A stretch of 64,000 nucleotides of DNA. It comes from Candidatus Magasanikiibacteriota bacterium (GTDB lineage: Bacteria; Patescibacteriota; Patescibacteriia; Magasanikbacterales; GWA2-37-8). Below the pieces are notes generated by a model. It saw only the letters and a program-made list of their open reading frames with translations. It did not search any database and was not told the DNA's origin. A program made the position numbers and the translations under genes. How positions within the stretch are numbered: the first letter of the stretch is position 1; every line of letters begins with the position of its first letter. The stretch lies in the NCBI GenBank assembly GCA_016182085.1, contig JACOYB010000004.1, positions 4,250 through 68,249 of the forward strand, written 5' to 3'. Shown here piece after piece: positions 1 through 64,000 of the stretch.

Positions 1-22
1 ATTGGGGATAAGCCGGCTTGCC

Positions 23-47
23 AATAATACCCCCCTGGGGTATTATT
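23..47. promoter_or_regulatory. Perfect palindrome AATAATACCCC-cct-GGGGTATTATT (11-bp arms) immediately upstream of the csoR start; candidate CsoR autoregulatory operator
   Basis: Seen directly: reverse complement of 37-47 equals 23-33. G/C-tract palindromes of the TACCC..GGGTA type are the known operator class for CsoR-family repressors. Confidence 0.5.
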
Positions 48-55
48 ATATTTGT

Positions 56-328
56 ATGAAACCAATCCTAAAAAATAAACTGCTTAAACGCCTCAAAATT
101 ATTGAGGGGCAAATTCGCGGTTTGCAGGCTATGTTGGAAAATGGCACCTATTGCGTGGATGTTATTACCCAAGCCAGCGCCGTAAAAAAAGCCGTTTCCA
201 GTTTTGAGGATGCTTTGCTCGAAAGCCACTTATCTACCTGTGTGATAAATCAAATAAAATCCGGCCAGCACGCCAAAGCCGTTAATGAAGTAATGAAGGT
301 TTACAAATTGTCTAAAAAAGACAATTAA
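56..328 (+). CDS. csoR: CsoR/RcnR-family (DUF156) metal-sensing transcriptional repressor
   Basis: ~90 aa; the ..KKLLKRLKIIEGQIRGLQAMLENGTYCVDVITQASAV.. helix with the conserved Cys is typical of copper-sensitive operon repressors. Start taken at ATG 56 rather than the TTG at 2 so the operator stays upstream. Confidence 0.75.
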   Translation: MKPILKNKLLKRLKIIEGQIRGLQAMLENGTYCVDVITQASAVKKAVSSFEDALLESHLSTCVINQIKSGQHAKAVNEVMKVYKLSKKDN

Positions 329-342
329 GTTTTTATAGAATT

Positions 343-792
343 ATGCGTTTACAAACATTTTTAAAATTAATTTCCGGGTTAACGGCCGGCGTGATAATGG
401 CCGTAGCCCTGCTTATTTTTATTTGTCCCGGAGTTTTTATGTCTGATACCATGGTATCTAGTCCCGATATGGCCACGCCGTGTCAGAGCGATGTGGGTAT
501 GGCTGTTGGCGCCGTAGATTCCAGCGGCTGCACCAGTGTTCATTTGGCCCAGGCCCAGCGTTTTATTGGCAGCTTAGGCGGTGAAATGAGTTTGTTGTTA
601 GGAGCACTGCTTACTGTCACAGTTATTTATTTTATATCTCGGGCTGAATTTTTGAACCGGACACGCGCCGCCTTTGTCCGCTATAAATATTATTACCGGT
701 TATACTTTGCGTCCATTCGTTTACAATGCCAAAAAAAGACGATGGCTTGGCTGGCGCTGCTCAAAAATTACGAAACCGCTTCACTCGCTTAA
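343..792 (+). CDS. Hypothetical small membrane protein with Cys/Met-containing loop, in copper operon
   Basis: Two predicted TM segments; no recognisable family. Confidence 0.4.
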   Translation: MRLQTFLKLISGLTAGVIMAVALLIFICPGVFMSDTMVSSPDMATPCQSDVGMAVGAVDSSGCTSVHLAQAQRFIGSLGGEMSLLLGALLTVTVIYFISRAEFLNRTRAAFVRYKYYYRLYFASIRLQCQKKTMAWLALLKNYETASLA

Positions 793-891
793 GTTTTTGC
801 TAGCTTGAAAGGTTGGTAGCGTATTTAGATAGCGAAACTATATGGTGGAGTGATTTTTAATTTTATTTTTCTCTTAAAATTAGTTTATTAT

Positions 892-2214
892 ATGAACAAA
901 AAAACAATTCCTATTCGCGGCATGCACTGCGCTTCTTGCGAAATACTTGTGGGCGATGAATTAAAAAAAATCGCCGGGCTTAGCAGTGTTTATGTCAGCC
1001 AAAAAAGGGCTTTGGCGATAGTGAAATACCCGGAGGCAGCCCAGATAAATGATAATGATATTATTAAAGCCGTTCAAGAAGCCGGCTACGAAGTCGGACA
1101 GAAGGAAAAATTACCATGGATTTCTCGCAACGCCGCCGATTACAAAGATTTGGCGCGCGCTGCCGGAATTTTTTTGGTAATTTATTTGCTGGTCAGATGG
1201 TTTAATTTGTTTGATTTGGGTTTTAACACTCAAAGTTCCGGCGTAGCCGTGGCGCTGCTAGTCGGGCTGGTGGCCGGGGTATCAACTTGTATGGCGTTAA
1301 TTGGCGGTTTGGTGCTCAGTCTGTCGGCGCGGCATGCCGAACAGCACCCGGAAGCCACAACCTTGCAAAAATTTCGTCCGCATATCTATTTTAACATTGG
1401 TCGAATCTTAGGGTTTGCTGTTTTGGGCGGTTTAATCGGTCTTATCGGTCAAGCCTTCAAACCATCCAACAACTTGCTTGGACTTCTAACCGTGCTAATT
1501 GGCGGGGTAATGATATTCTTTGGTTTGAAGTTGATAGAAATTTTTCCGGCCTTACGCGACAAAAGCATCACTTTGCCATCGGGTATTGCCCGGTTTTTTG
1601 GATTAAAGAAAGAAGTAAAAGAATATAGCCACAAGGGCGCAATGGTAATGGGAGGGCTGACATTTTTCTTGCCTTGCGGTTTTACTCAAGCGATGCAGCT
1701 CTATGCGGTCTCTACCGGCAGTTTTTGGCAAGGCGCCGCAATTATGGGGCTGTTTGCTGTTGGCACCGCGCCCGGACTTCTTGGTATTGGTGGATTAACC
1801 TCGGTATTTAAAGGACGCAAGGCGCGCATATTTTTTATGACCGCCGGACTGACGGTAATTCTTTTGGGCTGGGTAAATATTGCCAATGGCAGCCGGCTAT
1901 TTGGCGCTCGCGTTGACAGTAAATCAGTTCCTGTAGTTACAGATCAAAACGCGCAAGAAGTGCGGATGACTCAAGGACGCACCGGTTACTCCCCAAATAT
2001 ATTTACCGTTAAAAAAGGCCAGCCGGTGAAATGGATAGTAAAATCAGAGACTTCTTTGTCCTGTGCGGCATATTTGGTAATGCCCAAATACGGCATCAGT
2101 AAAGCGCTTCAATCGGGAGAAAATATTATTAATTTTACACCCACCCAAGTTGGCGAAATTCCGTTCTCTTGTTCCATGGGGATGTATCGCGGAAAGTTTG
2201 TTGTGGTTGAATAA
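892..2214 (+). CDS. Fusion protein: N-terminal HMA (GMHCASC) domain, polytopic permease domain (DsbD_2/TauE-like, conserved Cys in TM helices), C-terminal cupredoxin_1-like domain
   Basis: MHCASCE heavy-metal-associated motif; ~8 hydrophobic helices with STCMAL and LPCGFTQ motifs; C-terminal ..KGQPVKWIVKSETSLSCAAY...FSCSMGMYRGKFVV resembles the cupredoxin-like copper-binding fold. Start at ATG 892. Confidence 0.65.
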   Translation: MNKKTIPIRGMHCASCEILVGDELKKIAGLSSVYVSQKRALAIVKYPEAAQINDNDIIKAVQEAGYEVGQKEKLPWISRNAADYKDLARAAGIFLVIYLLVRWFNLFDLGFNTQSSGVAVALLVGLVAGVSTCMALIGGLVLSLSARHAEQHPEATTLQKFRPHIYFNIGRILGFAVLGGLIGLIGQAFKPSNNLLGLLTVLIGGVMIFFGLKLIEIFPALRDKSITLPSGIARFFGLKKEVKEYSHKGAMVMGGLTFFLPCGFTQAMQLYAVSTGSFWQGAAIMGLFAVGTAPGLLGIGGLTSVFKGRKARIFFMTAGLTVILLGWVNIANGSRLFGARVDSKSVPVVTDQNAQEVRMTQGRTGYSPNIFTVKKGQPVKWIVKSETSLSCAAYLVMPKYGISKALQSGENIINFTPTQVGEIPFSCSMGMYRGKFVVVE

Positions 2215-2228
2215 TTAGAAATGATTAT

Positions 2229-2441
2229 ATGCCAAACCAAAAATTTGTTATTACTAATTTAACTTGCGCGGCTTGCGTAAAATTGTCCACCCTGGCGCTT
2301 AAAAAAATTCCGGGTGTAAGCGCAGCGGCAGTTGATCTTGCTACCGGCGCTGCCGAAATTACCGGCGACCGCGATGTGGCGTGGAAAGAAATTGAAGGAG
2401 CGCTTAAGAGCGTGGATAAAACCGCGGCTCAAATTACTTAA
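2229..2441 (+). CDS. copZ: Small HMA-domain metallochaperone (CopZ-like, CxxC = TCAAC)
   Basis: 70 aa; betaalphabetabetaalphabeta HMA pattern with CAAC. Confidence 0.6.
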
Positions 2442-2451
2442 TTTTAATTGT

Positions 2452-5214
2452 ATGGATAAAATCTTACTCAAAATTACAGGCATGCACTGTGAGTCGTGCG
2501 AAAAAATAATCGGCATGGAGCTGTCGGAAATAGCCGGCGTCAGTAATGTTAAAATAAATTTTGCGGCCGGGTCCGGAGAATTAGAAGCCTCCACCGAAGT
2601 ATCAAATGAAGCGATTGTTCAGGCGATTGTGAAGGCCGGGAATCAGGGAGAGGTGGTAAGTCGTATTAAAGAGCAAACTTCCTCTGTTCCAAATACATTT
2701 GAGAAAAATATCGTTTCCGGCAATCAACCATTTAAAGTAAAGATTGAAGTGACTGTAGAACCGGAAGGCGCTGTTGTTGGGAGCTCGTCCGCATATATCC
2801 CTCGGCCTGCGACAGAAAAAATTTCTAATCAAACAGCCCCAGGTTCTGCCGTAAAAGAGAAAAAAGAAGAACAAGTGCAACTAGCTCTTACCGGCATGCA
2901 TTGCGCGTCGTGCGCGGGTTTGATTGAACGAGGCTTAAAAAAAGTGGCGGGTGTAAAGAGTGCTAATGTTAATTTTGCGGTTGAAAAAGCGCGGGTGGTG
3001 TTTGATAATTCAGTCGCATCGGTAGAGCAGCTTATTGGGGCGGTAGAAAAATCCGGTTACAAAGCGCGGCTGGCCGGCACCGGCAATCCCGAGGAAGAAA
3101 GATTGCAGCGAGAAAATGTTATCAAAAGATACTGGCAAAAGTTTTTCTGGGGGCTTATCCTTAGTTTGCCGATGCTGTATTTCATGCTTCTGGATTTCTT
3201 TTCGTTTCTACCCAGCAGAACATTTCTTTTGCCGTATATTGGTATCGTATCGCTTATTCTTACCATTCCCGTACAATTTATTATCGGCGCGGGATTTTAT
3301 AAAGGAATGTGGAGCAGTCTGCGAATGAAAACGTTTAACATGGATAGTTTGATTGCTATCGGTACAAGCACCGCGTTTTTCTACAGCTTGGCGCAATTTA
3401 TTAACTATGTTGCGCGTACCGGCAGCGTGGTTGGTTTAAATGGCGCGAAAATTCCCGAATTATATTTTGAAACCGCCGCTTTTTTGATTACTTTTGTTAT
3501 TCTGGGCAAGTGGCTGGAAGCAAAAACAAAAGGGCGAACATCAGATGCTATAAAAAAATTGATGGGGCTTCAGGCTAAAACCGCGCGCGTGATGAAAAAT
3601 GGCGTGGCTTTGGATGTACCCATTGAACAGGTTGTGGCCGGCGATACAATTGTCGTCCGCCCGGGTGAAAAAATTCCGGTAGATGGCGCGGTAAGCAAGG
3701 GGCAGTCCAGCGTGGATGAATCTATGATTACGGGTGAAAGTATTCCGGTGGAAAAAAATATTGGTGACATGGTGATTGGTGCGACTATAAATAAACATGG
3801 CAGCTTTGAATTTACGGCCACCAAAGTGGGAAGCGAAACTATGCTGGCGCAAATTATTCGGGTGGTTGAAGAAGCGCAAGGATCTAAAGCGCCGATTCAA
3901 GCGTTTGCCGATAAAATTTCCGCCTACTTTGTGCCAATTGTTATTGGTTTAGCGGTGCTTACATTTTTGGTTTGGTATTTTGCTCTTGGCGCCAGCCTTA
4001 CTTTCGCGTTAATGGCTTTTACTTCGGTTATCGTTATTGCTTGTCCTTGCGCTTTGGGACTAGCCACGCCAACAGCCATTATGGTTGGTACGGGCAAGGG
4101 CGCCGAACATGGCATTCTTATCAAAGGCGGTGAGCCGCTGGAAGCCGCCTGCAAAATTAAAGCCGTAGTATTTGATAAAACAGGCACACTCACCAAAGGT
4201 CAGCCGGAAGTTACTGATGTGGTAAGCGCCGGTCTGTCTGATGAAGAAGAAATAATTCGTATCACCGCCAGTCTGGAAAAACTTTCCGAGCATCCGCTCG
4301 CGGACGCGATTGTTAAATATGCTGAAGAAGAATCCGTGCCGCTTAGCGAGGTGGCCGGTTTTCGCGCTATTCCCGGTCATGGTGTTGAGGGTGTATTAAA
4401 TAGCGTTAAATATTATTTTGGTAACCGTAAATTAGTGACGGATGTGGTTGGTATTTCCACAGTTGTTCTGGAAAAAGTGGAGCGTAAAATTCGCAAACTA
4501 GAAGAGAGCGGCAAGACGGTAATGATTTTGGCTTCAACCCAAGAAATTTTGGGATTGGTAGCGGTGGCCGATACGATAAAAGAAACAACCGTAGATGCGG
4601 TGCGCGCCTTACAAGAACAACACATCGAAGTCTTTATGATTACCGGCGATAATCGCCGCACAGCCGAAGCCATTGCTCGCCAGGCCGGAATAAAAAATGT
4701 CTTGGCGGAAGTATTGCCGGAAGACAAAGCTAATGAAGTCAAAAAATTACAGGGAACAGGTATTAAAGTGGCGATGGTGGGCGATGGAATCAACGACGCG
4801 CCCGCGCTGGCGCAAGCGGATTTGGGTATTGCCATGGGAAGCGGCACAGATGTGGCTATGGAAACGGGCGGAATTGTTATTATTAAAAATGATCTGCGTG
4901 ATGTACTTACGGCTATTAAACTGAGCCGTGAAACTATGAATAAAATTAAACAGAACATGTTTTTTGCCTTGTTCTATAATGTTATTGGTATTCCTATTGC
5001 CGCGCGCGTGTTTGTCGGTATTGGCATAGTGTTAAAACCGGAGTTGGCGGGTTTGGCCATGGCGCTTAGTTCAATATCGGTAGTCTCCAATTCTTTATTC
5101 TTGCGCGGATTCAAACCGGGCAAGCGTAACTGGCTGTCTATGGCCGCGCCGATAGTGATGGGATTACTATTTACCGCCATATTCTTTGTCTTTGCCCGGC
5201 TTAGCCGAATGTAG
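2452..5214 (+). CDS. copA: Copper-translocating P1B-type ATPase with two N-terminal HMA domains
   Basis: Two MHCxSC HMA domains; TGES actuator motif, CPC in TM6 ([12 protein letters not shown]), [16 protein letters not shown]1B signatures. Start at ATG 2452 ([16 protein letters not shown]); the upstream 2332-2451 part of the ORF overlaps copZ in another frame. Confidence 0.92.
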
Positions 5215-5277
5215 AATAATCGGAGTAGTGATACAATGTATACTAAGAAGTGTCTATAAAAGAAAGGATCTGGAAAT

Positions 5278-6390
5278 ATGAAAAAAGAAAAACAAATCAT
5301 TGAATCTTTGTTGGCCGGTACGGGAATTAAGATAAACGGAAACAATCCCTATGACCTGCAAGTACACAATGAAAATTTTTATGGCCGCTTATTGCGGTAT
5401 GGCTCATTAGGGCTCGGCGAGTCCTATATGGATGGCTGGTGGGATTGCGCCAGTCTTGATCAGTTTTTTCATAAAGTTCTGGAAGCTGATCTACACAGCC
5501 GAGTGAAAAACGATCTTGGCATCGCTCTAAAGATTGCTTTAAATTTTGTGTTGAATGTTGGCAGAAAGTCAAAAGCCTTTAAGAATGGAAGGCATTATGA
5601 TGCTGGCAATGATTTATATCGCGCGATGCTTGATAAGCGTTTAGCCTATACCTGCGGATATTGGAAAGATGCCGTTAATCTTGATGATGCGCAAGAAGCA
5701 AAACTTGATTTGGTCTGCAGAAAGATGGGCCTAAAACCCGGGCAAAAAATATTAGATATCGGTTCGGGCTGGGGGAGTTTTATGGGGTATGCGGCCGAAA
5801 AATACGGAGTAAATGCCGTTGGAGTTACTGTCTCAAAAGAACAAAAGGCGCTTGCGGATACTCTTTATAAAAATCTCCCCGTAGAAACGCGGCTGCAAGA
5901 TTATCGCGATATCAATGAAAAGTTTGACCAGGTAGTATCTTTAGGGATGTTTGAACATGTTGGATATAAGAATTATCGTACCTTTATGAAGGTCGCGCAT
6001 AGCTCTCTTAAAGACAACGGTTTATTTTTGTTGCACACTATCGGCGGCAATCATTCGGCGCGCATTACGGAGCCATGGATTGAAAAATATATTTTCCCCA
6101 ACTCCATGCTTCCCTCAATCAAGCAGATTGGCAAAGCTATTGAAGACCTATTTGTGATGGAAGATTGGCATAATTTTGGGGTTGATTATGACAAGACACT
6201 AATGGCTTGGTATAAGAATTTTGAAGATAATTGGGATAAAATAAAATCAAATTATGATGAAAGGTTTTATCGGATGTGGAAGTATTATCTTTTAGTCTCC
6301 GCCGGAAGCTTCCGAGCCAGAACAAATCAATTATGGCAGATTGTCTTGTCTAAAAAAGGGGTTCCTGGGGGGTATATATCAGTTAGGTAA
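5278..6390 (+). CDS. cfa: Cyclopropane-fatty-acyl-phospholipid synthase family SAM-dependent methyltransferase
   Basis: Full-length match to CFA synthase architecture (LDIGSGWGS SAM motif, conserved C-terminal region). Confidence 0.8.
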   Translation: MKKEKQIIESLLAGTGIKINGNNPYDLQVHNENFYGRLLRYGSLGLGESYMDGWWDCASLDQFFHKVLEADLHSRVKNDLGIALKIALNFVLNVGRKSKAFKNGRHYDAGNDLYRAMLDKRLAYTCGYWKDAVNLDDAQEAKLDLVCRKMGLKPGQKILDIGSGWGSFMGYAAEKYGVNAVGVTVSKEQKALADTLYKNLPVETRLQDYRDINEKFDQVVSLGMFEHVGYKNYRTFMKVAHSSLKDNGLFLLHTIGGNHSARITEPWIEKYIFPNSMLPSIKQIGKAIEDLFVMEDWHNFGVDYDKTLMAWYKNFEDNWDKIKSNYDERFYRMWKYYLLVSAGSFRARTNQLWQIVLSKKGVPGGYISVR

Positions 6391-6440
6391 ATGGTAAAGA
6401 TAAAAAGATTGTAAATAATTTATAGAGTATTTATTATTTT

Positions 6441-8507
6441 ATGCCAGAAAACCTTCACGGAGAGCATGCCGGCCACGATATGCAAAAGATGAGCCATATG
6501 GATCACGAAGCGGCCATGACCAATCCGCAAATGGCCAAGCAGATGGAAGCGGATATGCGCCGCCGCTTCTGGGTTTCTTTGTTTCTTTCTGTGCCGATTT
6601 TTTTGTACTCACCGGTCGGCGTTAATATATTTAAATTTAATTTGCCAACACCACTTCCCGTAAATTGGCTGCTTTTTATTCTCACTACCCCGATAGTTTT
6701 TTGGACAGGTTCTATTTTTATCACTGGTACATACTATTCTCTTAAAAGTAGAAAACTCAACATGTCGGTGCTTATTGCCACCGGCGTATTGGCCGCGTAT
6801 TTATTTAGCGTTCTGCTTACTTTTACTATTGGCGGCGAAACATTCTACGAAGCCGCGGCGCTACTGGTAACATTTGTATTATTTGGCCATTGGATGGAGA
6901 TGAAATCACGGCGCGGTACGTCTGATGCGTTGCGAGCCTTGTTTGATTTGGTGCCGCCAAAAGCCAATGTTGTTCGCGGAGGCAAAGAAATAAACATCAC
7001 CAGCGCGGAAATAGTCCAGGGCGACATTGTCGTGCTTCGGCCCGGCGACAAAGTGCCGGTGGATGGTGAAATCACCGAAGGCGAAACTTCTATTGATGAA
7101 TCACTTATTACCGGAGAATCTATTCCAGTTACTAAAACTATCGGAGCAAAAGTGGTGGGTGGATCGGTGAATCTTACCGGTATCGCGCAATTTAAAGCTA
7201 CAAAGGTTGGGTCGGAAACGGTGTTGGCCCAGATTATAAAAATGGTAGAGACTGCGCAGAACTCCAAAGCTCCCGGTCAGCGCATAGCCGACAAAGCCGC
7301 CGGCTGGCTAGTTATTCTTGCTATTGGCTCGGGGCTGGCTGCGTTTTTTGGCTGGTATGTTGGCGCAGGCGTGGGTCTTTTGGCCGCTCTCACTTTTGCA
7401 GTATCAACTGTGGTGATTGCCTGTCCGGATGCTTTGGGGCTCGCCACCCCGACAGCGGTCGCTGTGGGAACCGGCATTGGCGCAAAATATAATATTTTAA
7501 TAAAAGATGCCGCTACTTTGGAAAATACATCTCGGCTAACAGCCATTGTTTTGGATAAAACCGGCACTCTTACAGAAGGAAAACCAAAAGTCACCGAGGT
7601 TGTTGTGCGATCGGGATACGATCACCACGAAGTTTTATCGCTTGCTGCCTCGGCAGAGCGAGGTTCAAATCATCCTATTAGCGCCGCTATTTTAGAAGAA
7701 GCAAAAAAGAATGGGTTGGATGCAAACGAAAAGGTAGAAAAATTTGAATCAATTGGCGGCCATGGCGTAAGGGCTGTTATAAATGGCAAAGTTATTATTG
7801 CCGGCACGGAGCGGCTTATGCAACAAAATAATATTGATCTTTCTCCGATCAAAAAAGAAATTGACCGTTTGCTTAGTACCGGTAATACCATTAGTATTGT
7901 TGCTATTGATGGGCAAGTGGCGGGTGCTATCGGGGTGGCGGACACTCTTAGGCCTTCGGCGAAAAAAACTATCTCGGCGCTCCAGTCGCTTGGGCTGGAA
8001 GTGGCGATGATTACCGGCGATCATGAACAGGTGGCAAAAGCGGTATCAGATGAACTTGGCATAAATCGCTATTTCGCACAGGTGTTGCCGGAAGACAAGG
8101 CAAAATATGTAAAAAAACTTCAGGATGAAGGCAAATTTGTGGCAATGGTCGGAGATGGAATCAATGACGCTCCGGCACTCGCGCAGTCAAATATCGGCAT
8201 TGCCATCGGCGCCGGTACGGATGTGGCGATTGAAACAGGTAATATCGTGCTTATGAAATCAGATCCGTATGATATTGTGGCCGCCCTTCGTTTGAGCAAG
8301 GCAACGGTAGTAAAAATGAAACAGAATTTATTTTGGGCGGCGATATACAACGTGCTGGCCATTCCGGTTGCGGCCGGCGTGTTTTATAACTCATTAGGTT
8401 GGTCGTTGCGTCCGGAAATCTCCGCGCTTTTAATGTCAGCATCGTCTATTATTGTCGCCACTAACGCCGTGTTGTTGAAGCGAGTTGAATCCAAATTAAA
8501 AATTTAA
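6441..8507 (+). CDS. Second heavy-metal P1B-type ATPase, CopB-like (His/Met-rich N-terminus, no HMA domain), with unusual CPD transmembrane motif
   Basis: N-terminus HGEHAGHDMQKMSHMDHEAAMTNPQMAKQMEADM; [19 protein letters not shown] present; TM6 reads ACPDALGLATP (codons TGT CCG GAT). Confidence 0.85.
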   Translation: MPENLHGEHAGHDMQKMSHMDHEAAMTNPQMAKQMEADMRRRFWVSLFLSVPIFLYSPVGVNIFKFNLPTPLPVNWLLFILTTPIVFWTGSIFITGTYYSLKSRKLNMSVLIATGVLAAYLFSVLLTFTIGGETFYEAAALLVTFVLFGHWMEMKSRRGTSDALRALFDLVPPKANVVRGGKEINITSAEIVQGDIVVLRPGDKVPVDGEITEGETSIDESLITGESIPVTKTIGAKVVGGSVNLTGIAQFKATKVGSETVLAQIIKMVETAQNSKAPGQRIADKAAGWLVILAIGSGLAAFFGWYVGAGVGLLAALTFAVSTVVIACPDALGLATPTAVAVGTGIGAKYNILIKDAATLENTSRLTAIVLDKTGTLTEGKPKVTEVVVRSGYDHHEVLSLAASAERGSNHPISAAILEEAKKNGLDANEKVEKFESIGGHGVRAVINGKVIIAGTERLMQQNNIDLSPIKKEIDRLLSTGNTISIVAIDGQVAGAIGVADTLRPSAKKTISALQSLGLEVAMITGDHEQVAKAVSDELGINRYFAQVLPEDKAKYVKKLQDEGKFVAMVGDGINDAPALAQSNIGIAIGAGTDVAIETGNIVLMKSDPYDIVAALRLSKATVVKMKQNLFWAAIYNVLAIPVAAGVFYNSLGWSLRPEISALLMSASSIIVATNAVLLKRVESKLKI

Positions 8508-8543
8508 ATAATTTATAAAGGCCATTTTAGTAAATTAAAAAAT

Positions 8544-8571
8544 AATCACGATTAAGCCGTGATTGTTTTTT
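8544..8571 (+). terminator. Rho-independent terminator after the second ATPase
   Basis: aatcacg-attaagc-cgtgatt hairpin followed by TTTTTT. Confidence 0.55.
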
Positions 8572-8624
8572 AATCCACCTGCAGTCGCTCTACCACCGGT
8601 TGTGAAGGGGTTGAACATTGGCGG

Positions 8625-8653
8625 TTGACAAAAACCGGATTTTATACTATTAT
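8625..8653 (+). promoter_or_regulatory. Sigma70-like promoter TTGACA-17-TATTAT driving the GC-rich ORF at 8817
   Basis: Consensus -35 at 8625-8630, 17-nt spacer, -10 at 8648-8653. Confidence 0.5.
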
Positions 8654-8700
8654 ACTTTGTTCTTTAATAATTTTTTCCAACTTTCTTTTGGCTAATCATT

Positions 8701-8728
8701 GTCATTCCCGCCATAGCGGGAATCCAGT
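8701..8728. repeat. Half-copy of interspersed palindromic repeat (TGTCATTCCCGC-catA-GCGGGAATCCAG)
   Basis: Same 28-nt hairpin unit as at 18108-18135, 27723-27750 and 31963-31990. Confidence 0.8.
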
Positions 8729-8816
8729 GGGCCGGAAGAAGGCTGGAAAAAATCAGCGCTTCCTCTTTGCCACGTCGGCGAGGAGTGAGCTTTCTCAAAA
8801 GAGGAGGCAAAGGACA

Positions 8817-9305
8817 ATGGTAATGGCAATCGACTTCTTGCTTTCGGCCGCCCACCTCAAGCGTGAACTTGGCGAGGAGCTGTTCGAGGCTTTGGTCAGC
8901 TCGAACAACACTGCGGCAGTTCGCAAATTCGCGGAGGAGCTCGTCAAGTTGGGACCCCCCACTGAGATGACCCTCGGCGATCGCGCCTACGACATTCTCG
9001 GCATCCTCAAGGGAGACGAGAAGTCGGTCATCGGCCATACGATGGTCAGCCGCGCCAAGGAGCAGAACGCCCACAACGGGAAGGAAGAGCGAGAGCACGT
9101 CCTAAAGTATCAGGACCAGATTCCCGCCGCCCTCCGCGGCAAGGTCGTCCTCGTCTTCACCGACGACAGGCACCCCGACGACCCCGAGGGCGTCTACTGC
9201 GTTGGCTGGGACGGCAAGCGCTGGGTCAAGGACTGGCGCTGGCTCGACTTTGACGACTGGCGCGGCCGCTATCGGGTTCTCCGTCGCAAGTCCCCGCAGC
9301 CCTAG
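8817..9305 (+). CDS. Hypothetical protein, GC-rich (about 62% GC, strong GC3 bias), probably horizontally acquired
   Basis: Strong SD GAGGAGG 9 nt before ATG 8817; codon usage (CTC/GTC/GGC/CGC) unlike neighbouring genes; no recognisable domain (C-terminal W/D/R-rich). Confidence 0.6.
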   Translation: MVMAIDFLLSAAHLKRELGEELFEALVSSNNTAAVRKFAEELVKLGPPTEMTLGDRAYDILGILKGDEKSVIGHTMVSRAKEQNAHNGKEEREHVLKYQDQIPAALRGKVVLVFTDDRHPDDPEGVYCVGWDGKRWVKDWRWLDFDDWRGRYRVLRRKSPQP

Positions 9306-9388
9306 AATTCTTAGTCGCTCAGAACTTTCGGGTTCTGTGCTCACTTGATCCCTTCGGCTCGCCTGCCGTCAGGCAGGCTCGCAAAAAT

Positions 9389-9426
9389 GCCCACCCTGGG
9401 AAACTAGGGTGGGCAAATTATTTTTT
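9389..9426 (+). terminator. Rho-independent terminator
   Basis: gcccaccctgg-gaaact-agggtgggc hairpin then aaattatttttt; preceded by a second hairpin gcctgcc-gtca-ggcaggc. Confidence 0.6.
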
Positions 9427-9525
9427 AGGGTATCCTATGGCAAATCAACAGGTCGGCTTATTGATTTAATCGCCCGTTTCGTATATATTAGCTAAAGTTC
9501 ATATATATAAATTAAGCTAAACTCT

Positions 9526-10326
9526 GTGTTTTTAGATATTATTAAAGCAATTGTCTTGGGTTTGGTAGAGGGCATTACCGAGTTTTTGCCTATCTCTTCT
9601 ACCGGCCATCTTATTATATTAAACAATTGGTTGAGTTTTAGCCCGGATCTAACGGTAATGTTTGATATAGTGATTCAGTTCGGAGCTATTTTGGCGGTAG
9701 TGGTTGTGTTTTGGAAACGATTATGGCCGTTTGGCAAAGACCAGATTGAGAGGCTTGGGATTTTTAATCTTTGGCGCAAAACCATAGTGGGAGTATTACC
9801 GGCCATTGTTTTGGGCGCGGCGCTAGGCAGTATAATTGAAGAAAAACTATTTAATCCGTTGGTAGTGGCCGCGGCTTTGGTGGCGGGCGGTATTATTTTA
9901 ATTTTAGTGGAAAGAAGACAGGTTACCGCTAATATATTATCTGCCAAAGATATTTCTTATCGCACCGCTTTTTTAATCGGTCTATTTCAATCTTTGGCCA
10001 TGATTCCGGGCACTTCGCGGGCCGCGGCCACAATTATTGGCGCCATGCTTTTGGGGGCAACGCGAGTAGTGGCGGTAGAATTTTCTTTTTTCCTAGCTAT
10101 TCCTACCATGCTAGCCGCTTCGGCATACAGTTTACTCAAATATGATTTAGTAATTAGTGTAAATGATTTTATAATTTTAGGTATTGGTTTTGTCACAGCA
10201 TTTTTTACCGCCTTGGCAGTAATTAAATTTTTATTAAATTATATCCAAAATAATAATTTTAAGGTTTTTGGATATTATCGCATTGGGTTGGGTATTTTGG
10301 TGTTACTATTGTTTATAATATTATAA
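9526..10326 (+). CDS. uppP: Undecaprenyl-diphosphatase (BacA/UppP)
   Basis: Full-length match to UppP (GITEFLPISSTGHLII, conserved C-terminal PGTSRAAATIIG). GTG start assumed. Confidence 0.85.
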   Translation: MFLDIIKAIVLGLVEGITEFLPISSTGHLIILNNWLSFSPDLTVMFDIVIQFGAILAVVVVFWKRLWPFGKDQIERLGIFNLWRKTIVGVLPAIVLGAALGSIIEEKLFNPLVVAAALVAGGIILILVERRQVTANILSAKDISYRTAFLIGLFQSLAMIPGTSRAAATIIGAMLLGATRVVAVEFSFFLAIPTMLAASAYSLLKYDLVISVNDFIILGIGFVTAFFTALAVIKFLLNYIQNNNFKVFGYYRIGLGILVLLLFIIL

Positions 10327-10328
10327 TT

Positions 10329-11264
10329 ATGTCTAATTACGAAATACTTTTGTATTATAAATATACACACATCTCCGACCCGGATGAATTTTGTGATAAG
10401 CAAAAACTGCTTTGCGAAAAATTAGGATTAAAGGGCAGGATAATTATTACCGAAGAAGGCATAAATGGAACGGTAGAAGGCTTAAAAGAAAATACTCAAA
10501 AATATATTGATGAAACTGTTAAAGATTCTAGGTTTGCCGACATGAATTTTAAAAGAAGCGAAGGCACAGGCAATGCTTTTCCTAAACTATCGGTAAAATC
10601 ACGCACCGAAATTGTGAGCGCGCATTTGGGAGAAGATGATATTAACCCAAATGTTATCACGGGTAAATATTTGCCGGCCGAAGAATTACACAAATGGATT
10701 CATAGCGATAAAGAATTTTATATTGTGGACATGCGCAACGACTACGAACATTCAGTTGGATTTTTTAAGGATTCAATTTTGCCGCCGCTCAAACATTTCC
10801 GTGATTTGCCAAAAATTTTGCCAGGCCTGGCGCACTTAAAGGATAAAACAGTGGTGACAGTTTGTACTGGCGGCGTGCGCTGTGAAAAAGCTTCGGGATT
10901 TCTGGTAAAACACGGATTTAAAGATGTGTATCAATTGCACAATGGTATTGTGAGTTATATGGAAAAATACCCAAATGAAGATTTTTTGGGCAAGCTTTAT
11001 GTTTTTGACGGACGCGTAACGATGGCTTTTAATAACCCCGACAAACCGGCAGAAGTGGTAGGTAAGTGCAAAAAATGCGGAAGTTCAAGCGAAAATTTTG
11101 TAAATTGCATGCAGCCAAGCTGCCACGATCATTTTATCTGTTGTGAAAATTGTTTGAGCAGGAAAAAAGAGGCGTTCTGTAATTGGAAATGCGCTTTTGT
11201 TAAAAAATTACGGGATAATTTCTCAATTTTTAAACACAGTGTAAAACATAAAGTTAGCTTATAA
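10329..11264 (+). CDS. trhO: Rhodanese-domain tRNA uridine(34) hydroxylase (UPF0176/YceA/TrhO family) with Cys-rich C-terminal extension
   Basis: CTGGVRCEKASGFL rhodanese active-site loop and overall UPF0176 layout. Confidence 0.8.
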   Translation: MSNYEILLYYKYTHISDPDEFCDKQKLLCEKLGLKGRIIITEEGINGTVEGLKENTQKYIDETVKDSRFADMNFKRSEGTGNAFPKLSVKSRTEIVSAHLGEDDINPNVITGKYLPAEELHKWIHSDKEFYIVDMRNDYEHSVGFFKDSILPPLKHFRDLPKILPGLAHLKDKTVVTVCTGGVRCEKASGFLVKHGFKDVYQLHNGIVSYMEKYPNEDFLGKLYVFDGRVTMAFNNPDKPAEVVGKCKKCGSSSENFVNCMQPSCHDHFICCENCLSRKKEAFCNWKCAFVKKLRDNFSIFKHSVKHKVSL

Positions 11265-11276
11265 ATATAAGGCGTT

Positions 11277-11615
11277 ATGAAAATAGTTTCCGGAGTGGTG
11301 GTAGAAGGCCGTAAAAAAGGCAGAGAGCTGGGATTCCCCACAGCCAATATTATTTTGTTAGAAAAAATGGAAGGTGGAATTTATGCCGGTAAGACTATTA
11401 TTTCCGATAAAGAATACATTGGCGCGATTTTTGTTTATCCGGGCGGCGATTTATTTGAAGTGCATCTTTTGGATTTCGATGGAGATCTTTATGGACAGGC
11501 GTTGAAAGTAGAAGTGGGGGAAAAGATAAGAGATTCCAAACAATTTGATAATGCGGAAGATTTAAAAGCGCAGATAGCTGCAGATATTGCTCATATTAAA
11601 AATCTAAGTGTTTAA
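11277..11615 (+). CDS. Stand-alone riboflavin kinase (flavokinase domain)
   Basis: GRKKGRELGFPTANI motif typical of the RibF C-terminal kinase domain; 112 aa. Confidence 0.75.
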   Translation: MKIVSGVVVEGRKKGRELGFPTANIILLEKMEGGIYAGKTIISDKEYIGAIFVYPGGDLFEVHLLDFDGDLYGQALKVEVGEKIRDSKQFDNAEDLKAQIAADIAHIKNLSV

Positions 11616-11618
11616 ATT

Positions 11619-12203
11619 ATGTTTACCGGCATTATAAAGAAAACTTCGGTTGTAAAAGATATATACAAGAAAAACGAAAACTTGTTTGCTTCTATTTCCA
11701 AAGAAAAAGATTGGCCGGTAGAGTTGGGGCAGAGTATTGCTATAAACGGCGTATGTTCCACCGTAAAAAGCTTTGATAAAAATAGTTTTTTGGTGGAGTG
11801 GATGCCGGAAACGCTCAAAAAAACCAGTGTAAATAGTTTTAAAAAAGGCACGATGGTAAACTTGGAAACCAGTTTAAATTTAAGCACGATGCTGGATGGT
11901 CATATTGTGCAGGGTCACGTGGATACGGTAGGCAAGGTGGTGGAAATAAAACCAAAAAAAGATTCAAAGGTTATAAAAATAAAACTGCCGTCCCAATTTA
12001 TGAAGTTTATTGCCGACAAAGGTTCGGTGGCAGTGGACGGTGTAAGTTTAACCGTGGTAGATACGGGTAAAGATTGGTTTACGGTATCGCTTGTTAGTTA
12101 TACGATAGAAAATACTAACTTTAAAAACACCAAAAAAGGGGATTTGGTAAATATTGAAACTGATGTGCTAGCCAAATATCTGTATAAACTGATGAAGAAG
12201 TAA
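11619..12203 (+). CDS. ribE: Riboflavin synthase alpha subunit
   Basis: MFTGII N-terminus, two lumazine-binding repeats. Confidence 0.85.
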   Translation: MFTGIIKKTSVVKDIYKKNENLFASISKEKDWPVELGQSIAINGVCSTVKSFDKNSFLVEWMPETLKKTSVNSFKKGTMVNLETSLNLSTMLDGHIVQGHVDTVGKVVEIKPKKDSKVIKIKLPSQFMKFIADKGSVAVDGVSLTVVDTGKDWFTVSLVSYTIENTNFKNTKKGDLVNIETDVLAKYLYKLMKK

Positions 12204-12207
12204 TTTT

Positions 12208-13530
12208 TTATGATTCTAAATCTTCTATATCTTCTCTATATTTATCAGCTTGCGCCATCACATTATCTCCGTAGAAGCGGTAACGAAGATTGGTACCGCC
12301 GGAGAAGTAGCGCATGGCAGCTTTCCATTCGCCGTCACGAGTGCCATCGGCGCCGTTATTTTTGAGCAGTAGTGCCGCGGCCATAAATGCGTCTCGTATA
12401 TCCCACGGGTCAGCCGGACTTTTGCCGGTTATTGCGCTGACTTTGTCTTTGTATCCCATCCAAGTAGAAGGAATAAATTGGGCTGGACCCATAGCGCCTC
12501 CCCAGCCAAGCTGGGAGCCATCCTTATTTTTCATTGGGCAAGAAACCGGAGTAACATCCGGATCACGTCCTAGTTCCTCCGTAATTTTTACAAATGGTTC
12601 TTGGTCACGCGTTGGTTTCATAATAACACGCCAGCCTTTTTCGGGCGGGTCGCCGGGGCGATTGCAGGTGCCAACATTTTTACCCAGATTTGATTCTTGG
12701 GTAAGAATGGCAAGGAGAAAAGCCGCGGATACGCCAGTTTGTCTGTCAGTGGCCTGGGCAATTTCTACCGCTTGTCCGAAAGTGATCTGCTTGCCAACGC
12801 CCAAGAGTTCATAGATACGGCTTCGGATTTCAGCGGCATGTTTTTTACTATCTTGCAAAAGGTTTTGATAAGTAAGTTCCAGTCCCTTGGTTTGTTCGAG
12901 TAGTTGATTTTGTTCCTGTAGTTTTCCGCCCAAAGCGCCCTGCTGAATCCTGGCTACATTTAACAACTTCTCGGCATCGTCTTGCTGATCCTCATAGGCA
13001 ATTTGTTGCTGGTTTAATTGTTTTTGTATTCCTTTTGCTTCCCGTACCAAATCGTTTATGGAAGCGGACAGCCGCTCATAATTTGTTGCTTCCACGAATG
13101 CTTCGCTTAGTCCGTCTTCAACCAAAATATTAAGCAAGAACATTTGTTCGTCTTTTTGTTGGAGCGTACGAAGCATTTTTGCTAGTTCTATACGCAGACC
13201 AGCGATTTTTGATTTATTGGCATCTATGGCTTTGGAAGTTTTTACTAATTTTTGTTCTAAATCTTCAATTTTTACGTTGGTAGCTTTAATTTCCAGGCGC
13301 AGCCTAGCCTCTTCGTTTCTAAGCTGTTTGATTTTATTGGCCAAAGTATTTTTCTCGCCTTTGGTAACGCTGATTTGCTTTTCTAATTCCTTAATTTGAG
13401 ATTCAATTGCCTGCAACTCATTTTCCAGCTGCTCTCGGTTGCTATCTGGGGCGGCTATGCTAATATTAGCCAAAAACAAACTAATCACTGCGAGTAGTAG
13501 TATGGATTTTTTTAACAATGCGTATTTCAT
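12208..13530 (-). CDS. Secreted protein: N-terminal signal/TM, long coiled coil, C-terminal lytic-transglycosylase (SLT)-like domain
   Basis: Heptad-rich 30-230 region; C-terminal ..AILTQESNLG.. catalytic-Glu motif of the SLT/goose-lysozyme-like fold. Confidence 0.6.
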   Translation of the reverse strand: MKYALLKKSILLLAVISLFLANISIAAPDSNREQLENELQAIESQIKELEKQISVTKGEKNTLANKIKQLRNEEARLRLEIKATNVKIEDLEQKLVKTSKAIDANKSKIAGLRIELAKMLRTLQQKDEQMFLLNILVEDGLSEAFVEATNYERLSASINDLVREAKGIQKQLNQQQIAYEDQQDDAEKLLNVARIQQGALGGKLQEQNQLLEQTKGLELTYQNLLQDSKKHAAEIRSRIYELLGVGKQITFGQAVEIAQATDRQTGVSAAFLLAILTQESNLGKNVGTCNRPGDPPEKGWRVIMKPTRDQEPFVKITEELGRDPDVTPVSCPMKNKDGSQLGWGGAMGPAQFIPSTWMGYKDKVSAITGKSPADPWDIRDAFMAAALLLKNNGADGTRDGEWKAAMRYFSGGTNLRYRFYGDNVMAQADKYREDIEDLES

Positions 13531-13692
13531 GAAGTTTTCATTAAAATCAGGCTATTGTAGAGTATCAATTTTTACTATTCTTTTCAAGAAAAATATTGGC
13601 TATCATTCTAATTTTGAAGCGCCAAGCGTAATTATCCACAGCTAATTCTACATAAGGCTTGTTTTTTGTTATAATTGCTAAAGTTAAGATAA

Positions 13693-13714
13693 TTATGAAA
13701 ATACATTTTCATAA
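13693..13714. promoter_or_regulatory. Perfect palindrome TTATGAAAAT-ac-ATTTTCATAA in divergent promoter region
   Basis: 10-bp arms; lies between divergently transcribed 13530(-) and 13743(+) genes. Confidence 0.35.
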
Positions 13715-13742
13715 CTTAATTTATTAATTTATTTTTAAGCTT

Positions 13743-16373
13743 ATGTTCAAGCTTAAGGAAGTTCTCAGGTGGGGCGTATTGTCCCTGGTTTTTAGTTTGC
13801 TCATTGTATTTTCAGCGCGAGCGCAGACCGCAACGGATACTAGTTCTGGTTCTACCCAAACTGCTGATCAGCAGTGTGTAAGCGGTGGTGGAAAATTGTG
13901 TAACAGCTCATCCGGTTCAAGCTGGTGTTCATATTCCACCAGTCCTTGCCCGGCTTATGATTCGGCCAGTTGCGCGGCGCAAAGCGGAGAATGGTGCGCT
14001 TATTCTGGCGGTACCGGCGGTTATTGCAACAGCACTCCGGGAAATTGTCCAATAAATGATGAAGCGACTTGTACGGCAAAGAGCAGGCCTTGGTGCAAAT
14101 ATTCTTCCGGCTCCGGCTCTACGGCTAGTACTTATGGAGGGTGGTGTGGCGAGGTGGGGTATAAATGCCCGGCCTATGACCAGCCGTCTTGTACCGCTCA
14201 AGGCAGTGAATGGTGCACATCTTCGTATGGCTCAGGATGGTGCAGTACTGTTCCGGGAAGTTGTCCTATAAACGATAAGGCCACGTGTGAATCAAAAAGC
14301 CGTACTTGGTGTATAGATAGCAGCAGTTATAGCACTAGTGGCGGTTGGTGCGCCTCTACTGGCAGCAGCTGTCCGAGTACTTCCACAAGCACAACTCCTA
14401 CTCCTAGCCCTACCCCCGTTTATTCTTCTTGGCCAAGCACGGAAAGCGATTGTACTAAGTATAAAGGCGTATGGTGTGTAAGTACTTATACCGGTGGTTA
14501 TAGCATGATGTCCGGTTCTTGTATGATGGCTGGGCAAACTTGTCCTTCGGCCACTCCGGCTGGGAAAATGAGTTGTTGGGATGGAACTTACGTTGATACA
14601 TATTCCAGTTGTCCGACTACTCCCAGCGGAAAGAGCGACTGTGAAACAAAAGGATATAAATGGTGCGATTCAACTGCTGTCTCTAGCTATACTACATATA
14701 GTTCCGGCTGGTGTACGGGAAAAACTTATAATTGTCCTACTTATCCGCCGGCAGGAAAAATGTCTTGCCCGGATGGGGTTACTTTTGCCACTACTCTAAC
14801 CGAGTGTCCTAAGGCTGATGCTGGAGTAACAAGCCCCATCTCACCAACGCTAAAAACTTGCCCGGACGGATCCGTTATAGATAAATCATGGGTATGCCCG
14901 GTTGTTTTTTTGACTTGTTCAGACGGCGTAACCAAAGTTAGGAGCTTGACCGATTGTCCGATAAAAACCGAAGACAGTATTTCTACGTGTCTTAACAAGA
15001 AAGGCGTTTGGTGTTTGGACAAAGCGGGAGGGAACGGTTATTGCGCGTTACAGGGTGGATGTAAGACGGCTTTGCCAGATGAAAAAGAACCGGTTGTAGA
15101 AAAAGAAGCGCTGGATGCGAAGCAAATCAAGCTAGTAGAAACCATGAAGAAAGATTATGCGCGAAATTTGGATACCCTGGAAAAAACATTTAAACGCCTG
15201 GGAGATACGGAATCACTCGCAAAAATCACGGTTCTTAAGGAAAAATTATCTTCATTGCCAGCGGATACATCGGTTTTTGATGCCTTAGAAGCTACGAAAG
15301 ACGATATAATGACCCTGCGTGAAGTAAAGGATGATTTAATTGAGAAAAAAGGCGAGATTGAAATGTCAGAAAGAGATGTAGAGATGCAAGCAAAAGCCTT
15401 AAAACAGATGAAGAAGAACATGCTTATATTTGAAAAACAGCTTAACAAAATGAGCACCAAAGCCGCTCAACTGAAAAAGCAAGGATTTTCTTTGCCAAGC
15501 ACGCTAGATGATCTTTTAACGCAAGGAAAAGAATTAATTAAAAAAATAAAAGCCAGTACGAATTTTGAGGAAGCGCGAGATGCGGGAGAATCGCTGGCCG
15601 AATTGAGTGAAGATTTAAATTTGTGGGCTACAAACTTGGATCAATTGGCAAAAATCAGTTCGCTGCTTAGAAATATAAATGCCCAAATTACGAGAAGAGA
15701 GACGGCGCTTAAGAGTGTGCGGACAGTAGCTGCCAGATTAAAAGTTGATTTGCAGGCAAATTTAGACGAGGTCAGCGCGACACTTGCATCGGTTAGAGAA
15801 GCGTATGGACAGTTAAAAACAAAGGAATGGAACCAAGACGAACCGTTTGAATTTGTTCAGTCAGCCATCATTGATAAACTTGAGGATATGGACAATGATA
15901 TGGCTAATATCCGAGCGCTTGCCAACCTTAAAGCTTCGGTAAATAAAATCGGAGCGCAAATTAATAATTTTAATGTCAGAATTGCCCGTTTGGCAAAACA
16001 AAAGAAAGATGTGGTGGAGTTGCAAGGCTTGGTTGAGCAGCTAAAAGAAACACATGGCGAGCTAAAAGCTTTGTCCGGAGAAAAGTTAGCTAATTTGGAT
16101 GTGGAGAGTGTTATAGAAAAATTAGGCGCGGCCAGCGCGCTGATGGAAGAAATTATGGATTTGTTAAAAATTAACGCTCCCTCTCTTCTGGAGAAACAAT
16201 TAAAACAGAATTTTAAAGTTGAAAAAATAGATGTTCCGGAAGTTGAAAAACAGGTAATCCGCGCTTATAGAGTAGCCACATTTTTCCGCCGAGCTCCCGA
16301 GCAGATGGCGCAATACGCCACCGGCGTTAAGGAGGCAATAAATAGATGGAGAAATCGTTTGGCGATTGATTAG
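13743..16373 (+). CDS. Secreted protein with ~8 tandem Cys-rich modules (C-x4-5-WC-x6-14-G[WY]C-x4-7-CP) followed by ~450-aa coiled-coil region
   Basis: Signal peptide; repeats such as CAAQSGEWCAYSGGTGGYCNSTPGNCPINDEAT / CTAQGSEWCTSSYGSGWCSTVPGSCPINDKAT; C-terminal half heptad-rich; no known family. Confidence 0.6.
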   Translation: MFKLKEVLRWGVLSLVFSLLIVFSARAQTATDTSSGSTQTADQQCVSGGGKLCNSSSGSSWCSYSTSPCPAYDSASCAAQSGEWCAYSGGTGGYCNSTPGNCPINDEATCTAKSRPWCKYSSGSGSTASTYGGWCGEVGYKCPAYDQPSCTAQGSEWCTSSYGSGWCSTVPGSCPINDKATCESKSRTWCIDSSSYSTSGGWCASTGSSCPSTSTSTTPTPSPTPVYSSWPSTESDCTKYKGVWCVSTYTGGYSMMSGSCMMAGQTCPSATPAGKMSCWDGTYVDTYSSCPTTPSGKSDCETKGYKWCDSTAVSSYTTYSSGWCTGKTYNCPTYPPAGKMSCPDGVTFATTLTECPKADAGVTSPISPTLKTCPDGSVIDKSWVCPVVFLTCSDGVTKVRSLTDCPIKTEDSISTCLNKKGVWCLDKAGGNGYCALQGGCKTALPDEKEPVVEKEALDAKQIKLVETMKKDYARNLDTLEKTFKRLGDTESLAKITVLKEKLSSLPADTSVFDALEATKDDIMTLREVKDDLIEKKGEIEMSERDVEMQAKALKQMKKNMLIFEKQLNKMSTKAAQLKKQGFSLPSTLDDLLTQGKELIKKIKASTNFEEARDAGESLAELSEDLNLWATNLDQLAKISSLLRNINAQITRRETALKSVRTVAARLKVDLQANLDEVSATLASVREAYGQLKTKEWNQDEPFEFVQSAIIDKLEDMDNDMANIRALANLKASVNKIGAQINNFNVRIARLAKQKKDVVELQGLVEQLKETHGELKALSGEKLANLDVESVIEKLGAASALMEEIMDLLKINAPSLLEKQLKQNFKVEKIDVPEVEKQVIRAYRVATFFRRAPEQMAQYATGVKEAINRWRNRLAID

Positions 16374-16393
16374 TAAAGAGTAAAATGATAAAA

Positions 16394-16421
16394 AATCCCT
16401 CGTAATTGCGAGGGATTTTTT
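16394..16421 (+). terminator. Rho-independent terminator
   Basis: aatccctcg-taattg-cgagggatt + TTTTT. Confidence 0.7.
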
Positions 16422-16499
16422 AATGGACAAGGAAGTCTAATTTTGTTAGAGTATTACTGCTTAATTACACTTTAAGCGGGCGGAATTTAAGCGCTAAAT

Positions 16500-17765
16500 A
16501 TGTGGATGTTGGCAGCGGTTTATTTTTTACTTTTTGTATGTTTGGCTTGGAAGAATTTCCGCTCAGCCGTATTTTTATTTATCCTCCTTCTGCCGTCCTA
16601 TCTTATTCGTTTTGAGGTTTTTTATTTTAGAAAAATAGTTTTTCCATCCACAGTTTTAGAGTTATCTTTTGGAGCTTTATTTTTGGTTTGGCTCATTAAA
16701 TATAGCCGAGAAGACATTAAAAAAATTATAACCGCATCCAAAAAGCACGTATGGTTTTTTATCGTTTTTGATTTATTTTTTCTCTCTTCGGTAATAAGTA
16801 TTTTTGTCAGTGATATGCCCATTCCATCGCTGGGGGAGTGGCGGGCTTATTTTTTGGAACCAATGATTTTTTTCTTGATTTTGGTGGGCAGACAGATTAG
16901 TATTTATAACTTAAACTCCGCTTTAGCGATCTCTACTTTAAGCATCAGTCTTTATGCCGTCGCGCAAAAATTTACGGGCTGGGGGATTGCTACGCCAGAG
17001 TGGGTGGCCGAATCTACACGGCGGGTGACGGCCTTTTATTCTTCGCCCAACGCGGTGGGATTATATTTGGCGCCGGTAGCGATGATTTTGTTATTTATTA
17101 TTTATAAGATGCGGGGGAATAGAAATCGCAATTTTTGGTTGGCCAGCATGATTTGTTTATTGTCGCTGGCCGCGCTTATTTTTACCAAATCCCAGGGCGC
17201 ATGGATTGGGTTAGGAGCAGGGTTGTTAGTATTTTTATTTTTTATAGGGTATAAAAAAATAGTTGCTGGCTTGGCGATTGCGGGGGTAATTTTTTCTTTG
17301 GCTGCGCCCTCAATGCGACAAGCAGTTTTATTCCAAGATCAAGCCAATCAAAACCGCCTGCGGCTTTGGGGTTATTCGTGGACATTTTTAAAACAGTCGC
17401 CAAATAATTTTGTCTTGGGTACGGGTGTGCGCCAATTCTTTAGAAAAGTACAAAAACCATATTATGATAAAATGATTATGGAAAGATTGATTTATCCTCA
17501 TAATATATTTCTTAATTTTTGGACGGAGATCGGATTATTGGGCATGCTGGCGGCGGTTATAATATTGGGATATGCTTTTTATTTATCTAATAAAATTAGA
17601 CAGGCTGACAAAATAATGGGCGCGGGGCTGATGGCGGCGCTAACGGTTTTGGTAGTGCATGGGCTGGTAGATGTGCCTTATTTTAAAAACGATTTAGCCT
17701 TTTTATTTTGGATTTTAATCGCCAGTGTATTTATAATCGAAATGAGCGAGAGAAATAGCCAGTGA
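16500..17765 (+). CDS. O-antigen ligase/polymerase (Wzy_C) family membrane protein
   Basis: ~10 TM helices with a central ..KSQGAWIGLGAGLL.. loop typical of O-antigen ligase domain. Confidence 0.6.
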   Translation: MWMLAAVYFLLFVCLAWKNFRSAVFLFILLLPSYLIRFEVFYFRKIVFPSTVLELSFGALFLVWLIKYSREDIKKIITASKKHVWFFIVFDLFFLSSVISIFVSDMPIPSLGEWRAYFLEPMIFFLILVGRQISIYNLNSALAISTLSISLYAVAQKFTGWGIATPEWVAESTRRVTAFYSSPNAVGLYLAPVAMILLFIIYKMRGNRNRNFWLASMICLLSLAALIFTKSQGAWIGLGAGLLVFLFFIGYKKIVAGLAIAGVIFSLAAPSMRQAVLFQDQANQNRLRLWGYSWTFLKQSPNNFVLGTGVRQFFRKVQKPYYDKMIMERLIYPHNIFLNFWTEIGLLGMLAAVIILGYAFYLSNKIRQADKIMGAGLMAALTVLVVHGLVDVPYFKNDLAFLFWILIASVFIIEMSERNSQ

Positions 17766-17859
17766 GATATTTATAACCGCTTGCGAGTTATAAATATTGA
17801 GCCTGGATATTTCCGAGCGAATGAGTTTATATGGTTTACCTATATTGTTAAAATGGACT

Positions 17860-18078
17860 ATGAAAATATTTATCAAAGCCAAGCCGAGCGCGTATGAGGA
17901 AAAAGTAGAAAAGATTGATGAAACGCATTTTGTCGTGGCGGTAAAAGAGCCGCCGCAAAATGGGTTGGCCAATAAAGGTATATGCAGAGCTTTGGCAAAA
18001 TATTTTGGAGTATCGCAATCAATGGTGGTAGTAAAAAAAGGATTTACCAGTAAGAATAAAGTTGTTGAAATAATTTAA
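17860..18078 (+). CDS. DUF167 (YggU/UPF0235) family protein
   Basis: ..VAVKEPPQNGLANKGICRALAKYFGV...VVKKGFTSKNK matches the DUF167 signature; start at internal ATG 17860. Confidence 0.55.
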   Translation: MKIFIKAKPSAYEEKVEKIDETHFVVAVKEPPQNGLANKGICRALAKYFGVSQSMVVVKKGFTSKNKVVEII

Positions 18079-18082
18079 CGGC

Positions 18083-18227
18083 TGTCATTCTGAGTGAAGC
18101 GAATAATCCCTGTCTGTCATTCCCGCCAAAGCGGGAATCCAGTCGAATCAACAATTGTCTGGATTCCCATTGCGATGGGAATGACAATTAAACCGACAGA
18201 GATCCTTCACTCCGTTCAGGATGACAA
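18083..18227. repeat. Full copy of nested palindromic intergenic repeat (outer IR GTCATTCTGAGTGAAG / CTTCACTCCGTTCAGGATGAC; inner hairpins GTCATTCCCGC-caaa-GCGGGAATCCAG and CTGGATTCCC-attgcgat-GGGAATGACA)
   Basis: Seen directly; related copies at 8701, 27618-27832, 31961-32042. Confidence 0.85.
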
Positions 18228-18253
18228 TTAATTTTTAAATTAAGTATCATTCT

Positions 18254-19393
18254 ATGGACAAAGTATATATAGATTCGCTTAAACTCCACAAAAAATTCCA
18301 CGGAAAATTGGAATTAAAAAGTAAGGTAGCAATAAAGAATAAAAAAGACCTATCTTTGGCCTATACGCCCGGCGTGGCCGAGGTATGCCGAGTAATTGGC
18401 AAAGATAAAAGCTTAGCCCGTGAATATACTATAAAGAAAAATACCGTGGCGGTTATCTCTGATGGTTCAGCCATTTTAGGCCTGGGAAACCTTGGGCCAG
18501 AGGCCGCCATTCCGGTCATGGAAGGCAAGGCCGTGTTATTTAAAGAATTTGGGGGTGTGGATGCCTTTCCAATCTGTTTGGATACTCAAGATACGGAAGA
18601 AATTATTAAAACCGTAAAATATTTGGCGCCGGTTTTTGGCGGGATAAATTTGGAAGATATTTCTGCTCCTCGCTGCTTTGAAATAGAAGAAAGACTAAAA
18701 AAAGAATTATCTATTCCGGTCATGCACGATGACCAGCATGGCACAGCCGTGGTAGTGCTAGCCGCCATGATAAACGCTTTAAAGGTAAAAAAATTGGATA
18801 AAAACAAGGCCAAATTGGTAATTAGCGGTGCCGGCGCGGCCGGCACAGCGGTGGCCAAAATTTTGATGAATTACGGATTTAAAAATGTGGCTGTTTGCGA
18901 CAGTAAAGGCTTGATCTATAAAGAAAGAGGCGATTTAAATAGTGCCAAGGCAGAATTGGCTGGCTTAACAAACCAGAATGCTTTGCCGGATAGCAGTTTA
19001 AAGGGAGTTTTAAAAAATGCAGATGTGTTTATTGGAGTAAGCGGGCCAAATATCATCACTCGCGCCGAAGTAAAAAGTATGAACGCAAAGCCGATTATTT
19101 TGGTACTGGCCAATCCGATCCCTGAAATTATGCCGGATGAGGCAAAAGCTGGCGGCGCGTATATTGTGGGTACGGGCAGGTCGGATTTCCCTAATCAGAT
19201 AAATAATGTTTTGGCCTTTCCCGGAATTTTTAGAGGCGCGCTGGACAATAAAGTTACACAGATTACGGAAAAAATGCTGGTTAAAGCCGCGGAAAATTTG
19301 GCCAAGTATGTAAAAAAACCAAATGTAGAAAATATTTTACCAAAACCATTTGATAAGGGTGTGGCCAAAGCGGTAGCTAGAGCTATAAAATAA
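18254..19393 (+). CDS. NAD(P)-dependent malic enzyme (short form)
   Basis: ..AYTPGVAEVC.., GAGAAG Rossmann motif, overall malic-enzyme layout. Confidence 0.85.
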   Translation: MDKVYIDSLKLHKKFHGKLELKSKVAIKNKKDLSLAYTPGVAEVCRVIGKDKSLAREYTIKKNTVAVISDGSAILGLGNLGPEAAIPVMEGKAVLFKEFGGVDAFPICLDTQDTEEIIKTVKYLAPVFGGINLEDISAPRCFEIEERLKKELSIPVMHDDQHGTAVVVLAAMINALKVKKLDKNKAKLVISGAGAAGTAVAKILMNYGFKNVAVCDSKGLIYKERGDLNSAKAELAGLTNQNALPDSSLKGVLKNADVFIGVSGPNIITRAEVKSMNAKPIILVLANPIPEIMPDEAKAGGAYIVGTGRSDFPNQINNVLAFPGIFRGALDNKVTQITEKMLVKAAENLAKYVKKPNVENILPKPFDKGVAKAVARAIK

Positions 19394-19406
19394 TTTAAAA
19401 AACAAA

Positions 19407-19440
19407 AATCCGAGCTGTATCGCGCTCGGATTTTTATTTT
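19407..19440. terminator. Bidirectional rho-independent terminator between convergent malic enzyme and VKOR genes
   Basis: aatccgagc-tgtatcgc-gctcggatt with A-run upstream and T-run downstream. Confidence 0.75.
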
Positions 19441-19456
19441 GAACAATCCGCGATTG

Positions 19457-20014
19457 TTATACTGATAATTCTTCCGGAGTATTATTAGTTTTATTTTTTT
19501 TGAGAAAAGTCAGGCTAAAGATAAACAATAAAGTAGAAGTAGTAGCCGAAACCATGCAGAAAATACAAATGGCTTTAATAACAAATATTTGTAAATAGAC
19601 AAATCTTAAGGAAAATAAAAAGCCAAATAAGGTGAGCAGGCTTACAAGCAGTAGAGGCGCTCGTTGTTTGGTTTGCAGGTAAATAGTAATGAGAAGTAAT
19701 ACAGACAGATAATACAGAGCGCCTAAAAGAGCCACAGGCAAGCCAAACATAATAGAATACTCGCTCGCAGTTACCTGCTCGCAGCCGTGCAAAATAGAGC
19801 AGGTAATTGGCTCTCCCAGGAAGTGTTTTGCCGTAAGATAAGTAGCATCAACAAAGCCGACAGCGCTTACGGCTAGAAAACCAAATGAAAATTTATTAGA
19901 GGGCGCCGCCAGCTTGCTGGATAATAGTTCTAAACTCTTCATAAGTTTTAGGGTTTTGTATTTTTTGATTGTTGAGGAAGAAACTAGGGGTGCCGTCAAC
20001 TTCGTTGGCGCCAC
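19457..20014 (-). CDS. Vitamin K epoxide reductase (VKOR) family membrane protein
   Basis: TM helices, CIFC active-site motif and upstream loop Cys pair (CSILHGC). Confidence 0.75.
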   Translation of the reverse strand: MAPTKLTAPLVSSSTIKKYKTLKLMKSLELLSSKLAAPSNKFSFGFLAVSAVGFVDATYLTAKHFLGEPITCSILHGCEQVTASEYSIMFGLPVALLGALYYLSVLLLITIYLQTKQRAPLLLVSLLTLFGFLFSLRFVYLQIFVIKAICIFCMVSATTSTLLFIFSLTFLKKNKTNNTPEELSV

Positions 20015-20636
20015 TTTGATAGTCGCTAGTTATTTTTGTTTTAGCTGTTGCGGATTTAAAATCAGTCTTGAATTTTTCCATATCCAAGCCTAATTTTTCG
20101 GCATAGATATTAAAGGCTTCTTCAGGGTTAGGTGATACGGACCAAAATTTTTGATTTTCAAATAGCATGTCGTGCATTTCCCAGAATTTGCCTTGCTTTC
20201 CGGCAGCTTCCGCGGCTTGGGCCGCTGGCCTGGCATTATCATGTTGAGGTAACGGAAAGTGTCTGTACACGATCGCTAAATTTTTAAATTCTTTGCCAAG
20301 CTGTTTGACCATTGGATAGTATGCGCCGCAAGCCGGACATTGAAAGTCGCTATATTCAGTTAATACCACTTTAGCTTCTGCAAGCGTCGCGCCTTTTACC
20401 CAGTCACTGGCATCAGCCGGTTTTACCGTTCCGCCGGCAAATTGAGGTCCTGATTTTTTTGAGGCGAGGGCAATCATGGCGCCTATAGTTCCAACCACAA
20501 ATACGGTAATAACCGTCCAGAGGATGGCTGATTGCATTTTCTTTTTATTTTTTTCTTCCATTTGTTTATTTATTTTTTCTTCACGTTTTGTTTCCTGGCG
20601 TTCCTTATGGCTTAGATTTTGTTCGTTTTGTTCCAT
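19896..20636 (-). CDS. Membrane-anchored DsbA-like thioredoxin-fold oxidoreductase (CPAC)
   Basis: EYSDFQCPACGAY active site; N-terminal TM anchor; 3' end overlaps VKOR ORF by ~119 nt in a different frame. Confidence 0.75.
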   Translation of the reverse strand: MEQNEQNLSHKERQETKREEKINKQMEEKNKKKMQSAILWTVITVFVVGTIGAMIALASKKSGPQFAGGTVKPADASDWVKGATLAEAKVVLTEYSDFQCPACGAYYPMVKQLGKEFKNLAIVYRHFPLPQHDNARPAAQAAEAAGKQGKFWEMHDMLFENQKFWSVSPNPEEAFNIYAEKLGLDMEKFKTDFKSATAKTKITSDYQSGANEVDGTPSFFLNNQKIQNPKTYEEFRTIIQQAGGAL

Positions 20637-20762
20637 ATCAAAATGATTAGTATTTACATACTACAGACCGTAGTATGTAAATTATATATCGGAATCAATA
20701 AAAGGTCAATAATATTTGTAGATACGTTGAACCCACCTTTGCTCAAGATGGGTAAGTCATTT

Positions 20763-21437
20763 TTATTCACAAACACGCTTGCTCTCCTCACTCGCTTCAA
20801 ACGATTCGGATGGGCACCTGCAGCTGTCATAGAATGTACCTTCGCACCACGTTTCGTCATGGGGCGGGCATTCTTGGTGCAGATTGCATAAATCGTTCAT
20901 ATCTATGGGCAAAACTTTATTTCCCTTGCCCCACGACATGATGGAGTAGGTGTCTCGGTGGTTTAGCCCCAAAGCATGGCCAAACTCGTGAGCTGAGGTA
21001 GGTGTGGTAATTTGCCCAGGATCGTTGAAGATGATCCGAGGCGAGCCGGAGTCGGTTAGGTAACAGCCGAAATATTTGGTTGGGGGCACTCCAAGTACAC
21101 AGCCATTTTCTTTTATCTGCAGAGAGATAGGGAAGTTAACTGCCCTGAGAGGCATCTCCTCTGGAGAAAATACGATGATGGTTTTTGGTCTGAATCTTTT
21201 GGGAAAATGCTTAAACCAATCATCAAGTCCGGCTCTAAACACATCCAATCTTTTCTTTACACAAACATCAGTATCACCATCACAACCTGTGCTGAAACTG
21301 GGATCTACAACGAAGTAGATCGGTTCCCGCAGATTCAGATAGTATGTGGGTGATTCTTGAGAAAGAATAAAACTGGTTAATCCAAGAGCAAGAGCTAATC
21401 CCATTGCCACCTTGGCCATGAAATATTTGGCGCGCAT
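20763..21437 (-). CDS. Secreted metzincin-type zinc metalloprotease (matrixin/M10-like)
   Basis: Signal peptide; HEFGHALGLNH zinc-binding motif followed by Met-turn (SIM). Confidence 0.7.
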   Translation of the reverse strand: MRAKYFMAKVAMGLALALGLTSFILSQESPTYYLNLREPIYFVVDPSFSTGCDGDTDVCVKKRLDVFRAGLDDWFKHFPKRFRPKTIIVFSPEEMPLRAVNFPISLQIKENGCVLGVPPTKYFGCYLTDSGSPRIIFNDPGQITTPTSAHEFGHALGLNHRDTYSIMSWGKGNKVLPIDMNDLCNLHQECPPHDETWCEGTFYDSCRCPSESFEASEESKRVCE

Positions 21438-21527
21438 GCTGTACTCCTCTACGCGTCAAACGCGTTGTGAATTGTAAAAGTTCGCTACTCTTTTAAGGTA
21501 GCATATTTTTGAGAAGCAAGCGAGTAT

Positions 21528-22256
21528 TTAGGGCAAGATAGGGGTGTTTCCTTTTTGTTTAGACATTTTGGAAAATAAAGGCATATACATGTCTTCTCGT
21601 ATATCAATATGCAGTTCTTTAGCATTTATTTTTTCACAAAATTCAATCGGCGCGTTTTTAATAATTGCAAGCGGCTGTCTTTCTTTGCCTTCACCCATAA
21701 CCAGCACTGCCGCCGTGGCCAGGCTATCGGCTATATCAACTTTGGAAAATTCAAATTTTTTGCCAAAGATATCGGATGTGCCAATATAATTTTTAATTCC
21801 TTTTAAACCAGCGTATCCTAGCGCTACGCCGGTGATGCCAGCGCGCAGCGGCATAGTGCGGCCATCGGTAATAAGCACGCCTAAATTTTTTATTTTATAT
21901 TTTTTTCGTAATTGCAGGCGCAGATTGTGGGCGGATTTGAAACTGTCTTTTGGCAGGAGTATTAGTTTGCCACCCGCATTGGATTCGTCTATGCCGGCCG
22001 AAGCCATGACCATGTTGTCTTTTATCGTAAGCCAGACATATTTGGTGGGCATTGCCATTTGGCTTTCAGCGATGATCAACCTTTCTTTTTCTTTGTGATT
22101 TTTTACCATCGCTGTCCGATTTTCTGCCAGAGCTACGATTTTGGAAGTAACCACCAAGACTGATTTTTCCGGCAATTTTTTTATATAATGTGTAATAAAA
22201 TTAAAAAGATTTTTACCTTCTTTAAATACCCGGGTTTTTATTGGTTTGACGATCAT
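21528..22256 (-). CDS. CofE-like (F420-0:gamma-glutamyl ligase family) protein
   Basis: ..ASAGIDESNAG.. and ..GVLITDGRTMPLRAGITGVALG.. motifs typical of the CofE/F420 ligase domain. Confidence 0.6.
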   Translation of the reverse strand: MIVKPIKTRVFKEGKNLFNFITHYIKKLPEKSVLVVTSKIVALAENRTAMVKNHKEKERLIIAESQMAMPTKYVWLTIKDNMVMASAGIDESNAGGKLILLPKDSFKSAHNLRLQLRKKYKIKNLGVLITDGRTMPLRAGITGVALGYAGLKGIKNYIGTSDIFGKKFEFSKVDIADSLATAAVLVMGEGKERQPLAIIKNAPIEFCEKINAKELHIDIREDMYMPLFSKMSKQKGNTPILP

Positions 22257-22266
22257 ATATTAAAAT

Positions 22267-22626
22267 TTATTTGCGAGTGCGGGAAATTTCTATGCCGACT
22301 GATTTAAGAAAATTAAAACGGTTTGGCTTTTCAACTCTTACCATAACATATCGGACACGCGGGTTAAAGGCAAGGCTGTAGTCGCCGATAGCGCTGGCCA
22401 AAGTTTCAATAAGGCCAAATCGCGAAGTGCCGGCTAGTTCTAAAATGTACCGGTAAACTGGCCGATAATCAACCGTTTTATTAAGGTCGTCATCGGCAAT
22501 GGCTTCAATTACATCGGCGGCTAATTCCACATTTATTAAAATATCCTGCATTTCTTTTTTTTCTTCTTCATTAATACCAATCTGGCAGCGCACCAAGAGG
22601 TCTTTTATAAATATTTTTCCAAGCAT
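22267..22626 (-). CDS. folB: Dihydroneopterin aldolase
   Basis: 119 aa, conserved FolB pattern (RCQIGINEEE..LIETLA). Confidence 0.7.
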   Translation of the reverse strand: MLGKIFIKDLLVRCQIGINEEEKKEMQDILINVELAADVIEAIADDDLNKTVDYRPVYRYILELAGTSRFGLIETLASAIGDYSLAFNPRVRYVMVRVEKPNRFNFLKSVGIEISRTRK

Positions 22627-22778
22627 ATGTTTGTTGAATTATTATTTTAATTTATGACAAACAAAAAACCGCCGATAGGGCGGGAAAGAATACAAAATTC
22701 ACCCGCTCCTATTAGTCAGAAGGGTTGTGGTCAGTAAATCCGGACCAAGTAACTGTGTATTTATTATGAAGCATAATG

Positions 22779-23777
22779 TTATTTTTTCATCCCATGATGA
22801 ACCGTTTCTTTACTGCGGATCCATAGAGCGCCAACGACAGAAATTAATAGAGAGATGCCCACGACAATGCTAAAGGCATGGAGCGAGTTAGCAAATGGCA
22901 GAGATACATTCATACCATAAAATGTGCCAACAAGAGTTGGAAGCATTAGGATAAGGGTGAGTCTGGTCAGCCAATTAACGGTGCGAGTAAGGTTGTTGGA
23001 AATTAAGGAGCTTAAAGCGTTACGGGTATCTTCCGCAATGTGGCCATATACTTTTACCACCTCTAAAGCCTGGCGCATTTCATCCAGGGTATCATCAAAC
23101 AACTCTCGATCATCCTCGGTTTCCATAAAACCGCGCCGGCGGGCAAGTTTTTCTAAAACAATATAGTTTGACGATAAAGCTGCGTTGAAATAAACCAGAG
23201 AGCGTTCAATACTTAACAAGTCAATAATTTCTTTATCTAATTCTCTTAAACGGCGTTCAGCCAGAGGAATTTGTAAGCGGTTATATAAATCGCGAAGGTA
23301 GCGCAGATAAATTTTTGCGGTAATCAAAAGTACTTTGGTGACAAATTGCGGCTGGTGCTGGGTGTCTACAATATGGTTGCGGCTGGTATTTTTTATTTTT
23401 GTTTCCAAATAACTAATCACGTCGTTTTTTCTGGCGCTTATCGTTACTATGCATTGCGGTGTCAGCAGTATGGCGAGTGGATTTACGGAGTATTTAATAT
23501 CCAACTGCTCTGTATCTTTGGGCGGGGTAGAGAGCGGCGTCTGCGCGAGCAAGTAAAACATACCGTCCAACCTGTCCAGTTTTGGCACTTCGTTTACATC
23601 GCGCACATCAGTAATTACCTCCTCAGGAATCTTAATGAGGGGGGCAAGCGCGATGATATCGTCTTCAGTCGGAGATTCTAATTCAACCCACACTTCCGAA
23701 ACTTCTTTCATCTGCTGTTGGGTAAGATTGGGAAGCACCTCTGATTTTCCATCGTGAATTGAGTATATACTAAACAT
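22779..23777 (-). CDS. corA: CorA-family Mg2+/Co2+ transporter
   Basis: C-terminal two TM helices with YGMN motif (LVGTFYGMNVSLP); start placed at ATG 23777 (ORF extends to TTG at 23828). Confidence 0.8.
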   Translation of the reverse strand: MFSIYSIHDGKSEVLPNLTQQQMKEVSEVWVELESPTEDDIIALAPLIKIPEEVITDVRDVNEVPKLDRLDGMFYLLAQTPLSTPPKDTEQLDIKYSVNPLAILLTPQCIVTISARKNDVISYLETKIKNTSRNHIVDTQHQPQFVTKVLLITAKIYLRYLRDLYNRLQIPLAERRLRELDKEIIDLLSIERSLVYFNAALSSNYIVLEKLARRRGFMETEDDRELFDDTLDEMRQALEVVKVYGHIAEDTRNALSSLISNNLTRTVNWLTRLTLILMLPTLVGTFYGMNVSLPFANSLHAFSIVVGISLLISVVGALWIRSKETVHHGMKK

Positions 23778-23887
23778 ATTTAAGTGCAATAATAGCCATA
23801 GTATATCTAAGAAAGTGAAATTTAACAAGCTTAAGAAGCATTCCTTAGAGTTCCTCTAAAACAGTATCTAATTAGAGTTTGTGCTTA

Positions 23888-23920
23888 AACAAAAAGAGAG
23901 GCCCGATTCCAGACCTCTCT
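23888..23920 (-). terminator. Rho-independent terminator (minus strand) downstream of small membrane protein gene
   Basis: agagagg-cccgattccagac-cctctct hairpin with A-run on plus (= T-run on minus). Confidence 0.5.
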
Positions 23921-23931
23921 TTGTATGTTGT

Positions 23932-24186
23932 TTAAAGCGGTCCGACTTTACCCCAGAACATGACTTTCCAGTCGTTGTCGTCGCCGTCGGAAACCCAAGC
24001 GCCAAACGGACGCCAGCCCGAACCAAGCTGGGCATAAGGTTTCATCCAGCCATTTTCCATGCGGTACTTATAATCCGCGGTGGACTTCACCTTTTTAATA
24101 GCGCCGCCTTTTACCCACGGAGCCCAGAAAAGAAGACCGACAACTGCCACTGCGACCAGCAGGGCAATCACAAGTTTTTTTCTCAT
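23932..24186 (-). CDS. Small membrane-anchored hypothetical protein (84 aa, W-rich)
   Basis: N-terminal TM helix; own terminator. Confidence 0.4.
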   Translation of the reverse strand: MRKKLVIALLVAVAVVGLLFWAPWVKGGAIKKVKSTADYKYRMENGWMKPYAQLGSGWRPFGAWVSDGDDNDWKVMFWGKVGPL

Positions 24187-24244
24187 ATGCTTGCTGCATT
24201 TAAAAATTAAAACTCTTTATATATATGATACACGAATTTCGCTT

Positions 24245-24263
24245 GTCGGGGTAGTGGGACTTG
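24245..24263. repeat. 19-nt direct repeat duplicating the 3' end of tRNA-Pro (T-loop to discriminator + 2-nt flank); att-like scar
   Basis: GTCGGGGTAGTGGGACTTG identical at 24245-24263 and 24587-24605. Confidence 0.7.
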
Positions 24264-24587
24264 GCCTCGACTCATAATGCCCGCGAGCATTATGGTCTGG
24301 CCACCGCCTCGCCATCCGCGCGAGCGGATATGGCTCCGGCGTTCAAGTCCCAACACGAGCAAAACTTTTTGCTCGTTCTACCTCTCCTCATTTCATTCGT
24401 CGGCCTAATATCGCAATTACAGAACTTCATCGGCTTTACACCGCCATCTCACGGGCAGTGGAACGCGCGCCAGAAGATCTCCAGATAGAGAGTTCCAGTT
24501 CCCATTCCCTTACCTGATTGAGCCAAAGAACAACCAAAAGGCCTCATGTGATGCAGGAATGATAACAGTTCGATATGTTCTGATTCC

Positions 24588-24661
24588 GTCGGGGTAGTGG
24601 GACTTGAACCCACAATCCCCTGCTCCCAAAGCAGGTGCTCTAGCCAATTGAGCCATACCCC
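24588..24661 (-). tRNA. tRNA-Pro (anticodon TGG)
   Basis: Cloverleaf on reverse complement: CGGGGTA acceptor, D arm, anticodon loop tTTGGGa, T arm GTGGGTTCAAGTCCCAC. Confidence 0.85.
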
Positions 24662-24673
24662 GTTTATATTATC

Positions 24674-24746
24674 TCGTGCCGCGAGTCAGAGTCGAACTGA
24701 CCACGCCAGCCTCTTCAGGGCTGCGCTCTACCGATGAGCTATCGCG
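24674..24746 (-). tRNA. tRNA-Phe (anticodon GAA)
   Basis: Reverse complement GCCGCGATAGCTCATCGGTAGAGC..CTGAAGA..GGTCAGTTCGACTCTGAC..CGCGGCA folds as canonical tRNA. Confidence 0.85.
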
Positions 24747-24752
24747 GCTTAT

Positions 24753-24989
24753 TTATATCCTATTTTTTAAAAATCGTCTACCGAAACCAGTTTTGAAATA
24801 TTTTTCCCTGGCCAGTGCTTTATTTTTAGATAAACACGCTTCGTAATATACCAATTGAAGTGGTCGTCTAGCTAATGTGGCCGGCACATGTCCGTCACAG
24901 TGTTCTTTGAATCTAATCTTTAAATTTTCGCTATATCCAATGTAAAGTTTGCTATCTTTTAAGCTTTTTAATACATAAGTATAGTGCAT
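24753..24989 (-). CDS. GIY-YIG nuclease family protein (UPF0213-like, 79 aa) inserted between tRNA-Phe and tRNA-Ala
   Basis: MHYTYVLKSLKDSKLYIGYSENLKIRFKEH...RPLQLVYYEAC matches GIY-YIG motif; start at ATG 24989 (upstream part of the ORF is tRNA/repeat sequence). Confidence 0.7.
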   Translation of the reverse strand: MHYTYVLKSLKDSKLYIGYSENLKIRFKEHCDGHVPATLARRPLQLVYYEACLSKNKALAREKYFKTGFGRRFLKNRI

Positions 24990-25055
24990 ATTAATGTGGC
25001 TGCGCTCCCGCGCCCGCAACGCCTGAGCAAGCTCAAGCTTGCGATGGCGGGCGGG

Positions 25056-25077
25056 TACCGATGAGCTATCGCGGCTT
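25056..25077. repeat. 22-bp direct repeat duplicating the 5' end of tRNA-Phe plus 3 flanking nt; together with 24727-24748 it brackets the GIY-YIG gene
   Basis: TACCGATGAGCTATCGCGGCTT identical at both sites. Confidence 0.7.
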
Positions 25078-25080
25078 TTG

Positions 25081-25153
25081 TGGACCCTATCGGGCTCGAA
25101 CCGATCACCCCCGCGTTGCAAACGCGGTGCTCTACCAAATGAGCTAAGGGCCC
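25081..25153 (-). tRNA. tRNA-Ala (anticodon TGC)
   Basis: Reverse complement GGGCCCTTAGCTCATTTGGTAGAGC..TTTGCAA..GGTTCGAGCCC..AGGGTCCA; G3:U70 Ala identity pair present. Confidence 0.85.
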
Positions 25154-25190
25154 GTAACCAATTAAAAAAGTAAAAATATTCTATCAATAG

Positions 25191-25219
25191 TTAACAAAAA
25201 AGTCAACTGATGATATAAT
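25191..25219 (+). promoter_or_regulatory. Sigma70-like promoter TTAACA-17-TATAAT upstream of the MgtC-family gene
   Basis: Seen directly. Confidence 0.4.
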
Positions 25220-25252
25220 GATTTTGTCTTTATTAATTAAAATTAATATATT

Positions 25253-25672
25253 ATGGGACAGTTCTCTATGTTGGGGCAAGTAATTTTGGCCTTGTTGTTG
25301 GGAGGGCTTTTAGGTTGGCAAAGAGGTGCAAGAGGCAAATGGGCTGGGCCGCGAACATTTGCGTTTGTAGCTGGGGGTTCAGCACTATTTACGGTACTAT
25401 CTCTTTATGCTTTTGGAGCTGATATAGCCAGAATTGCTTCGCAAATTGTCGTAGGGATAGGTTTTTTGGGCGCAGGTACCATTTTACATACAGAAAACAG
25501 GGTGGTTGGTCTTACGACAGCTGCCGGACTTTGGATGGCATCTGCCATCGGGATGTCTGTGGGAGTCGGTTATTATTTGTTAGCTGTTTTAGTAAGTTTG
25601 CTGGCCCTCGGTATTTTTATGATGGATGATAGAAACTACGAAAAAAATTTGGAAAACAAAGATACTAAGTAA
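25253..25672 (+). CDS. MgtC/SapB-family membrane protein
   Basis: LLGGLLGWQRG and following four TM helices typical of the MgtC N-terminal domain. Confidence 0.6.
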   Translation: MGQFSMLGQVILALLLGGLLGWQRGARGKWAGPRTFAFVAGGSALFTVLSLYAFGADIARIASQIVVGIGFLGAGTILHTENRVVGLTTAAGLWMASAIGMSVGVGYYLLAVLVSLLALGIFMMDDRNYEKNLENKDTK

Positions 25673-25754
25673 TTTTCTTTTTGAAGCAGACCAGAAAAAT
25701 AATCGTAATAAAAATAACCCGCCCAGATTCTTGGACGGGTTATTTTAAATATTG

Positions 25755-26822
25755 TTATTCTTCAGTTGGGGGCGGCGCATTCTCGTCTTCATCGGCCGGT
25801 TCTTCTTCCGGAGCTTCGCCCTTCTCTACTACTTCCCAAATGTCTTTGGAAATAGCCTTCAGAAGTTTAGGATTCTCTCTTAAGAATTTTTTAGCGGTTT
25901 CTCTGCCCACACCCAGTTTTTCATCGCCATAGCTGTAAGAATTTCCGGATTTATTTATAACTTTATAAATGACGCCGTTATCAAGCACATCACCGGAAAC
26001 AGAAATACCTTCGTTATACATGATATCAAACTCACAGGTGCGGAATGGGGGAGCGACTTTATTTTTTACAACTTTAACTTTCACTCGGTTGCCGATAATT
26101 TTATCACCCTGTTTGATTTGCGCGGCGCGGCGAACTTCTATACGCAGAGAAGAATAAAATTTCAAAGCATTGCCGCCAGTGGTTGTTTCCGGATTACCAA
26201 ACACAATCCCAATTTTCATTCTGGTTTGGTTAATAAAAACAACGACAGTTTTGGATTTGCTGATAATACCAGTCAATTTTCGCAGAGCCTGACTCATAAG
26301 TCTGGCCTGTAAGCCCATATGTGAATCGCCCATCTCACCTTCAATTTCCGCTTTTGGCACTAGGGCCGCAACCGAGTCTATAACAATTACATCCACCGCG
26401 TTGGAACGTACCAAAGTTTCTACGATATCCAAGGCTTGTTCGCCAGTATCTGGCTGGGAGATTAAAAGCTCGTCTACTTTTACACCGATTTTTTTCGCGT
26501 AATCCGGGTCTAGTGCGTGTTCGGCATCCACAAACGCGGCAATGCCGCCCAGTTTTTGCACTTCAGCCACAATGTGTTGAGCGAGCGTGGTTTTACCCGA
26601 GGCTTCCGGCCCATAAATTTCAACGATACGTCCGCGCGGCACTCCGCCTACGCCTAAGGCGATATCAAGTGATAAACATCCGGTAGGTACGGCATCCACT
26701 TCCATGGTTTTGGATTCACCGAATTTCATTATCGCTCCATCTCCGAATTTACTTTTAATCTGTTCTATGGCGCTTTCCGCGGCCTTCAATTTCTCCTTTA
26801 CCTCCTCGGATATTTTTGGCAT
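25755..26822 (-). CDS. recA: Recombinase A
   Basis: Walker [12 protein letters not shown], full-length RecA. Confidence 0.95.
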
Positions 26823-26904
26823 ACAAGCTTTGCATTATGAATAATGAGCCATAAGTTATGGACCCAAAAGGTCCTTAGCATATAATTCACAATTCACAAT
26901 TCGT

Positions 26905-27606
26905 TTAGAAGTTTGATTCTATTTTTTTAACGGTCAAATTATTGGATTTGACGATAATGTGCCGGGTAACCATTGTGGTTTTGCCGTGTTTTTTGATTGC
27001 AGATATAGTAATCGTATTTACTCCATTTGACAAGTCAATTGGCACTTCAAACCTTCCTTGATTATTTGCCATGGCCTCCTTGCCGTTTACGGTCAGACGT
27101 ACCTCTTTTTCAGTTTCACCTTGCACGATTGCTACCGGCTTATTGGAAATATACCCTTCAATAGGGCTAAATACAGCCAGTTTTGGCGGCTGTAAAATGC
27201 CATTTACTTGCCAGATAAGATAACTGACAAATCCAACCACTAAAACTCCCAGGGAAACATATCTAAAAAGATTGGATAATGAACTCATACGCCATAATCG
27301 TAAGACACGAAGCGGGTGAGTCGGCTTGTAATTGTGCAAATCCGATTCTTGTGAAAATTGATGCAAAAAGCTGGCTGGATTTAAATTCAGAGTTTCCGCG
27401 TACTGACGGATATAAGCCAAACGGTGGGCTTTGGCTTGGGGTAGTTCTTTAAAACGCGCGCTTTCAATGGCCTCTAAATATTTTATTGGTATCCTCGTTT
27501 TTTTAGAGATATCTTCCAAAGATAAGCATAGTTCTCGGCGAGTTTTTTTTAAACGTTCTCCCACCCGGATCAGCGGCTCTAATTTTTTTAGACAAAACAC
27601 TGCCAT
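26905..27606 (-). CDS. XRE-type HTH domain membrane protein, RodZ-like
   Basis: N-terminal HTH (LKKTRRELCLSLEDISKKTRIPIKYLEAIE), single TM, C-terminal beta-rich domain. Confidence 0.5.
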   Translation of the reverse strand: MAVFCLKKLEPLIRVGERLKKTRRELCLSLEDISKKTRIPIKYLEAIESARFKELPQAKAHRLAYIRQYAETLNLNPASFLHQFSQESDLHNYKPTHPLRVLRLWRMSSLSNLFRYVSLGVLVVGFVSYLIWQVNGILQPPKLAVFSPIEGYISNKPVAIVQGETEKEVRLTVNGKEAMANNQGRFEVPIDLSNGVNTITISAIKKHGKTTMVTRHIIVKSNNLTVKKIESNF

Positions 27607-27617
27607 ATGCTACTTTC

Positions 27618-27832
27618 TTGTCATGCTGAATTTATTTGCAAGTCGAGTGAGAGAAAAGTAAAAGTTTACTTTTCCGAACGAGCGAAGCAAATATGTTTTA
27701 ACTATATTTCAGCATCTTCATTTGTCATTCCCGCAACAGTGGGAATCCAGTATCCATAAATTGTCTGGATTCCCGCCTTGGCGGGAATGACAATGTACGT
27801 ATAGAGATCCTGAAACAAGTTCAGGATGACAG
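27618..27832. repeat. Composite copy of nested palindromic intergenic repeat (GTCATGCTGAAAT / ATTTCAGCATC IR; GTCATTCCCGC-aaca-GTGGGAATCCAG; CTGGATTCCCGCCTTGGCGGGAATGACA; ATCCTGAAACAAGTTCAGGATGAC)
   Basis: Seen directly. Confidence 0.8.
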
Positions 27833-27839
27833 TTATTTG

Positions 27840-30137
27840 TTAATTATCTTTTTCTTCTTCAGGAATCAGGTCTTCAAACACCGGCGCTCCGCCCGAATTT
27901 AAAGTTTGCCTCTCCTCGGGTATATCATCGGATTCAGTTGGCCGCATATGTTCGGTAAATAGCTCTCTAGGTTTGGCACCGTCCGCTGGTCCTACTATAC
28001 CAGCTTCTTCCATTTCATCCAAGAGGCGGGCAGCTCGGGCATAGCCGATTCTCATACGGCGCTGCAGAAGCGAGGCGCTAGCTTTGCCGGATTCAATTAT
28101 TATTTTTTTAGCTTCATCAAAGAGCGGGTCTAAATCGCTGCTGGCGCCGCCAAACATATTTACGGTTCCACTGCTGCTACCGCCGCCCCTGGAAGTAATA
28201 GATTCATCATATACTGGCGGTTCATCGCCTTTTAAATTATTTATCACTCGTTTCATTTCTTCTTCAGAAACAAAAGCGCCTTGCAAGCGTTTTGGTTTGG
28301 AAAGCTCGGCTGTTAAAAATAACATATCACCGCGCCCTAATAATTTTTCCGCGCCCGGTGAATCTAAAATGGTGCGGGAGTCAATAAGCGATGCCACCGA
28401 AAAAGCGATGCGAGCCGGAATGTTGGCTTTCATAAGACCGGTAATAACTTCCACACTTGGCCGCTGCGTGGCCACGATTAAATGTATGCCAACCGCGCGG
28501 GCCATTTGAGCGATACGAATAATACCGGCTTCCACTTCGCTGGCAGCCATAGCCATCAGGTCGGCAAGTTCATCAATTATAAATACAATATACGGAAGCG
28601 GTTCGGCCGCGGATTTGTTGTATGAACCAATATCACGTTTACCGGCTTCAGCAAGCATGGTAAAGCGTCTATCCATTTCGCCAATGGTCCACTTTAAAGC
28701 GTTTACGGTTTTGGCTGGGTCGGTAATTACCGGCGTCAGTAAATGAGGAATGCCATTATATAATGTTAGTTCCACGCGTTTAGGATCAACCATTATCAAA
28801 CGCAATGTTTCGGCTGTGTTTTGGTAAAGCAAACTTAAAATAATTGTATTAATACAAACAGTTTTTCCCGAACCGGTGGAACCAGCCACGAGAAGGTGGG
28901 GCATTTTAAGCAAATCTCCGAACCAAACTTTGCCAGCTACGTCTTTGCCGAGCGCGATCATCATGTTATGTGTATCTGGGTTTTTAAATTCCGGGCTTTC
29001 CAGCAATTCGCGAAGTGTGACCATGGCTACTTTTTGGTTTGGCACTTCAATACCGACAAGAGACTGTCCGGGAATCGGAGCCTCAATACGAATTGGGTGG
29101 GCGGCGAGCGCCAGCGCCAAATCATTGCTTAAATTGGTGATGCGGGTAAGTTTGACGCCTTTGGCAGGCTTCATGGAGTATTGGGTAACCGTTGGGCCGA
29201 CACGCACTTCACCCATATCCACTTCAATACCAAAATTTTGAAAGGTATCACGGATCACTTCGGCATTGCCTTTAATATCTCCGGAAGTTGGTTTGGTTTT
29301 GGACGTATATAATAAATCAATTGACGGCAAATCACGAATAATTGGTTTAGGAATTTTAGGCATTTCAGTTTTTTCTTCGGTAATTTCTTCCTCACTTTCT
29401 ATTTGTTCATTTTCAACATCTTGTTTTGCAATTACGCGCTGCTGAAACACTCGCTGTTCTTCTTCCTCTTCTTCTATTTCTTCTTCATCCATTTCCGCGC
29501 TTGCGGTTTCTTGATAGTCGCCCTTTATTTGAAACGCGACTTTTTCATTTTTAAATGAGCCGAAGAAAGCAATAATTTGTTGTCCGAACCAGCCAAGCAA
29601 TAAAAAGAATTTTTTATGCAGTTCAACAATTTGCGCCAAGGATGTATTGAATAAAAAGATAATGCCAATAAGCAGGAAGGCGACAAGCACCATGGTGGCG
29701 CCCCAATAGCCGATATATTGGTTTAGAAACCAAGCAGGTAAATAGCCGATAAGTCCGCCACCGTACCCTTGGGTAGCCAGATCAAACATTTCTTCGGCCG
29801 GTTTTTGTAAATGAATTAAGCCGTTAAATCCGGTGATAAATAAAATTGAACCAAGCCAGTGAGTGGCGCGGTACTCGTACTCCATGTCTTTGATTATCAA
29901 AATTGCGACCAGAATTAGGATAATAGGGAAAATGTAGCGAACCTGGCCAAAGGTAATGGAAAGCAGCGAATCAATAAATTGTCCGGCCACTCCGGCGAGT
30001 GAAAAGAAGCTGAGGGCGGAAATACCGCCGATAATAAATAACAAAATAGCCAAAAGACCTCGGCTAATATCTGGATTTAGGTTTATTTTTTCTGAAAATG
30101 ATAATTTGCGGTTTCGTTGTCTGGGCATAACAGGCAT
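27840..30137 (-). CDS. ftsK: DNA translocase FtsK/SpoIIIE
   Basis: N-terminal TM helices, acidic linker, motor domain with Walker A AGSTGSGKT and C-terminal gamma domain; start at ATG 30137 (MPVMPRQ). Confidence 0.9.
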   Translation of the reverse strand: MPVMPRQRNRKLSFSEKINLNPDISRGLLAILLFIIGGISALSFFSLAGVAGQFIDSLLSITFGQVRYIFPIILILVAILIIKDMEYEYRATHWLGSILFITGFNGLIHLQKPAEEMFDLATQGYGGGLIGYLPAWFLNQYIGYWGATMVLVAFLLIGIIFLFNTSLAQIVELHKKFFLLLGWFGQQIIAFFGSFKNEKVAFQIKGDYQETASAEMDEEEIEEEEEEQRVFQQRVIAKQDVENEQIESEEEITEEKTEMPKIPKPIIRDLPSIDLLYTSKTKPTSGDIKGNAEVIRDTFQNFGIEVDMGEVRVGPTVTQYSMKPAKGVKLTRITNLSNDLALALAAHPIRIEAPIPGQSLVGIEVPNQKVAMVTLRELLESPEFKNPDTHNMMIALGKDVAGKVWFGDLLKMPHLLVAGSTGSGKTVCINTIILSLLYQNTAETLRLIMVDPKRVELTLYNGIPHLLTPVITDPAKTVNALKWTIGEMDRRFTMLAEAGKRDIGSYNKSAAEPLPYIVFIIDELADLMAMAASEVEAGIIRIAQMARAVGIHLIVATQRPSVEVITGLMKANIPARIAFSVASLIDSRTILDSPGAEKLLGRGDMLFLTAELSKPKRLQGAFVSEEEMKRVINNLKGDEPPVYDESITSRGGGSSSGTVNMFGGASSDLDPLFDEAKKIIIESGKASASLLQRRMRIGYARAARLLDEMEEAGIVGPADGAKPRELFTEHMRPTESDDIPEERQTLNSGGAPVFEDLIPEEEKDN

Positions 30138-30237
30138 ATTGTAGCATAATTTTATATTGCGAGAAAGAAAAAATATTCCAGCTTGGAAGTTTACAACAGG
30201 TTTGCTATATGTTAGGGTTTTTATAAGGGAGGAAGTC

Positions 30238-30603
30238 ATGTCCCAACAGCCGGAACTGATTTCTCTGGATGGTGAACGGCAGAAACGCTGGCGAAAACTG
30301 AGGCGGTGGCTGCGTCAACGACGGCAAAAACGGCAAAAGGCCAGAAAAAGCGCATGCCCTTGTCAGCGGTCTAAAAGGGTGCAAATTGTCGGTGTCTCAA
30401 TCCCCACGCTCAACGCTGCATACGGAGCAGCTGCCTGGGCTTTGGGTTGGTCATTGGAAATGGCGGTGGTTCTATCTGTCACTGCGGCCCTGGCGCTTCT
30501 TGGAGTATTCGGTTATATGCGCAATGGGCATGGAGTTGAAACGCAGCCGCACCTGCCAAGTTGCCCTCATCAGAAAAATGCAGAGCTATCCGCTCGACGA
30601 TAA
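30238..30603 (+). CDS. Hypothetical 121-aa protein, GC-rich foreign-looking gene: Arg/Lys-rich N-terminus, one TM helix, Cys/His-rich motifs
   Basis: Perfect SD AGGGAGG 6 nt upstream of ATG; enterobacterial-like codon usage (CTG, CGC, GCG); followed by strong terminator. Confidence 0.5.
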   Translation: MSQQPELISLDGERQKRWRKLRRWLRQRRQKRQKARKSACPCQRSKRVQIVGVSIPTLNAAYGAAAWALGWSLEMAVVLSVTAALALLGVFGYMRNGHGVETQPHLPSCPHQKNAELSARR

Positions 30604-30669
30604 CTCTGTTTTTGCTCTTTCACCTGTCGAGAGTTGTTCATGTATAAAATATTTTTATCCAGGGCCAAA

Positions 30670-30712
30670 CAAAAAATCCTCCAATGTTGCATTGGAGGAT
30701 TTTTTGTTTTTT
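30670..30712. terminator. Strong bidirectional rho-independent terminator
   Basis: aaaaaa-TCCTCCAATG-ttgc-ATTGGAGGA-ttttttgtttttt. Confidence 0.8.
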
Positions 30713-30987
30713 CTGCATTAAGCTGCGACAAGAATTGCATGTTTTAATGAGCGAATCAAATTTAGAAAACTTTCTCTGAACAAAGAAATGTTCAAGAGAA
30801 AAGAGAGAGATTTGTTTAATAAATTCGATCCGATTGAGACATCAACTCTTGCGCAACTTGATGAAGAAAAATATATTATAAAAAAATACTGCACTATATT
30901 TTATAACGAAAAAATATTTTGTCAAGTTTAGGCATAAATTTTTTATAAAATCTATTTTTGATAGAAAGTTTTTTTATTTTTTTAAAA

Positions 30988-31057
30988 CAAAAAAGCCGCC
31001 AACCAATCATGTTCCAAAATATTTAGAACATAGTTGGTGTGGTGGCGGCTTTTTTTG
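30988..31057. terminator. Long imperfect hairpin with flanking A- and T-runs; terminator for minus-strand GC-rich ORF
   Basis: aaaaaaGCCGCCAACCAATCATGTTC...GAACATAGTTGGTGTGGTGGCGGCttttttt. Confidence 0.6.
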
Positions 31058-31091
31058 CGCCTTCCATCGCACACGGGCTTGGAGCTGTTGC

Positions 31092-31523
31092 CTACGAGGC
31101 GTTCAGGCACCAGATGATGGCCGCTCGGCCCCGCGTGAGGGCCGCGTCTCGATCGGTTAAAGGAGACATCATTAACCGAGATAACAACCGCGGATCATCC
31201 CCTCGCTGCCACCAGTTCAAGAGCCAGGTAGAGTTGGGGAAATCCGCCGGCGGTCGTCGCATCGGCATGACCTCTTTCGCCAGTCGGAAGATCAGTACGG
31301 CCATCGCTTTCTGGACATGCTGTTGAGTCATCTTGTAGTCGGAGACTTTCTCAGGGAGAGGTGACTTGTCCAGGTAGGTCACTGCTTCGGGCAGAGCTTC
31401 TCGCGCCCGTTTCATCAACAGCCGTCTGGTATGTGAGCGGATGTATGCCAGCTCTACTTCACAGTGGTTCTCGGCCAGCACTTCTTGGACGAACTCATTC
31501 AAGAGTTCGAGGATGGATTTCAT
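31092..31523 (-). CDS. Hypothetical 143-aa protein, GC-rich foreign-looking gene
   Basis: GC3-biased codon usage unlike flanking DNA; SD AAGGAA upstream; no recognised domain. Confidence 0.5.
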   Translation of the reverse strand: MKSILELLNEFVQEVLAENHCEVELAYIRSHTRRLLMKRAREALPEAVTYLDKSPLPEKVSDYKMTQQHVQKAMAVLIFRLAKEVMPMRRPPADFPNSTWLLNWWQRGDDPRLLSRLMMSPLTDRDAALTRGRAAIIWCLNAS

Positions 31524-31960
31524 AGAGTTTTCCTTGTGGAGGACTAAAGTTGAACATACTAAAAAAATGTAAAAATGTCAATATTAAAAATGGAAAAGTA
31601 TCAAATTTATGGATAAACTGTGGATAAAAAGCCAATTTTTTAGCAGATTTTCAGCTTTAATGCTAAAAATACTCTAAAATTAGCCAAAATAATCATTTTC
31701 CTTGACAAACTTTAAAATTCGTTAAGTTCTTGACAATCCTTTATTTTTAGCGTAATATGTAAATACTTAACACTTCTGTGGAGAGAGAAAACGGTTTTTT
31801 GGCTTAAATTAGCGCAAATCTAGCAATCCTGGTTTCATCTGGATTGCAAAGTCGTGCAAGGAATAAATAAATTTACATGCTGGCCTTGCTTTTATTGGCT
31901 AAACTTTAAGAAAAAAGGAAAAAACGCCCTCAAGGCGCCAATTTTTGTTTTACATACCAA

Positions 31961-32042
31961 CTGTCATTCCCGTCAAAGCGGGAATCCAGACAAAACAGAT
32001 CGATTAGATGCTAGATTCCAGCTGAAGCGGGAATGACAATGA
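31961..32042. repeat. Copy of palindromic intergenic repeat (CTGTCATTCCCGTCAAAGCGGGAATCCAG ... GCTGAAGCGGGAATGACAATG) just upstream of rpoB
   Basis: Seen directly. Confidence 0.8.
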
Positions 32043-32083
32043 TAAAATTAATTTAAAAAATAATTTAAGTTTAATTAATCTGT

Positions 32084-35000
32084 ATGCCCATTTTTAAACG
32101 CCAGGCTCTGAAAACGACTGAACGAAAATTCTTCACGAGTGTCCGTGACGCGATGCCCGTACCGGATCTTATTGACGTGCAAAAAAGTTCGTATGACTGG
32201 TTTTTAAAATTTGGCATTAAAGAATTATTTGATGAAGTTTCACCGATGACCGATTTTACCGGACGCGATCTGGAATTATATTTGGAAAATTATTATTTGG
32301 ATGATCCAAAATTTGATGAAGTGGTTTGCCGCGAAAGAAATTTAACTTTTGAAGCCCCGCTTCGCGTAACTGCTCGTCTGGTTAATAAACGCACCGGCCA
32401 ATCCAAATCCCAAGAAATTTATTTAGGCGATATTCCGCTCATGACCCAGCGCGGCACGTTTATCATAAACGGCATTGAACGCGTGGTAGTATCCCAGCTT
32501 ATCCGCAGCGCCGGCGCGTTCTTTACCGCCGAAAATATTCGCGGCCGCAGATATTATGGCGCGAAAATTATTCCAAATCGCGGCGCTTGGATTGAAATTG
32601 AAACCGACATGAACAATGTCGTGTGGATTAAGGTAGACCGCAAACGTAAAATGGCTGCCACCTCGCTGCTTCGCGCGTTTGGCTATGAAGGCGATGAAAA
32701 GATGATGGAATTATTTAAAGATGTAAACAATCATCCAACCGTAGATTATGTTGACGCCACGCTTAAAAAAGACGTAGCCAAAACGCAGGATGAAGGACTT
32801 ATTGAAGTATATAAAAGAATTCGCCCGGGTGATTTGGCCACTGCCGACAATGCCAAGAGTTTGATCTTCGCGATGTTTTTCAATTTTGATCGGTATGATT
32901 TGGGCCGCGTGGGTGTATATAAATTTAATACCAAATTTGATTTTGGACATAAGAACGAAGATTTTGATAAAAAAGAAAACAGAGTATTGTCTCCGGAAAA
33001 GTTGCTCGCAGTGCTTAAAGAAGTTATTCGTTTAAATGTTACGCAGGAAGAACCGGATGATATTGACCATCTTGGCAACCGCCGTATTCGCGCCGTGGGT
33101 GAACTCGCGCAAAACAGATTCCGTGTAGGCCTAGCTCGTATGGAACGTATCGTTAAAGACCGTATGAGTACCCAGGAAATGGAAGCATTGTCTCCAAATA
33201 AATTAATCAATGCTCGTCCGGTAATTTCCGCAATTCGTGAGTTCTTCATGAGTTCTCAGCTTTCACAGTTCATGGATCAAACCAATCCACTTTCTGAATT
33301 AGAACACAAACGCCGCGTAAGCGCGCTTGGCCCAGGCGGTTTGTCTCGCGATAGAGCCGGCTTTGAAGTTCGTGACGTACACACCACGCACTATGGCCGT
33401 ATTTGTCCAATTGCAACTCCGGAAGGACCGAACATCGGTTTGGTAAACCACCTTTCCAGTTTTGCTCGCGTGAACGAATTTGGGTTTATTGAAACTCCAT
33501 ATAGAAAAGTGTTGAGAGAAGTTCCAAATGATCCTAAATTTACAGAAGGTGAAATTTTATTAAATGAAACAGAAGGCGTAAAAGCCGGTACAAAAATTAC
33601 CAAAGACGTAGCTGCCAAGCTAGCTAAGGCCAAAGCAAAAATTATTCCAGTTCACGCTCGCGTGACCAATGAAGTTGTTTTCCTAAATGCTTTCAAAGAA
33701 GAAAAAGTAAATACCGCCGCGGCCACTACGAAAGTTGATGAAAATGGTTATTTCTTGGAAGAATCCGTGCCAACTCGTATCCATGGTAATCCGGGTGTAG
33801 GTAAAACCAGCGATTTGGATTACATTGACGTTGCTTCAAATCAAATTATTTCTATTGCCACTTCCTGTATTCCATTTTTGGAACACGATGACGCCACTCG
33901 CGCGCTCATGGGTACGAACATGCAAAGACAGGCTGTGCCTTGTATTCGTCCGCAACAGCCGCTTGTTGGTACTGGTACCGAACAAAGCGCCGCGTATTAT
34001 TCAGGCTATGTAGTCTTATCCGAAGTAGATGGTGAAGTTACGGAAGTAGATGGCAACCATATTGTGGTAACTGACAAGAAAGGCGTACACCATACATATT
34101 ATTTAAGTAAATTTGTTCGTTCCAACCATTCCACCTGCGTAAACCAAACGCCGATTGTGAAATTGGGAGAAAAAGTTAAAAAAGGACAAGGTCTTACCGA
34201 TGGTCCCGGTATTAAAGACGGAGAATTGGCGCTTGGCCAGAACATGCTCGTTGCCTATATGGTATGGGATGGGTATAACTATGAAGACGCGATCATTGTT
34301 TCCGAACGCGTCGTGCAAAAAGATAATTTCACTTCCATTCATATTGAAGACTATACGATTGATGTTCGTGAAACCAAACTTGGTCCGGAAATCATTACCG
34401 CCGATATTCCAAACGTAAGTGAAGAAAAATTAAAAAATTTGGACAGCGAAGGTATTATCCGCATTGGCGCCGAAGCAAAATCCGGTGATATTTTGGTTGG
34501 TAAAATTACGCCAAAAGGAGAAACCGAACTTTCCGCTGAAGAAAGACTCTTGCGCGCGATTTTCGGTGAAAAAGCCCGTGATGTTCGCGACTCTTCTCTC
34601 TATTTAGAACACGGTGAACATGGACGTGTAACCGGCATTAAAGTATTTTCCACTGAAAATGGCGATAAGCTGCAGCCAGGTGTTATCAAACAAGTCCAGG
34701 TCAGAGTTGCCGACATGAGAAAAATTCAAGTAGGTGATAAAATGGCCGGTCGCCATGGTAACAAAGGTGTAATTTCCAGAGTTGTCCCAGCCGAAGATAT
34801 GCCTTTCTTGGAAGACGGAACTCCGGTTGATATTATTTTGTCTCCGCTTGGTGTTATTTCCCGTATGAACTTGGGTCAGATTTTGGAAACTCATTTGGGT
34901 CTGGCGGCCAATGCTTTGGGATATAAAGTTGCAACACCGGTATTAAATGGTATTAACGAAGCCCAAATAAAAGAAGAGTTGGAAAAAGCCGGTCTGCCAA

Positions 35001-35527
35001 CTGGCGGCCAGGTTACTCTTTATGATGGCCGTACCGGCGAACCATATGACCACAAAGTAACTGTGGGTTATAACTACATGCTTAAACTCAACCACATGGT
35101 TGAAGATAAGATTCACCAGAGATCCACCGGTCCTTACAGCTTGATTACCCAACAACCTTTGGGCGGTAAAGCTCAATTCGGTGGTCAGAGATTTGGTGAA
35201 ATGGAAGTCTGGGCCCTGGAAGCATACGGCGCCGCCCACACTTTGCAAGAAATTTTGACTATCAAATCCGATGACGTCCCAGGTCGCTCCAAAGCCTATG
35301 AAGCGATTATTAAAGGTGAAACTATCAGTCGTGTAAACTTGCCGGAATCATTCAACGTACTTGTCAGAGAGTTGAAAGGCTTAGGTCTAGATGTTGAACT
35401 TCTCAAGAAGTCAGAATCCGGAGAATACAGGCCGATGGAGGAAGTTAGAAAACAACAAGAAAAAGACGCAAGGTCGGAAGGTGAAGGAAGAACCGAAGTG
35501 CAGGCGGGAAAAAACTCTGATAAATAA
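32084..35527 (+). CDS. rpoB: DNA-directed RNA polymerase subunit beta
   Basis: Full-length, universally conserved motifs. Confidence 0.97.
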
Positions 35528-35561
35528 TTCATTAATGTCATCATTACAATAGAATAAATAT

Positions 35562-38500
35562 ATGAATGATACTATTTTCCCAGCCGACTTTGATGCCATT
35601 CGCCTCAAACTTGCATCCCCCGAAGTCATTAAAGGCTGGTCATACGGCGAAGTAAACAAGCCGGAAACCATCAATTACCGCACTCAGAAACCGGAAAAAG
35701 GCGGACTCTTTGCCGAAGAAATTTTTGGCCCAACCAAAGATTGGGAATGTTATTGCGGCAAGTATAAAAAAATTCGGTATAAAGGAATCGTATGTGACAA
35801 ATGCGGCGTAGAAGTAACGCATTCTTCCGTACGCCGTGAACGCATGGGTCATATTGAACTTTCCACTGCCGTTGCTCATATTTGGTTCTTACGCTCTGTG
35901 CCTTCCAAGATCGGTTTGATCCTGGATCTTTCCGCGCAGTCACTAGAAAAGGTAATTTACTTTGCATCATTTGTTATTACTCACGTTAATGAAGAAGAAA
36001 AGAAAAAGACCGCCGACCTCTTGCGTCAGGAATATAAATCCAAGAAAAAACAGATTGAAAAAGAAGGCCAAGACCAAATAAAGAGCGCCAATGATAAAAA
36101 ATTGGGCGCCCAAGCTTTGGAAAAAATCCAGGAAGAAACCGAAAGAAAACACAAAGCCTTGGAAGAAGATTTCCAACAAGCAGACAAAGAACTTAAAGAA
36201 CTCCAGGTAATGAAAATTATTTCTGAAAATAAATATCAGGAATTGTCATTGCGTTATGGCCACTTGTTTGAAGCATCCATTGGCGCCGAAGGTGTTAGAA
36301 ATTTATTGTCTCGCATTAATCTTGAAGACACCATAAAAAAATTGGAAGAAGAGCAATCTAAAGCCAAGGGTTCAAAATTGGAACGCATCATTCGCCGTAA
36401 AAAAGTATTAAAGAGTTTCTTCTTAAATAATATTCGTCCGGAATGGATGGTCTTGCAGGCAATCCCGGTTATCCCCCCGGATTTACGTCCAATGGTTGCG
36501 CTTGATGGCGGCCGTTTTGCTACCTCCGATTTAAACGATCTATACCGCCGTGTAATTAACCGCAACAACCGTTTGCGCAGACTCTTGGAACTTGATGCTC
36601 CGGAAGTTATTTGCCGCAATGAAAAACGCATGTTGCAGGAAGCCGTTGACGCTCTCATTGATAACAATGCGCGTCAAGCCAAAACGGTAACTGCTTCTAC
36701 CGGTCAAAAGAGACAATTACGATCACTGGCTGATATTTTGAAAGGCAAGCAAGGCCGTTTCCGCCAAAACTTGCTCGGTAAACGCGTAGACTATTCCGGT
36801 CGTTCCGTAATCGTGGTTGGTCCAAACTTAAATATTGATGAATGCGGTTTGCCAAAACGCATGGCTTTGGAACTATTTAAACCATTTATCATGAGCGAAG
36901 TTATCAAGCGTGAACTTGCTCACAATGTTCGCAGCGCTTCTAAATATATTGAAGCCGAACATGATGAAGTGTGGGATATTTTGGAAGATTTGACCAAAAA
37001 GACCCGCGTACTTCTAAACCGCGCGCCGACCTTGCACCGTTTGGGTATTCAAGCATTCCACCCGCGTCTTATTGAAGGTAAGGCTATCCAACTCCATCCT
37101 TTGGTATGTACCGCGTTTAACGCCGACTTTGACGGTGACCAGATGGCTGTACACTTGCCGCTTACGGCCGAAGCCCGTTGGGAGGCCGATAACTTAATGG
37201 CCGCGGAAAAAAATATTCTAAAACCTGCCACCGGCAGTCCGGTAATTACGCCGAAACAAGATATTGCTCTCGGTTGTTATTATCTTACTCGCTATGAAAC
37301 CAATGACACTGGTGAAGTAAAGAATCACTTCAGTTCGGAAAAAGAAGCTATTTTGGCTTATCGTTCTCGCGTGATTTCTTTGCAAGAGAGAATAAAAGTT
37401 CGTTTCCAGGATGTAAGCCGGTTTGCGGAAGGTGTAAATCCTATCTTAGAAACTTCAGTTGGCCGAATACTGTTCAATAAAATTTTACCTCCACAGCTTC
37501 CATATTTTAATGAAACGATAAATGTAAAGAAGCTTGGCCACATTATTCGTTTGTGTTTGGAACTTACAAATGATCAGCAGGAAGTTGCTTACTTTTTGGA
37601 TGAACTCAAAAACCTTGGTTACCGCTATGTTACTAAATCCGGCTATTCCTTGGGCATGGATGATTTCCCAGCCATTTCCGAAAAACCGGGCATGCTGGCC
37701 GAATCCGACAAGATGGTAGCGATTGTTGAAGAACAATATCAAGAAGGTTTGCTCACTCAGTCCGAACGTCACGTAAAGATTTTGGAAATCTGGGCCGAGA
37801 CCAAAGAAAGAATTGTTGCCAAGAACCAACAAACCTTGCGCAAAGATGGTCCGGTATTTGCCATGATTGATTCCGGCGCGCGCGGCAGCTGGGGCCAGTT
37901 GGGTCAGGTTATCGGTATGAAGGGTCTTGTGGCTTCGCCATCCGGTGATACCATTGAACTTCCGGTTAAAGGCAACTTTAAAGAAGGCGTGGAAGTTCTG
38001 GAATTCTTTATTTCTTCCCACGGTACCAGAAAAGGTTTGGCCGATACCGCGCTTCGTACGGCTAATGCCGGTTACTTAACCAGACGTTTAGTAGATGTAT
38101 CGCAAGATGTGATCGTGTTTGAAGAGGATTGTGGAGATACAAATGGTGAAACCTTTACCGCTGCTCAATCCAAAGAAATGGGTGAAAAATTGTCCGAACG
38201 TATTTGGGGCCGTTATTCACTGGAAACCATAAAGGTGGGTAATAAAGTAATTATTAAAGAAGGTGAAACCATTGATGATAAGACTGCTCGCTATGTTGAT
38301 GAGCATAAACTTGAATCCGTGCGTGTTCGCAGTATTCTGCAATGCAGAATGCAAAAGGGTGTTTGCCGCAAATGTTACGGCTTTGATCTGTCCAAGAACA
38401 AGCCGGTAGAGTTTGGCGTGGCCGTGGGTATTATTGCCGCGCAATCCATCGGTGAACCTGGTACGCAGCTTACTATGAGAACCTTCCACACTGGTGGTGT

Positions 38501-39437
38501 GGCTGGCGGCGACGATATCACTCAAGGTTTGCCAAGAGTAGACGAACTCTTTGAAGCTCGCGCTCCAAAGAAACAAGCTATGCTTGCCGAAGTGTCCGGT
38601 GAAATTGAAATAGAAAAAGCCGATGGAAAAATTATTACTTCTCCAAGCGGCAAGAAAATCTTTGAAGGCCGCCGCGGACAGGAAATAATTCATATTCACT
38701 TCTCCGGTGTTGATGAAATGAAGATAAAAACAAAATCCGAAGATGAGCTCATGGTTAAAGATGGAGATTCCGTACAAAAAGATCAGGTAATTTTGGTGCG
38801 CGGCTCATCGGGAGAAGAAGTCTTGGCCAAATATCCAAGCACAGTCAAAGTTGAAAAGAATACCGTTACGCTTACCTACGAAGGCCCGCATGTACGCGAA
38901 TATATCGTACCATTGGGTTACAAAGTGCTGGCAAAGACCGGTGATAAAGTAGAAAAAGGCGACGTGCTTACCGATGGCAGTATCAATCCTCATCAGCTCT
39001 TTGAACTCAAAGGCAGAGAGGCCGTACAGCGATATATTTTACAGGAAGTACAAAATATCTACTCCGCTCAAGGTCAGAAAGTAAATGATAAGCACGTAGA
39101 ACTTATCATTCGCCAAATGTTTAGCCGCGTCTATATAGAAGACGCCGGTGAAACCGACTTGTTGCCGGGTGAAGTGGTAGAAAAATCCCAAATGGATGTT
39201 TCTAATCGCCAAGCCAAAAAAGATGGCACCAAACCTGCTATTGGCCGAGAAATGTTCTTGGGTATTTCCAAAGTTGCTCTCTCCACCCAAAGCTTCTTGT
39301 CCGCCGCTTCCTTCCAGGAAACTGCCAAAGTGCTCATCAATACTTCTATTACCGGTAAGATCGACTACTTGGACGGTTTGAAAGAAAACGTAATTATCGG
39401 CCGCTTAATTCCGGCTGGAACTGGGTTTAAACAGTAA
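35562..39437 (+). CDS. rpoC: DNA-directed RNA polymerase subunit beta'
   Basis: Zinc-binding CX2C..CX2C, NADFDGD catalytic motif, full length. Confidence 0.97.
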   Translation: MNDTIFPADFDAIRLKLASPEVIKGWSYGEVNKPETINYRTQKPEKGGLFAEEIFGPTKDWECYCGKYKKIRYKGIVCDKCGVEVTHSSVRRERMGHIELSTAVAHIWFLRSVPSKIGLILDLSAQSLEKVIYFASFVITHVNEEEKKKTADLLRQEYKSKKKQIEKEGQDQIKSANDKKLGAQALEKIQEETERKHKALEEDFQQADKELKELQVMKIISENKYQELSLRYGHLFEASIGAEGVRNLLSRINLEDTIKKLEEEQSKAKGSKLERIIRRKKVLKSFFLNNIRPEWMVLQAIPVIPPDLRPMVALDGGRFATSDLNDLYRRVINRNNRLRRLLELDAPEVICRNEKRMLQEAVDALIDNNARQAKTVTASTGQKRQLRSLADILKGKQGRFRQNLLGKRVDYSGRSVIVVGPNLNIDECGLPKRMALELFKPFIMSEVIKRELAHNVRSASKYIEAEHDEVWDILEDLTKKTRVLLNRAPTLHRLGIQAFHPRLIEGKAIQLHPLVCTAFNADFDGDQMAVHLPLTAEARWEADNLMAAEKNILKPATGSPVITPKQDIALGCYYLTRYETNDTGEVKNHFSSEKEAILAYRSRVISLQERIKVRFQDVSRFAEGVNPILETSVGRILFNKILPPQLPYFNETINVKKLGHIIRLCLELTNDQQEVAYFLDELKNLGYRYVTKSGYSLGMDDFPAISEKPGMLAESDKMVAIVEEQYQEGLLTQSERHVKILEIWAETKERIVAKNQQTLRKDGPVFAMIDSGARGSWGQLGQVIGMKGLVASPSGDTIELPVKGNFKEGVEVLEFFISSHGTRKGLADTALRTANAGYLTRRLVDVSQDVIVFEEDCGDTNGETFTAAQSKEMGEKLSERIWGRYSLETIKVGNKVIIKEGETIDDKTARYVDEHKLESVRVRSILQCRMQKGVCRKCYGFDLSKNKPVEFGVAVGIIAAQSIGEPGTQLTMRTFHTGGVAGGDDITQGLPRVDELFEARAPKKQAMLAEVSGEIEIEKADGKIITSPSGKKIFEGRRGQEIIHIHFSGVDEMKIKTKSEDELMVKDGDSVQKDQVILVRGSSGEEVLAKYPSTVKVEKNTVTLTYEGPHVREYIVPLGYKVLAKTGDKVEKGDVLTDGSINPHQLFELKGREAVQRYILQEVQNIYSAQGQKVNDKHVELIIRQMFSRVYIEDAGETDLLPGEVVEKSQMDVSNRQAKKDGTKPAIGREMFLGISKVALSTQSFLSAASFQETAKVLINTSITGKIDYLDGLKENVIIGRLIPAGTGFKQ

Positions 39438-39475
39438 CACAGATTTAGACAGATTATAAAGGGATTACACAGATT

Positions 39476-39510
39476 AAAAAACGGCCGCCATTACAGCGGT
39501 CGTTTTTTGT
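39476..39510. terminator. Bidirectional rho-independent terminator after rpoC / TrmB-family gene
   Basis: aaaaaACGGCCGC-cattaca-GCGGTCGTtttttt. Confidence 0.7.
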
Positions 39511-39520
39511 ATTCCCCATT

Positions 39521-40255
39521 TTATAATCGATCCCACAGTAGCTTAAAGATTTTTCGCTGAAACTGGGCAAAAGTCGGGCTTTCAATAATAGACGCAACTT
39601 CATTTTTAAAATCAATAAATGATACTTTGTCCCGGTAAATAAATTGGGTTATATCATACATAAATAGATCGTATTTACTCGGTACGGTTTTAAATAAACG
39701 GCCCAAGCGTTTTTCTTTGCCCTTACGATTTTTGGTAATTTCATTGGTAATAATCAACCAATCAACCTCAGTTTTATCTAAAATACGTTCCCGATATTGG
39801 CGCGGAATATACCGATCATATTTAGTATGATCTTTTGGTGATTCGTAGCGGTAGATTATGTCTGATTTTTTAACAGTGCTGAGAAAATCAAAATACGCCT
39901 GGCGGATACCTTGCTCGCCATAGTAATACCGAATTACCGGTCGGTTTAGACTGGCAGCGTAGGTATGCATAAGAGCCGGAAGCTCTGTGCTTAGATTATC
40001 CTCAATGCGTCTGACCAGATGTTTTAGATTTTCCGGATGTTCAGCGCTATATACGTTACGTTTCCCTTTTTTAGATTCTAGCACCAACCCTTTTTCTATA
40101 AGGATAGGTATATGACGATAGATCATAGGACGATACAAGCCAGTGCGCTCGGCAATATCGCTTATGCCAAGCACACCGCCTTCCACGAGCGTTCGATATA
40201 TAGTGCTTTCTTCTTGGCTTAAGCCCAGTTGTGACAGAGCATCAATTTTTTTCAT
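39521..40255 (-). CDS. TrmB-family winged-helix transcriptional regulator
   Basis: N-terminal LSQLGLSQEESTIYRTLVEGGVLGISDIAERTGLYRPMIYRHIPILIEKGLV typical of the TrmB N-domain. Confidence 0.6.
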   Translation of the reverse strand: MKKIDALSQLGLSQEESTIYRTLVEGGVLGISDIAERTGLYRPMIYRHIPILIEKGLVLESKKGKRNVYSAEHPENLKHLVRRIEDNLSTELPALMHTYAASLNRPVIRYYYGEQGIRQAYFDFLSTVKKSDIIYRYESPKDHTKYDRYIPRQYRERILDKTEVDWLIITNEITKNRKGKEKRLGRLFKTVPSKYDLFMYDITQFIYRDKVSFIDFKNEVASIIESPTFAQFQRKIFKLLWDRL

Positions 40256-40446
40256 AGTATTGTATTATTAGTAATACACTTTTTATATTACTTTTTTATT
40301 TAATAAATAGATACTTTTAGCTTTATAAAATAATTATAGTACGAATTATAGTACAAATCAACATATAGAGTGGGTAGATTGGTAGAGTATAGATAGATCT
40401 TTCACAATACGAAAAACCAAAGTGTCAGATCTAGAAAGGATTGTGT

Positions 40447-41319
40447 ATGAAAACGCTTCTTATCGGTCTTGGTCAAATTGGTCTCGGCCTCATCGCTCCC
40501 ACTTTCCAGAAGGCAGGATACGCAATTGTTGGTACTGATGCGAATGAAGATCGTCTCAGCGCCCTTCGTCATGGATATATTCTCAAAACTCCCAGCAAAG
40601 TTGAGAATATAAATATTGATGTCGAAAGTATGGATAAAGTCACGGAAAATTTTGATTTAGTTGTGACCTCTGTTGGTCGGAAACATTTAGGCAAGGTTGC
40701 GGTTTGGTGCCAGGAGAAAGGAATTGTTGCTCCTGTGCTTATGGCAGAGAATCTGCCCGATCCAGTTAGTTTTTTTCCTGAGCAAATCCCGATTGTTATT
40801 GATCGAATTTGCCCCAGAATAGAAACACAGGGTAGCTTGTTGACGGTCATAGCTGAAGACTACTACAAGATTGTATCTTTGCAGAATCCGATAACTAGTT
40901 CGTTGGCAGTGGTGGAAGCCGTGGAACTCAAAGATTCGGAATTGAGCGTTGAAAGCAGAAGGAAGCAGAAGATGTTTACAGTGAATACTTGCCATGTTCT
41001 TGCTGCTCTTTTCGGCCAGCAGTTTGGTTGTTCGTTGGTTGAGGAATCTGCCAGACATCCCGAAGTTGTATCCAGAATTATGGCTGTGGTTTCCGAGGTC
41101 GGGCCATGGTTGGGTTTTGACTCTCAAGGCGCCGCAGCAAGAGCAAGTGAGATCCTGTTGAGATTTGCTAATCCGATTCAAGATTCACTGTCCAGAATCC
41201 TTAGCACAACTAACCGTACCTCTGCTCTAAGGTATATTGAGATCCCGCTTAACGGCCTTCGTTCGCTGGGTATTCAAGCGCCCGTCTTGGAGGAAGCCTA
41301 TTTGCTCCTAAGTTCCTAG
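40447..41319 (+). CDS. Putative NAD(P)-binding dehydrogenase (GxGxxG Rossmann N-terminus; possibly mannitol-1-phosphate dehydrogenase-like)
   Basis: LLIGLGQIGLG at N-terminus; divergent from sugar-regulator-like TrmB gene; specific family uncertain. Confidence 0.4.
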   Translation: MKTLLIGLGQIGLGLIAPTFQKAGYAIVGTDANEDRLSALRHGYILKTPSKVENINIDVESMDKVTENFDLVVTSVGRKHLGKVAVWCQEKGIVAPVLMAENLPDPVSFFPEQIPIVIDRICPRIETQGSLLTVIAEDYYKIVSLQNPITSSLAVVEAVELKDSELSVESRRKQKMFTVNTCHVLAALFGQQFGCSLVEESARHPEVVSRIMAVVSEVGPWLGFDSQGAAARASEILLRFANPIQDSLSRILSTTNRTSALRYIEIPLNGLRSLGIQAPVLEEAYLLLSS

Positions 41320-41688
41320 TAATATAGTCTTGAGGTTGTTCTTTCCTTGGCTCACCGTTTGTGTGGGCCTGGTTGTTTTATAAGTCGGTAGAGAAAAAAT
41401 TTAAAATATACTAGTTTAGATAGATTTATGACTATTTTTTACCATTTTTCCTCTTGACCCCGTATAATTACGCCCGAAATCGCTTATGCAAATTGCGATA
41501 TATGGGATTATTTTACTAAAGTTGATAATAATTAATTTTAAAAGAAATTATCATATAGTTGCGATTACCAATTTGCTCGGGCGTATCTATACGGGGAATT
41601 GTGGATAAGTTGAGTAAAAATATGGTATAATAATTACGTAATTGGCGGATGAGAACTTTTTCAAATAATTATTTTTTAAAATAAAAAT

Positions 41689-44600
41689 ATGCGCGGAGGG
41701 AAATTTCGTCTTTGTCGTGGCTCGGTCACGATTTTTTTGGTTTTTACTGTTGGTATCCTCGTGGCGGGAGTGCTGGCGGTAGTTTTGGTGTTGCGACCAA
41801 AAACATCGGTGCCGGACAAGGGTTTGCCAGGGATATCTAAAACAATGGGCGGATTTGTGAAGACGCCAATTGGCGCAGCTACGCCGTCAGTTAAATTGGA
41901 AAGCCGTGTGCTTGAATTGACACCGGCGACAACTAAAACATTTTTAACGGAATTGGCGCAATCTGATAAATCAACGCAGCATGTCTATGTCCGCTTGGCG
42001 CGGTATCCGCAACTGGTTGATCGGGATACGTTGGAAAAAGCCGGAGTGACGCTTCTGGATTTTCTCGGCCAGCGCGTGTATATGGCCGTTGTTTCTGGTA
42101 AATTCACGGTTGATGATTTGGGCAAACAGCCGCTGGTTGAGGCCTTGGCAAAGATTGAGGATGCCGATAAAGCTCATCAAGATATTTGGAAAGAGAGATT
42201 TTTTGTTTTTGTCGTTAAACCGGGAGAAGATGAAAATGAGCCGGAGATTAATTATGTGCAAAATTCCGACGGTACGTTGAATTTAACGGTAGAATTTTTT
42301 GCCGATGTGGCCGCATCAGTCGCGAGAAATATTTTACAGGACGCTGGCGGCGCTAGAAGCGCCATGGGGCGTGGGCTGTGGGAAGTGAAATCAGCGCCCG
42401 CCTCGGCTGTTCGTCGGTTGGCTGCTTACGATGCAGTGAAACGTGTTGATCCGGGTCCGGCGCCATTTATGGCGGACAACAATCGCAGCCGCGCCGCGCT
42501 TAATGTTGATACCGTGCAGAATTTCACCACGGCCACCAATGTTTTTGGCGGTTTGAGCGGTTTGGGCGTGCAAGCGATTATTTTTGAAAGCATGATGGAT
42601 GAAACGCATGATGATTTTAGTTTGCTTGATGCCGCTAATAATATTATCGGCAGTCGGGTTGCCCGCCATCAGCCATCGGCGCATGCTACTCATGGCAGTC
42701 ATGCTACGCATGTGGCGGGTATTGTCGGCGGCAACGGGTTTATGAGTACAAGCACTATTATTGTTCAATGTCCGGGGACACCGGCGGTCAGCGGCACCCC
42801 TTGGCTGTTCCGCGGCATGGCACCACAGGCCACGCTTCTTGATTATGCCAGTTGGGAACGGACGCCAGACGGCATTCTTGATGCGGTTGCTAATTTTGGC
42901 ACCGAGTTGTCCAATAATTCATACTCAATTACATATGACGGGGATTATAGCGCCGCTATGCAAATCAACGACCGGCTGATCCGCGGTTCGGCCGTTTCAT
43001 CAGGGGGCGTAGCAGTGCCAGGCCGATCGATGATGTTTTCGGCAGGTAATCATGGATCCTATACATATAACGGCGGCGAGCAGGTTGGCTATTTTGCTCT
43101 GACTAAACAAAATAAAAATGACACCATGGTGGGGAATTGGAATGCCTGTGGCGCTACGCTGGCCGGTGGCAACATTGGTACCAGTATGGGTCCTGCTTAT
43201 GACGGGCGTATCAAGCCGGATGTGGTTGCTTCGGGCAGCTATGTTATATCCACGCAAAGCAACAATAATGGTTACACCAACAAATCAGGAACCTCAATGG
43301 CTACTCCGGCAGTGACTGGCGTCAGCGCGCTAGTTCTACAACAATACGCCACGACTTATGGTGTCAATCTTGATGTGAATCCGCCGCGTCCTTCAACTAT
43401 TAAAGCAGTATTAGTTAATACCGCAACTGATATTGACTGGGCAACGGCCGCGCCCGCCGGCTATGTTTATCCGCCCGCCGGCGGTATAACTGGCTGCGCT
43501 CCCGGGCTTCTCAATAATCCGGCATTTTGCGTGGGTGACGGCCCGGTGGTTTTCTTTCCCGGTCCTGACTTTGCGACTGGTTGGGGCATGGTTAACGCCC
43601 AAGCCGCGGTGAATGCGGTGGCGGCGCAAACTTTATTTGAAGATCAGATCGATGTGACTGGACAATTCCGTGGCATACAGTTTAGCGTTGCTTCGGGTAC
43701 AACCAATATGCGCATGACGCTGGCCTGGGATGATGTGGAAGGCAGTCCCGCAATTCTCGATACGAGCCCGCACTTGGTTAATGATCTTGATCTTGAGCTG
43801 ACTGACCCGGCCGGAGTCGTGTTTTACCCTTGGCAGTTGAATCAAGCCATTGCTGATGTTGCGGGTGTGCCATTGCCTAATGAACAGCAATATCCTGGTA
43901 CCGGTATCGTAATTACCACTGCGTTGGCACCGACAGCCGCGCCTATTGACTGCGATGGCAGCGCTGCTGATCCGAATCCATGCATACCCCAGAACGACTA
44001 TCCGGGCACCATTCCGGTAGCGCCCGCCGGCCAGGGGCGTGATCACCTCAACAATGTCGAGCAAGTATTTGTCTCGGCGCCGGTTGCCGGCACGTGGAAC
44101 TTGCGCGTTACCGGCTTCCAGATCCCTGATCCGGCTAATCCCCAGCCATACTCCATCGCCGGTTTGTCGGCCGCCGGCAATGCCTGGCCTGACCTGACGC
44201 CGATTGGCGATGTAACTATTGATGAAGGCGCGACCATGATTATTCCAATTACCGCCGTTGATCCCGAAGGCACGCCAATCACGCTTACCGCCAGCGGTCT
44301 GCCACCGTTTGCCGCCTTTGCCGATTTGGGTGGTGGCGCCGGCACGCTTACTCTGACACCAAGTTGCACTGACACTGGCGTCTATCGCGGTCTGGCTATC
44401 ATTGCTACTGATGGCGGCGCGCCGATAAAATATGAAGGCCAATATATAACCATTACCGTTAATCCGGCCAACTGCGCTCCGGCTATTGATCCGGTTGCCG
44501 ATGTGACTATTACCGAAGGCGATACACTTGATGTGCCGGTGAGCGCTACCGATCCGGAAGGCGATGCGTTGGTTTTGGCCGCTCCTGATTTGCCGCCGTT

Positions 44601-46827
44601 TGCCGCCTTTGCGCCAACAGGTCCGGGTACCGGGGCAATAAATTTGGCGCCAAGTTGCAGTGATGCCGGTGTTTATGCAGACCGGACGATTACTGCCACC
44701 GATAGTGGCGCTCCACCCCAGACAATGACTGAACTCTTTACGATTACCGTCGACGATGATTTGGTTCCGGTGGCTAATGCCGGAGCGGACATCGTTACGT
44801 ACAGCGCCATGGCTACCGTACTCAACGGCGCCGCCAGTAGCGATCCGGAGGCCAAGCCATTGACCTATAGTTGGGCACAGACCGCGGGTACACCGGTGGT
44901 TCTGGCCGGCCTCGATACAGCCACGCCGAGCTTTACGGCACCAACGGTCGCCGCCAGCGAAACGCTTACCTTCACCGTAACCGTTACCGATTCGTGCGCG
45001 CAACCTGCCGCCGACACTGTCGTTGTGACTGTCCGTCCGCTCGTTGATGCTTCTATTATCCTCGATCGTTCCGGCAGTATGATGTGGCCTGTGCCGGCCG
45101 AGGGCGGCGGCACCATTACCAAGATGAACTCATTAAAAAATTCGGTCAATCTTTTCCTCTCGCTCTTTGTTAATGAACGCCCGGGCGCGCCTGATAAGCT
45201 CGGTATTGTTAAGTTTGCCGACAACACGGCGGCGGATACGCAAACAATCCGTCCGCTGGCCGATGTCGAACCGGCGGACATAGCGCCTGCCGGCGCCGTG
45301 AGCGCGCTGATTTCCGGTCTGACCACCGATGCGACCACGTGGATTCGCGGCGGTCTTAATCTTGGATTGGCGGAACTGTTCGGTCCGGCCGGAGTAGCCA
45401 GTCACAAAAAAGCGATGGTACTCTTCTCCGACGGCAAAGAAAATGAATCGCCTTTGACGCAGGATCCGCCGCCGGCGCCGGATGGGGTTTTAAGCGATCC
45501 TGATTTTATCAGTACGTCAGTATATGCGGTCGGCTTTGGCGTCGCTGGCGCGGCCGGCGATACCGGTATTGATGAGGCGCTCTTAACCACCATTCAAAAC
45601 GTCGGTGCCGCCGATGGTTTCGTCAATGTTACCGCCGAGCCGTTGGCGCTTACCAAGTTCTTTGTTGAGGCGTTGGCCACCATGTTCGATCAAACCATAT
45701 CGCTTGATCCGGTGACCACGTTATCCGGAGCCGGGTCATCGTTCCAGTCGGCTACCATCAGTAGCGCCGATCGCCAGGCCACGTTCGTGCTTACTTGGAA
45801 TCAGCCGCAGACCGATGCGCTCGACCTTAAACTGCGTACGCCCGAAGGTGAACTGATTACTACCGCCGACGCCGCGCCGGGAACACCGATTGAATATGTG
45901 AGTGGCGCGACGTTCAAGTACTTTATCGTGCGTTTTCCGCTTACCGGTCGTTTGCGCGGCATTCACGCCGGCACTTGGCAGATGGAAGTCAGTCGCAATC
46001 AGGCGCCCGCCAATCAGCTGGCGACCTTTGCCACGGCGGTCATGGTAGATAGTCCTAGTTTGCGCTGGATGCCTTCAATACCATCATCTATGCTGTTTAC
46101 CGGGGATGAATTCGGCATCCGGACATCGCTGCTTGAAAACGGCAAGCCGATTGCCAATGCCAAAGTGTTTGCCGACATTGAACGCCCAATAGTCAACCCG
46201 CATCAGGTTGTGGTCACGGCCAAGCTCGATCCGCGCCAAGCGTATATTCCATCTGTTCTCAAAACCGATCCGCCGTCGCCGTATGACCAGAAATTGCTTC
46301 AGATTATTAAAAACGCCCGCGGTAAAAATCCATTTCCTGTGAGCAAGGAGCGGGTGCAACTCTTTGATGACGGTAAGCATAATGATGGCAAAGCGAACGA
46401 TGGCACGTATGGCGCCAATCTAACTAAAACCAATGTTGGCGGTGTCTACCGCATTCATCTGCGCGCCCAAGGTAAAAGTTCGCAGTACGGGGCATTTACC
46501 CGTGAGTCCAGCCGGAGTATTACCGCTATCATCAAAGCTAGTCCCAAGGCATCGAATGTTACCATTGCGCCGATTACCAAAGCTTCAGCCCGTGGGACCA
46601 TATACCAATTGACGGTGACACCGAAAGACAGCCAAGGAAACATAGTTGGCGCTGGCTATGCTAGTATGGTTAAAGTAAGTGGCGCCGATATCAAGCCGAT
46701 TGAAGCGGTAGAAGACAAGACCAATGGCAGTTACACACTGCGTTTTACGGCCGACCCGCGGGCCATTCTGACTGTCCGGTTTGGTGATGAGAAGCTTGCC
46801 AGTATGGTAGTTGAAAAATCTCAATAG
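41689..46827 (+). CDS. Giant (1712 aa) secreted subtilisin-like serine protease (S8) with cadherin-like/Ig-like repeats and a von Willebrand factor A domain
   Basis: Signal/TM; HGSHATHVAGIVGG (His) and GTSMATPAVTG (Ser) motifs; three ~90-aa repeats (DPEGTPITLTASGLPPFAAF..); VDASIILDRSGSM vWA MIDAS motif. Confidence 0.85.
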   Translation: MRGGKFRLCRGSVTIFLVFTVGILVAGVLAVVLVLRPKTSVPDKGLPGISKTMGGFVKTPIGAATPSVKLESRVLELTPATTKTFLTELAQSDKSTQHVYVRLARYPQLVDRDTLEKAGVTLLDFLGQRVYMAVVSGKFTVDDLGKQPLVEALAKIEDADKAHQDIWKERFFVFVVKPGEDENEPEINYVQNSDGTLNLTVEFFADVAASVARNILQDAGGARSAMGRGLWEVKSAPASAVRRLAAYDAVKRVDPGPAPFMADNNRSRAALNVDTVQNFTTATNVFGGLSGLGVQAIIFESMMDETHDDFSLLDAANNIIGSRVARHQPSAHATHGSHATHVAGIVGGNGFMSTSTIIVQCPGTPAVSGTPWLFRGMAPQATLLDYASWERTPDGILDAVANFGTELSNNSYSITYDGDYSAAMQINDRLIRGSAVSSGGVAVPGRSMMFSAGNHGSYTYNGGEQVGYFALTKQNKNDTMVGNWNACGATLAGGNIGTSMGPAYDGRIKPDVVASGSYVISTQSNNNGYTNKSGTSMATPAVTGVSALVLQQYATTYGVNLDVNPPRPSTIKAVLVNTATDIDWATAAPAGYVYPPAGGITGCAPGLLNNPAFCVGDGPVVFFPGPDFATGWGMVNAQAAVNAVAAQTLFEDQIDVTGQFRGIQFSVASGTTNMRMTLAWDDVEGSPAILDTSPHLVNDLDLELTDPAGVVFYPWQLNQAIADVAGVPLPNEQQYPGTGIVITTALAPTAAPIDCDGSAADPNPCIPQNDYPGTIPVAPAGQGRDHLNNVEQVFVSAPVAGTWNLRVTGFQIPDPANPQPYSIAGLSAAGNAWPDLTPIGDVTIDEGATMIIPITAVDPEGTPITLTASGLPPFAAFADLGGGAGTLTLTPSCTDTGVYRGLAIIATDGGAPIKYEGQYITITVNPANCAPAIDPVADVTITEGDTLDVPVSATDPEGDALVLAAPDLPPFAAFAPTGPGTGAINLAPSCSDAGVYADRTITATDSGAPPQTMTELFTITVDDDLVPVANAGADIVTYSAMATVLNGAASSDPEAKPLTYSWAQTAGTPVVLAGLDTATPSFTAPTVAASETLTFTVTVTDSCAQPAADTVVVTVRPLVDASIILDRSGSMMWPVPAEGGGTITKMNSLKNSVNLFLSLFVNERPGAPDKLGIVKFADNTAADTQTIRPLADVEPADIAPAGAVSALISGLTTDATTWIRGGLNLGLAELFGPAGVASHKKAMVLFSDGKENESPLTQDPPPAPDGVLSDPDFISTSVYAVGFGVAGAAGDTGIDEALLTTIQNVGAADGFVNVTAEPLALTKFFVEALATMFDQTISLDPVTTLSGAGSSFQSATISSADRQATFVLTWNQPQTDALDLKLRTPEGELITTADAAPGTPIEYVSGATFKYFIVRFPLTGRLRGIHAGTWQMEVSRNQAPANQLATFATAVMVDSPSLRWMPSIPSSMLFTGDEFGIRTSLLENGKPIANAKVFADIERPIVNPHQVVVTAKLDPRQAYIPSVLKTDPPSPYDQKLLQIIKNARGKNPFPVSKERVQLFDDGKHNDGKANDGTYGANLTKTNVGGVYRIHLRAQGKSSQYGAFTRESSRSITAIIKASPKASNVTIAPITKASARGTIYQLTVTPKDSQGNIVGAGYASMVKVSGADIKPIEAVEDKTNGSYTLRFTADPRAILTVRFGDEKLASMVVEKSQ

Positions 46828-46852
46828 TATTTATTTATAATCTTCATACTAT

Positions 46853-47554
46853 ATGCCGGAACCAAAAAAGATACTCCTCGAAGAGCCATATAAGGTTTCT
46901 ACCATTCCAGTTAAACCGTGGAGCAAAAACGCGCTTGAATCCTTGCGCGGTCAGGTGAGCGACTTGTTATTTAACACCGGCGCTGTCGACCGACCGCGCG
47001 GACCGATTTTACTTGATACTACCACTACGACGCCGAAGAGGCCGCCGCGTGGACCGGTGGTCGGCGAACCTCCCGTCGAACCGGGTGCAGGCGAACCGGC
47101 AGGCGGCGGAAATCCTCTGGGCGGAGGAAATAACCAACAGCCCGACCAGCCAGCGCCGCGTGTTATTCCGTGCGACAATGTGATTATCGATGAGAGCGAT
47201 GGGGCTGGCGGCAATCCTCGTCGAGGTGGTGGCAACGGCGGTGGCATGCCGCCCGGAGCTGGCCAGCAGCCACGCGAGCGAATCGTTGAAATCCCCGAGG
47301 ATCTACAGCCATGTATATTTACCCAGCATCACACCGCGGATAACGGTGAAGGGTGGGTGGTGCTTGTCCATATCGAGGGAGGGCGCATGAAGCGAGTAGT
47401 TGTCATTGATGAGAAAGGTAACCAGCGATACATTCATCAGAATGTCGGCAAGATAATCAAGGTGCATAAAGACAATAATAAAATAACCGTGGTCGGCGAC
47501 AAGAAAACTTGTATTTACTTCATTGTCACAAATCAACTGGTTTGTTATTCCTAA
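46853..47554 (+). CDS. Hypothetical protein with Gly/Pro-rich low-complexity centre
   Basis: ORF immediately downstream of the protease, shared terminator. Confidence 0.45.
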   Translation: MPEPKKILLEEPYKVSTIPVKPWSKNALESLRGQVSDLLFNTGAVDRPRGPILLDTTTTTPKRPPRGPVVGEPPVEPGAGEPAGGGNPLGGGNNQQPDQPAPRVIPCDNVIIDESDGAGGNPRRGGGNGGGMPPGAGQQPRERIVEIPEDLQPCIFTQHHTADNGEGWVVLVHIEGGRMKRVVVIDEKGNQRYIHQNVGKIIKVHKDNNKITVVGDKKTCIYFIVTNQLVCYS

Positions 47555-47568
47555 ACAGTTTGTAAGAT

Positions 47569-47612
47569 AAAACTCCGGCCGCCTAAAACGGCCGGAGTTT
47601 TATTTATTTTTA
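47569..47612 (+). terminator. Rho-independent terminator
   Basis: aaaaCTCCGGCCG-cctaaaa-CGGCCGGAGtttta ttt attttt. Confidence 0.8.
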
Positions 47613-47797
47613 TAGGCGTTATAATGTAAAAAAATACCGTTGAGGTTTATTCTCAACGGATAGTATTTGCGCGTTAAGGCAATTCCAAAAACATTTCAAA
47701 CATCTCACAACAAGTCAATGGCCAAGCTTATGCAATAAATTGACGCACTATAAATTAAGATATACAATTGCGGGTATATACATTAAATATTTAAAAT

Positions 47798-49630
47798 ATG
47801 GCAAATGAAATATTGGTTCCGCCGGAACAAAAATTCTCGCTGTCTGTAAAATTATTATTAGCCGCGGGCGCAATTCTTGCGGTAGTCGCCGCCGCCGTGG
47901 CGGGTTATTTTTTTGCGCAGAATAAAAATAGTAATAATCAAAAACTTACTGAAAACTCTCTGCAAAATACTTCGTCATCAGTAAATAATCAACCAGTTGA
48001 AGAGGTCGTTAGTCCCACCTCAACTAATAATGCAAATGCTGAACCAATATCTATAAATTTCCCCACCACCTCTTTGCCTCAGGAAATCGCAGCAAAGATT
48101 AATTGGACCCAGCCAAATAAGCTTAACGATCTGCGCTGGTTTGTAGAAAAAAAATCATACGCGCCAGAAAATTCAGAATATGAAGTAATGATTTTAAATG
48201 AGTATTATGAAGTCGGAACCTTTGAGTATAATGGCGAGCGCGGCAGGGTAGTGTTAGTGCAAATTCAGCCCGAGGAACCGAGTTCCCCGTGGTATTTTTA
48301 TATTCTAGATTTCAAAAAACAATTTACAGTGCTGGCAAAATATTCTGGGTTTGACGGATACACTAATAAACAATTTGATTCAAATCCTATTTCAACCTTA
48401 GAGGCACATTTGGCAAACTTTGTTCCGGAAATACAAAAATTAGCAAAAGTAGATTTAAATTTTACTATTCCTGCTCTTGAATTTCCTAAAACCGTAAAGG
48501 GTCCGAAAGAGCGCCAGGTTTTAAATCTTAGAGGAGTTTATCCTCTACAGGAACGCGTTGGTTTCAGTAATGTGACGGTAAAAGCAGAGGTGCCAGTATT
48601 TGTTGATCCTCAACTCGGAATGGTGTATACATCGGCAGTTACCGGAGGTTTTTATGTACATGGTCCAGATGGCACTCGAGCTGCTTACGCACTGGAACCA
48701 GACTTCTTTAATCCAAATAGCGCCCAGGCCCAAATTATTTGGAATGACGGGTCTTGGAATGGGTATGAATATATGTACGGTGACCAGGGAGGTTGCGGCG
48801 CGATGAATTATATTTCGGTTGTTACTTCAACAGATATAACCCTAGCCAATGATTTAGCTGTAGTAGGAAAAAATAGCAAAGGAGATAATATCTATGAGTT
48901 AAAAGACAAAAATCATAGATTATTAAAATCATTTTATAGCGGCGCATATTTCCCTCAGCAGAATGGTTATAAAATAAGTTATGAAGAATTTGTTACATTA
49001 AAACCAATAATATTTTGGGTAGATCCGTTTGGCAGGTTGATTAAAATGACAAATCGACGTTTTATCATTCCGGCTGAATGCGGCAAGCCGGTTATCTATC
49101 TGTATCCGGAAAAGACTACAAATGTATCGGTGCGTGTTGAACCAAAAGGCGGCATGAGTGTTTCTGATCCGTTTTATAATGGGGGTTGGGAAGTTATGGC
49201 CGAACCAAGTGGACAGCTAACAGAATTAAAATCAAACAAAAAATATCCGTATCTTTTTTGGGAAGGCCAGGGCGATTTATATCAGCAACCCGAACAAGGA
49301 TTTATTATGAAACGAGAAGATGTTGGCAGTGAGTTGCCAAAGAAACTGGCTCGGCTTGGGCTAAACACAGCCGAGATAAAAGACTTTATGGAATTTTGGC
49401 ATCCGCGTATGCAGGAAAAGCCATATTATTTTGTAACGTTTTTAGGCACTCAGCAAATGAATCAGCTAGCGCCTCTAACTGTTTCTCCGAGTCCTGATAC
49501 AGTCGTAAGAATTCTTATGGATTTTACTCCGCTTGACCAGCCAAAAAAGGTATTGCCATTGCCACTCGGCCGTACACCAGAGCGGAAAGGATTTACCGTG
49601 ATTGAATGGGGCGGGGTCATTAGAAAATAA
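47798..49630 (+). CDS. Hypothetical membrane-anchored extracytoplasmic protein (610 aa)
   Basis: N-terminal TM; no known domain recognised. Confidence 0.5.
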   Translation: MANEILVPPEQKFSLSVKLLLAAGAILAVVAAAVAGYFFAQNKNSNNQKLTENSLQNTSSSVNNQPVEEVVSPTSTNNANAEPISINFPTTSLPQEIAAKINWTQPNKLNDLRWFVEKKSYAPENSEYEVMILNEYYEVGTFEYNGERGRVVLVQIQPEEPSSPWYFYILDFKKQFTVLAKYSGFDGYTNKQFDSNPISTLEAHLANFVPEIQKLAKVDLNFTIPALEFPKTVKGPKERQVLNLRGVYPLQERVGFSNVTVKAEVPVFVDPQLGMVYTSAVTGGFYVHGPDGTRAAYALEPDFFNPNSAQAQIIWNDGSWNGYEYMYGDQGGCGAMNYISVVTSTDITLANDLAVVGKNSKGDNIYELKDKNHRLLKSFYSGAYFPQQNGYKISYEEFVTLKPIIFWVDPFGRLIKMTNRRFIIPAECGKPVIYLYPEKTTNVSVRVEPKGGMSVSDPFYNGGWEVMAEPSGQLTELKSNKKYPYLFWEGQGDLYQQPEQGFIMKREDVGSELPKKLARLGLNTAEIKDFMEFWHPRMQEKPYYFVTFLGTQQMNQLAPLTVSPSPDTVVRILMDFTPLDQPKKVLPLPLGRTPERKGFTVIEWGGVIRK

Positions 49631-49639
49631 TTCCACGTT

Positions 49640-51460
49640 ATGTCTGTTAAAACCAAGTTGCTAATCTATATTGTTGTCATAGCGTTGCTGGCAACAATAG
49701 GGGCGGCGCTTGGTTTTTGGTTTTATAATAATAGCAGTTTTGCATCTCTACCTTCCTTCGTTAAGGAGACTTCTCAAGAAGAATCCCAGATGCACAGGGC
49801 TTATTCCATGGACGAAGGATTCTATAGTGTTTTCTTTGCCAATAATAAACAAACAAAAAATATTGAAGAGAAAGTTGTGTCGGCAGTGGTGCCGCATCAT
49901 TTAATTGCCGGACAATTTATCGGTTCTTTTTTTAATAGTATGGCAGGGCAAAAGCCGGATACGGTCGTTATTATCGGTCCGAATCATAAACAGGTAGGAA
50001 ATAGTTCTGTTATTACCAGTAATTTGTCTTGGCAAACTCCGTATGGCACTTTAAACACAAATAAAAAGTTAATTAATAAAATTATTGCTACCAATATTGC
50101 TTCTTCACATCAAGAAGTTATGGGTGATGAGCATAGTATTTCCAGCCTCGTGCCATTTGTAAAAAAAACTTGGCCTAAAGCCATGGTGGTGCCAATTATT
50201 TTAAAAAATAATGCTAAAGGCTCGGATTTAGATAGATTAGTTGAGACGTTGTCAGATTCAAAAGAAAAAATTTTAGTCTTGGCCAGTGTTGACTTCTCAC
50301 ACTATTTGCCGCAATCAGTCGCGGATTTTCATGACGCGCTCTCTATAAATACCTTAGAAAGCGGCAGTTTCCAAAATTTGCGTGAACTGGAAATAGACAG
50401 TCAGCCAAGTTTGTATGCATTATTAAAATATAATGAATATAAAAAATCACAAGCCTTTACTTTGCTGTCTCATACAAATAGCGGCGAAATTATTGGTAAA
50501 GATATAAGCGATACCACCAGTCATATCATTGGATACTATAGGGGCGGCGCCCCCGGTAAAAAACCGGCTGCTTCGGTGCAGTTTTTTGGCGATATTATGC
50601 TTGATCGCGAAGTGGCTAAAGTGATGGGCAAGACCGGGCTAAATTATATATTCAAAAATTTGCGCGCCGAAGAAGATAGATTTTTTCAAGGAATGCATAT
50701 GCTTGTGGCAAATTTGGAAGGCCCGTTTGCGCCAGCGCGAGTGTCTACAACCAAATCAATCGCGTTTCGGTTTGATCCAAAACTGGCAGGAGAGTTAAAG
50801 TCGCATGGCTTTGATGCATTTAGTCTAGCCAATAATCATAGCATGGACATGGGTCGAAAGAATGTTGAGTTTACCAGAGGAGTATTAAATCAAAATGGGT
50901 TTGGTTATTTTGGCGATGAGTATAATCAAGGTTTAGAGTATTCGTATATTGCCGGAGAAGAAAAAAATTTGCCATTTAACATAGCTTTTATTGGTTTAAA
51001 TTTTACCGAAGGGCCCTTGGATATGGTTAAAGTTAAAGAAGCTATAGATGATGCTAGCATGCAAGCCAAGTTTGTAGTCATTAATATTCATTGGGGAGAA
51101 GAATACAAGCGTAATTCCAATAAAAGCCAGCAAGATTTGGCCCACCAATTGATTGATTGGGGCGCGGACGTAATCATTGGCCATCATCCTCATGTGGTTC
51201 AGGAAGTGGAAGTATATAAGGATAAGTACATTTTTTATTCCTTGGGAAATTTTATTTTTGATCAGTATTTTTCTAAAGATACTCAAGAGGGCATGAGCGT
51301 TGGTTTAATTTTACAAGATGATGGTGGGGTAAAAGTCCATATTATTCCTTTTTTCTCCAAAAGATCCCAGGTGCAGGTGATGACTGGAGCGCAGAAAGAG
51401 GAGTTTTTTAAATGGATGAAGGAAAATAGCAGAATGGGGAGTTCTTCTTTTAGGTTTTAA
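49640..51460 (+). CDS. Membrane-anchored fusion of a Memo-like (MEMO1/AmmeMemoRadiSam protein B family) domain and a CapA/PGA_cap metallophosphatase-fold domain
   Basis: N-terminal TM; ..VVPHHLIAG..VVIIGPNH..WQTPYG..EHSISSLVPFV..SVDFSHY resembles Memo fold; C-terminal ..FFGDIMLDR..SLANNHSMDMG..IHWGEEY..IIGHHPHVVQ..YSLGNFIFDQ is the CapA signature. Confidence 0.65.
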   Translation: MSVKTKLLIYIVVIALLATIGAALGFWFYNNSSFASLPSFVKETSQEESQMHRAYSMDEGFYSVFFANNKQTKNIEEKVVSAVVPHHLIAGQFIGSFFNSMAGQKPDTVVIIGPNHKQVGNSSVITSNLSWQTPYGTLNTNKKLINKIIATNIASSHQEVMGDEHSISSLVPFVKKTWPKAMVVPIILKNNAKGSDLDRLVETLSDSKEKILVLASVDFSHYLPQSVADFHDALSINTLESGSFQNLRELEIDSQPSLYALLKYNEYKKSQAFTLLSHTNSGEIIGKDISDTTSHIIGYYRGGAPGKKPAASVQFFGDIMLDREVAKVMGKTGLNYIFKNLRAEEDRFFQGMHMLVANLEGPFAPARVSTTKSIAFRFDPKLAGELKSHGFDAFSLANNHSMDMGRKNVEFTRGVLNQNGFGYFGDEYNQGLEYSYIAGEEKNLPFNIAFIGLNFTEGPLDMVKVKEAIDDASMQAKFVVINIHWGEEYKRNSNKSQQDLAHQLIDWGADVIIGHHPHVVQEVEVYKDKYIFYSLGNFIFDQYFSKDTQEGMSVGLILQDDGGVKVHIIPFFSKRSQVQVMTGAQKEEFFKWMKENSRMGSSSFRF

Positions 51461-51547
51461 ATAATTTAATACCTGTTGATTTTTCATTAAAGGGACGGTA
51501 AAATTATGTAAAGCTTTTATACTTAAATCCTATTAAATTTTTATCCT

Positions 51548-52564
51548 ATGGATAAAGAACGGCAATTTCTTGACCCTGTCGATCTCGAATTTGACGAACC
51601 GCCAGAAGGGCAAGAACAAGAACCTCTTCCTGTAAATCCTCGGATCGAAAGTCTGCACAGAGATTTTCGTGTCGTGGAATCTAATATAGTTAAATTTAAA
51701 AAGCGCATCGATAAATTTGAAGGGGACGGTGGTAGGCAGGTAGGTGAGGTCATTAGAGATCTTCTATCAATAAAAGGTATTGTAGAAAAAGACCCAAGCA
51801 GTCTTTCGGAAGATGAGTGGCAAAAGTTTAGGGAAATATCTACTAAGATCGGAATTGGCTTTTATCGTTTTGAAAAAGAATATGATGATATTTGTAAATG
51901 GGCGGATTTGTTGGCTAGACAAGACACGGGCATAGGAAGTCAATTAGAGGCTCTTAGGGGGTTTGAACTAGAAAGTGAATTTGCAGAATTAGAGAAAATG
52001 GTTAACGAACAACATAACAAACATTTTCAACCAGCCTTTGAACAAGGCGCAGGAGTGCTAGAGAAGAATGGTCAATTTTTACAAGAAATTAGAGCGGCGT
52101 CTGAAATGTTCAGGAGTTTTGTTGCAAATGCGCGCCTACTTTTAGATGCTCTGCCACAGAGATTAGATGGATTACGTGCTCGTGCGGCTGCAGAGAGTGA
52201 CAAAGAAAGCGCCGACATAGAATTATTGGATTTACAGAAGAAATTGGATAAAATTTTATTAAAATATACAAGTACATTAAGACTTGTGCTTTTGAAATTA
52301 ACTAGAAGAATAAAGGAGGACGACGAGATGACTAAAAGAGACGAAAGCCGTTTCAAGCAGTTAGAAGCTGCGAAAGCAGAAAAAACTAAAGCGTCAAGAG
52401 AGATAGAACGTGAATTCCGCTCGTTGAAGCAATTACAAAGGCAGTTGGAGTATGTGGTAGGTGCAAGTAAGGAGGGCGCAAAAAGAAAAATGAAGCACGA
52501 TCAACCAACCCTATATGATAACTACATTGATTTTGTGGAAAGTTTTGCTAAGGAAGCAGTTTAG
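51548..52564 (+). CDS. Hypothetical cytoplasmic coiled-coil protein
   Basis: Acidic N-terminus, heptad-rich. Confidence 0.45.
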   Translation: MDKERQFLDPVDLEFDEPPEGQEQEPLPVNPRIESLHRDFRVVESNIVKFKKRIDKFEGDGGRQVGEVIRDLLSIKGIVEKDPSSLSEDEWQKFREISTKIGIGFYRFEKEYDDICKWADLLARQDTGIGSQLEALRGFELESEFAELEKMVNEQHNKHFQPAFEQGAGVLEKNGQFLQEIRAASEMFRSFVANARLLLDALPQRLDGLRARAAAESDKESADIELLDLQKKLDKILLKYTSTLRLVLLKLTRRIKEDDEMTKRDESRFKQLEAAKAEKTKASREIEREFRSLKQLQRQLEYVVGASKEGAKRKMKHDQPTLYDNYIDFVESFAKEAV

Positions 52565-52640
52565 TTATTTTGCAATTTTACTAAAAATTTCTACATACTA
52601 AGTTATTTTAAGAGGAAGAATAAAATTTAACTTTTTCCTC

Positions 52641-52669
52641 TTGATTTTTTATCTTAAAAATGGTATAAT
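52641..52669 (+). promoter_or_regulatory. Promoter TTGATT-17-TGgTATAAT (extended -10) for the yebC-ruvC operon
   Basis: Seen directly. Confidence 0.5.
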
Positions 52670-52741
52670 CATATTGTTAGATGAAAATTTTTGAAGAAAT
52701 GATGAGCAGTTCATTGCAGGGCAAGGAGTAAATGAAGTTAT

Positions 52742-52822
52742 ATGAGTGGACACAGTAAATGGCACCCCGGTAGCAGATCCGCACGGGCGGCTCGCTACGG
52801 GGTAGGCGTACTGAATTTGTAG
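52742..52822 (+). pseudogene. Short ORF in the yebC leader that re-encodes the first 8 aa of YebC (MSGHSKWH) with different codons, then a GC-rich structured tail
   Basis: ATG AGT GGA CAC AGT AAA TGG CAC versus downstream ATG TCC GGT CAT TCA AAA TGG CAT at 52856. Confidence 0.4.
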
Positions 52823-52855
52823 ATATCCTGCTTAATCAGAATTGCATAACATAAT

Positions 52856-53569
52856 ATGTCCGGTCATTCAAAATGGCATAACATTCAGGCAAGGAAAGGA
52901 AAGCAGGACGCGCTGCGAAGCGGACAATTTACCAAAGTTTCTAAACTTATCACGATTGCCGCCAAAAGCGGCAGCGATTCGGCAACAAATTTCTCCTTAC
53001 GCTTGGCCATGGAAAAAGCCAAAGAGGTGGGAATGCCGAAAGATAATGTAGAACGCGCGATAAAACGGGGTACCGGCGAGCTCGCTGGCGACCAAATAGA
53101 AGAAACCCTTTATGAAGGATATGGACCGGGAGGGGTGGCAATCCTTATAAAGTGCCTAACTGACAATAAAAATCGCACCGTTTCCGATATTAAACATATA
53201 TTATCAAAACACGGCGGATCAATGGCCGGAGCCGGAAGCGTAATGTGGATGTTCCAGCAGCTTGGTGTTATAACACTAGAAAAAGATAAAATAACCAATA
53301 AAGATGATTTTGAACTGCAAATGATAGAAGCAGGGGCTGAAGATATGGTAGAAGATGGGGAGTTGGAGATACGAACAAAAATAGATAATCTTCAAAAAGT
53401 TTTGGCTAAGATAAAAGAAATAGCGTTGGAACCGAAAGAATCAAGTTTGCAATGGATAGCCAAAGATACAGTGCCGGTAAATCAAGAAGTTGCGGAAAAA
53501 TTAGAGAAATTATTTGCGGAATTTGAGGAAAATGATGATGTAGAAAATTATTTTACCAATGCCCAATAG
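52856..53569 (+). CDS. yebC: YebC/PmpR-family DNA-binding protein
   Basis: MSGHSKWHNIQARKGKQDA.. N-terminus and full-length family match. Confidence 0.9.
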   Translation: MSGHSKWHNIQARKGKQDALRSGQFTKVSKLITIAAKSGSDSATNFSLRLAMEKAKEVGMPKDNVERAIKRGTGELAGDQIEETLYEGYGPGGVAILIKCLTDNKNRTVSDIKHILSKHGGSMAGAGSVMWMFQQLGVITLEKDKITNKDDFELQMIEAGAEDMVEDGELEIRTKIDNLQKVLAKIKEIALEPKESSLQWIAKDTVPVNQEVAEKLEKLFAEFEENDDVENYFTNAQ

Positions 53570-53578
53570 TAAAGCCAT

Positions 53579-54079
53579 ATGAAAGAGGAAGTTATATTGG
53601 GAATAGACCCGGGATTTGGCAGAATGGGGTATGGCATAATTAAAAAAAATAAGAAAGGCGAGTGGGATGCAATGGGGTATGGATGTATAGAAACATCCGG
53701 CAAGTACAGCTTTGTCCAAAGATTAGCTCAAATACACCAGGCACTTTTAAAAATTATTGATACATATAAACCCACAAGAATGGCCGTGGAAGAGTTATTC
53801 TTTTTCAAGAACGCTAAAACAGCCATTGAAGTGGGGCAGGCCAGAGGGGTAATACTCCTTACAGGAATTGAAAGTAATTTAGCCATAGATGAGTTTACGC
53901 CGCTGGAAGTAAAACAAGCCATGACCGGGTACGGCCGGGCCGAAAAGAGGCAGATGCAGAAAATCGTGGCAATGGTCCTTAATATAAAAGATAAAATAAA
54001 ATCCGATGATGCAGCCGACGCTTTGGCGGTAGCCATTTGCGCTGGTCAAAGTTTATGGGTAAAAAAGCTGAATAAATAA
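53579..54079 (+). CDS. ruvC: Crossover junction endodeoxyribonuclease RuvC
   Basis: ILGIDPGFGRMGYG N-terminus, conserved acidic residues; yebC-ruvC synteny. Confidence 0.88.
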   Translation: MKEEVILGIDPGFGRMGYGIIKKNKKGEWDAMGYGCIETSGKYSFVQRLAQIHQALLKIIDTYKPTRMAVEELFFFKNAKTAIEVGQARGVILLTGIESNLAIDEFTPLEVKQAMTGYGRAEKRQMQKIVAMVLNIKDKIKSDDAADALAVAICAGQSLWVKKLNK

Positions 54080-54144
54080 CATATATACTCATTCGCTCGG
54101 AAATAATCAAACACATTTGATTATTTCTCTCACTCATTTCGTAT

Positions 54145-57100
54145 ATGAAAAAACGCCTGGGTTTTTCCCTCCTCATCGCCGCATTTAGCTTGGCGATCTA
54201 TGTATCTTTTTTGGCTCCAAGCAAAGTTGCGGCTGATTCAAATCTGGTTGAAGACCCGGGCTTTGAAACGAGCATGTCTAACTTTGAACCAAATCAAGAC
54301 GGTACATCCGTATCTCTTACGAGCATTAGTCCAATTAACGGATCCCGAAGTTTGGTAGTTGGCACTACTGGTTATGGTGATAGTGTATTATGGCAAGGCC
54401 GGGATATTTCTACCTTTGCTACCAAAAGATCAAATCAATTTACCGCTTCAGTGCGTATTCGTTCCACCGTTGGTTCGGCTTCAGAGATTTCTTTTTGCGG
54501 TTTGGTAGATTACGCAACTGGCGAAGGCGTTCGCAATTGTAAAGAAGTAACAGGTTCGGTTGGTGACAAAGGCACAGTCAATCTTTCCTTTGCTCTTGAT
54601 AACAGCCGAGATTTAGACAGAGTCCGTGTTGGTATTTTCCAAGAAGGAAGCGCCGCCTTACGTGAAGTTTTAATTGATGACTTGTCAGTGATATTAACCG
54701 GTATTTCCATCGGTTCGCCAGCTCCTACTCCGGTAAATGGTGCGTGTGGATCTTCAAATAACGCCACTGTTGCCAGCGCTCCAACCACCAACCTCTGTTC
54801 ATCCGGTTCTGCCAGCACGGTTGCGGGTTCCGGTCCATGGACTTGGAGCTGCGCCGGATCAAATGGCGGTACAACCGCCAGCTGCAGCGCTCAAATGATT
54901 TCTACTTCAAATCCAGTAAATGGTACTTGCGGCGCGGCTAATAACACCCAAGTTTCTTCAGCTCCAACTAACTATCTGTGTTCATCGGGTACAGCCAGTA
55001 CTGTTTCTGGTTCCGGCCCATGGACATGGAGTTGTTCGGGTACAAACGGTGGTACCAACTCTAGTTGTAGCGCTCAAACAATTACTACCCAAAATCCAGT
55101 AAACGGTGTTTGCGGCTCGGCTAATAATACAACAGTTTCAACAGCCCCAACGACTGGTCTTTGTTCCGTTGGCTCAGCCAGCACGGTGGCCGGTTCCGGC
55201 CCATGGACATGGAGCTGCGCCGGTCAAAACGGCGGCACAACCGGTAGTTGTAGCGCTCAAAAAACTATTTCTTCCACACCGCCGCCTGTTTCAAGCGCAA
55301 ATAATTTAATTGAAGAACCTAGTTTTGAAACCACTCTTTCTAATTTTGAACCAAATCAAGCCGGCACCTCTGTTAATGTTACAAATGTTAATCCCATTAG
55401 CGGCGCTAGAAGTTTATCTATAACTACCGGCGGCTACGGCGATAGTATTCTTTGGGCAGGCCGGGACATTTCTACTTTTACTACCAAAAGATCTTCTCAA
55501 TTTACCGGTTCTATCCGTATTCGTTCTACCGTTGCTTCTGCCTCCGAAATTTCATTCTGCGGTTTAGTTGATTACGCAACCGGATCCGGCGTACGTAATT
55601 GTACTAATGTTAGTGGTTCTGTTGGCGATAAAGGTACAGTTAATCTTTCCTTTGCTCTTGATAGCGCTCGTGATTTAGACAGGGTCCGTGTTGGTATTTT
55701 CCAAGAAGGCAGCTCTCCTCTTAGAGCAGTTATGCTTGATGATGCTTCCGTAGTTTTAGCAGGTATTTCTCCTCCGATTCCAGTAAGCGGAGCTTGCGGA
55801 TCATCTAATAACACCACTCTTTCATCTGCCCCAACTACCAATCTTTGTGCCAGTGGCAGCCCGAGCTCTGTATCCGGTTCGGGTCCTTGGAGTTGGACAT
55901 GTAATGGTTCAAATGGCGGCACTACTGCTAGCTGTACTGCCCAAAGAACTATTACCCAAACTCCGGTAAATGGCGTATGTGGTTCAGCCAATAACACAAC
56001 AGTTTCAACTGCTCCAACTACCAATCTGTGTTCTTCCGGTTCTGCCAGCACGGTTGCCGGTTCTGGCCCATGGACTTGGTCTTGCGCCGGTTCAAATGGC
56101 GGCACAACCGGTAATTGTAGCGCTCAGCTTTCCGGATCAACTACAATTCCACCTTCAACTAGATTTACAATCGGTCAACGCGTGCAAACAACAGCTAATT
56201 TAAATGTTAGAGCCACTCCAAATACCGCAGGTACTTTGCTTGGCACACAAACTTCCGGTTCGTTAGGCACAGTAACAGGCGGGCCAGTAGCCCAGGGAGG
56301 CTATAATTGGTGGGGTATAAACTACGATGCGGGAGCAGACGGATATTCGGTAGAAAATTTCTTAACCGCCTATTCATCTCCAAATCCTCCTCCAACTCCT
56401 CCACCGGGCGGCGCCATAACTTATCCGGCCTTTAATTTAAACGATCCGGCAGATGCCCCGCTTATTAAATTTGCAGAAACATGGGCAAGAAATTGGAATT
56501 TTGAAGGACATAATGTTGATCCTAACTTTAGCGGCAATAGCGGCAATTGGAATTATACCGAAACCACTTATGAGCCATGGCTTTTTGATCGTGCTTCCGT
56601 TGGTTACTATTTATATAAAAGAACTACCGACCCTACGCAAAAAGCTCGCTGGTATCAGCAATTTTTATCCGACTTTGCTTATTATAGAAATCATATAGAT
56701 TCAGCCGGTATATTTACTCCAAAAGGATATGGCGATACAAAATATAGTTATATCACTCCATTCTTACTTTACGAAAAAGAAACCGGAGACACTCAATATC
56801 GTCCAATTGCCCAAAGAATCTATAATGCATGGATGAGTGATTTTAGTAGCACATATTCACCAAATGGAAACGATCTTTGGACAGAACGTGAAATTGGTCT
56901 GGCTTTGGAAGCGGCCGTGTCTTGGTACGAAATTACTGGTGATTCTTCCGCGCTTACTCGCGCCAATGCTTTGATATCTCAATGGACTGTGGTGGCCAAC
57001 GCAGGCGGAGGCGTACCTCTTACTACCGTAGATCGCCATGAAGGTGGCGGAGGAACACAACTCATCACAAGTCCTTGGATGAGTGGATTATACTTCCAAG

Positions 57101-59904
57101 CTGCCCGCAGACTTTATGCTATAACTGGCAATACAGAAATATTGCAACAAGTAACTCGTTATGCAGATTGGATGGAACAGCACGCCTATTTTGATGCCGG
57201 TGTTGTAGACGATCCATATGCCGGAATAACGGCTGCTTACTATTTGGTTGGTCCTACAGGTCCTTACACTCCGGAAACTCCAAGCGCAGGCGACCTAGAC
57301 CACTGTTTAGATGTTTCAGGAATAGTATCGTTTGCCATTAGCGCCAAACAGCTTCTTGGTCAATCTGCTACTGCGCTTACCGCTCGCCATGCTCAACTAC
57401 GAACTTGCGCGGTATATGCATTTAATGATGCCACTCGCACCACCATTACTCTTCCTAAATATCGCGTAAATCCTCCTCGCAAATTTAATTGGTGGATGCG
57501 TTCTACCCTTGGATATAATGGTCCAACCAGTCCTGTCACTCCTCCACCAACTACTTTAGTAAATGGCGTTTGTGGTTCTGCAAACAACACTACCGTTGCT
57601 TCTGCTCCAACCACCAACCTTTGTTCCGCTGGAACAGCTAGTGCGGTCGCCGGTTCCGGCCCATGGACTTGGTCTTGCGCCGGATCAAATGGCGGCACCA
57701 CTGCCAACTGCAGCGCTCAAAGAACAGCTTCAACTCCGCCAACTAGTTATTCTTTATCCGTATCTCTTGGTGGTAGTGGTACCGTAGTTTCAACTCCGAC
57801 TGGTATTAACTGTGGCGCTGCCTGTACTGCCAACTTTACGAGCGGTACTTCGGTTACTCTTACCGCAACTCCAGCAACCGGAAATACATTTATTGGTTGG
57901 AGCGGTGGAGTTTGTAGCGGTACTGGAACCTGTGTCGTTTCAATGACTGCCGTTAGAAGCGTTGGCGCGACATTTGCAGCAAATACTACCCAAACTTCCG
58001 TAAGACCTTTGGCTACTGCCAATCCGCGCGTTTTGTTAAATGATGCTACGACCGTATCAAGATTACAAAATGCTTTGTCTACAAATGCGGCTGGCGCGGC
58101 CAGATTTAGAACCATGGTAAACAATGAACTTGCAAGTCCGGGCACAAACTATGCCTTCCAAGGATGGTTTGCCGCTTTAATGTATCGTCTCACCGGTACA
58201 GCGAGCTATGGAACCTTTGCCGTAAATAAAGTAGATACATTTGTTAATGCCGAAATGGCCAGAATAAACGCCGGCCAACGTCCGCTTGTCGCTGGTGATA
58301 GTTTCTTAGAAGTGGGAGATATGGTCGGCGATGTGGCCCTTGTATATGACTGGGCAAACAATTTACTTACTCCAGCTCAAAAGACAACCTGGGTTAACTA
58401 CATGAATTTAGTTTTAAATAATTTATGGGGTAATCCGGACGCAGTTCGTTGGGGCGGAGTTTCTTATCCTTGGTCCGGCTGGTCATTAAATGATCCTTAC
58501 AACAATTATTATTATTCATTCTTGCAAGCCACCATGTTGACTGGTTTAGCTACTTACGGAGATAACCCTCAAGCGCAACAGTGGTTAAATAAATTTTATA
58601 ACGATAAAATCATCGCTCAATTATTGCCAGCCTTCAATATTATGCCAGGCGGCGGATCTCGTGAAGGTACGGGTTATGGCACGGCTCTGGCCAGATTATT
58701 CAAGTTATACTTCTGGTGGGAAAAATCAACCGGTGTAAATATTGCCAACCAAACTCCGCACACTTTGGGCACAATGTTCTGGTTTACCCATTCCATCGTT
58801 CCATCACTTGATAAATTGGTTCCAACCGGCGATCATTCTCGCGATGAAACTGCCGAGTTGTATGATTACCATCGTGATTTACTTCAGAATTTAATTTCTC
58901 TCTATCCAAACGAACAAATTTCTGGAGCGGTAAAACAACTATTGTCCCAGTCCAATGTACAAAGAATGCAGTTTAGCGTAAGTTACTGGTCGGACTTTGT
59001 AAATGATTGGCCATCCATTACTGCCAGACCTTTAACTACTCTTAACACCACCTATTTTGGAACCGGTACTGGCAACTTCTATACCCGTTCTTCTTGGAAT
59101 AATAATGCCATAATGGTACACATGATGGCTGGCCCTTACGACCAAAGCCATGCTCATAGGGATCAAGGTTCAGTTCTGCTTAATTCTGCCGGCGCTTGGT
59201 TATTTGATGATGCAAACCGCCGCTCTTCTAGCGGTATAGAATTAGACGAAGAGATGCATAACTTGGTACGCTTCCGTTCCGGTGGAAGTACTGTCAGACA
59301 AGTAGAAAGCGCTGCCCCATCCGAAGTTTTGGCTTTATCTGATGGAACTTTGTTCTCTTATGAACTGGCCAATACTAAACCGATTTATAACAACAAACCG
59401 GAAGTAGTAAAATCAGAAAGAGAAATGGTCTTTATTAAACAGGGCGCGGTTGTGCTGTTTGATAGATCTGCTGCCAACTCATCTGCGGTTTCCAGAATTT
59501 TCCAGTTACAAATGTCAACCGCTCCGTTTATCTCTGGCAACCGATTAACCTTTACCAGTGGTGCGCAAAGAGCCGATGTGTGGAGACTCTCTCCTGCCAA
59601 TGTTCCATGGACAACCGTGCCTGTATTTAGCGGTCAACGAGCAGAAGCTGTAGACAACAACGGCACTCAATCTTTGTTCCTGCATGTTATAGGTGTAAAC
59701 AGCCAAGTAACATCGGTAATCTCTGATAATACGGCCACCGAAACCGGTGCTCGCATCACCTTTAGTGATGGAACCGTGGCTACCGTACGCTTTAGCAATG
59801 CTGGTCGCGGCGGTACATTAAACATGGTAAGTGCCTCTGGCCAAACCTTGTATAATGCCGCTCTACCTATAACTGTAAATACATTCCCGCAATATCAACA
59901 ATAA
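54145..59904 (+). CDS. Giant (1919 aa) secreted surface protein with a heparinase II/III-like lyase domain
   Basis: Signal peptide. Two ~180-aa carbohydrate-binding-like modules, seven ~55-aa four-Cys repeats (PVNGxCGSANNTTVSxAPTTNLCSSGSASTVAGSGPWTWSCAGSNGGTT), an SH3b-like segment and a B-repeat-like beta domain. C-terminal part has SHAHRDQGSVLL (HxHxDxxS) and surrounding features of heparinase II/III. Confidence 0.8.
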   Translation: MKKRLGFSLLIAAFSLAIYVSFLAPSKVAADSNLVEDPGFETSMSNFEPNQDGTSVSLTSISPINGSRSLVVGTTGYGDSVLWQGRDISTFATKRSNQFTASVRIRSTVGSASEISFCGLVDYATGEGVRNCKEVTGSVGDKGTVNLSFALDNSRDLDRVRVGIFQEGSAALREVLIDDLSVILTGISIGSPAPTPVNGACGSSNNATVASAPTTNLCSSGSASTVAGSGPWTWSCAGSNGGTTASCSAQMISTSNPVNGTCGAANNTQVSSAPTNYLCSSGTASTVSGSGPWTWSCSGTNGGTNSSCSAQTITTQNPVNGVCGSANNTTVSTAPTTGLCSVGSASTVAGSGPWTWSCAGQNGGTTGSCSAQKTISSTPPPVSSANNLIEEPSFETTLSNFEPNQAGTSVNVTNVNPISGARSLSITTGGYGDSILWAGRDISTFTTKRSSQFTGSIRIRSTVASASEISFCGLVDYATGSGVRNCTNVSGSVGDKGTVNLSFALDSARDLDRVRVGIFQEGSSPLRAVMLDDASVVLAGISPPIPVSGACGSSNNTTLSSAPTTNLCASGSPSSVSGSGPWSWTCNGSNGGTTASCTAQRTITQTPVNGVCGSANNTTVSTAPTTNLCSSGSASTVAGSGPWTWSCAGSNGGTTGNCSAQLSGSTTIPPSTRFTIGQRVQTTANLNVRATPNTAGTLLGTQTSGSLGTVTGGPVAQGGYNWWGINYDAGADGYSVENFLTAYSSPNPPPTPPPGGAITYPAFNLNDPADAPLIKFAETWARNWNFEGHNVDPNFSGNSGNWNYTETTYEPWLFDRASVGYYLYKRTTDPTQKARWYQQFLSDFAYYRNHIDSAGIFTPKGYGDTKYSYITPFLLYEKETGDTQYRPIAQRIYNAWMSDFSSTYSPNGNDLWTEREIGLALEAAVSWYEITGDSSALTRANALISQWTVVANAGGGVPLTTVDRHEGGGGTQLITSPWMSGLYFQAARRLYAITGNTEILQQVTRYADWMEQHAYFDAGVVDDPYAGITAAYYLVGPTGPYTPETPSAGDLDHCLDVSGIVSFAISAKQLLGQSATALTARHAQLRTCAVYAFNDATRTTITLPKYRVNPPRKFNWWMRSTLGYNGPTSPVTPPPTTLVNGVCGSANNTTVASAPTTNLCSAGTASAVAGSGPWTWSCAGSNGGTTANCSAQRTASTPPTSYSLSVSLGGSGTVVSTPTGINCGAACTANFTSGTSVTLTATPATGNTFIGWSGGVCSGTGTCVVSMTAVRSVGATFAANTTQTSVRPLATANPRVLLNDATTVSRLQNALSTNAAGAARFRTMVNNELASPGTNYAFQGWFAALMYRLTGTASYGTFAVNKVDTFVNAEMARINAGQRPLVAGDSFLEVGDMVGDVALVYDWANNLLTPAQKTTWVNYMNLVLNNLWGNPDAVRWGGVSYPWSGWSLNDPYNNYYYSFLQATMLTGLATYGDNPQAQQWLNKFYNDKIIAQLLPAFNIMPGGGSREGTGYGTALARLFKLYFWWEKSTGVNIANQTPHTLGTMFWFTHSIVPSLDKLVPTGDHSRDETAELYDYHRDLLQNLISLYPNEQISGAVKQLLSQSNVQRMQFSVSYWSDFVNDWPSITARPLTTLNTTYFGTGTGNFYTRSSWNNNAIMVHMMAGPYDQSHAHRDQGSVLLNSAGAWLFDDANRRSSSGIELDEEMHNLVRFRSGGSTVRQVESAAPSEVLALSDGTLFSYELANTKPIYNNKPEVVKSEREMVFIKQGAVVLFDRSAANSSAVSRIFQLQMSTAPFISGNRLTFTSGAQRADVWRLSPANVPWTTVPVFSGQRAEAVDNNGTQSLFLHVIGVNSQVTSVISDNTATETGARITFSDGTVATVRFSNAGRGGTLNMVSASGQTLYNAALPITVNTFPQYQQ

Positions 59905-59917
59905 AAATATAGCAGTT

Positions 59918-59958
59918 TAAAAACTAAAGGCCGCCCTCCAGGCGGTTTTTAGTTTTGG
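59918..59958 (+). terminator. Rho-independent terminator
   Basis: aaaactaaaGGCCGCC-ctcca-GGCGGtttttagtttt. Confidence 0.7.
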
Positions 59959-59968
59959 TTTAATAGGG

Positions 59969-59997
59969 TTGACAAAGAGGTTCTTGTATGATAATGT
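59969..59997 (+). promoter_or_regulatory. Sigma70-like promoter TTGACA-(15-17)-GATAAT/TAATGT
   Basis: Seen directly, upstream of small GC-rich peptide genes. Confidence 0.45.
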
Positions 59998-60078
59998 CTG
60001 TTATCTTGTATGACTTATAGCGCCTTATTATAGGCGCCTAAAGCCCGCTGCAAGATCAACAACCGGGAGAGTAACTGA

Positions 60079-60219
60079 ATGCTGTTTAGCGCTTCTGATC
60101 TGATTTCTCATCTCTGGCTGGAGGTCAAGGCACAGTCCAAGAAGTCCCTGATCTACGGGATCGTGACTGCGATCCTTCTAGGGCTCGGGGTAAAGTTTGT
60201 GATTTGGCTCTTCTTGTAG
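60079..60219 (+). CDS. Small hydrophobic peptide (46 aa, one TM helix), GC-rich foreign-looking
   Basis: SD GGGAGA; distinct codon usage; followed by 10-bp-stem hairpin terminator. Confidence 0.4.
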   Translation: MLFSASDLISHLWLEVKAQSKKSLIYGIVTAILLGLGVKFVIWLFL

Positions 60220-60249
60220 AAGGTGAGTCAATCGCAACGGTTGTCAGTG

Positions 60250-60287
60250 GCACGGCGGCTCAAGCAGGCCGCCGTGCACCCCATTTT
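60250..60287 (+). terminator. Hairpin terminator GCACGGCGGC-tcaagcag-GCCGCCGTGC + ACCCCATTTT
   Basis: Perfect 10-bp GC stem. Confidence 0.5.
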
Positions 60288-60492
60288 AATATAAATCAAA
60301 AAACTGCCGTAGTAGGCAGTTTTTTGATTATAAAAAATTATGCTTATTCGGCTCTTGAAAAAATGGTTAAATTATGGTAGTATTATCTTTCTTGCATAGT
60401 GCTCGGTGGCACCTTTAGAAAGGTGCGCCAAGCCGGTTGCAAGTGTTCGTAAACAACTAGCGCCCGTATTGTGCGGGTGGAGGAATGGTCGC

Positions 60493-60690
60493 ATGATCAC
60501 CTATGATAAGTGGTACAAGCCGTTTGGTTCCGCGCTCGTGTTTCTGGTCATCGCCGTTACGGCGCTGACCATTGCTCATGGGGATCCAAGTTTCCTGTAT
60601 TCCTTGGGTCAGTGGTGGCAGGAGACCCGCTGTCATCTGATCTCTGGCTTTCCTACGGCCATGTGCCCCTACGCACCGCTGTCGTTCTAA
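60493..60690 (+). CDS. Small membrane protein (65 aa, one TM helix, Cys/Trp-rich tail), GC-rich
   Basis: Strong SD GGAGGAA 8 nt upstream; ORF could extend to 60406. Confidence 0.4.
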   Translation: MITYDKWYKPFGSALVFLVIAVTALTIAHGDPSFLYSLGQWWQETRCHLISGFPTAMCPYAPLSF

Positions 60691-60807
60691 CAGGGGCGAT
60701 GCAGAAGGTTGTTCCACGGATTTATGGGCGAAGCTCTGCGCGAGTCAAGCCCCACGCCTTTTATACATCAATGGTATGGTGTCTAGAAGAAGTGAAATAT
60801 TTTCTAT

Positions 60808-61290
60808 ATGGTTCTTGATAAGAAAAATGAATTAAAGAATTTTATTCTTATTCTTCCCAATATTCGCAGCGGCCACAATGTGGGCGCAATTTTTCGTACG
60901 GCTGATGGCGCGGGCGCAGACAAATTATATCTAACCGGTTATACGCCATGTCCGCCTCATACCCAAGTAGACAAAGTATCGCTGGGAGCGGAAAAATGGA
61001 TGCCGTGGGAATATCACAAGCAAGCCGGAAAATTACTTAAAGAATTAAAGAGAGTAGGGTATAATATAGTGGCTCTTGAACAAACGAAAACCAGCCAGAA
61101 CATATTTAAGTGGAAACCGGTGTTTCCATTGGCGCTGGTTTTAGGAAATGAAAAGACAGGCGTATCCAAAACACTGCTAAAATATTGCGATGAGGCTTTG
61201 GAAATTCCTATGCGCGGAAAGAAAAATAGTTTAAATGTCAGCGTGGCCGCCGGTGTGGCGATGTATCACATTTCAAATTCTAAATACTAA
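60808..61290 (+). CDS. SpoU/TrmH-family RNA 2'-O-methyltransferase
   Basis: ..HNVGAIFRTADGAG.. and ..LVLGNEKTGVS.. SPOUT motifs. Confidence 0.8.
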   Translation: MVLDKKNELKNFILILPNIRSGHNVGAIFRTADGAGADKLYLTGYTPCPPHTQVDKVSLGAEKWMPWEYHKQAGKLLKELKRVGYNIVALEQTKTSQNIFKWKPVFPLALVLGNEKTGVSKTLLKYCDEALEIPMRGKKNSLNVSVAAGVAMYHISNSKY

Positions 61291-61295
61291 ATACA

Positions 61296-62018
61296 ATGCA
61301 ATTCACCATACAACTCTTCAATCATTTGTATAAAAATTTACCGCCACTGGTGCCCGAGTCGGTTGTGTTGGGTATGCAACAGGCGCTTGAAAATTTAGAA
61401 AATAATTCCAATATTAGTCTAGAAGAAATAGAAGACATAATGATTCAGTTTGGTTATCAAGTTTGGGCGTGGAATCAAGCATATAAATACTTTTTGACTG
61501 CAGCCACCGAACAGTTTGGCGATCATTTTTTACTGCCGCGCCTGAGCGATGAGTTGCGCAATAGATACCTATCTTTTCAAACGTATGGCGGTACGTTACA
61601 AGATCTGCATTCTGGGCGTCCGGCATCATTTTTTACGTCCGAGCAGCGAGCTGAACTCTGCGAAAGATTGGTGGAAATGAGACAACATGTAAAGGAATAT
61701 GTAAATAGGGATGTAGTAGGGGTAAACCAAAATTCTTACCTTGCCAAAGTAGAAGAATATAAAGATTTACTGGAAAAAATTAAGTTTAATTTGGAATCCC
61801 TGCGTAATTTTGTGGAAAAGGAAGAAGACGGCTCAACACTAGTTAGTGAAATTAATGCAAAAATTAAAGATTTTGAACATAGTTTATGTTTGCTTGGGTC
61901 AGAAATGGATTATGAGGCGGTGTGTCAGGCCCAAGATTTTTTTGTTGGAAGAAAAGTGGAATTAAGCCGAATGAAGGGTATTAATATTCCTATGCAAATA
62001 GACTTCTTTAATTCTTAA
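61296..62018 (+). CDS. Hypothetical protein
   Basis: ORF only. Confidence 0.4.
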   Translation: MQFTIQLFNHLYKNLPPLVPESVVLGMQQALENLENNSNISLEEIEDIMIQFGYQVWAWNQAYKYFLTAATEQFGDHFLLPRLSDELRNRYLSFQTYGGTLQDLHSGRPASFFTSEQRAELCERLVEMRQHVKEYVNRDVVGVNQNSYLAKVEEYKDLLEKIKFNLESLRNFVEKEEDGSTLVSEINAKIKDFEHSLCLLGSEMDYEAVCQAQDFFVGRKVELSRMKGINIPMQIDFFNS

Positions 62019-62037
62019 GGGACGCGCTTTTGTCTGT

Positions 62038-62760
62038 TTATATTTTCTCCGCTGTTATATAACCTAATTCGCTATTTTCAATATAGCCTTTCCAAAAATC
62101 TTCTCCCATTTTTATTTTTCCTTCATCTGAAATTATTGGTGCATGAGAAGTAATATTTTGAAAGCCAGCTTCCTTAAGTAATTGTTTTATTGTTTCTTCT
62201 TTAAAGTAAGTTGCATGAAGAGATAAAATAAATTTTCCTTGATTGTATAGGTCAATTTGCATGTTTGCCCCATCTATATTCTCATCTAAAGTTTTTTTTG
62301 CTCCAAATTTTTCTAAGTTACTTCCTGAAGGTTTGTCGAAAACTAATACTATTTTGCCATCTGTATTTAATGTATTAAAAAGACGTTGGAAGTAATTAGA
62401 AAGAGTAAGTGTATCAGTGGCATAATTGAGTACAAACGGGCTGTTTATAAAATCAGCTTTGGGTAATTCATCTTTAAAAATATCTGCTAATCTATACTCT
62501 GTTTTTTCAGATTTTATTTTATTTGCAAGTCCGATTTGTTTTTCTGAATTGTCAATACCAATAACTTTTACTGCGCCTTGACTTGCTAGTTGTTCTGTAA
62601 AAAATCCATCTCCACAACCTAAATCTAGTACAGTTTTTCCATCAAGTCGCTCAGCTAATTGTAAAACAGTTGGAAGAATAGAGTATTTTTTATCTGGTTT
62701 TATATCACTTTCACTATATTTCTCTGCTATTTCATTATATCTATTTTCCTGGAAAGGCAT
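62038..62760 (-). CDS. Class I SAM-dependent methyltransferase
   Basis: VLDLGCGDGFFT motif I. Confidence 0.7.
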   Translation of the reverse strand: MPFQENRYNEIAEKYSESDIKPDKKYSILPTVLQLAERLDGKTVLDLGCGDGFFTEQLASQGAVKVIGIDNSEKQIGLANKIKSEKTEYRLADIFKDELPKADFINSPFVLNYATDTLTLSNYFQRLFNTLNTDGKIVLVFDKPSGSNLEKFGAKKTLDENIDGANMQIDLYNQGKFILSLHATYFKEETIKQLLKEAGFQNITSHAPIISDEGKIKMGEDFWKGYIENSELGYITAEKI

Positions 62761-62789
62761 ATTGTAGTTTATTCTAACGTATACTGAAA

Positions 62790-63770
62790 TTAGTTTATCT
62801 CAGTTGGTTTTATAGGAGAGAATTGGGAAATGGTTTTAGCCATTTCTTTTTTGTTTAAAGGTATTTTATCGGAAGAAGCAATAGAAATAACATGGCTGCT
62901 ATTTGCAATACCCCATAGCAATGCAGTATCAATGTCTTCTTTATAGAAGCGCGCGGCTAGATATGCCGCGGAAAACGCATCACCAGCACCGGTTTTGGAT
63001 AGCACTTCTACAGGGAAGCTTTCACAGTGCCAAACTTTGTCTTTATTTCCGGCCCAAGCACCCTTGGCGCTATCGGTAAGGGCGACTTCTTTTGCCCCTA
63101 AGTTCAGCAGACCGTCTATACATGCGCGGATTTTTGCCGGATTAAATTTTGTGTTCAAAATTGCTTCCGCTTCTTCTACGTTTAGAATTAACATATCCGT
63201 ACGGGCAATAACTTGTTTTACCAGCGGAATGTTTTTTAATTGCAGAGAGCCCGGGTTATAAGCCAGATGTATTTGTTTGTGTTTATTTAAAAAATCAAGC
63301 ATTTTTTCTTGGAGTGTTTCATAGCCTTCACTAAGACTTGTATAGTAAACCCAATCTATCTGCGGCAGATCTTCATGAAAATCATATTCTCTTTTTTCAT
63401 GATAGGATAAAATAGTTCTTTCTTTTTTAAAATTCAAGACCACTGAATAGCGAGTGGGGGTTTGCTTGTCTACGGAAACAAGATTGGTATGTACTTTTTG
63501 TTTTTTAAGTTCTTCTTTTACCATTTTGCCGCTGGCATCATCGCCAATTGTCGTAAGAATTGCGGTTTTAAGGCCTAAATTTGCCGTCCCCACCGCCACA
63601 TTGGCAGCATTTCCTCCCAAAGCCTGGAAGCTGTGAGTAATGGGAATCTTAGTGGCGAAATTCAAGCAGAGCTGACAGTTTTCTTGATTAAGGTCGCATT
63701 CAAGCGTGGCATTATCTATAAAAACATGCGTATCAATAAGCGCGTCCCCGATGGTGATGAGATTAAACAT
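62790..63770 (-). CDS. PfkB-family carbohydrate/nucleoside kinase
   Basis: GGNAANVAVG and TGAGDAFSAAYLA motifs. Confidence 0.8.
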   Translation of the reverse strand: MFNLITIGDALIDTHVFIDNATLECDLNQENCQLCLNFATKIPITHSFQALGGNAANVAVGTANLGLKTAILTTIGDDASGKMVKEELKKQKVHTNLVSVDKQTPTRYSVVLNFKKERTILSYHEKREYDFHEDLPQIDWVYYTSLSEGYETLQEKMLDFLNKHKQIHLAYNPGSLQLKNIPLVKQVIARTDMLILNVEEAEAILNTKFNPAKIRACIDGLLNLGAKEVALTDSAKGAWAGNKDKVWHCESFPVEVLSKTGAGDAFSAAYLAARFYKEDIDTALLWGIANSSHVISIASSDKIPLNKKEMAKTISQFSPIKPTEIN

Positions 63771-64000
63771 ATATTAAGGAGTAGTGGGTAAGGTGTAGGG
63801 AGTAGTGAGTGGGTAAAAGTATTTTATTATTACTCTTTACGCCCCACGCCTCACTTTTTTCTTTATTTTTTTTCATCAGATGTCGCGATTGAGTGTTTAT
63901 GTTTGCCGATAATGATTTCTATATATTCTATAGAGCTGCCAACCAGTAGTCCGAGCATGGCCAGTGAAAAGATTTTATTGCCAATCCAAATCGAGTAAGT

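Follow-up and report, generated by a model that had tools for sequence, protein, structure and literature searches.

Results

Hairpin Modules in Four Intergenic Loci

The DNA analyzed here (the window) is a 64-kb stretch of a 410-kb contig. It contains seven copies of a type I module, TGTCATTCCCGC-N4-GCGGGAATCCAG, distributed over four intergenic loci, and four type II modules (TGTCAT-hairpin, with the pattern TGTCATYCTGA...GGATCTCTGTC) that flank type I copies and enclose type I pairs in composites, against approximately zero expected. A search for GTCATTCCCGC-N4-GCGGGAATCCAG with up to three mismatches returned 8701-8727 (+), 18116-18142 (+), 27724-27750 (+), 27765-27791 (-), 31963-31989 (+), and 32011-32037 (-), and gave no match in 100 dinucleotide shuffles of the window. 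The dRS3 20-bp pattern ATTCCC-N8-GGGAAT revealed the seventh type I copy, at 18163-18182 (seven observed versus 0.26 expected; six exact matches and one with a single mismatch). The 8-mer TGTCAT[T/C/G]C occurs 11 times in the 64 kb, each time as part of a type I or type II module. The initial annotation had described a single family of nested palindromic intergenic repeats at four loci, and both the family and the positions were borne out. Pfam analysis also upheld the neighbors it had named (DUF167/malic enzyme, RodZ-like/FtsK, and rpoB) and the lack of a nearby transposase: no match to transposase, integrase, RAYT, or IS110 families was obtained among the window ORFs screened, which comprised nearly all likely genes.

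One type I module stands alone as a singlet, and the other six form three inverted pairs (~70-77 nt), of which two are enclosed in nested composites. The singlet, TGTCATTCCCGCCATAGCGGGAATCCAG (8700-8727, +), had been taken for a half copy and is one complete module, identical in sequence to copies in two Logan contigs (L002/L003). As had been proposed, it lies upstream of GC-rich DNA, 110 nt before an orphan ORF (8838-9305; GC 0.63 versus 0.43 for the window). The remaining three loci each contain one inverted type I pair with a spacer of 14-21 nt. In the second locus, a 144-nt nested composite (18083-18226) is formed by a type II left arm, TGTCATTCTGAGTGAAGCGAATAATCCCTGTC (18083-18114, +), a type I pair at 18115-18186 (modules 18115-18142 (+) and 18159-18186 (-), 16-nt spacer, GTCAT ends outward), and a type II right arm (18195-18226, -) whose plus strand reads GACAGAGATCCTTCACTCCGTTCAGGATGACA. 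The right module of this pair carries a compensated stem variant, CCCAT/ATGGG.

A second composite of 213 nt (27619-27831) is located between the RodZ-like and FtsK genes. It contains a type I pair at 27723-27792 (modules 27723-27750 (+) and 27765-27792 (-), 14-nt spacer) and is closed by a type II module with a perfect hairpin, TGTCATCCTGAACTTGTTTCAGGATCTCT on its own strand (27803-27831, -). Its left outer arm (27619-27716, +) is a type II-like module, TGTCATGCTGAA...TTCAGCATC (also given as GTCATGCTGAA...TTCAGCATC), with an extra hairpin inserted in the loop (27634-27692, ...GAGTGAGAGAAAAGTAAA/TTTACTTTTCCGAACGAGCGA...). This loop hairpin resembles a type III repeat found at 17725-17833 and 54080-54150. 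Outer GTCAT(T/C)CTGA arms, which the initial annotation had ascribed to the family, were confirmed at 18083-18114, 18195-18226, and 27803-27831, and the left arm of this third locus proved to be a different variant. The last type I pair (31962-32038; modules 31962-31989 (+) and degenerate 32011-32038 (-), 21-nt spacer) is inverted relative to the other two and is located upstream of rpoB, 46 nt from its start.

Hairpin Folding and Conservation

The 28-nt type I module is predicted to form an ssDNA hairpin of 8 bp, ATTCCCGC/GCGGGAAT, with a 4-nt loop, bordered by conserved non-palindromic flanks (TGTC 5' and CCAG 3') that give the module an orientation. Predicted folds had z-scores of -4.5 to -8.9: the singlet at 8700-8727 folded as ssDNA with -9.1 kcal/mol (z -4.5), the pair at 18115-18186 with -21.4 kcal/mol (z -5.8; z -6.4 for the composite 18083-18226), and the pair at 27723-27792 with -25.7 kcal/mol (z -8.7; -46.2 kcal/mol and z -8.9 for the whole composite 27619-27831), and the pair at 31962-32038 gave z -4.8. 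The hairpin is under selection: in a set of 50 related modules not constrained by the pattern used to fetch them, each of the three loop-proximal stem pairs showed 12 compensatory double changes, and loop-proximal pairing was 97% Watson-Crick versus 60% in shuffles (maximum 72%). The non-palindromic positions T(-1) and C, A, and G (+2 to +4) were conserved in 41-49 of these 50 modules. No Rfam matches were obtained, none of the modules was called terminator-like, and none was followed by a T-run.

Relationship to the Neisserial NTS/dRS3

The Neisseria Transformation Sequence (NTS) is a 28-nt repeat with the consensus CGTCATTCCCGCGMAVGCGGGAATCYRG that contains dRS3 and is cleaved as ssDNA by SsnA, a GIY-YIG nuclease of N. 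meningitidis (Chenal et al., Nat Commun 2025, PMC11893778). Small single-domain Ssn proteins bind the hairpin on one DNA strand only and nick ssDNA a few nucleotides 5' of it, and their genes typically sit between two inverted modules; strand-specific ssDNA binding and cleavage have been shown only for the homologues of N. meningitidis, N. elongata, N. wadsworthii, and Wolbachia pipientis (PMC11893778). This nuclease, the published partner of such motifs, was absent from the initial annotation. The resemblance to dRS3 proposed there is real and closer than claimed, since the best window copies agree with the NTS at 26 of its 28 nt. The best copies depart from the NTS at two to three of 28 positions, with position 1 being T rather than C and position 13 C rather than G. 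All seven type I modules retain the GTC preceding the palindrome and the C following it, the positions that matter most for cleavage and for binding (PMC11893778).

The loop-proximal C in place of G leaves the window stem one pair shorter, and with these changes the modules fall outside both the strict NTS definition (CGTCATTCCCGCGMAVGCGGGAATCYRG, up to one mismatch) and the published search pattern for Ssn-related motifs (SRM); they are NTS-like rather than strict NTS. The SRM pattern, HGTCWYN(0-2)YYVSBRHN(0-5)WNVSBRGN(0-2)RNCYNB, a search tool built from 29 genomes and not a biochemical definition (PMC11893778), gave no matches in the window. Comparison by hand showed that type I modules depart from it only in one loop-proximal base, a C where the pattern calls for R, and type II modules in the stem. 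Type I modules do display the SRM trait of a hairpin repeat with oriented non-palindromic flanks (three bases 5' and a C 3').

Ssn-Type Genes Bracketed by Modules

Formal membership of the Ssn nuclease family (cd10448) is defined by homology to N. meningitidis SsnA with E < 1e-10 or by CDD cd10448; we use "Ssn-type" operationally, for small GIY-YIG proteins that have a single domain and whose genes lie between NTS-like modules. Among loci fetched by DNA motif only, GIY-YIG ORFs of 95-107 aa were found between a module (+) and a module (-), within ~40 nt, in eight contigs, where the modules form terminal inverted repeats, as in the second SRM trait, that of inverted copies around a single-domain GIY-YIG gene. 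The exact type I variant of the window forms the inverted pair in three of them (L237, L253, and L342), and the pair in the other five (L011, L036, L074, L099, and L100) is of the general motif. In a further locus (L303) both flanking modules have the same orientation. In L351, L233, and L353 an Ssn-type gene is enclosed by type II modules; relative to the window module at 18195-18226, the 3' flank of this gene in L351 and L233 has a single base change. In L237 and L342 the Ssn-type genes are truncated, and the arms lie 172 and 207 nt apart. The window pairs have the same orientation as these gene-flanking arms, but only 14-21 nt separate their arms, and they therefore look like gene-less derivatives.

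No Ssn-type gene was found in the 64-kb window. The best candidate enzyme, likely encoded outside it, is the 97-aa protein P0123 of L351 (MBI2038213.1), which is annotated as Ca. Magasanikbacteria, has type II modules on both sides, and shares 38-47% identity with the module-bracketed GIY-YIG proteins of L074 and L100. Its accession lies 820 numbers from that of the window protein MBI2037393.1 and it was found in SRR12113430 and SRR12113420, the runs of the contigs of the window; judged from this accession proximity, the shared taxon label, and the shared runs, it probably belongs to the same MAG. Since its flanks are type II and not type I modules, no enzyme was assigned to the type I modules.

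The only GIY-YIG gene of the window (24756-24989, -; 78 aa; Pfam PF01541, E 6e-15) was considered as the nuclease acting on the modules. The product is a single-domain protein of Ssn-like size, its catalytic Y5, Y16, and E62 are spaced nearly as Y6, Y17, and E64 of SsnA, and its gene and the composite at 27619 are 2.6 kb apart, within the 5-kb flank used in PMC11893778. However, it shares only ~35-39% identity (~37 bits, phmmer) with Ssn-type proteins and is without their C-terminal motif KKW..K..LIE..NP.W.DL. Its relatives in four CPR lineages have no GTCAT modules alongside (in L004, none in 20 kb), being flanked instead by a tRNA 5' fragment and a different conserved hairpin, and its clade is encoded in none of the 240 motif-fetched loci. 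The protein is thus an improbable cognate nuclease and probably stands outside the system; it is a member of a tRNA-linked CPR clade that has a conserved hairpin of its own.

Dispersal of the Elements

Altogether, 26 distinct type I pairs of 65-84 nt were identified; besides the three of the window, 21 metagenome contigs contained 23. The pair at 18115-18186 is 85% identical to a pair of L233 (9294-9361) and that at 27723-27792 is 90% identical to a pair of L247. The composite at 18083-18226 is 87% identical over 145 nt to one in L279, and occurs also in L234, L235, L242, and, in part, L244 (five to six other contigs in all), contigs that resemble the window in the elements only. Both the 28-mer and the 144-nt composite are found again in unrelated genomes and contexts, with identities of up to 87-90%. 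The modules are absent from the syntenic recA to rpoB region of the closest relative, L131 (syntenic recA, rodZ, ftsK, and rpoB; rpoB 80% identical), and the DNA upstream of rpoB in L131 and L132 contains no modules. Two Logan contigs (L001 and L351) break inside the repeats, which fits a multicopy sequence. Neither a target-site duplication, a feature that the initial annotation had suggested checking, nor a precise empty site could be defined at the elements. That annotation had also proposed MITE/REP-like non-autonomous elements; the gene-less form fits this proposal, given the identical modules that flank small GIY-YIG genes elsewhere, the recurrence of pairs and composite in unrelated contexts, and the lack of modules in the syntenic region of the closest relative, and mobility of the elements is what we infer.

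Discussion

The repeats of the window are best explained, with a probability of about 75%, as Ssn-related hairpin motifs, a variant of the neisserial NTS/dRS3 element carried in the genome of an uncultured member of Candidatus Magasanikbacteria (Candidate Phyla Radiation). The evidence consists of their sequence identity to the NTS, the selection on the hairpin, the association with Ssn-type genes, the dispersal to unrelated sites, and the absence from the syntenic region of the closest relative. Other origins were weighed against these data. Structural RNAs or terminator-insulator hairpins that arose independently and resemble each other by chance would be intergenic and strongly folding, as these repeats are; locus B lies between co-directional genes, and the ATGACA ends of modules resemble -35 hexamers directed toward the malic enzyme gene and rpoB. 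Nevertheless, the terminator calls argue against the terminator-insulator role put forward in the initial annotation, and the conservation of non-structural flanking bases among related modules, together with recurrence of the 28-mer and the composite in unrelated contexts, speaks against independent hairpins lacking shared flanks. The Rfam result and the finding that SsnA does not bind the RNA form (PMC11893778) point in the same direction, and we regard such an origin as very improbable, although the modules may have secondary effects on transcripts.

Hairpin pairs of the REP/REPIN type, mobilized by a RAYT (IS200/IS605-related) encoded elsewhere in the genome, would have the architecture observed, in which two hairpin repeats in inverted orientation are separated by a short spacer and the pairs are multicopy, lie between genes, and lack a target-site duplication, and the Ssn paper itself draws this analogy (PMC11893778). 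The window modules lack both hallmarks of REP/REPIN-RAYT systems, a GTAG 5' motif and a Y1 RAYT transposase: their conserved 5' motif is TGTCAT, the gene between these exact modules in nine fetched loci encodes a GIY-YIG protein and not a Y1 transposase, and Y1_Tnp had no match among the window ORFs screened, so that a RAYT-driven origin appears highly unlikely. It also seems unlikely that the modules are recombination target sites used by a phage or an IS110-type recombinase to insert foreign DNA. The dRS3 repeat is a reported phage recombinase target (PMC11893778), and GC-rich orphan ORFs (GC 0.63 and 0.56 versus 0.43) adjoin the modules at 8700 and 31962; these ORFs, however, do not have modules on both sides, and the window ORFs screened include no gene of a phage, a recombinase, or an integrase. 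A role as recombination target would in any case be additional to membership of the Ssn-related family, not an alternative to it.

Several known systems share features with the Ssn-related motifs of the window. NTS/dRS3 have in common with them the palindrome ATTCCC-N8-GGGAAT, the oriented flanks (GTC 5' and C(C/T)AG 3'), the predicted ssDNA hairpin, and a multicopy intergenic distribution, and the Ssn system has inverted modules around a small single-domain GIY-YIG gene, as do the fetched loci. The window modules differ from the NTS in having T, not C, before GTCAT and a loop-proximal C instead of G. Their pairs have spacers of 14-21 nt, whereas 48-57 nt were commonest in motif-fetched IMG/VR contigs (taxa not identified). 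Also particular to the window, compared with the Ssn system, is the second module type that encloses the first in a conserved composite of ~145 nt, and the host is a Patescibacteria MAG; Patescibacteria/CPR are not mentioned in the Ssn paper (PMC11893778).

REP/REPIN with RAYT (Pseudomonas, E. coli) and BIMEs likewise consist of inverted pairs of short hairpins forming a larger hairpin, are intergenic and without target-site duplication, and form mosaic clusters; they also include a single-copy "domesticated" enzyme gene flanked by repeats, but with an HUH/Y1 transposase and GTAG in place of the GIY-YIG nuclease and TGTCAT found here. Neisserial intergenic mosaic elements (NIMEs) and Correia MITEs are intergenic mosaics of short units bounded by dRS3-type inverted repeats beside variable genes. 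Compared with them, the window elements are much more compact and nested rather than arrayed; they have no Correia-type TA duplication or IHF site, and their host is phylogenetically remote. IS200/IS605 single-strand transposons would share with the window elements subterminal ssDNA hairpins, strand-specific recognition, cleavage offset from the hairpin, and the lack of target-site duplication, but their enzyme chemistry is different, and the hairpins of the window elements, which may be mobile, are true inverted terminal repeats.

The hairpin repeat family is thus a known one, described in 2025, and what is new is its host and the layout as gene-less inverted pairs. We infer cleavage in this organism, as well as the choice of enzyme and any mechanism of mobility. 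An Ssn-type nuclease would introduce a strand-specific nick at the sites of the window whenever they are in single-stranded form, as in DNA imported during transformation. Such nicking at the modules would modulate recombination as in Neisseria, and it could in addition promote the spread of module pairs, which would then behave as non-autonomous elements.

Hairpin Modules in the Window and Their Likeness to the Neisserial NTS

The window contains four intergenic repeat loci, all of which had been listed in the initial annotation and were found again with the sequence reported there. The pattern GTCATTCCCGC-N4-GCGGGAATCCAG, allowing up to three mismatches, gave six matches in the window and none in 100 dinucleotide shuffles. 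The looser pattern ATTCCC-N8-GGGAAT was observed seven times in the window against 0.26 expected, the seventh copy lying at 18163-18182, and a repeat finder grouped these copies into direct and inverted families. These 28-nt hairpins (type I modules) occur as a singlet at 8700-8727 and as inverted pairs at 18115-18186, 27723-27792, and 31962-32038, with spacers of 16, 14, and 21 nt, respectively, and with the GTCAT ends pointing outward. Outer modules of a second type (type II), also starting with TGTCAT, were located at 18083-18114 (+ strand), 18195-18226 (- strand), and 27803-27831 (- strand), and a module variant with a further hairpin inside its loop occupies 27619-27716 (+ strand). The motif TGTCAT[T/C/G]C occurs 11 times in the window, all 11 in the modules described. 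As single-stranded DNA, the singlet, pairs, and composites fold far better than shuffled sequences (z from -4.5 to -8.9). A short Logan contig from runs sharing the window's GIY-YIG gene begins inside a repeat, at 18117, as would be expected of an assembly broken at multicopy sequence. Pfam bore out the genes named earlier as neighbors of the repeats (DUF167/malic enzyme, RodZ-like/FtsK, and rpoB), with RecA just past the RodZ-like gene. The reported absence of a transposase near the repeats also held, and integrase, RAYT, and IS110 families were likewise missing from the Pfam screen of the window ORFs, which covered nearly all likely genes.

About half of the neisserial dRS3 copies sit in a 28-nt oriented hairpin, the Neisseria Transformation Sequence or NTS, CGTCATTCCCGCGMAVGCGGGAATCYRG (Chenal et al., 2025, PMC11893778). 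This hairpin is bound by SsnA, a single-domain GIY-YIG protein of 94 aa, only as ssDNA and on one strand, and cut a few nucleotides upstream; cutting depends most on the three bases that precede the palindrome on its 5′ side, and binding on the C after it (PMC11893778). NTS-like hairpins termed Ssn-related motifs (SRM) are found beside ssn homologues from different phyla, with at least one nearby in 71% of homologues, and in Neisseria nicking by Ssn lowers the integration of motif-bearing transforming DNA (PMC11893778). Patescibacteria are not mentioned in that study (PMC11893778). The resemblance to dRS3 proposed in the initial annotation is genuine: the best window copies differ from the NTS, of which dRS3 is part, at two to three positions, and GTC and C are retained in all seven type I modules of the window. 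With more than one mismatch, the window modules fall outside the strict NTS definition, and the degenerate SRM pattern has no match in the window; in type I modules, the cause is a loop-proximal C at the one position where a purine is required. A PDB search matched UPF0213 proteins alone; no structure of an Ssn protein was among the hits.

In order to assess selection on the hairpin, 50 distinct modules were collected from metagenome loci, leaving aside all copies that fitted the fetch pattern. Compensatory double changes, such as CCCAT/ATGGG (also present at window 18159-18186) and CCTGC/GCAGG, numbered 12 in each of the three stem pairs nearest the loop, and loop-proximal pairing was 97% Watson-Crick against 60% in shuffles (shuffle maximum 72%). 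The non-palindromic T at -1 and C, A, and G at +2 to +4 were kept in 41-49 of the 50 copies. Since the outer three stem pairs and the C at +1 were fixed by the extraction pattern, these positions are uninformative. The fold of the hairpin is under selection.

Other features were noted around the repeats. The outward module ends ...GGATGACA and ...GAATGACA supply -35-like ATGACA hexamers (18221-18250 and 32033-32061, + strand; 27728-27701, - strand), at a proper distance from -10-like hexamers that closely precede the malic enzyme gene and rpoB; this is no more than a match to consensus. A third palindromic repeat family, which lacks the GTCAT start, reads ...CGAAATGAG(C/T)GAGAGAAATA ... TATTTCCGAGCGAATGAG... 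One copy (17725-17833, + strand) lies between a Wzy_C (O-antigen-ligase-like) gene and DUF167, adjoining the composite at 18083-18226; another (54080-54150, - strand) lies between ruvC and a 1919-aa ORF, its stretch 54080-54147 being 88% identical to a groundwater contig; and a related core (27640-27700) is nested in the loop of module 27619-27716, within the composite at 27619-27831. Two further copies were found in the fetched contig L297 (4442-4510 and 7671-7738). The 1919-aa ORF (54145-59904) contains 183-nt tandem-like repeats of 67-78% identity (families D1-D3) and has weak matches to InlB B-repeat and GH127 domains. A 1712-aa subtilase/PKD-domain ORF (41689-46827; GC 0.54, locally 0.58, genome 0.43) may be horizontally acquired. 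Orphan ORFs at 8838-9305, 30240-30603, and 31092-31523 have a GC content of 0.63, 0.55, and 0.56, respectively, against 0.43 for the window, and match neither Pfam nor PHROGs; such small GC-rich ORFs adjoin two of the module loci (8700 and 31962), much as neisserial NTS/dRS3 lie close to genes that are variable or acquired.

Dispersal of Pairs and Nested Composites

Type I pairs of 65-84 nt were obtained in 26 distinct forms, three from the window and 23 from 21 metagenome contigs. The nested composite (type II/I/I/II) recurs in contigs L234, L235, L242, and L279, and partially in L244. The L279 copy aligns with window 18083-18227 across 145 nt, through the junction, at 87% identity, and this conserved composite of ~145 nt appears to spread as one unit. 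BLAST comparison of the window with composite-bearing contigs restricted the similarity to the repeats and revealed no homologues of the flanking window genes in these contigs. Among GTDB species representatives, which do not include the MAG of the window, the nearest genomes by rpoB were L131 (80% identity) and L132 (75%). L131 is syntenic with the window over recA, the RodZ-like gene, ftsK, and rpoB, and no module was found across 14.8 kb of it; its rodZ-ftsK gap is less than ~120 nt, against 233 nt in the window, of which 213 are repeat. Upstream of rpoB, the alignment with L131 and L132 diverges too far for an exact empty site or target to be placed, and only presence or absence was scored. 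The modules are dispersed to unrelated sites and absent from the 14.8 kb of L131, the closest relative. None of the 26 type I pairs had target-site duplications; their flanks are A/T-rich and often lengthen the inverted repeat. In the 457-kb contig L233, a type I pair (9295-9360) lies in frame inside an ORF for a 479-aa O-antigen-ligase-like membrane protein, reading ...SFPPKRESSQFERWIPIAMGMT..., so the elements are not strictly intergenic.

Ssn-Type Genes Are Associated With the Modules

Motif scans gave at least 120 matches in viral contigs, and at least 120 in metagenome contigs for the window-specific variant TGTCATTCCCGCC-N3-GCGGGAATCCAG. About 40% of the metagenome contigs with this variant, among the matches listed, were below 45% GC, and several came from Hainich groundwater. 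The 240 listed loci were picked by DNA motif alone, with no protein criterion, and among them GIY-YIG ORFs of 95-107 aa adjoin the modules. Such an ORF lies between a + and a - module, within ~40 nt, in eight loci (L011, L036, L074, L099, L100, L253, L237, and L342), and between two modules of the same orientation in L303. Module variants missed by the published search patterns nevertheless bracket Ssn-type genes, and the modules are associated with these genes. In L237 and L342 the GIY-YIG gene is reduced to a 3′ fragment, with 172 and 207 nt between arms. Since the window pairs share the convergent geometry of the gene-bearing units and have an even shorter gap (14-21 nt between arms), they would stand at the gene-less extreme of a graded row of ever shorter units. 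This series, from gene-bearing through truncated units to pairs with 14-21-nt spacers, suggests an origin for the dispersed repeats.

Type II modules also accompany a gene of this kind. An Ssn-type gene in L233 (GC 0.37) lies between TGTCATTCTGAGCAGAGCGAAGAATCTCTGTCC and GGACAGAGATCCTTCACTGCGTTCAGGATGACA; both belong to the outer module type of the window, the right arm differing by one base from window 18195-18226. A protein search with the L233 product found close homologues under the labels Magasanikbacteria, Patescibacteria, and Gracilibacteria. One of them, MBI2038213.1, is encoded between the same type II modules on a contig (L351) that stops inside the right-hand module. It derives from runs SRR12113430 and SRR12113420, both also the source of the window's contigs, and its accession is 820 numbers away from that of the GIY-YIG protein of the window, MBI2037393.1. 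PHROGs matched neither GIY-YIG protein. Based on the shared runs, the accession proximity, and the shared Magasanikbacteria label, MBI2038213.1 probably, though not certainly, belongs to the same MAG as the window. Its identity to the NTS-bracketed L074 and L100 proteins is 38-47%, and a C-terminal KKW..K..LIE..NP.W.DL motif is common to them all. The neighborhood TspO, RF-1-domain gene, ssn is constant in L233, L353, and L351, with GSDH before TspO and a PIF1-type helicase after ssn in L233 and L353. Since one chromosomal neighborhood is kept in the three contigs, the ssn gene looks resident while the modules disperse. Directly downstream of the Ssn-type gene, L233 (6748-7092) and L353 (10330-10570) carry a second small GIY-YIG gene, UPF0213/YhbQ-like, forming a tandem of two GIY-YIG clades.

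A 78-aa GIY-YIG Gene in a tRNA-Linked Unit

The window itself codes for a 78-aa protein (24756-24989) with a bona fide GIY-YIG domain. It is identical to MBI2037393.1, annotated as Candidatus Magasanikbacteria bacterium on a 410-kb contig, and runs SRR12113430 and SRR12113420 yielded short Logan contigs with an identical gene. This protein is unlikely to be the partner enzyme of the modules: it shows ~35-39% identity (~37 bits) to Ssn-type proteins, its relatives lack GTCAT modules (none in 20 kb of L004), and its clade appeared in none of the 240 motif-fetched loci, among the matches listed.

The gene stops 4 nt short of an intact tRNA-Phe gene, within a unit at 24676-25153 (- strand). Upstream of it, nt 1-20 of tRNA-Phe are repeated, followed by a GC-rich hairpin of 42 nt (25011-25052; GCCCGCCATCGCAAGCTTGAGCTTGCTCAGGCGTTGCGGGCG) and then by tRNA nt 21-30. 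The same layout was found at L004 9900-10410, L345 3900-4312, and L348 3930-4316, the tRNA gene being tRNA-Thr in L004, tRNA-His in L348, and tRNA-Asn in Roizmanbacteria CP066689.1; in L004 a divergent hairpin lies on both sides of the GIY-YIG gene. Three CPR lineages agree at 41 of the 42 hairpin positions, and the proteins of these units are only ~67-72% identical to the 78-aa protein. Rfam gave nothing meaningful around the unit at E up to 10. The unit may be a cassette targeting tRNA genes, or the hairpin may be the clade's own ssDNA site.

Discussion

The repeats of the window are real and are well explained by the Ssn/NTS family published in 2025. New here are the Patescibacteria host, the compact pairs, a nested composite that is conserved, and modules that deviate from the patterns published so far. 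The reading as independent terminators, also put forward in the initial annotation, is not supported: the terminator scan flagged no module, none has a T-run, Rfam matched no module (in the window, only three tRNAs at gathering scores), and the sequence itself, beyond the structure, is common to several genomes. Affiliation to REP/REPIN-RAYT elements would agree with the architecture but conflicts with both the linked gene and the 5′ motif. A role as dRS3-like recombination target is a conceivable alternative, which the GC-rich orphan ORFs adjoining two module loci would favor, but no recombinase was found in the window. Judged by eye, the modules do not seem to be integron attC sites, with no GTTRRRY/RYYYAAC ends and no Pfam integrase in the window.

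Under the Ssn/NTS explanation, an Ssn-type enzyme, probably MBI2038213.1, would nick the window sites when single-stranded. In an inverted pair both strands would carry a module in the proper orientation at their respective 5′ ends, so that each would be nicked just outside the element. Patescibacteria are considered naturally competent (PMC12455944), which makes an action on incoming ssDNA plausible; CPR bacteria are also thought to depend on DNA uptake (PMC12455944). It is possible, though we consider it unlikely, that the type I pairs of 65-84 nt and the ~145-nt composite are non-autonomous transposable elements that an Ssn-type GIY-YIG nuclease mobilizes in trans. The series of shortening units, the conserved units at unrelated sites, their absence in the syntenic region of L131, and the lack of target-site duplications are all compatible with such movement, and do not demonstrate transposition. 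If true, module-ssn-module would constitute a new class of hairpin-ended ssDNA transposon built around a GIY-YIG catalytic core, and would be active in genomes of the Candidate Phyla Radiation.

These results do not overturn current understanding and extend the Ssn/NTS hairpin-repeat system to Patescibacteria. They offer new enzyme/site pairs for ssDNA tools, and strand-specific ssDNA nicking tied to dispersed hairpins could shape recombination in CPR bacteria.

What the first reader, a model, noticed from the sequence alone, without database searches (positions are those of the whole stretch)
24245..24661. att-like duplication of the tRNA-Pro 3' end enclosing ~325 bp of GC-rich structured DNA
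A 19-nt copy of the tRNA-Pro 3' end (T-loop to discriminator plus flank) lies ~325 bp downstream of the tRNA. This is the classic signature of site-specific integration at a tRNA gene. The enclosed segment has higher GC and several stable hairpins (CATAATGC-ccgcgag-GCATTATG; ATCCGC-gcga-GCGGAT) but no protein gene. It is either a decayed integrative element or a small structured RNA cargo.
Basis: seen in the sequence. Interest (0 to 1): 0.5.

Follow-up and report, generated by a model that had tools for sequence, protein, structure and literature searches.

The report
tRNA-tail-copying structured element family
The 19-base repeat is not the scar of an integrated element. It is one strand of the closing helix of a conserved ~150-nt structured element, absent from Rfam, that sits behind tRNA genes in many Patescibacteria and always ends in a copy of that tRNA's 3' end.

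Summary
GTCGGGGTAGTGGGACTTG occurs exactly twice, at 24245-24263 and at 24588-24606 (the tRNA-Pro 3' end). None is expected by chance.

The enclosed DNA has two parts:
- 24395-24587 is unstructured (z about 0) and has no homologue.
- 24245-24394 (minus strand) is a compact structured element, "E" (z = -6.6).

E has homologues in about 30 metagenomic contigs and in two related genomes. In 31 of 31 copies with an identifiable neighbour, E lies 0-205 nt downstream of a same-strand tRNA (Asp, Pro, Met, Leu or Ala). Nearly all copies end in a copy of that tRNA from T-loop C56 to the discriminator, exact over 10-20 nt in most. That copy pairs with an upstream antisense segment, which changes whenever the tRNA's T-arm changes. 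Two variable hairpins on conserved purine-rich internal loops complete a Y shape.

Covariation is strong: 90.5% of cells are paired, against 67% in shuffles, and 33 of 38 pairs show changes on both sides.

There is no match in Rfam, phage, plasmid or viral collections, or in the searchable papers. No integrase or other conserved protein lies nearby.

Best reading: a new tRNA-operon-embedded structured RNA that mimics the tRNA's end. Its function is unknown. A DNA-level recombination module is not excluded.

The parts
24588..24662 (-). tRNA-Pro(UGG). Its last 18 nt plus 1 flanking nt (24588-24606) are repeat copy 1.
   Evidence: ARAGORN; Rfam tRNA 70.2 bits; repeat
24395..24587 (-). 193-nt spacer between tRNA-Pro and element E. 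It is unstructured and of unknown origin. In other family members a 7-53 nt spacer, often a terminator hairpin, occupies this position.
   Evidence: z = 0.15 sense and 0.39 antisense. No similarity to E (score 22 against a shuffle mean of 22.1). The covariance model (CM) scores -1.6 bits here. No homologue in the related loci compared (L002-L014) or elsewhere in the window. Possible 5-nt CCGAC direct repeat at its two ends, read from the sequence.
24245..24394 (-). Element E: a conserved tRNA-linked structured element, about 150 nt.
   Evidence: CM R1 hit at 24245-24382, 122.5 bits, E = 6.6e-31; MFE z = -6.6; homologues
24378..24386 (-). Acceptor-5'-like segment GAGAGGUAG. It can pair with CUACCCC of the repeat (6 of 7, one A.C).
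   Evidence: Sequence. L004 has a perfect GGGGUAG/CUACCCC pairing. Only about half of the family has such a stem.
24355..24377 (-). Hairpin hp1 (ACGAGCAAAA-AG-UUUUGCUCGU).
   Evidence: Folds. All 7 pairs have double changes across the family, 91% paired. There is a G-C to A-U compensatory change against L004.
24341..24352 (-). P1 5' strand plus junction, UGGGACUUGAAC. This is the reverse complement of tRNA-Pro T-loop/T-stem GUUCAAGUCCCA.
   Evidence: Inverted repeat I4. It changes with the upstream tRNA's T-arm in the family.
24306..24340 (-). P2 (GCC/GGC and GC/GC around a GGA/GA purine internal loop) capped by variable hairpin B (24314-24331).
   Evidence: Invariant core GCCGGAGC...GCGAGGC; hairpin B has 6 of 6 pairs with double changes; coordinates
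24263..24305 (-). P3 (GGCC/GGCC) capped by variable hairpin A (24270-24296), with a purine-rich internal loop.
   Evidence: (helices 6-8)
24245..24263 (-). Repeat copy 2 (X), CAAGUCCCACUACCCCGAC. It forms the P1 3' strand and the acceptor-3'-like strand, then the discriminator and 1 nt. It is the 3' end of E.
25178..25206 (-). Sigma-70-like promoter of the tRNA cluster (TTGACT-17-TAGAAT, with TG). It is the only good minus-strand promoter upstream of E.
23893..23922 (-). The first intrinsic-terminator-like site downstream on the minus strand, after the 84-aa gene. No terminator was found between tRNA-Pro and E.

Best explanation
SHOWN. Window 24245-24394 (minus strand) is an intact member of a conserved family of ~140-200-nt structured elements ('E'). 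These elements lie directly downstream of tRNA genes, on the tRNA strand, in Patescibacteria. The anatomy, 5' to 3', is: (often) a 7-nt copy of the tRNA's acceptor 5' strand; hairpin hp1; a guide-like segment that is the reverse complement of the neighbouring tRNA's T-loop and T-stem 3' strand; the conserved core GCCGGAGC / hairpin B / GCGAGGCGGUG; P3 with hairpin A; and finally a copy of the neighbouring tRNA from C56 to the discriminator. It pairs with the guide-like segment (P1), and in about half of the copies also with the acceptor-5'-like segment. This closes a Y-shaped fold and recreates an acceptor/T-stem-like helical stack with a tRNA-type 3' end. INFERRED. E is transcribed with the tRNA cluster. 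In the window that would be from the promoter at 25206-25178, with no terminator before E. E is then probably released by the tRNA end-processing enzymes, because its closing helix and 3' end imitate those of the tRNA. The result would be a stable tRNA-end-mimicking small RNA. What it does next (decoy, antisense or guide for the T-arm of its cognate tRNA, or protein scaffold through its purine-rich internal loops) is unknown. The 193 nt between tRNA-Pro and E are an unrelated later insertion.
For: Family: the 19-nt core GGGACTTGAACGCCGGAGC gave 37 metagenomic loci, about 30 of them true homologues. The CM found 54 hits, including diverged copies. Homologues also occur in the relatives L004/L052 and, truncated, in L003. 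Linkage: 31 of 31 copies with a detectable neighbour have a same-strand tRNA 0-205 nt upstream (Asp 17, Pro 6, Met 4, Leu 3, Ala 1). Tail copying: an exact 10-20-nt match of E's 3' end to that tRNA's 3' end in 24 of 30 copies listed with an upstream tRNA. The tail differs wherever the tRNA's acceptor differs. Guide segment matches the T-arm: GGGACTTGAAC/GTTCAAGTCCC, AGGATTTGAAC/GTTCAAATCCT, AGGAATTGCAC/GTGCAATTCCT, GGAATCGAA/TTCGATTCC. Structure: 90.5% of cells paired against 67% shuffled and 36-46% slid; 33 of 38 pairs with double changes; 0 of 500 shuffles reach any measure. Window copy z = -6.6. RNA on the tRNA strand: MFE is lower on the sense strand in 27 of 27 copies. Non-canonical cells are mainly G.A/A.G (55) rather than pyrimidine-pyrimidine (28). 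The conserved internal loops are purine-rich on that strand. E sits between tRNAs of one cluster in L023, L028 and L050. Where the tRNA gene encodes CCA, E's copy includes it (L019). Not a mobile-element scar: no conserved neighbouring protein and no hit in viral, phage or plasmid collections.
Against: There are no expression data. G.U (38) equals A.C (38) in the modelled pairs, so the usual signature of strand-specific RNA selection is missing. In many loci a terminator-like hairpin lies between the tRNA and E, which argues against simple co-transcription. The acceptor-like 5'/3' pairing is present in only about half of the copies (12 of 26, p = 0.014). Truncated copies (L003, L017) and presence/absence among relatives (L010, L011 and L013 lack it) show that E is dispensable. 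Tandem arrays (L015, L019, L039, L043, L045) look like the behaviour of a repeat or cassette. The alignment used for the pair counts was fitted to the model's structure. The sequences were also gathered with an exact core 19-mer, so core conservation is overstated.
Confidence: 0.6

Rival explanations
1. E is a non-autonomous mobile or recombining DNA module. It would be a miniature integrative cassette that enters the T-loop of tRNA genes by site-specific recombination, catalysed in trans. The 19-mer would be the att identity block, and the conserved hairpins would act as folded DNA recognised by the recombinase, much as attC sites of integron cassettes are.
For: The repeated block runs from the T-loop to the 3' end plus 1-3 nt, as in T-loop attB sites (PMC1762012). 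Tandem arrays occur, with periods of 151-186 nt in copies without extra insertions. Truncated copies and patchy presence among relatives are seen. The element has spread to five tRNA species. G.U = A.C gives no RNA-type strand asymmetry in the helices. A structure conserved with variable sequence is also what attC sites show.
Against: No integrase or any other recurring protein lies within 3.5 kb in about 30 loci. There are no copies in viral contigs, phages or plasmids. The incoming element would already need an antisense segment and an acceptor-5' copy matched to each target tRNA, which recombination does not supply. The purine-rich conserved internal loops and the sense-strand MFE advantage fit RNA better. 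A circle of about 170 bp is an awkward recombination substrate (established knowledge of DNA bending).
Confidence: 0.25
2. One reading: the 343-nt unit is what is left of a large integrative element (prophage or island) that entered tRNA-Pro and was then almost completely deleted.
For: There is a direct repeat of the tRNA 3' end. The DNA next to tRNA-Pro varies between relatives: the 84aa-CorA-FolB block is present in the window and L003 and absent in L011 and L013. In L052 a 5.7-kb insertion lies between tRNA-Pro and E.
Against: The same small unit, with the same internal core, recurs behind other tRNAs in about 30 unrelated contigs without any island. The L052 insertion carries its own ~190-nt terminal inverted repeats and sits in the terminator, so it is a separate event. 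No integrase remnant was recognised in the six-frame translation of 24187-24588, which was inspected by eye only. The spacer has no homologue in the related loci compared.
Confidence: 0.05
3. Neutral debris. Patescibacterial tRNA clusters accumulate partial tRNA duplications and GC-rich hairpin insertions through repair after nuclease cuts (for example by the neighbouring GIY-YIG proteins) or through replication slippage. On this reading E is just one such product.
For: Other tRNA fragments with GC-rich filler lie nearby: a tRNA-Phe 5' fragment in the window, a tRNA-Ala 5' fragment in L011/L012, and a tRNA-Ile 3' half and tRNA-Phe pieces in L028. GIY-YIG genes lie next to tRNA-Phe in the window and in L028; a third homologue lies upstream of tRNA-Asp in L048.
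Against: Debris would not keep a 19-nt invariant core, two conserved internal loops and eight covarying helices across five tRNA contexts.
Confidence: 0.03

Closest known systems
attL/attR tRNA-fragment duplications left by tyrosine-integrase elements, T-loop sublocation type (e.g. mycobacteriophage Ms6 attP x tRNA-Ala T-loop, PMC1762012; general review of tRNA gene fragments, PMC9897764)
   Same: There is a direct repeat of the tRNA 3' end that starts inside the T-loop and runs to or just past the discriminator. An intact tRNA lies on one side and a fragment on the other.
   Different: The unit between the repeats is only about 150-190 nt in typical copies (343 nt here). No integrase lies in or near it. 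The fragment is base-paired to a matching antisense segment inside a conserved covarying fold. The same core occurs behind five tRNA species.
tRNA-like processing mimics: plant mitochondrial t-elements, mascRNA, the tRNA-like domain of tmRNA, bacterial Y RNA (YrlA) tRNA-like modules (PMC4201824)
   Same: An acceptor/T-stem-like coaxial helix with a tRNA-type 3' end could recruit tRNA end-processing enzymes. E is embedded in or next to tRNA transcription units.
   Different: E has no T-loop, D-loop or anticodon arm. Its 'T-stem' is closed by a three-way junction. No Rfam tRNA-clan, tmRNA or YrlA match was found. Unlike all of these, its helix sequence is copied from the particular tRNA next door.
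Integron attC sites (folded single-strand recombination sites of gene cassettes)
   Same: An imperfect palindrome of about 60-140 nt is conserved in structure rather than sequence. It occurs in tandem arrays, and an inverse-core/core pair flanks a variable middle.
   Different: There is no integron integrase, no cassette ORFs and no R''/R' consensus (RYYYAAC/GTTRRRY). E is tied to tRNA genes and copies their ends.
Retroviral/LTR-retroelement primer-binding sites and guide RNAs (box C/D sRNA, IS110 bridge RNA)
   Same: A segment of about 12-19 nt is exactly complementary to the 3' part of a specific tRNA (T-loop onward). It lies next to K-turn-like G.A motifs. The same RNA holds both an antisense and a sense copy of the target.
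   Different: No RT, Nop-domain or L7Ae-type protein, or DEDD recombinase is encoded nearby. The complementary segment is interrupted by hp1 and is sequestered by E's own copy. These resemblances come from general knowledge and were not tested.

Membership tests
Integrase-generated att duplication at a tRNA gene (integrated element or its remnant) | Direct repeat of the tRNA 3' part flanking the inserted DNA | tested here: met
   Exact 19-nt repeat, 0 expected by chance
Integrase-generated att duplication at a tRNA gene (integrated element or its remnant) | Integrase (tyrosine or serine recombinase) gene or pseudogene between or next to the repeats | tested here: not met
   No ORF of note in 24264-24587. 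No recurring protein family near about 30 homologous loci. Individual neighbours were not all scanned against Pfam.
Integrase-generated att duplication at a tRNA gene (integrated element or its remnant) | An empty site in relatives equals the sequence with one repeat copy and nothing between | tested here: inconclusive
   L010, L011 and L013 have tRNA-Pro followed by a terminator and other genes, so the flanks cannot be aligned. L003 lacks the repeat but keeps 60 nt of E.
Integrase-generated att duplication at a tRNA gene (integrated element or its remnant) | The inserted DNA is related to phage, plasmid or island DNA | tested here: not met
   No match in viral contigs, phages or plasmids
Rfam families (tRNA clan, tmRNA, YrlA, group I/II introns, ribozymes, GOLLD/ROOL etc.) | Covariance-model match at or near the gathering score | tested here: not met
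   Only the three tRNAs reach threshold. Nothing falls within 24245-24587 even at E <= 10. ARAGORN finds no tmRNA.
Conserved structured RNA (generic criteria) | Helices supported by compensatory changes across homologues, beyond controls | tested here: met
   33 of 38 pairs with double changes; covariation score 0.466 against 0.129 (shuffled) and at most 0.081 (slid). Caveat: the alignment was fitted to the model.
Conserved structured RNA (generic criteria) | Strand-specific signature (G.U far above A.C; sense folds better) | tested here: inconclusive
   Sense MFE is lower in 27 of 27 copies and G.A mismatches are enriched, but G.U 38 = A.C 38.
Conserved structured RNA (generic criteria) | Evidence of transcription and defined ends | not testable with these tools
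   No transcriptome data were available. Only a promoter and terminator scan was possible.
Integron attC | R''/L''...L'/R' boxes with the GTTRRRY core and an IntI integrase in the array | tested here: not met
   The sequence shows only GTT/AAC, not the full consensus (read). No integrase-like recurring neighbour.

The most novel reading that the evidence does not exclude
E is an RNA that acts on its cognate tRNA through its guide segment. That segment is complementary to T-loop/T-stem nt 53-64 of the tRNA, including nt 54-55, which E's own copy lacks. E also carries a spare copy of the tRNA's 3' end immediately 3' of a small catalytic or protein-binding core. This has the same topology as a trans-splicing ribozyme (guide - core - 3' exon) or a modification or cleavage guide. 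It could replace or repair damaged tRNA 3' halves, direct a T-loop modification, or copy itself behind new tRNA genes by an RNA-templated route.
Probability: 0.1. Interest if true: 0.95.

Novelty: categorically new. Interest (0 to 1): 0.78.

Why it matters
These are organisms with tiny genomes, in which every retained non-coding element is notable. Its design has no described parallel: each copy borrows both strands of its closing helix from the tRNA gene next door. That links it directly to tRNA biology (processing, quality control, modification, or defence against tRNA-targeting nucleases or integrases). It also gives a concrete, testable object: about 150 nt with a clear consensus and several natural variants. 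If E is instead a DNA-level cassette, it would be a new kind of miniature tRNA-targeting mobile element that works without an adjacent recombinase. Either way, genome annotators should not read such tRNA 3'-end repeats in these genomes as prophage or island boundaries.

Tried and rejected
1. Rfam at gathering score and at E <= 10 gave only tRNAs. ARAGORN found no tmRNA.

2. Other copies of the hairpins or the 19-mer in the 64-kb window: none. The CM finds a single E in the window.

3. The genome-contig scan with the neighbouring CorA gave only one distant, useless locus.

4. Idea that the 193-nt spacer is a decayed second E copy: rejected. The alignment score equals the shuffle mean, the CM gives -1.6 bits and z is about 0.

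5. Idea that E copies within one genome are homogenised, which would point to a genome-specific partner or to gene conversion among E copies: not supported. Own-contig copies rank 2nd to 14th of 25.

6. Search for a conserved protein partner such as an integrase, RT or nuclease: only syntenic housekeeping genes and a sporadic small GIY-YIG protein.

7. G.U against A.C strand test: uninformative, 38 against 38.

8. The acceptor-like 5'/3' stem as a universal feature: it holds in only about half of the copies.

9. Relatives of a tRNA-Asp-type locus sought through PrfB, to look for empty sites: the two loci obtained have no tRNA-Asp and no E.

10. Literature: no paper contains the core sequence. 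Keyword searches found only tRNA group I introns at position 35/36 in Patescibacteria (PMC13011429), general att-fragment work (PMC9897764) and RNA-motif surveys that do not describe this element.

11. Hammerhead-type cores were looked for by eye in the junction strands, and retron and box C/D features were considered; none was found. I did not search with dedicated tools beyond Rfam.

Full report
**1. The observation**

All three tRNA genes of the region are on the minus strand: Pro(UGG) 24588-24662, Phe(GAA) 24676-24748 and Ala(UGC) 25080-25153.

The 19-mer GTCGGGGTAGTGGGACTTG occurs exactly twice, at 24245-24263 and 24588-24606. No further match appears with up to three mismatches, and none in 100 shuffles. 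Read on the tRNA strand it is CAAGUCCCACUACCCCGA+C. That covers the 3' half of the T-loop, the T-stem 3' strand, the acceptor 3' strand, the discriminator and one flanking base.

An independent Logan assembly (L001) is identical over the whole interval.

It pairs with the downstream repeat copy and encloses both hairpins in a three-way junction.

**2. The enclosed DNA has two parts**

Folding the two parts separately gives different results:
- 24245-24394 has MFE z = -6.6 (sense) and -7.0 (antisense).
- 24395-24587 has z = 0.15 and 0.39.

The second part has no homologue in the related loci compared (L002-L014) or elsewhere in the window. It is not a degenerate copy of the first part. Rfam finds nothing in either part, even at E <= 10.

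**3. Relatives of this genome**

RecA and CorA place the window in Patescibacteria, with best named hits in the Parcubacteria group and Magasanikbacteria. Syntenic loci recA-mgtC-tRNA Ala/Phe/Pro were recovered.
- In L010, L011 and L013, tRNA-Pro is followed at once by an intrinsic terminator and unrelated genes.
- In L003 (CorA 86% identical), tRNA-Pro and a terminator are followed by the first ~60 nt of the structured part: GAACGAGCAAAcagcTTTGCTCacaTTGGGACTTGAACGCCGGAGC. This is joined directly to the promoter region of the small downstream gene. The two hairpins and the repeat are absent.
- In L004/L052 (CorA 71%), a full homologue lies upstream of the small gene and CorA. It reads GGGGTAG-hp1-TTGGGACTTGAACGCCGGAGC-hairpin-GAGGCGGTGGC-hairpin-CAAGGCCACTACCCCGA, followed by CACG and a terminator like the one after tRNA-Pro in L013. 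It is separated from tRNA-Pro by a 5.7-kb insertion that carries its own ~190-nt terminal inverted repeats.

The structured part, which I call E, is therefore older than the window's lineage and was originally adjacent to tRNA-Pro.

**4. A family**

An exact scan of JGI metagenome contigs with the shared 19-nt core GGGACTTGAACGCCGGAGC returned 37 loci. About 30 have the full anatomy, and five are chance hits in GC-rich coding DNA. The same scan of viral contigs returned none.

A covariance model (CM) built from 21 copies scored the window copy at 122.5 bits. It also found further, diverged copies in the same contigs.

Of the copies with a detectable neighbour, 31 of 31 lie 0-205 nt downstream of a tRNA on the same strand: Asp(GUC) 17, Pro(UGG) 6, Met(CAU) 4, Leu(CAA) 3 and Ala 1.

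E can lie between tRNAs of one cluster (L023, L028, L050). It can also occur in tandem (L015, L019, L039, L043, L045).

Release-factor homologues show that the tRNA-Asp-type loci are also Patescibacteria, Paceibacterota/Adlerbacteria-like.

**5.

In 24 of 30 copies listed with an upstream tRNA, the 3' end of E is an exact 10-20-nt copy of that tRNA's 3' end, starting at or near T-loop C56. Most of the remaining copies carry a recognisable but diverged tail; truncated copies such as L003 and L017 have none.

The tail differs wherever the tRNA differs: GUCUCUCGCGC, UUCGUCCGCGC, GUCGUUCGCGC, GUCCACCGCGC, GUCCACUGCGC and AUCACUCGCGC for Asp variants; CACCAGCCCGA or CACUACCCCGA for Pro; CUCCCCCGGCAC for Leu. 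It includes CCA where the gene encodes it (L019).

The segment that pairs with the tail follows the tRNA's T-arm:

| Guide segment in E | T-arm of the upstream tRNA |
|---|---|
| GGGACTTGAAC | GTTCAAGTCCC |
| AGGATTTGAAC | GTTCAAATCCT |
| AGGAATTGCAC | GTGCAATTCCT |
| GGAATCGAA | TTCGATTCC |
| GGGAGAATCGAA | TTCGATTCTCCC |

Mean complementarity to the own tRNA is 0.93. Against tRNAs with another T-arm it is 0.83.

The two junction bases after P1 (AA or CA) complement tRNA nt 54-55 (UU or UG), although E's own tail lacks those bases. The CA/UG cases form one subfamily, so this rests on essentially one evolutionary event.

In about half of the copies, a 6-11-nt run upstream of hp1 also complements the acceptor 3' strand (12 of 26 against 29% in cross-pairings, p = 0.014). 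The window has GAGAGGUAG against CUACCCC.

**6. Structure**

The consensus, 5' to 3', is:
- an acceptor-like stem, in some copies;
- hp1;
- P1;
- junction GAAC;
- P2 (GCC/GGC, a GGA/GA internal loop, GC/GC) with hairpin B;
- GG(U);
- P3 with an A/G-rich internal loop and hairpin A;
- the P1 3' strand.

On the CM alignment of 50 distinct sequences:
- 90.5% of cells form standard pairs, against 67.0% in shuffles and 36-46% with slid partners.
- 33 of 38 pairs have changes on both sides.
- The covariation score is 0.466, against 0.129 for shuffles.
- No shuffle in 500 reaches any observed measure.

Two caveats apply. The alignment is fitted to the model. The sequences are also related and were collected through an invariant 19-mer.

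**7. RNA or DNA, and which strand**

For RNA on the tRNA strand:
- The sense strand folds better in 27 of 27 copies, by 4.9 kcal/mol on average.
- Non-canonical cells are mostly G.A/A.G (55), against 28 pyrimidine-pyrimidine.
- The conserved internal loops are purine-rich on that strand.
- Some hairpin A loops are GNRA on that strand (GGAA, GUAA).
- E lies inside tRNA clusters.
- In the window, the only good upstream minus-strand promoter is that of the tRNA cluster (25206-25178). The first terminator is after the 84-aa gene (23922-23893).

Against, or neutral:
- G.U equals A.C, 38 each.
- Many loci have a terminator-like hairpin between the tRNA and E.
- The fixed orientation follows automatically from the direct repeat.

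I put RNA on the tRNA strand at roughly two in three.

**8. What it is not**

No protein family recurs near E other than syntenic housekeeping genes. There is no similarity to phage or plasmid records.

E is not a decayed copy of the tRNA. It has no D, anticodon or T loops, and there is no tRNA-clan hit.

By eye, the junction strands lack a hammerhead-type core, and no RT is adjacent as a retron would require. Beyond Rfam I did not test these with dedicated tools.

**9. Mechanism: what I commit to, and how far**

Shown: the 19-mer is the 3' strand of the closing helix of an intact member of a conserved, covarying, tRNA-linked element family.

Inferred, at about 0.6: E is made as part of the tRNA transcript. 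Its closing helix and 3' end imitate the acceptor/T-stem stack and end of the neighbouring tRNA. It would therefore be cut out and finished by the tRNA-processing machinery and persist as a small RNA.

Its purpose is open. The guide-like complementarity to the cognate T-arm, the purine-rich (K-turn-like) loops and the spare tRNA tail suggest an interaction with the cognate tRNA or with a tRNA-binding protein.

The main rival, at about 0.25, is a miniature recombination cassette acting as folded DNA. It explains the T-loop-to-end identity block, the arrays and the patchy distribution. It does not explain the missing recombinase or the pre-matched antisense and acceptor-5' segments.

**10. Comparison with what is known, and novelty**

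The repeat itself looks like a T-loop-type att duplication (PMC1762012, PMC9897764). The defining companions of that class (an integrase, mobile-element DNA, an empty site) were tested and not met, or were inconclusive.

E works topologically like tRNA-like processing mimics (t-elements, mascRNA, tmRNA or YrlA tRNA-like domains), but it matches none of them.

I found no Rfam family and no paper describing it. The only related recent literature on Patescibacteria tRNA genes concerns group I introns at position 35/36 (PMC13011429).

I therefore rate E as a new kind of element. The reservation is that the literature search is limited to open-access full text.

Noticed in passing
window 24753-25075 (minus strand): A second partial tRNA duplication. 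A copy of tRNA-Phe nt 1-30 (24998-25075) is interrupted after nt 20 by a 48-nt GC-rich hairpin (25008-25055). It lies directly upstream of a 79-aa GIY-YIG ORF (24753-24992; Pfam PF01541, E = 6e-15), which ends 4 nt before the intact tRNA-Phe. The relative L003 has tRNA-Ala and tRNA-Phe 1 nt apart, with none of this. It looks like a free-standing GIY-YIG (homing-endonuclease-like) cassette inserted into the tRNA cluster; compare T4 SegB (PMC2330249).
   Followed up: partly
L028:5500-6290 and L033:20-445: Another lineage also has a GIY-YIG ORF just upstream of tRNA-Phe. It is preceded by tRNA-Phe pieces interrupted by GC-rich hairpins, one of them inside the anticodon loop. A duplicated 3' half of tRNA-Ile follows a variant tRNA-Ile. 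L033 lacks the ORF but keeps some of the fragments.
   Followed up: partly
L011:3985-4090 and L012:6660-6765: A 13-14-nt 5' fragment of the 'usual' tRNA-Ala (AGGGCCCTTAGCTC) and about 85 nt of GC-rich DNA precede a tRNA-Ala with different acceptor, D and T arms. This looks like replacement of the tRNA gene by a foreign copy.
   Followed up: no
L052:3416-9118: A ~5.7-kb insertion with ~190-nt terminal inverted repeats lies between tRNA-Pro and element E. It carries an HTH_19 protein (70 aa), a 433-aa and a 265-aa protein with no Pfam match, and an 825-aa Methyltransf_32 protein. No recognisable transposase was found. It appears to be inserted in the palindromic terminator.
   Followed up: partly
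L040:~395-435; L021/L048, L027, L029, L038, L045 (3' parts of their E copies): Extra GC-rich hairpins of 17-90 nt are inserted inside E, between the T-stem-like and acceptor-like parts of the tail, or inside the tail. This is the mirror position of hp1. They turn the three-way junction into a four-way, cloverleaf-like one.
   Followed up: no
window 8697-8727, 18115-18189, 27722-27795, 31962-32043: Seven copies of a ~30-nt palindromic repeat, TGTCATTCCCGC-nnnn-GCGGGAATCCAG, often in inverted pairs. It is a REP-like dispersed repeat.
   Followed up: no
window 54241-57721: Diverged tandem repeats of 183 nt (six copies, 67-78% identical), plus longer 1062-nt-spaced repeats. This is probably a repetitive coding region.
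   Followed up: no
L032:~7410-7500 and L035:~12980-13070: Just downstream of E, a tRNA 5' part (GCCGAAGTAGCTCAGATGGTAGAGCAACTCCATGGT...) diverges, right after the anticodon stem 5' strand, from the intact tRNA-Thr(GGU) that ARAGORN calls at the same position in L023. It may be interrupted in or near the anticodon loop by an intron-like insertion, and ARAGORN does not call it.
   Followed up: no
L003:5385-5432: In the truncated E of L003, the TTGAAC of the P1 5' strand lies 17 nt upstream of TATCAT. Together they form a good sigma-70-like promoter for the small downstream gene. In the window, about 95 nt of E separate these two hexamers.
   Followed up: no

Follow-up and report, generated by a model that had tools for sequence, protein, structure and literature searches.

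What is a gene for a very small nuclease doing inside a tRNA operon, between two copies of the 5′ end of one of the tRNAs, and how does the cell that carries it keep that tRNA? The question arose from the window, i.e. the whole 64-kb stretch of Patescibacteria (CPR) DNA that was analysed, in which an earlier note, made from the sequence alone, had seen a small homing-endonuclease-type mobile insertion. We suggest that the inserted cassette is probably one copy of a widespread selfish CPR element made up of a 78-aa GIY-YIG gene and a palindrome.

A nuclease gene behind a split tRNA-Phe remnant

Read on the minus strand, the locus consists of a promoter, tRNA-Ala, a split tRNA-Phe stub, an 8-nt linker, the GIY-YIG gene, 4 nt, tRNA-Phe and tRNA-Pro (Table 1). 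ARAGORN and Rfam agree on the tRNA calls, and the nuclease gene lies, as the earlier note had it, between tRNA-Phe and tRNA-Ala of a Pro-Phe-Ala cluster; its product is 78 aa long, not the 79 aa given there. The identical 22-mers that were said to flank it are real: TACCGATGAGCTATCGCGGCTT occurs exactly twice (24729-24750 and 25056-25077), while in shuffled sequence no 22-mer repeats are expected, even with three mismatches allowed. One of the two is indeed the 5′ end of tRNA-Phe, i.e. AA followed by nt 1-20 of the tRNA as delimited by ARAGORN and Rfam. The duplication extends further than these 22 bp, since tRNA-Phe resumes past the palindrome for 10 more bases (GAGCGCAGCC); the result is a 30-nt stub, split 20|10, that terminates at the anticodon stem and matches the intact tRNA-Phe at 30 of 30 nt. 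The palindrome had been treated as a side feature following the second repeat. It is located inside the stub, in the D-loop between nt 20 and nt 21, and proves to be the most conserved part of the element and the mark of its exact insertion point.

Table 1. Features of the tRNA-Phe locus, in order of minus-strand reading (window positions)
Feature	Position	Strand	Evidence and remarks
Promoter-like site TTGACT-17 nt-TAGAAT (TG-extended)	25178..25206	-	10/12 consensus matches; called by consensus match
tRNA-Ala (TGC), upstream neighbour	25080..25153	-	ARAGORN and Rfam, 63 bits
Stub left arm GCCGCGATAGCTCATCGGTA, AA + tRNA-Phe nt 1-20	25056..25077	-	Second of the two identical 22-mers
Palindrome H, 48 nt, GC-rich, imperfect, CCCGCCCGCC...GCAAGC-TTGA-GCTTGC...GCGGGCGCGG	25008..25055	.	
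Stub right arm GAGCGCAGCC, tRNA-Phe nt 21-30	24998..25007	-	In register with left arm
AT-rich linker ACATTAAT, stub to start codon	24990..24997	-	
Stand-alone GIY-YIG nuclease gene, 78 aa (MHYTYVLKS...FLKNRI)	24753..24989, including stop	-	PF01541 match; ATG at 24989, stop 24753-24755
Spacer ATAA, 4 nt, stop codon to intact tRNA	24749..24752	-	Final two bases shared with the 22-mer repeat
Intact tRNA-Phe (GAA)	24676..24748	-	ARAGORN and Rfam, 60.4 bits; nt 1-30 duplicated in stub
tRNA-Pro (TGG), final gene of cluster	24588..24662	-	ARAGORN and Rfam

The inserted DNA comes to ~330 bp, with the 78-aa ORF as its sole ORF. An intact tRNA 5′ end directly follows the nuclease gene, in keeping with the proposal that the insertion had regenerated it, and because this complete tRNA-Phe begins 4 nt past the nuclease stop, the cell retains tRNA-Phe. 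Going by its consensus match, the promoter-like site ~24 nt upstream of tRNA-Ala probably drives the Ala-(cassette)-Phe-Pro transcription unit; we found neither a promoter-like nor a terminator-like site from tRNA-Ala to the nuclease gene, and inspection of the linker revealed no clear Shine-Dalgarno sequence. An Rfam scan of the window returned the three tRNAs and nothing else, leaving the group I intron model unmatched, and there were no rRNA matches in the window or in 18 tRNA-less loci of the survey described below. Palindrome H is present once across the 64 kb, beside the nuclease gene, which is likewise the only copy of its family in the window.

Occupied and empty sites

Alignment with relatives, which had been suggested as a check on mobility, uncovered an empty site. 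In locus L085 (72% MgtC identity, tRNA-Ala identical to that of the window) the order is Ala-21 nt-Phe-Pro, with no nuclease gene, palindrome or stub; since L085 is uninserted, the region is polymorphic. This is the one relative from which the empty allele is known, it is fairly distant, and its state may stem from loss instead of from gain elsewhere. Loci L081-L084 are occupied and differently arranged. The tRNA-Ala / caaaa / stub / palindrome junction of L091, from an independent assembly (Logan SRR12113430), matches that of the window, which makes an assembly artefact unlikely. An exact look-up of the flanking MgtC protein returned one short same-strain contig, which confirmed the junction and yielded no empty allele, and an exact 30-nt tRNA-Phe pattern for occupied or empty sites of close strains had no match among metagenome contigs.

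The nuclease is a single catalytic domain

The GIY-YIG identity of the protein holds: PF01541 matches residues 1-70 well above its curated cut-off (55.8 versus 22.6 bits, E 5.9e-15). Six residues (Y5, Y16, G18, R26, H30 and E62) are invariant across 32 homologues, and by analogy with I-TevI we take them to be catalytic. A structure model (pLDDT 95.4) predicts a GIY-YIG fold, a three-stranded sheet (2-9, 15-20 and 44-52) flanked by helices. Its top structural matches are 1zg2, Slx1, I-TevI and the UvrC N-terminal domain, UPF0213 BH0048 and Slx1 (TM ~0.7, rmsd 2.3 Å) ranking ahead of I-TevI. Profile comparison against the PDB gave 1zg2 (BH0048, E 3.1e-8) and 1ywl (EF2693, E 1.7e-6), both distant at ~30% identity; as a small single domain with significant BH0048/EF2693 similarity, the protein resembles UPF0213 / COG2827 members. 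Its 78 aa hold one Pfam domain and no DNA-binding domain, and its score of 20 bits against TIGR01453, the model for group-I-intron endonucleases, falls short of the cut-off of 56.

The nuclease is under strong purifying selection (dN/dS ~0.06-0.15). The window protein is 100% identical to a Ca. Magasanikbacteria protein. At a dS of ~1.3 to its closest relative L081, the window copy may be an old one that has been passed on vertically and has lost its mobility.

The architecture recurs across Patescibacteria

Homologues are numerous, with 527 matches in the genome collection and 3,381 protein clusters at 50% identity (E ≤ 1e-10). We surveyed 80 related loci from Patescibacteria genomes. At 59 of them a same-strand tRNA starts within 130 nt past the nuclease stop (within 25 nt at 44), and together these tRNAs cover 20 anticodons; additional targets are three loci with intron-containing tRNAs, one tmRNA and two tRNAs truncated at the contig end. 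The target-tRNA introns of other loci sit in the anticodon loop, apart from the cassette. The same architecture is found in dozens of unrelated MAGs, and several cassette copies per genome occur. A contig end lies within 350 nt of the gene at 15 of the 80 loci, several contigs stopping at or near the palindrome. No related locus represents an ORF-only stage, i.e. a stub without a hairpin. A protein tree clusters only partially by tRNA species, and at 78 residues it is poorly resolved. Among 2.9 million viral contigs there was a single family member; this one match and the single window copy, with no horizontal vector found in that collection, weigh against the explanation that we favour below.

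Protein-coding genes are hosts as well. In epimerase genes (L015, L067, L031, L054 and L061) the cassette, accompanied by a 5′ stub, occupies a single site in the GxGxxG-coding motif, and in silico removal of arm-ORF-arm from L045 restores a MazE-type ORF (PF04014, 1e-7). Stub and intact copy are identical in the window, in L054 and in most tRNA loci. They have diverged in L015, L031 and L061, by inspection mostly at third codon positions, and in L001 and L076 the acceptor stems of remnant and functional copy have diverged. At three epimerase loci the intact copy and the stub use different codons at the insertion site. At L025 there are tandem arrays, and one ORF is internally deleted, its ATG being directly followed by FLKNKI and a stop.

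A conserved palindrome marks the insertion point

A palindrome is present within 130 nt of the nuclease gene at 70 of the 80 loci. Across the family it is a GC-rich sequence of 35-60 bp with arms CCCGCCCGC / GCGGGCGGG, which appear to behave as the ends of the element. Between unrelated host genes its identity is 92-96%. The palindrome of the window shares 92% identity with that of L067 and, when the latter is reverse-complemented, 96% with that of L015. The palindromes of L015 and L067, both from one MAG, are 96% identical as reverse complements of each other. Fifteen palindromes are oriented as in the window and 19 the opposite way, with no association between orientation and junction type or tRNA type.

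At 34 loci the palindrome splits, exactly in register, a 5′-end copy of the tRNA that lies downstream, and 31 of these 34 junctions fall at a loop or helix boundary. About two-thirds of the junctions abut TA, a figure that is inseparable from the TA dinucleotides usual in tRNA loops. The in-register insertion adds no duplicated bases, either at the 34 tRNA loci or in the MazE-like gene of L045, and the right arm of the stub stops 4-13 nt past the palindrome. The palindrome core precedes the ATG by a median of ~20 nt; elsewhere the palindrome lies between ORF and tRNA. The ORF itself sits behind the stub or within the palindrome (between the arms in L031, L045, L054 and L061), and L048 and L076 carry a whole tRNA between the arms. 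The palindrome is nested in itself in L026 and L077, and solo palindromes are found in tRNA remnants in L005, L017 and L048, the L017 and L048 copies being far from any ORF. Over ~400 kb of related loci nearly every palindrome has a GIY-YIG gene no more than 130 nt away. In L010, which contains two cassette units, the 70-nt stub-plus-palindrome modules are identical while the two ORFs are saturated at synonymous sites, which we read as concerted evolution at the palindrome.

Compared with shuffled sequences, the fold stability of the palindrome is not unusual for its composition (z = -0.9), so its significance comes from cross-locus conservation and not from energy. The sense strand forms the better hairpin in 21 of 75 cases and the antisense strand in 46 of 75 (p = 0.002). 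Since the antisense strand folds slightly better, we no longer favoured structure in the sense RNA as the chief explanation for the palindrome. That the palindrome could act as RNA is nevertheless a consideration against the explanation put forward next.

A proposed mobile element tolerated through partial gene duplication

We propose, with moderate confidence, that a mobile nuclease-plus-palindrome element invades the 5′ ends of conserved genes, is kept only where a partial duplication preserves the gene, and is transcribed from the promoter of its host. Mobility is supported by the empty site of L085, the differently arranged occupied loci L081-L084, the tandem arrays and deleted ORF of L025, the two units of L010 and the contig ends close to the gene. 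In the window the cassette would have entered the 5′ part of tRNA-Phe within the Ala-Phe-Pro operon, and the interrupted 5′ piece (nt 1-30, the palindrome between nt 20 and 21) would have been left behind as a dead stub. Lacking a promoter of its own, the nuclease gene would rely on that of the tRNA operon for transcription, its transcript being freed when RNase P cleaves at the tRNA. We infer that the predicted nuclease acts either on the palindrome, folded into a cruciform or hairpin, or on recombination intermediates that are branched; being too small for reading long DNA sequences, it would not act on the tRNA sequence, and it is unlikely that the protein itself selects the target. The breaks would be mended through recombination, with homologous copies of conserved genes as partners, which would copy the cassette in a homing-like fashion, and the same repair would produce flipped palindromes and tandem arrays and would homogenise palindrome modules. 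With no way of being spliced out, the element would survive in essential genes only where a partial 5′ duplication leaves an intact copy, and this would explain the constant co-occurrence of stub, palindrome, nuclease gene and intact gene.

The closest relatives of the protein, UPF0213 / YhbQ (COG2827) by sequence and fold and Slx1 by fold, have one small catalytic domain in common with it. Slx1, which cuts branched DNA in a structure-specific manner, requires its RING domain and Slx4. To our knowledge, neither a function nor a genomic partner has been established for UPF0213 proteins, and we know of no link between UPF0213 or Slx1 and palindromes or tRNA stubs.

As for the mechanism, four schemes were considered and set aside, each failing to account for all loci: a Campbell-type single crossover of an arm-carrying circle, ends-in recombination after palindrome cutting, template switching as breaks are repaired, and a long duplication that results from staggered nicks.

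Alternative explanations and known systems

Could the locus be the work of a classical sequence-specific homing endonuclease? Such an enzyme would recognise and cut either a tRNA-Phe gene that is still uninterrupted or the Ala/Phe junction; the cassette, with its replacement tRNA 5′ end, would be copied into the break, and the palindrome would be incidental. Seg proteins, the relevant enzymes of phages, have ~200 aa or more and a site-reading DNA-binding domain, and their genes are not known to come with a palindrome or a tRNA stub. Among them T4 SegB, a free-standing GIY-YIG homing endonuclease inside a tRNA gene cluster, is a direct precedent (PMC2330249), and fungal mitochondrial mORFs (Allomyces atp6; Glomus atp6/atp9/cox2/nad3) are precedents for endonuclease ORFs that bring a replacement gene end (PMC3630166). 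With SegB the cassette shares an intron-free GIY-YIG gene in a tRNA cluster, the spread of SegB being thought to proceed via break repair that co-converts flanking tRNA DNA; it differs in its 78 aa, in being chromosomal in CPR (the single viral match aside) and in its many targets. With the fungal mORFs it shares an endonuclease ORF that has entered an essential gene and is accompanied by a duplicated gene piece, one copy functional and the other a displaced remnant. At L015, L031 and L061 the copies seem to differ mostly by synonymous changes, as the fungal ones do. The cassette is, however, a mirror image of the fungal case, with the 5′ and not the 3′ end duplicated; it is bacterial, its hosts are mostly tRNAs, the two copies in the window are identical, a conserved palindrome always interrupts the remnant and the enzyme is catalytic domain only.

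The GIY-YIG catalytic domain and the presence or absence of the cassette among relatives would both suit such a homing enzyme, and the codon-different intact copies of three epimerase loci can be read as immune alleles. Against this stand the size of the protein, its lack of a DNA-binding domain and the TIGR01453 score far below cut-off. In most tRNA loci, as in the window, the intact copy equals the stub and is hence not immune; because the adjacent intact tRNA matches the stub over 30 nt, the logic by which an insertion destroys its recognition site fails. Moreover, ~70% identical proteins occupy many insertion positions in 20 tRNA species, tmRNA, epimerase genes and a MazE-like gene, which makes it unlikely that the protein reads the tRNA-Phe/Ala junction, and the palindrome, incidental in such a scheme, is there at 70 of 80 loci. 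Measured against I-TevI/Seg-type enzymes, the locus offers occupied and empty alleles (one empty), no DNA-binding domain and an unaltered putative recognition site. Of the homing-endonuclease-type insertion that the earlier note had envisaged, presence/absence and the recurrence at 20 tRNA anticodons stand, and the missing DNA-binding domain and the undestroyed putative target site speak against the rest; we consider classical homing unlikely. A nuclease aimed at the uninterrupted tRNA would also cut the copy of its own host, identical as that is to the stub, a point that can be held against our preferred explanation too.

In an equally improbable alternative, the palindrome is the true mobile unit, a miniature hairpin element (MITE- or intervening-sequence-like) that enters the loops of structured RNAs, the GIY-YIG gene being a passenger or trans-acting helper that at times sits inside. 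Insertion in register without target duplication, the nested copies (L026, L077), the solo copies in tRNA remnants (L005, L017, L048), the flips in orientation and the cargo between the arms, be it the ORF (L031, L045, L054, L061) or a tRNA (L048, L076), are all as one would expect of such a unit. An imperfect palindrome as cis element, the lack of target duplication and two roughly equal orientations recall IS200/IS605, REP/RAYT and parvovirus flip/flop, a resemblance that we offer as a lead. These systems use HUH (Y1) enzymes with covalent intermediates, and we know of no GIY-YIG hydrolase that acts in this way; the cassette has no HUH/Y1 transposase, its sole ORF being GIY-YIG. Non-intron insertions that encode GIY-YIG proteins have been described at the top or base of stem-loops in CPR rRNA genes (PMC11270868), which favours the same alternative. 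These insertions come from the same bacterial group, and the cassette resembles them in the 31 of 34 junctions at loop/helix boundaries and in an ORF that can sit between the palindrome arms; the likeness concerns position and GIY-YIG content. They lie inside rRNA genes, where fragmentation is tolerated, whereas none of the cassette loci examined is in an rRNA gene, and the design of tRNA stub plus intact copy belongs to the cassette and is undescribed for the rRNA insertions in PMC11270868. What tells against the palindrome as the mobile unit is its single copy in the 64 kb, adjoining the nuclease gene, and the ~400 kb of related loci: because nearly all copies adjoin a GIY-YIG gene, within 130 nt, the palindrome does not disperse alone. 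This alternative also overlaps with our preferred explanation and is compatible with it.

It is quite doubtful that we are dealing with a domesticated or housekeeping small nuclease, co-transcribed with tRNAs, whose palindrome serves as an RNA hairpin (an RNase III site or an mRNA-end stabiliser, like the stems of rRNA intervening sequences) and whose stubs are by-products of local duplication. The strong purifying selection, the place of the gene in a tRNA operon without a promoter of its own, the palindrome core at a median of ~20 nt before the ATG or between ORF and tRNA, a hairpin that would function in both orientations and the apparent age of the window copy (dS ~1.3 versus L081) would agree with such a role. 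A housekeeping gene would fit poorly with the patchy distribution (L085 is empty), with hosts so diverse that they include protein-coding genes, with the clean disruption of the MazE-like gene, and with tandem arrays, deleted derivatives and multiple copies per genome. Nor does the sense strand fold better than the antisense strand (21 versus 46 of 75, p = 0.002), and palindromes stand in register within dead gene fragments, in L017 and L048 far from ORFs.

Islands and prophages that integrate at tRNA genes do so by means of a tyrosine or serine integrase, and it is the 3′ end of the tRNA that they duplicate. Attachment-site duplication by such an island, or an assembly or chimera artefact, is effectively refuted: direct repeats of part of a tRNA around foreign DNA, with the tRNA regenerated, are typical of these islands, and several contigs do end at or near the palindrome, but the ~330-bp insert holds a single 78-aa ORF and no integrase, the 5′ and not the 3′ end is duplicated and is interrupted by a palindrome, the junction recurs in an independent assembly and the architecture in dozens of unrelated MAGs.

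Implications

Full-text searches of the literature found no description of the tRNA stub-palindrome-nuclease architecture. If our preferred explanation, a mobile nuclease-plus-palindrome element, is true, CPR bacteria routinely have their tRNA genes, and some of their protein genes, invaded, duplicated and replaced by a tiny element. This would account for the stray tRNA fragments, tRNAs nested in tRNAs and contig breaks by tRNAs in these reduced genomes, as well as for 'GIY-YIG nuclease family protein' annotations, which number in the thousands, lack an explanation and in many cases include a false N-terminal extension. UPF0213/YhbQ-type proteins would gain a concrete partner, the conserved palindrome, and a candidate activity, and the ~330 bp would offer a minimal model for how a non-spliceable element survives in an essential gene. 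Should targeting prove to be homology- or guide-directed instead of protein-read, the system would also be of interest for genome engineering.

One speculative version of such targeting, to which we give little credence, casts the stub as a guide: left arm-palindrome-right arm, as a transcript or a single DNA strand, would pair with an uninterrupted copy of the gene, the branch point of the resulting three-way junction would be the insertion site, and the Slx1-like mini-nuclease, bound to the palindrome, would cut there. This would amount to a minimal nucleic-acid-targeted nuclease that reprogrammes itself, since the guide arms are copied from the host gene. It would explain how dozens of unrelated sites come to carry one highly conserved 78-aa protein, the unfailing in-register position of the palindrome, the constantly short right arm (4-13 nt) and the homogenisation of palindrome modules within a locus.

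Results

The earlier note, made from the sequence alone, described the nuclease gene of the window as a homing-type insertion between identical 22-bp repeats. The 22-mer is indeed present in exactly two copies (24729-24750 and 25056-25077; none would be expected by chance), yet it is only part of a 30-nt copy of the tRNA-Phe 5' end, a stub that is split 20|10 by a palindrome and is in register on both sides of it. The palindrome is imperfect, its arms CCCGCCCGC / GCGGGCGGG enclosing a GCAAGC/GCTTGC stem, and occurs once in the 64-kb window, adjoining the nuclease gene. The tRNA-Ala/stub/palindrome junction is identical in an independent assembly of the same strain, whose contig stops inside the palindrome. 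The cassette lies inside a tRNA operon: there is a good promoter match upstream of tRNA-Ala, and no promoter- or terminator-like site was found between tRNA-Ala and the nuclease gene.

Features of the cassette and flanking tRNA genes, listed in minus-strand order
Feature	Position	Strand	Remarks
tRNA-Ala	25080-25153	minus	ARAGORN and Rfam agree
Stub left arm GCCGCGATAGCTCATCGGTA		minus	tRNA-Phe nt 1-20; follows tRNA-Ala and caaaa
Palindrome	25055..25008		48 nt, GC-rich; between stub arms
Stub right arm GAGCGCAGCC		minus	tRNA-Phe nt 21-30; directly after palindrome
Linker ACATTAAT		minus	between stub right arm and ATG
Nuclease ORF	24989..24753	minus	ATG...TAA, 78 codons
Spacer ATAA		minus	between ORF stop and complete tRNA-Phe
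tRNA-Phe, complete	24676-24748	minus	ARAGORN and Rfam agree
tRNA-Pro	24588-24662	minus	ARAGORN and Rfam agree

Mechanical ORF calling yields a 144-aa TTG-initiated ORF (24753-25187, minus strand) running from the tRNA-Ala interior through stub and palindrome into the nuclease. Database homologues are often 100-130 aa long with a match that begins only at residue 25-50, and therefore their N-terminal extensions are probably false. By contrast, in L015, a related Patescibacteria locus, the reading frame that begins at the stub ATG continues through the palindrome into the nuclease. Elsewhere in the window, 42001-46000 has a GC content of 0.52-0.58 (~0.43 in the remainder), and Rfam finds no RNA gene there.

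The sole match of the 78-aa ORF is to the GIY-YIG catalytic domain (PF01541, 5.9e-15), and its score against the group-I-intron endonuclease model is far under the cut-off. The protein is 100% identical to an annotated one from a Candidatus Magasanikbacteria MAG. Alignment of 32 homologues from several CPR lineages (mean column identity 77%; Y5, Y16, G18, R26, H30 and E62 invariant) gave a structure model with a pLDDT of 95. The nearest solved structures are the UPF0213 proteins BH0048 and EF2693 by sequence and, for the predicted fold, BH0048 and Slx1 (TM ~0.7, rmsd 2.3 Å), with I-TevI and UvrC behind. The family comprises 1,430 proteins in a word-indexed search, 3,381 clusters at 50% identity (E <= 1e-10) and 527 loci in contigs from one genome per species; 2.9 million viral contigs contained a single member. 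Judged by substitution rates between the window and L081, a relative with a differently arranged occupied site, the nuclease gene is under strong purifying selection (dN 0.08, dS 1.32).

Among the best 80 of the 527 genome loci, a same-strand tRNA starts within 130 nt past the nuclease stop codon in 59, and within 25 nt in 44; chance adjacency, estimated from ordinary bacterial tRNA gene numbers, would concern well under 1% of loci. These tRNAs carry 20 different anticodons. Loci without an ARAGORN call include three tRNAs interrupted by a group I intron, one tmRNA and two tRNAs cut by the contig end, and further ones show the same tRNA arrangement by eye. The nuclease-before-tRNA arrangement is thus a trait of the family. 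A contig ends within 350 nt of the nuclease gene in 15 of the 80 loci.

Group I introns occupy the anticodon loop of target tRNAs at L016 3265-3499, L035 3268-3480 and L055 3264-3504 and, by eye, also interrupt the targeted tRNAs of L011 and L073, so that two kinds of selfish element can be found in one tRNA gene. L055 additionally has a LOOT RNA (RF03000, 69.7 bits; 4991-5119, minus strand) ~1.7 kb from the cassette. The 'tRNA-Stop (tta)' called by ARAGORN at L017 3267-3340 most probably represents a tRNA-Lys (TTT) whose register was misassigned, since its anticodon loop reads CTTTTAA by eye. Many MAGs bearing the cassette, which is typical of CPR (L002, L008-L010, L012 and others), are titled 'uncultured Gammaproteobacteria', 'Bdellovibrionales' or 'Methanosarcinaceae'; these labels look unreliable, or else reflect binning contamination.

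ORF and palindrome form a conserved pair, the latter lying within 130 nt of the nuclease gene in 70 of the 80 loci (upstream in 54, downstream in 22), and no other DNA of the element is as well conserved as the palindrome. The window palindrome, hosted by tRNA-Phe, shares 92% of its bases with the L067 palindrome and 96% with the reverse-complemented L015 palindrome; these last two are near-identical but inverted, and both lie in epimerase genes of the same MAG. ORF DNA identity, by contrast, is only ~72%. Both orientations are about equally common (15 as in the window, 19 opposite, 32 too symmetric to call). In a strand-folding comparison the sense strand folded no better than the antisense strand, an outcome that speaks against a role as sense RNA alone.

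In 34 loci the sequences flanking the palindrome match the downstream tRNA in register, without mismatch or gap, and together cover 13 nt or more (30 nt in the window). The split falls between nt 6 and nt 22; for 31 of the 34 it coincides with the edge of a loop or helix (about 57% expected), and none of the 34 shows duplicated bases at the palindrome. The tRNA copy stops 4-13 nt past the palindrome, whose core ends a median ~20 nt ahead of the ATG. Often the tRNA leader belongs to the duplicated segment too, which then reaches the ORF stop codon. In a tRNA-Lys subset, the palindrome lies between ORF and tRNA.

Protein-coding hosts are also used. At five loci (L015, L067, L031, L054, L061) the same protein family and palindrome occupy one site, a GxGxxG-coding motif (GGATTTA|TCGGTTC) in NAD-dependent epimerase genes, with a 5' stub carrying the start codon upstream and an intact gene downstream (PF01370, 2.6e-64). 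The ORF lies outside the palindrome at tRNA hosts and inside it at some protein hosts, being placed between the two arms in L031, L054 and L061. In L015, L031 and L061 stub and intact copy look like different functional alleles, because by inspection they differ mostly at third codon positions. In L045 an arm-ORF-arm unit splits a small gene, and its removal in silico restores a MazE/AbrB-type ORF (PF04014, 1e-7): direct evidence that a discrete unit with palindromic ends was inserted without duplicating its target.

The cassette is polymorphic between relatives. The insertion proposed in the earlier note would have been at odds with a gene universal at this position and lacking repeats; in L085 the site is empty. 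There the order is MgtC / Ala / 21 nt / Phe / 28 nt / Pro, with ORF, palindrome and stub all absent from the Ala-Phe-Pro region, an identical tRNA-Ala and 72% MgtC identity to the window; this is one empty site, from a fairly distant relative. In L081-84 the nuclease is 83% identical, the ORF directly follows tRNA-Ala, and the locus has no palindrome; past the stop codon come a 14-nt tRNA-Phe 5' fragment, a leader that looks native and a tRNA-Phe whose acceptor stem has one mismatch. The window copy may be old and inactive, given a dS of ~1.3 to its nearest relative.

Arrays, deleted derivatives and rearranged copies also point to mobility or recombination. L025 is a tandem array of one full gene and three internally deleted copies (ATG plus the last six codons), and L010 has two units with identical 70-nt stub-plus-palindrome modules and ORFs saturated at synonymous sites. 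The module flanks the nuclease gene on both sides in L019, L020, L029 and L060, and the stub right arm of L021 has no match to the adjoining tRNA-His. Two loci have a complete tRNA between palindrome-like arms, surrounded by 5' and 3' remnants of an older tRNA. In L076 (~2900-3460) this is a tRNA-Val between perfect 17-bp arms CCCGCCCACCTTTGGGC / GCCCAAAGGTGGGCGGG, the cassette being flanked by older tRNA-Val remnants; it looks like an element-borne replacement tRNA. In L048 (~4490-4700) a complete tRNA-Thr sits in the anticodon loop (35|36) of a second one, with one palindrome and palindrome-like arms alongside and no nuclease gene between the two. In 3'-side versions (L062 3360-3700, L078 3480-3900) a related, more divergent GIY-YIG gene follows the tRNA and is itself followed by a duplicated 3' part of it; the L078 repeat takes in ~41 nt of the downstream terminator region, and in the L062 remnant a palindrome splits the anticodon loop.

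Discussion

We propose that the palindrome arms delimit a mobile unit. Its nuclease, presumably too small to recognise its many targets, resembles the structure-specific Slx1 and would probably act on the palindrome or on branched intermediates. The breaks would lead to homology-dependent copying into conserved genes; locally, they would also promote gene conversion, the growth of arrays and the inversion of palindromes. Splicing presumably cannot remove the element, so that an insertion in an essential gene would persist only where part of the 5' end is duplicated and an intact copy remains, and the host promoter driving that copy would express the nuclease too. The alternative of the palindrome as the actual mobile unit overlaps with this proposal. 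A classical, sequence-reading homing endonuclease is unlikely: the protein has no DNA-binding domain, an intact target adjoins the gene, and dozens of unrelated sites are occupied. The empty site in L085, the insertion that disrupts a gene in L045, the arrays and the deleted copies are all difficult to square with a housekeeping nuclease accompanied by an RNA hairpin. An integrase-type island and an assembly artefact are excluded.

The single parts are of known kinds: the GIY-YIG domain is familiar in itself, T4 SegB is a free-standing homing gene in a tRNA cluster (PMC2330249), fungal mORFs are endonuclease ORFs arriving with a replacement gene end (PMC3630166), and CPR rRNA genes carry non-intron insertions encoding GIY-YIG (PMC11270868). 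A full-text literature search found no description of the combination, namely a UPF0213/Slx1-like mini-nuclease that stands alone, a conserved palindrome that can face either way, a 5' stub split in two ahead of the intact host gene, and a strong preference for tRNA genes in Patescibacteria; a recent survey of Patescibacteria tRNA introns mentions neither GIY-YIG nor such stubs (PMC13011429).

Other small genes may share these niches. A 122-aa 23S_rRNA_IVP gene (PF05635, four-helix-bundle) flanked by imperfect inverted repeats lies between tRNA-Phe and tRNA-Pro in L081 (3396-3764) and may be a second small mobile gene. At L047 ~2850-2915 and L075 ~640-720 the GIY-YIG gene comes immediately after putative IVP-like genes or breaks into their 3' end; these genes are so labelled from their C-terminal ..EIGK(L/M)LGG.. 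sequence alone. L069 (1031-1370) has a second, different mini GIY-YIG gene (MCYVYILCNEE...) ahead of tRNA-Lys, with its own tRNA-Lys stub, in which ccccgattaaatcgggg, a small hairpin of another kind, splits the D-loop. More than one protein or hairpin family therefore shows the stub-hairpin-nuclease design. In L023 (276-1000), tRNA-Lys remnants are broken in the T-loop or T-stem by other GC-rich hairpins, which do not match the main palindrome and adjoin a divergent GIY-YIG gene (36% identical).
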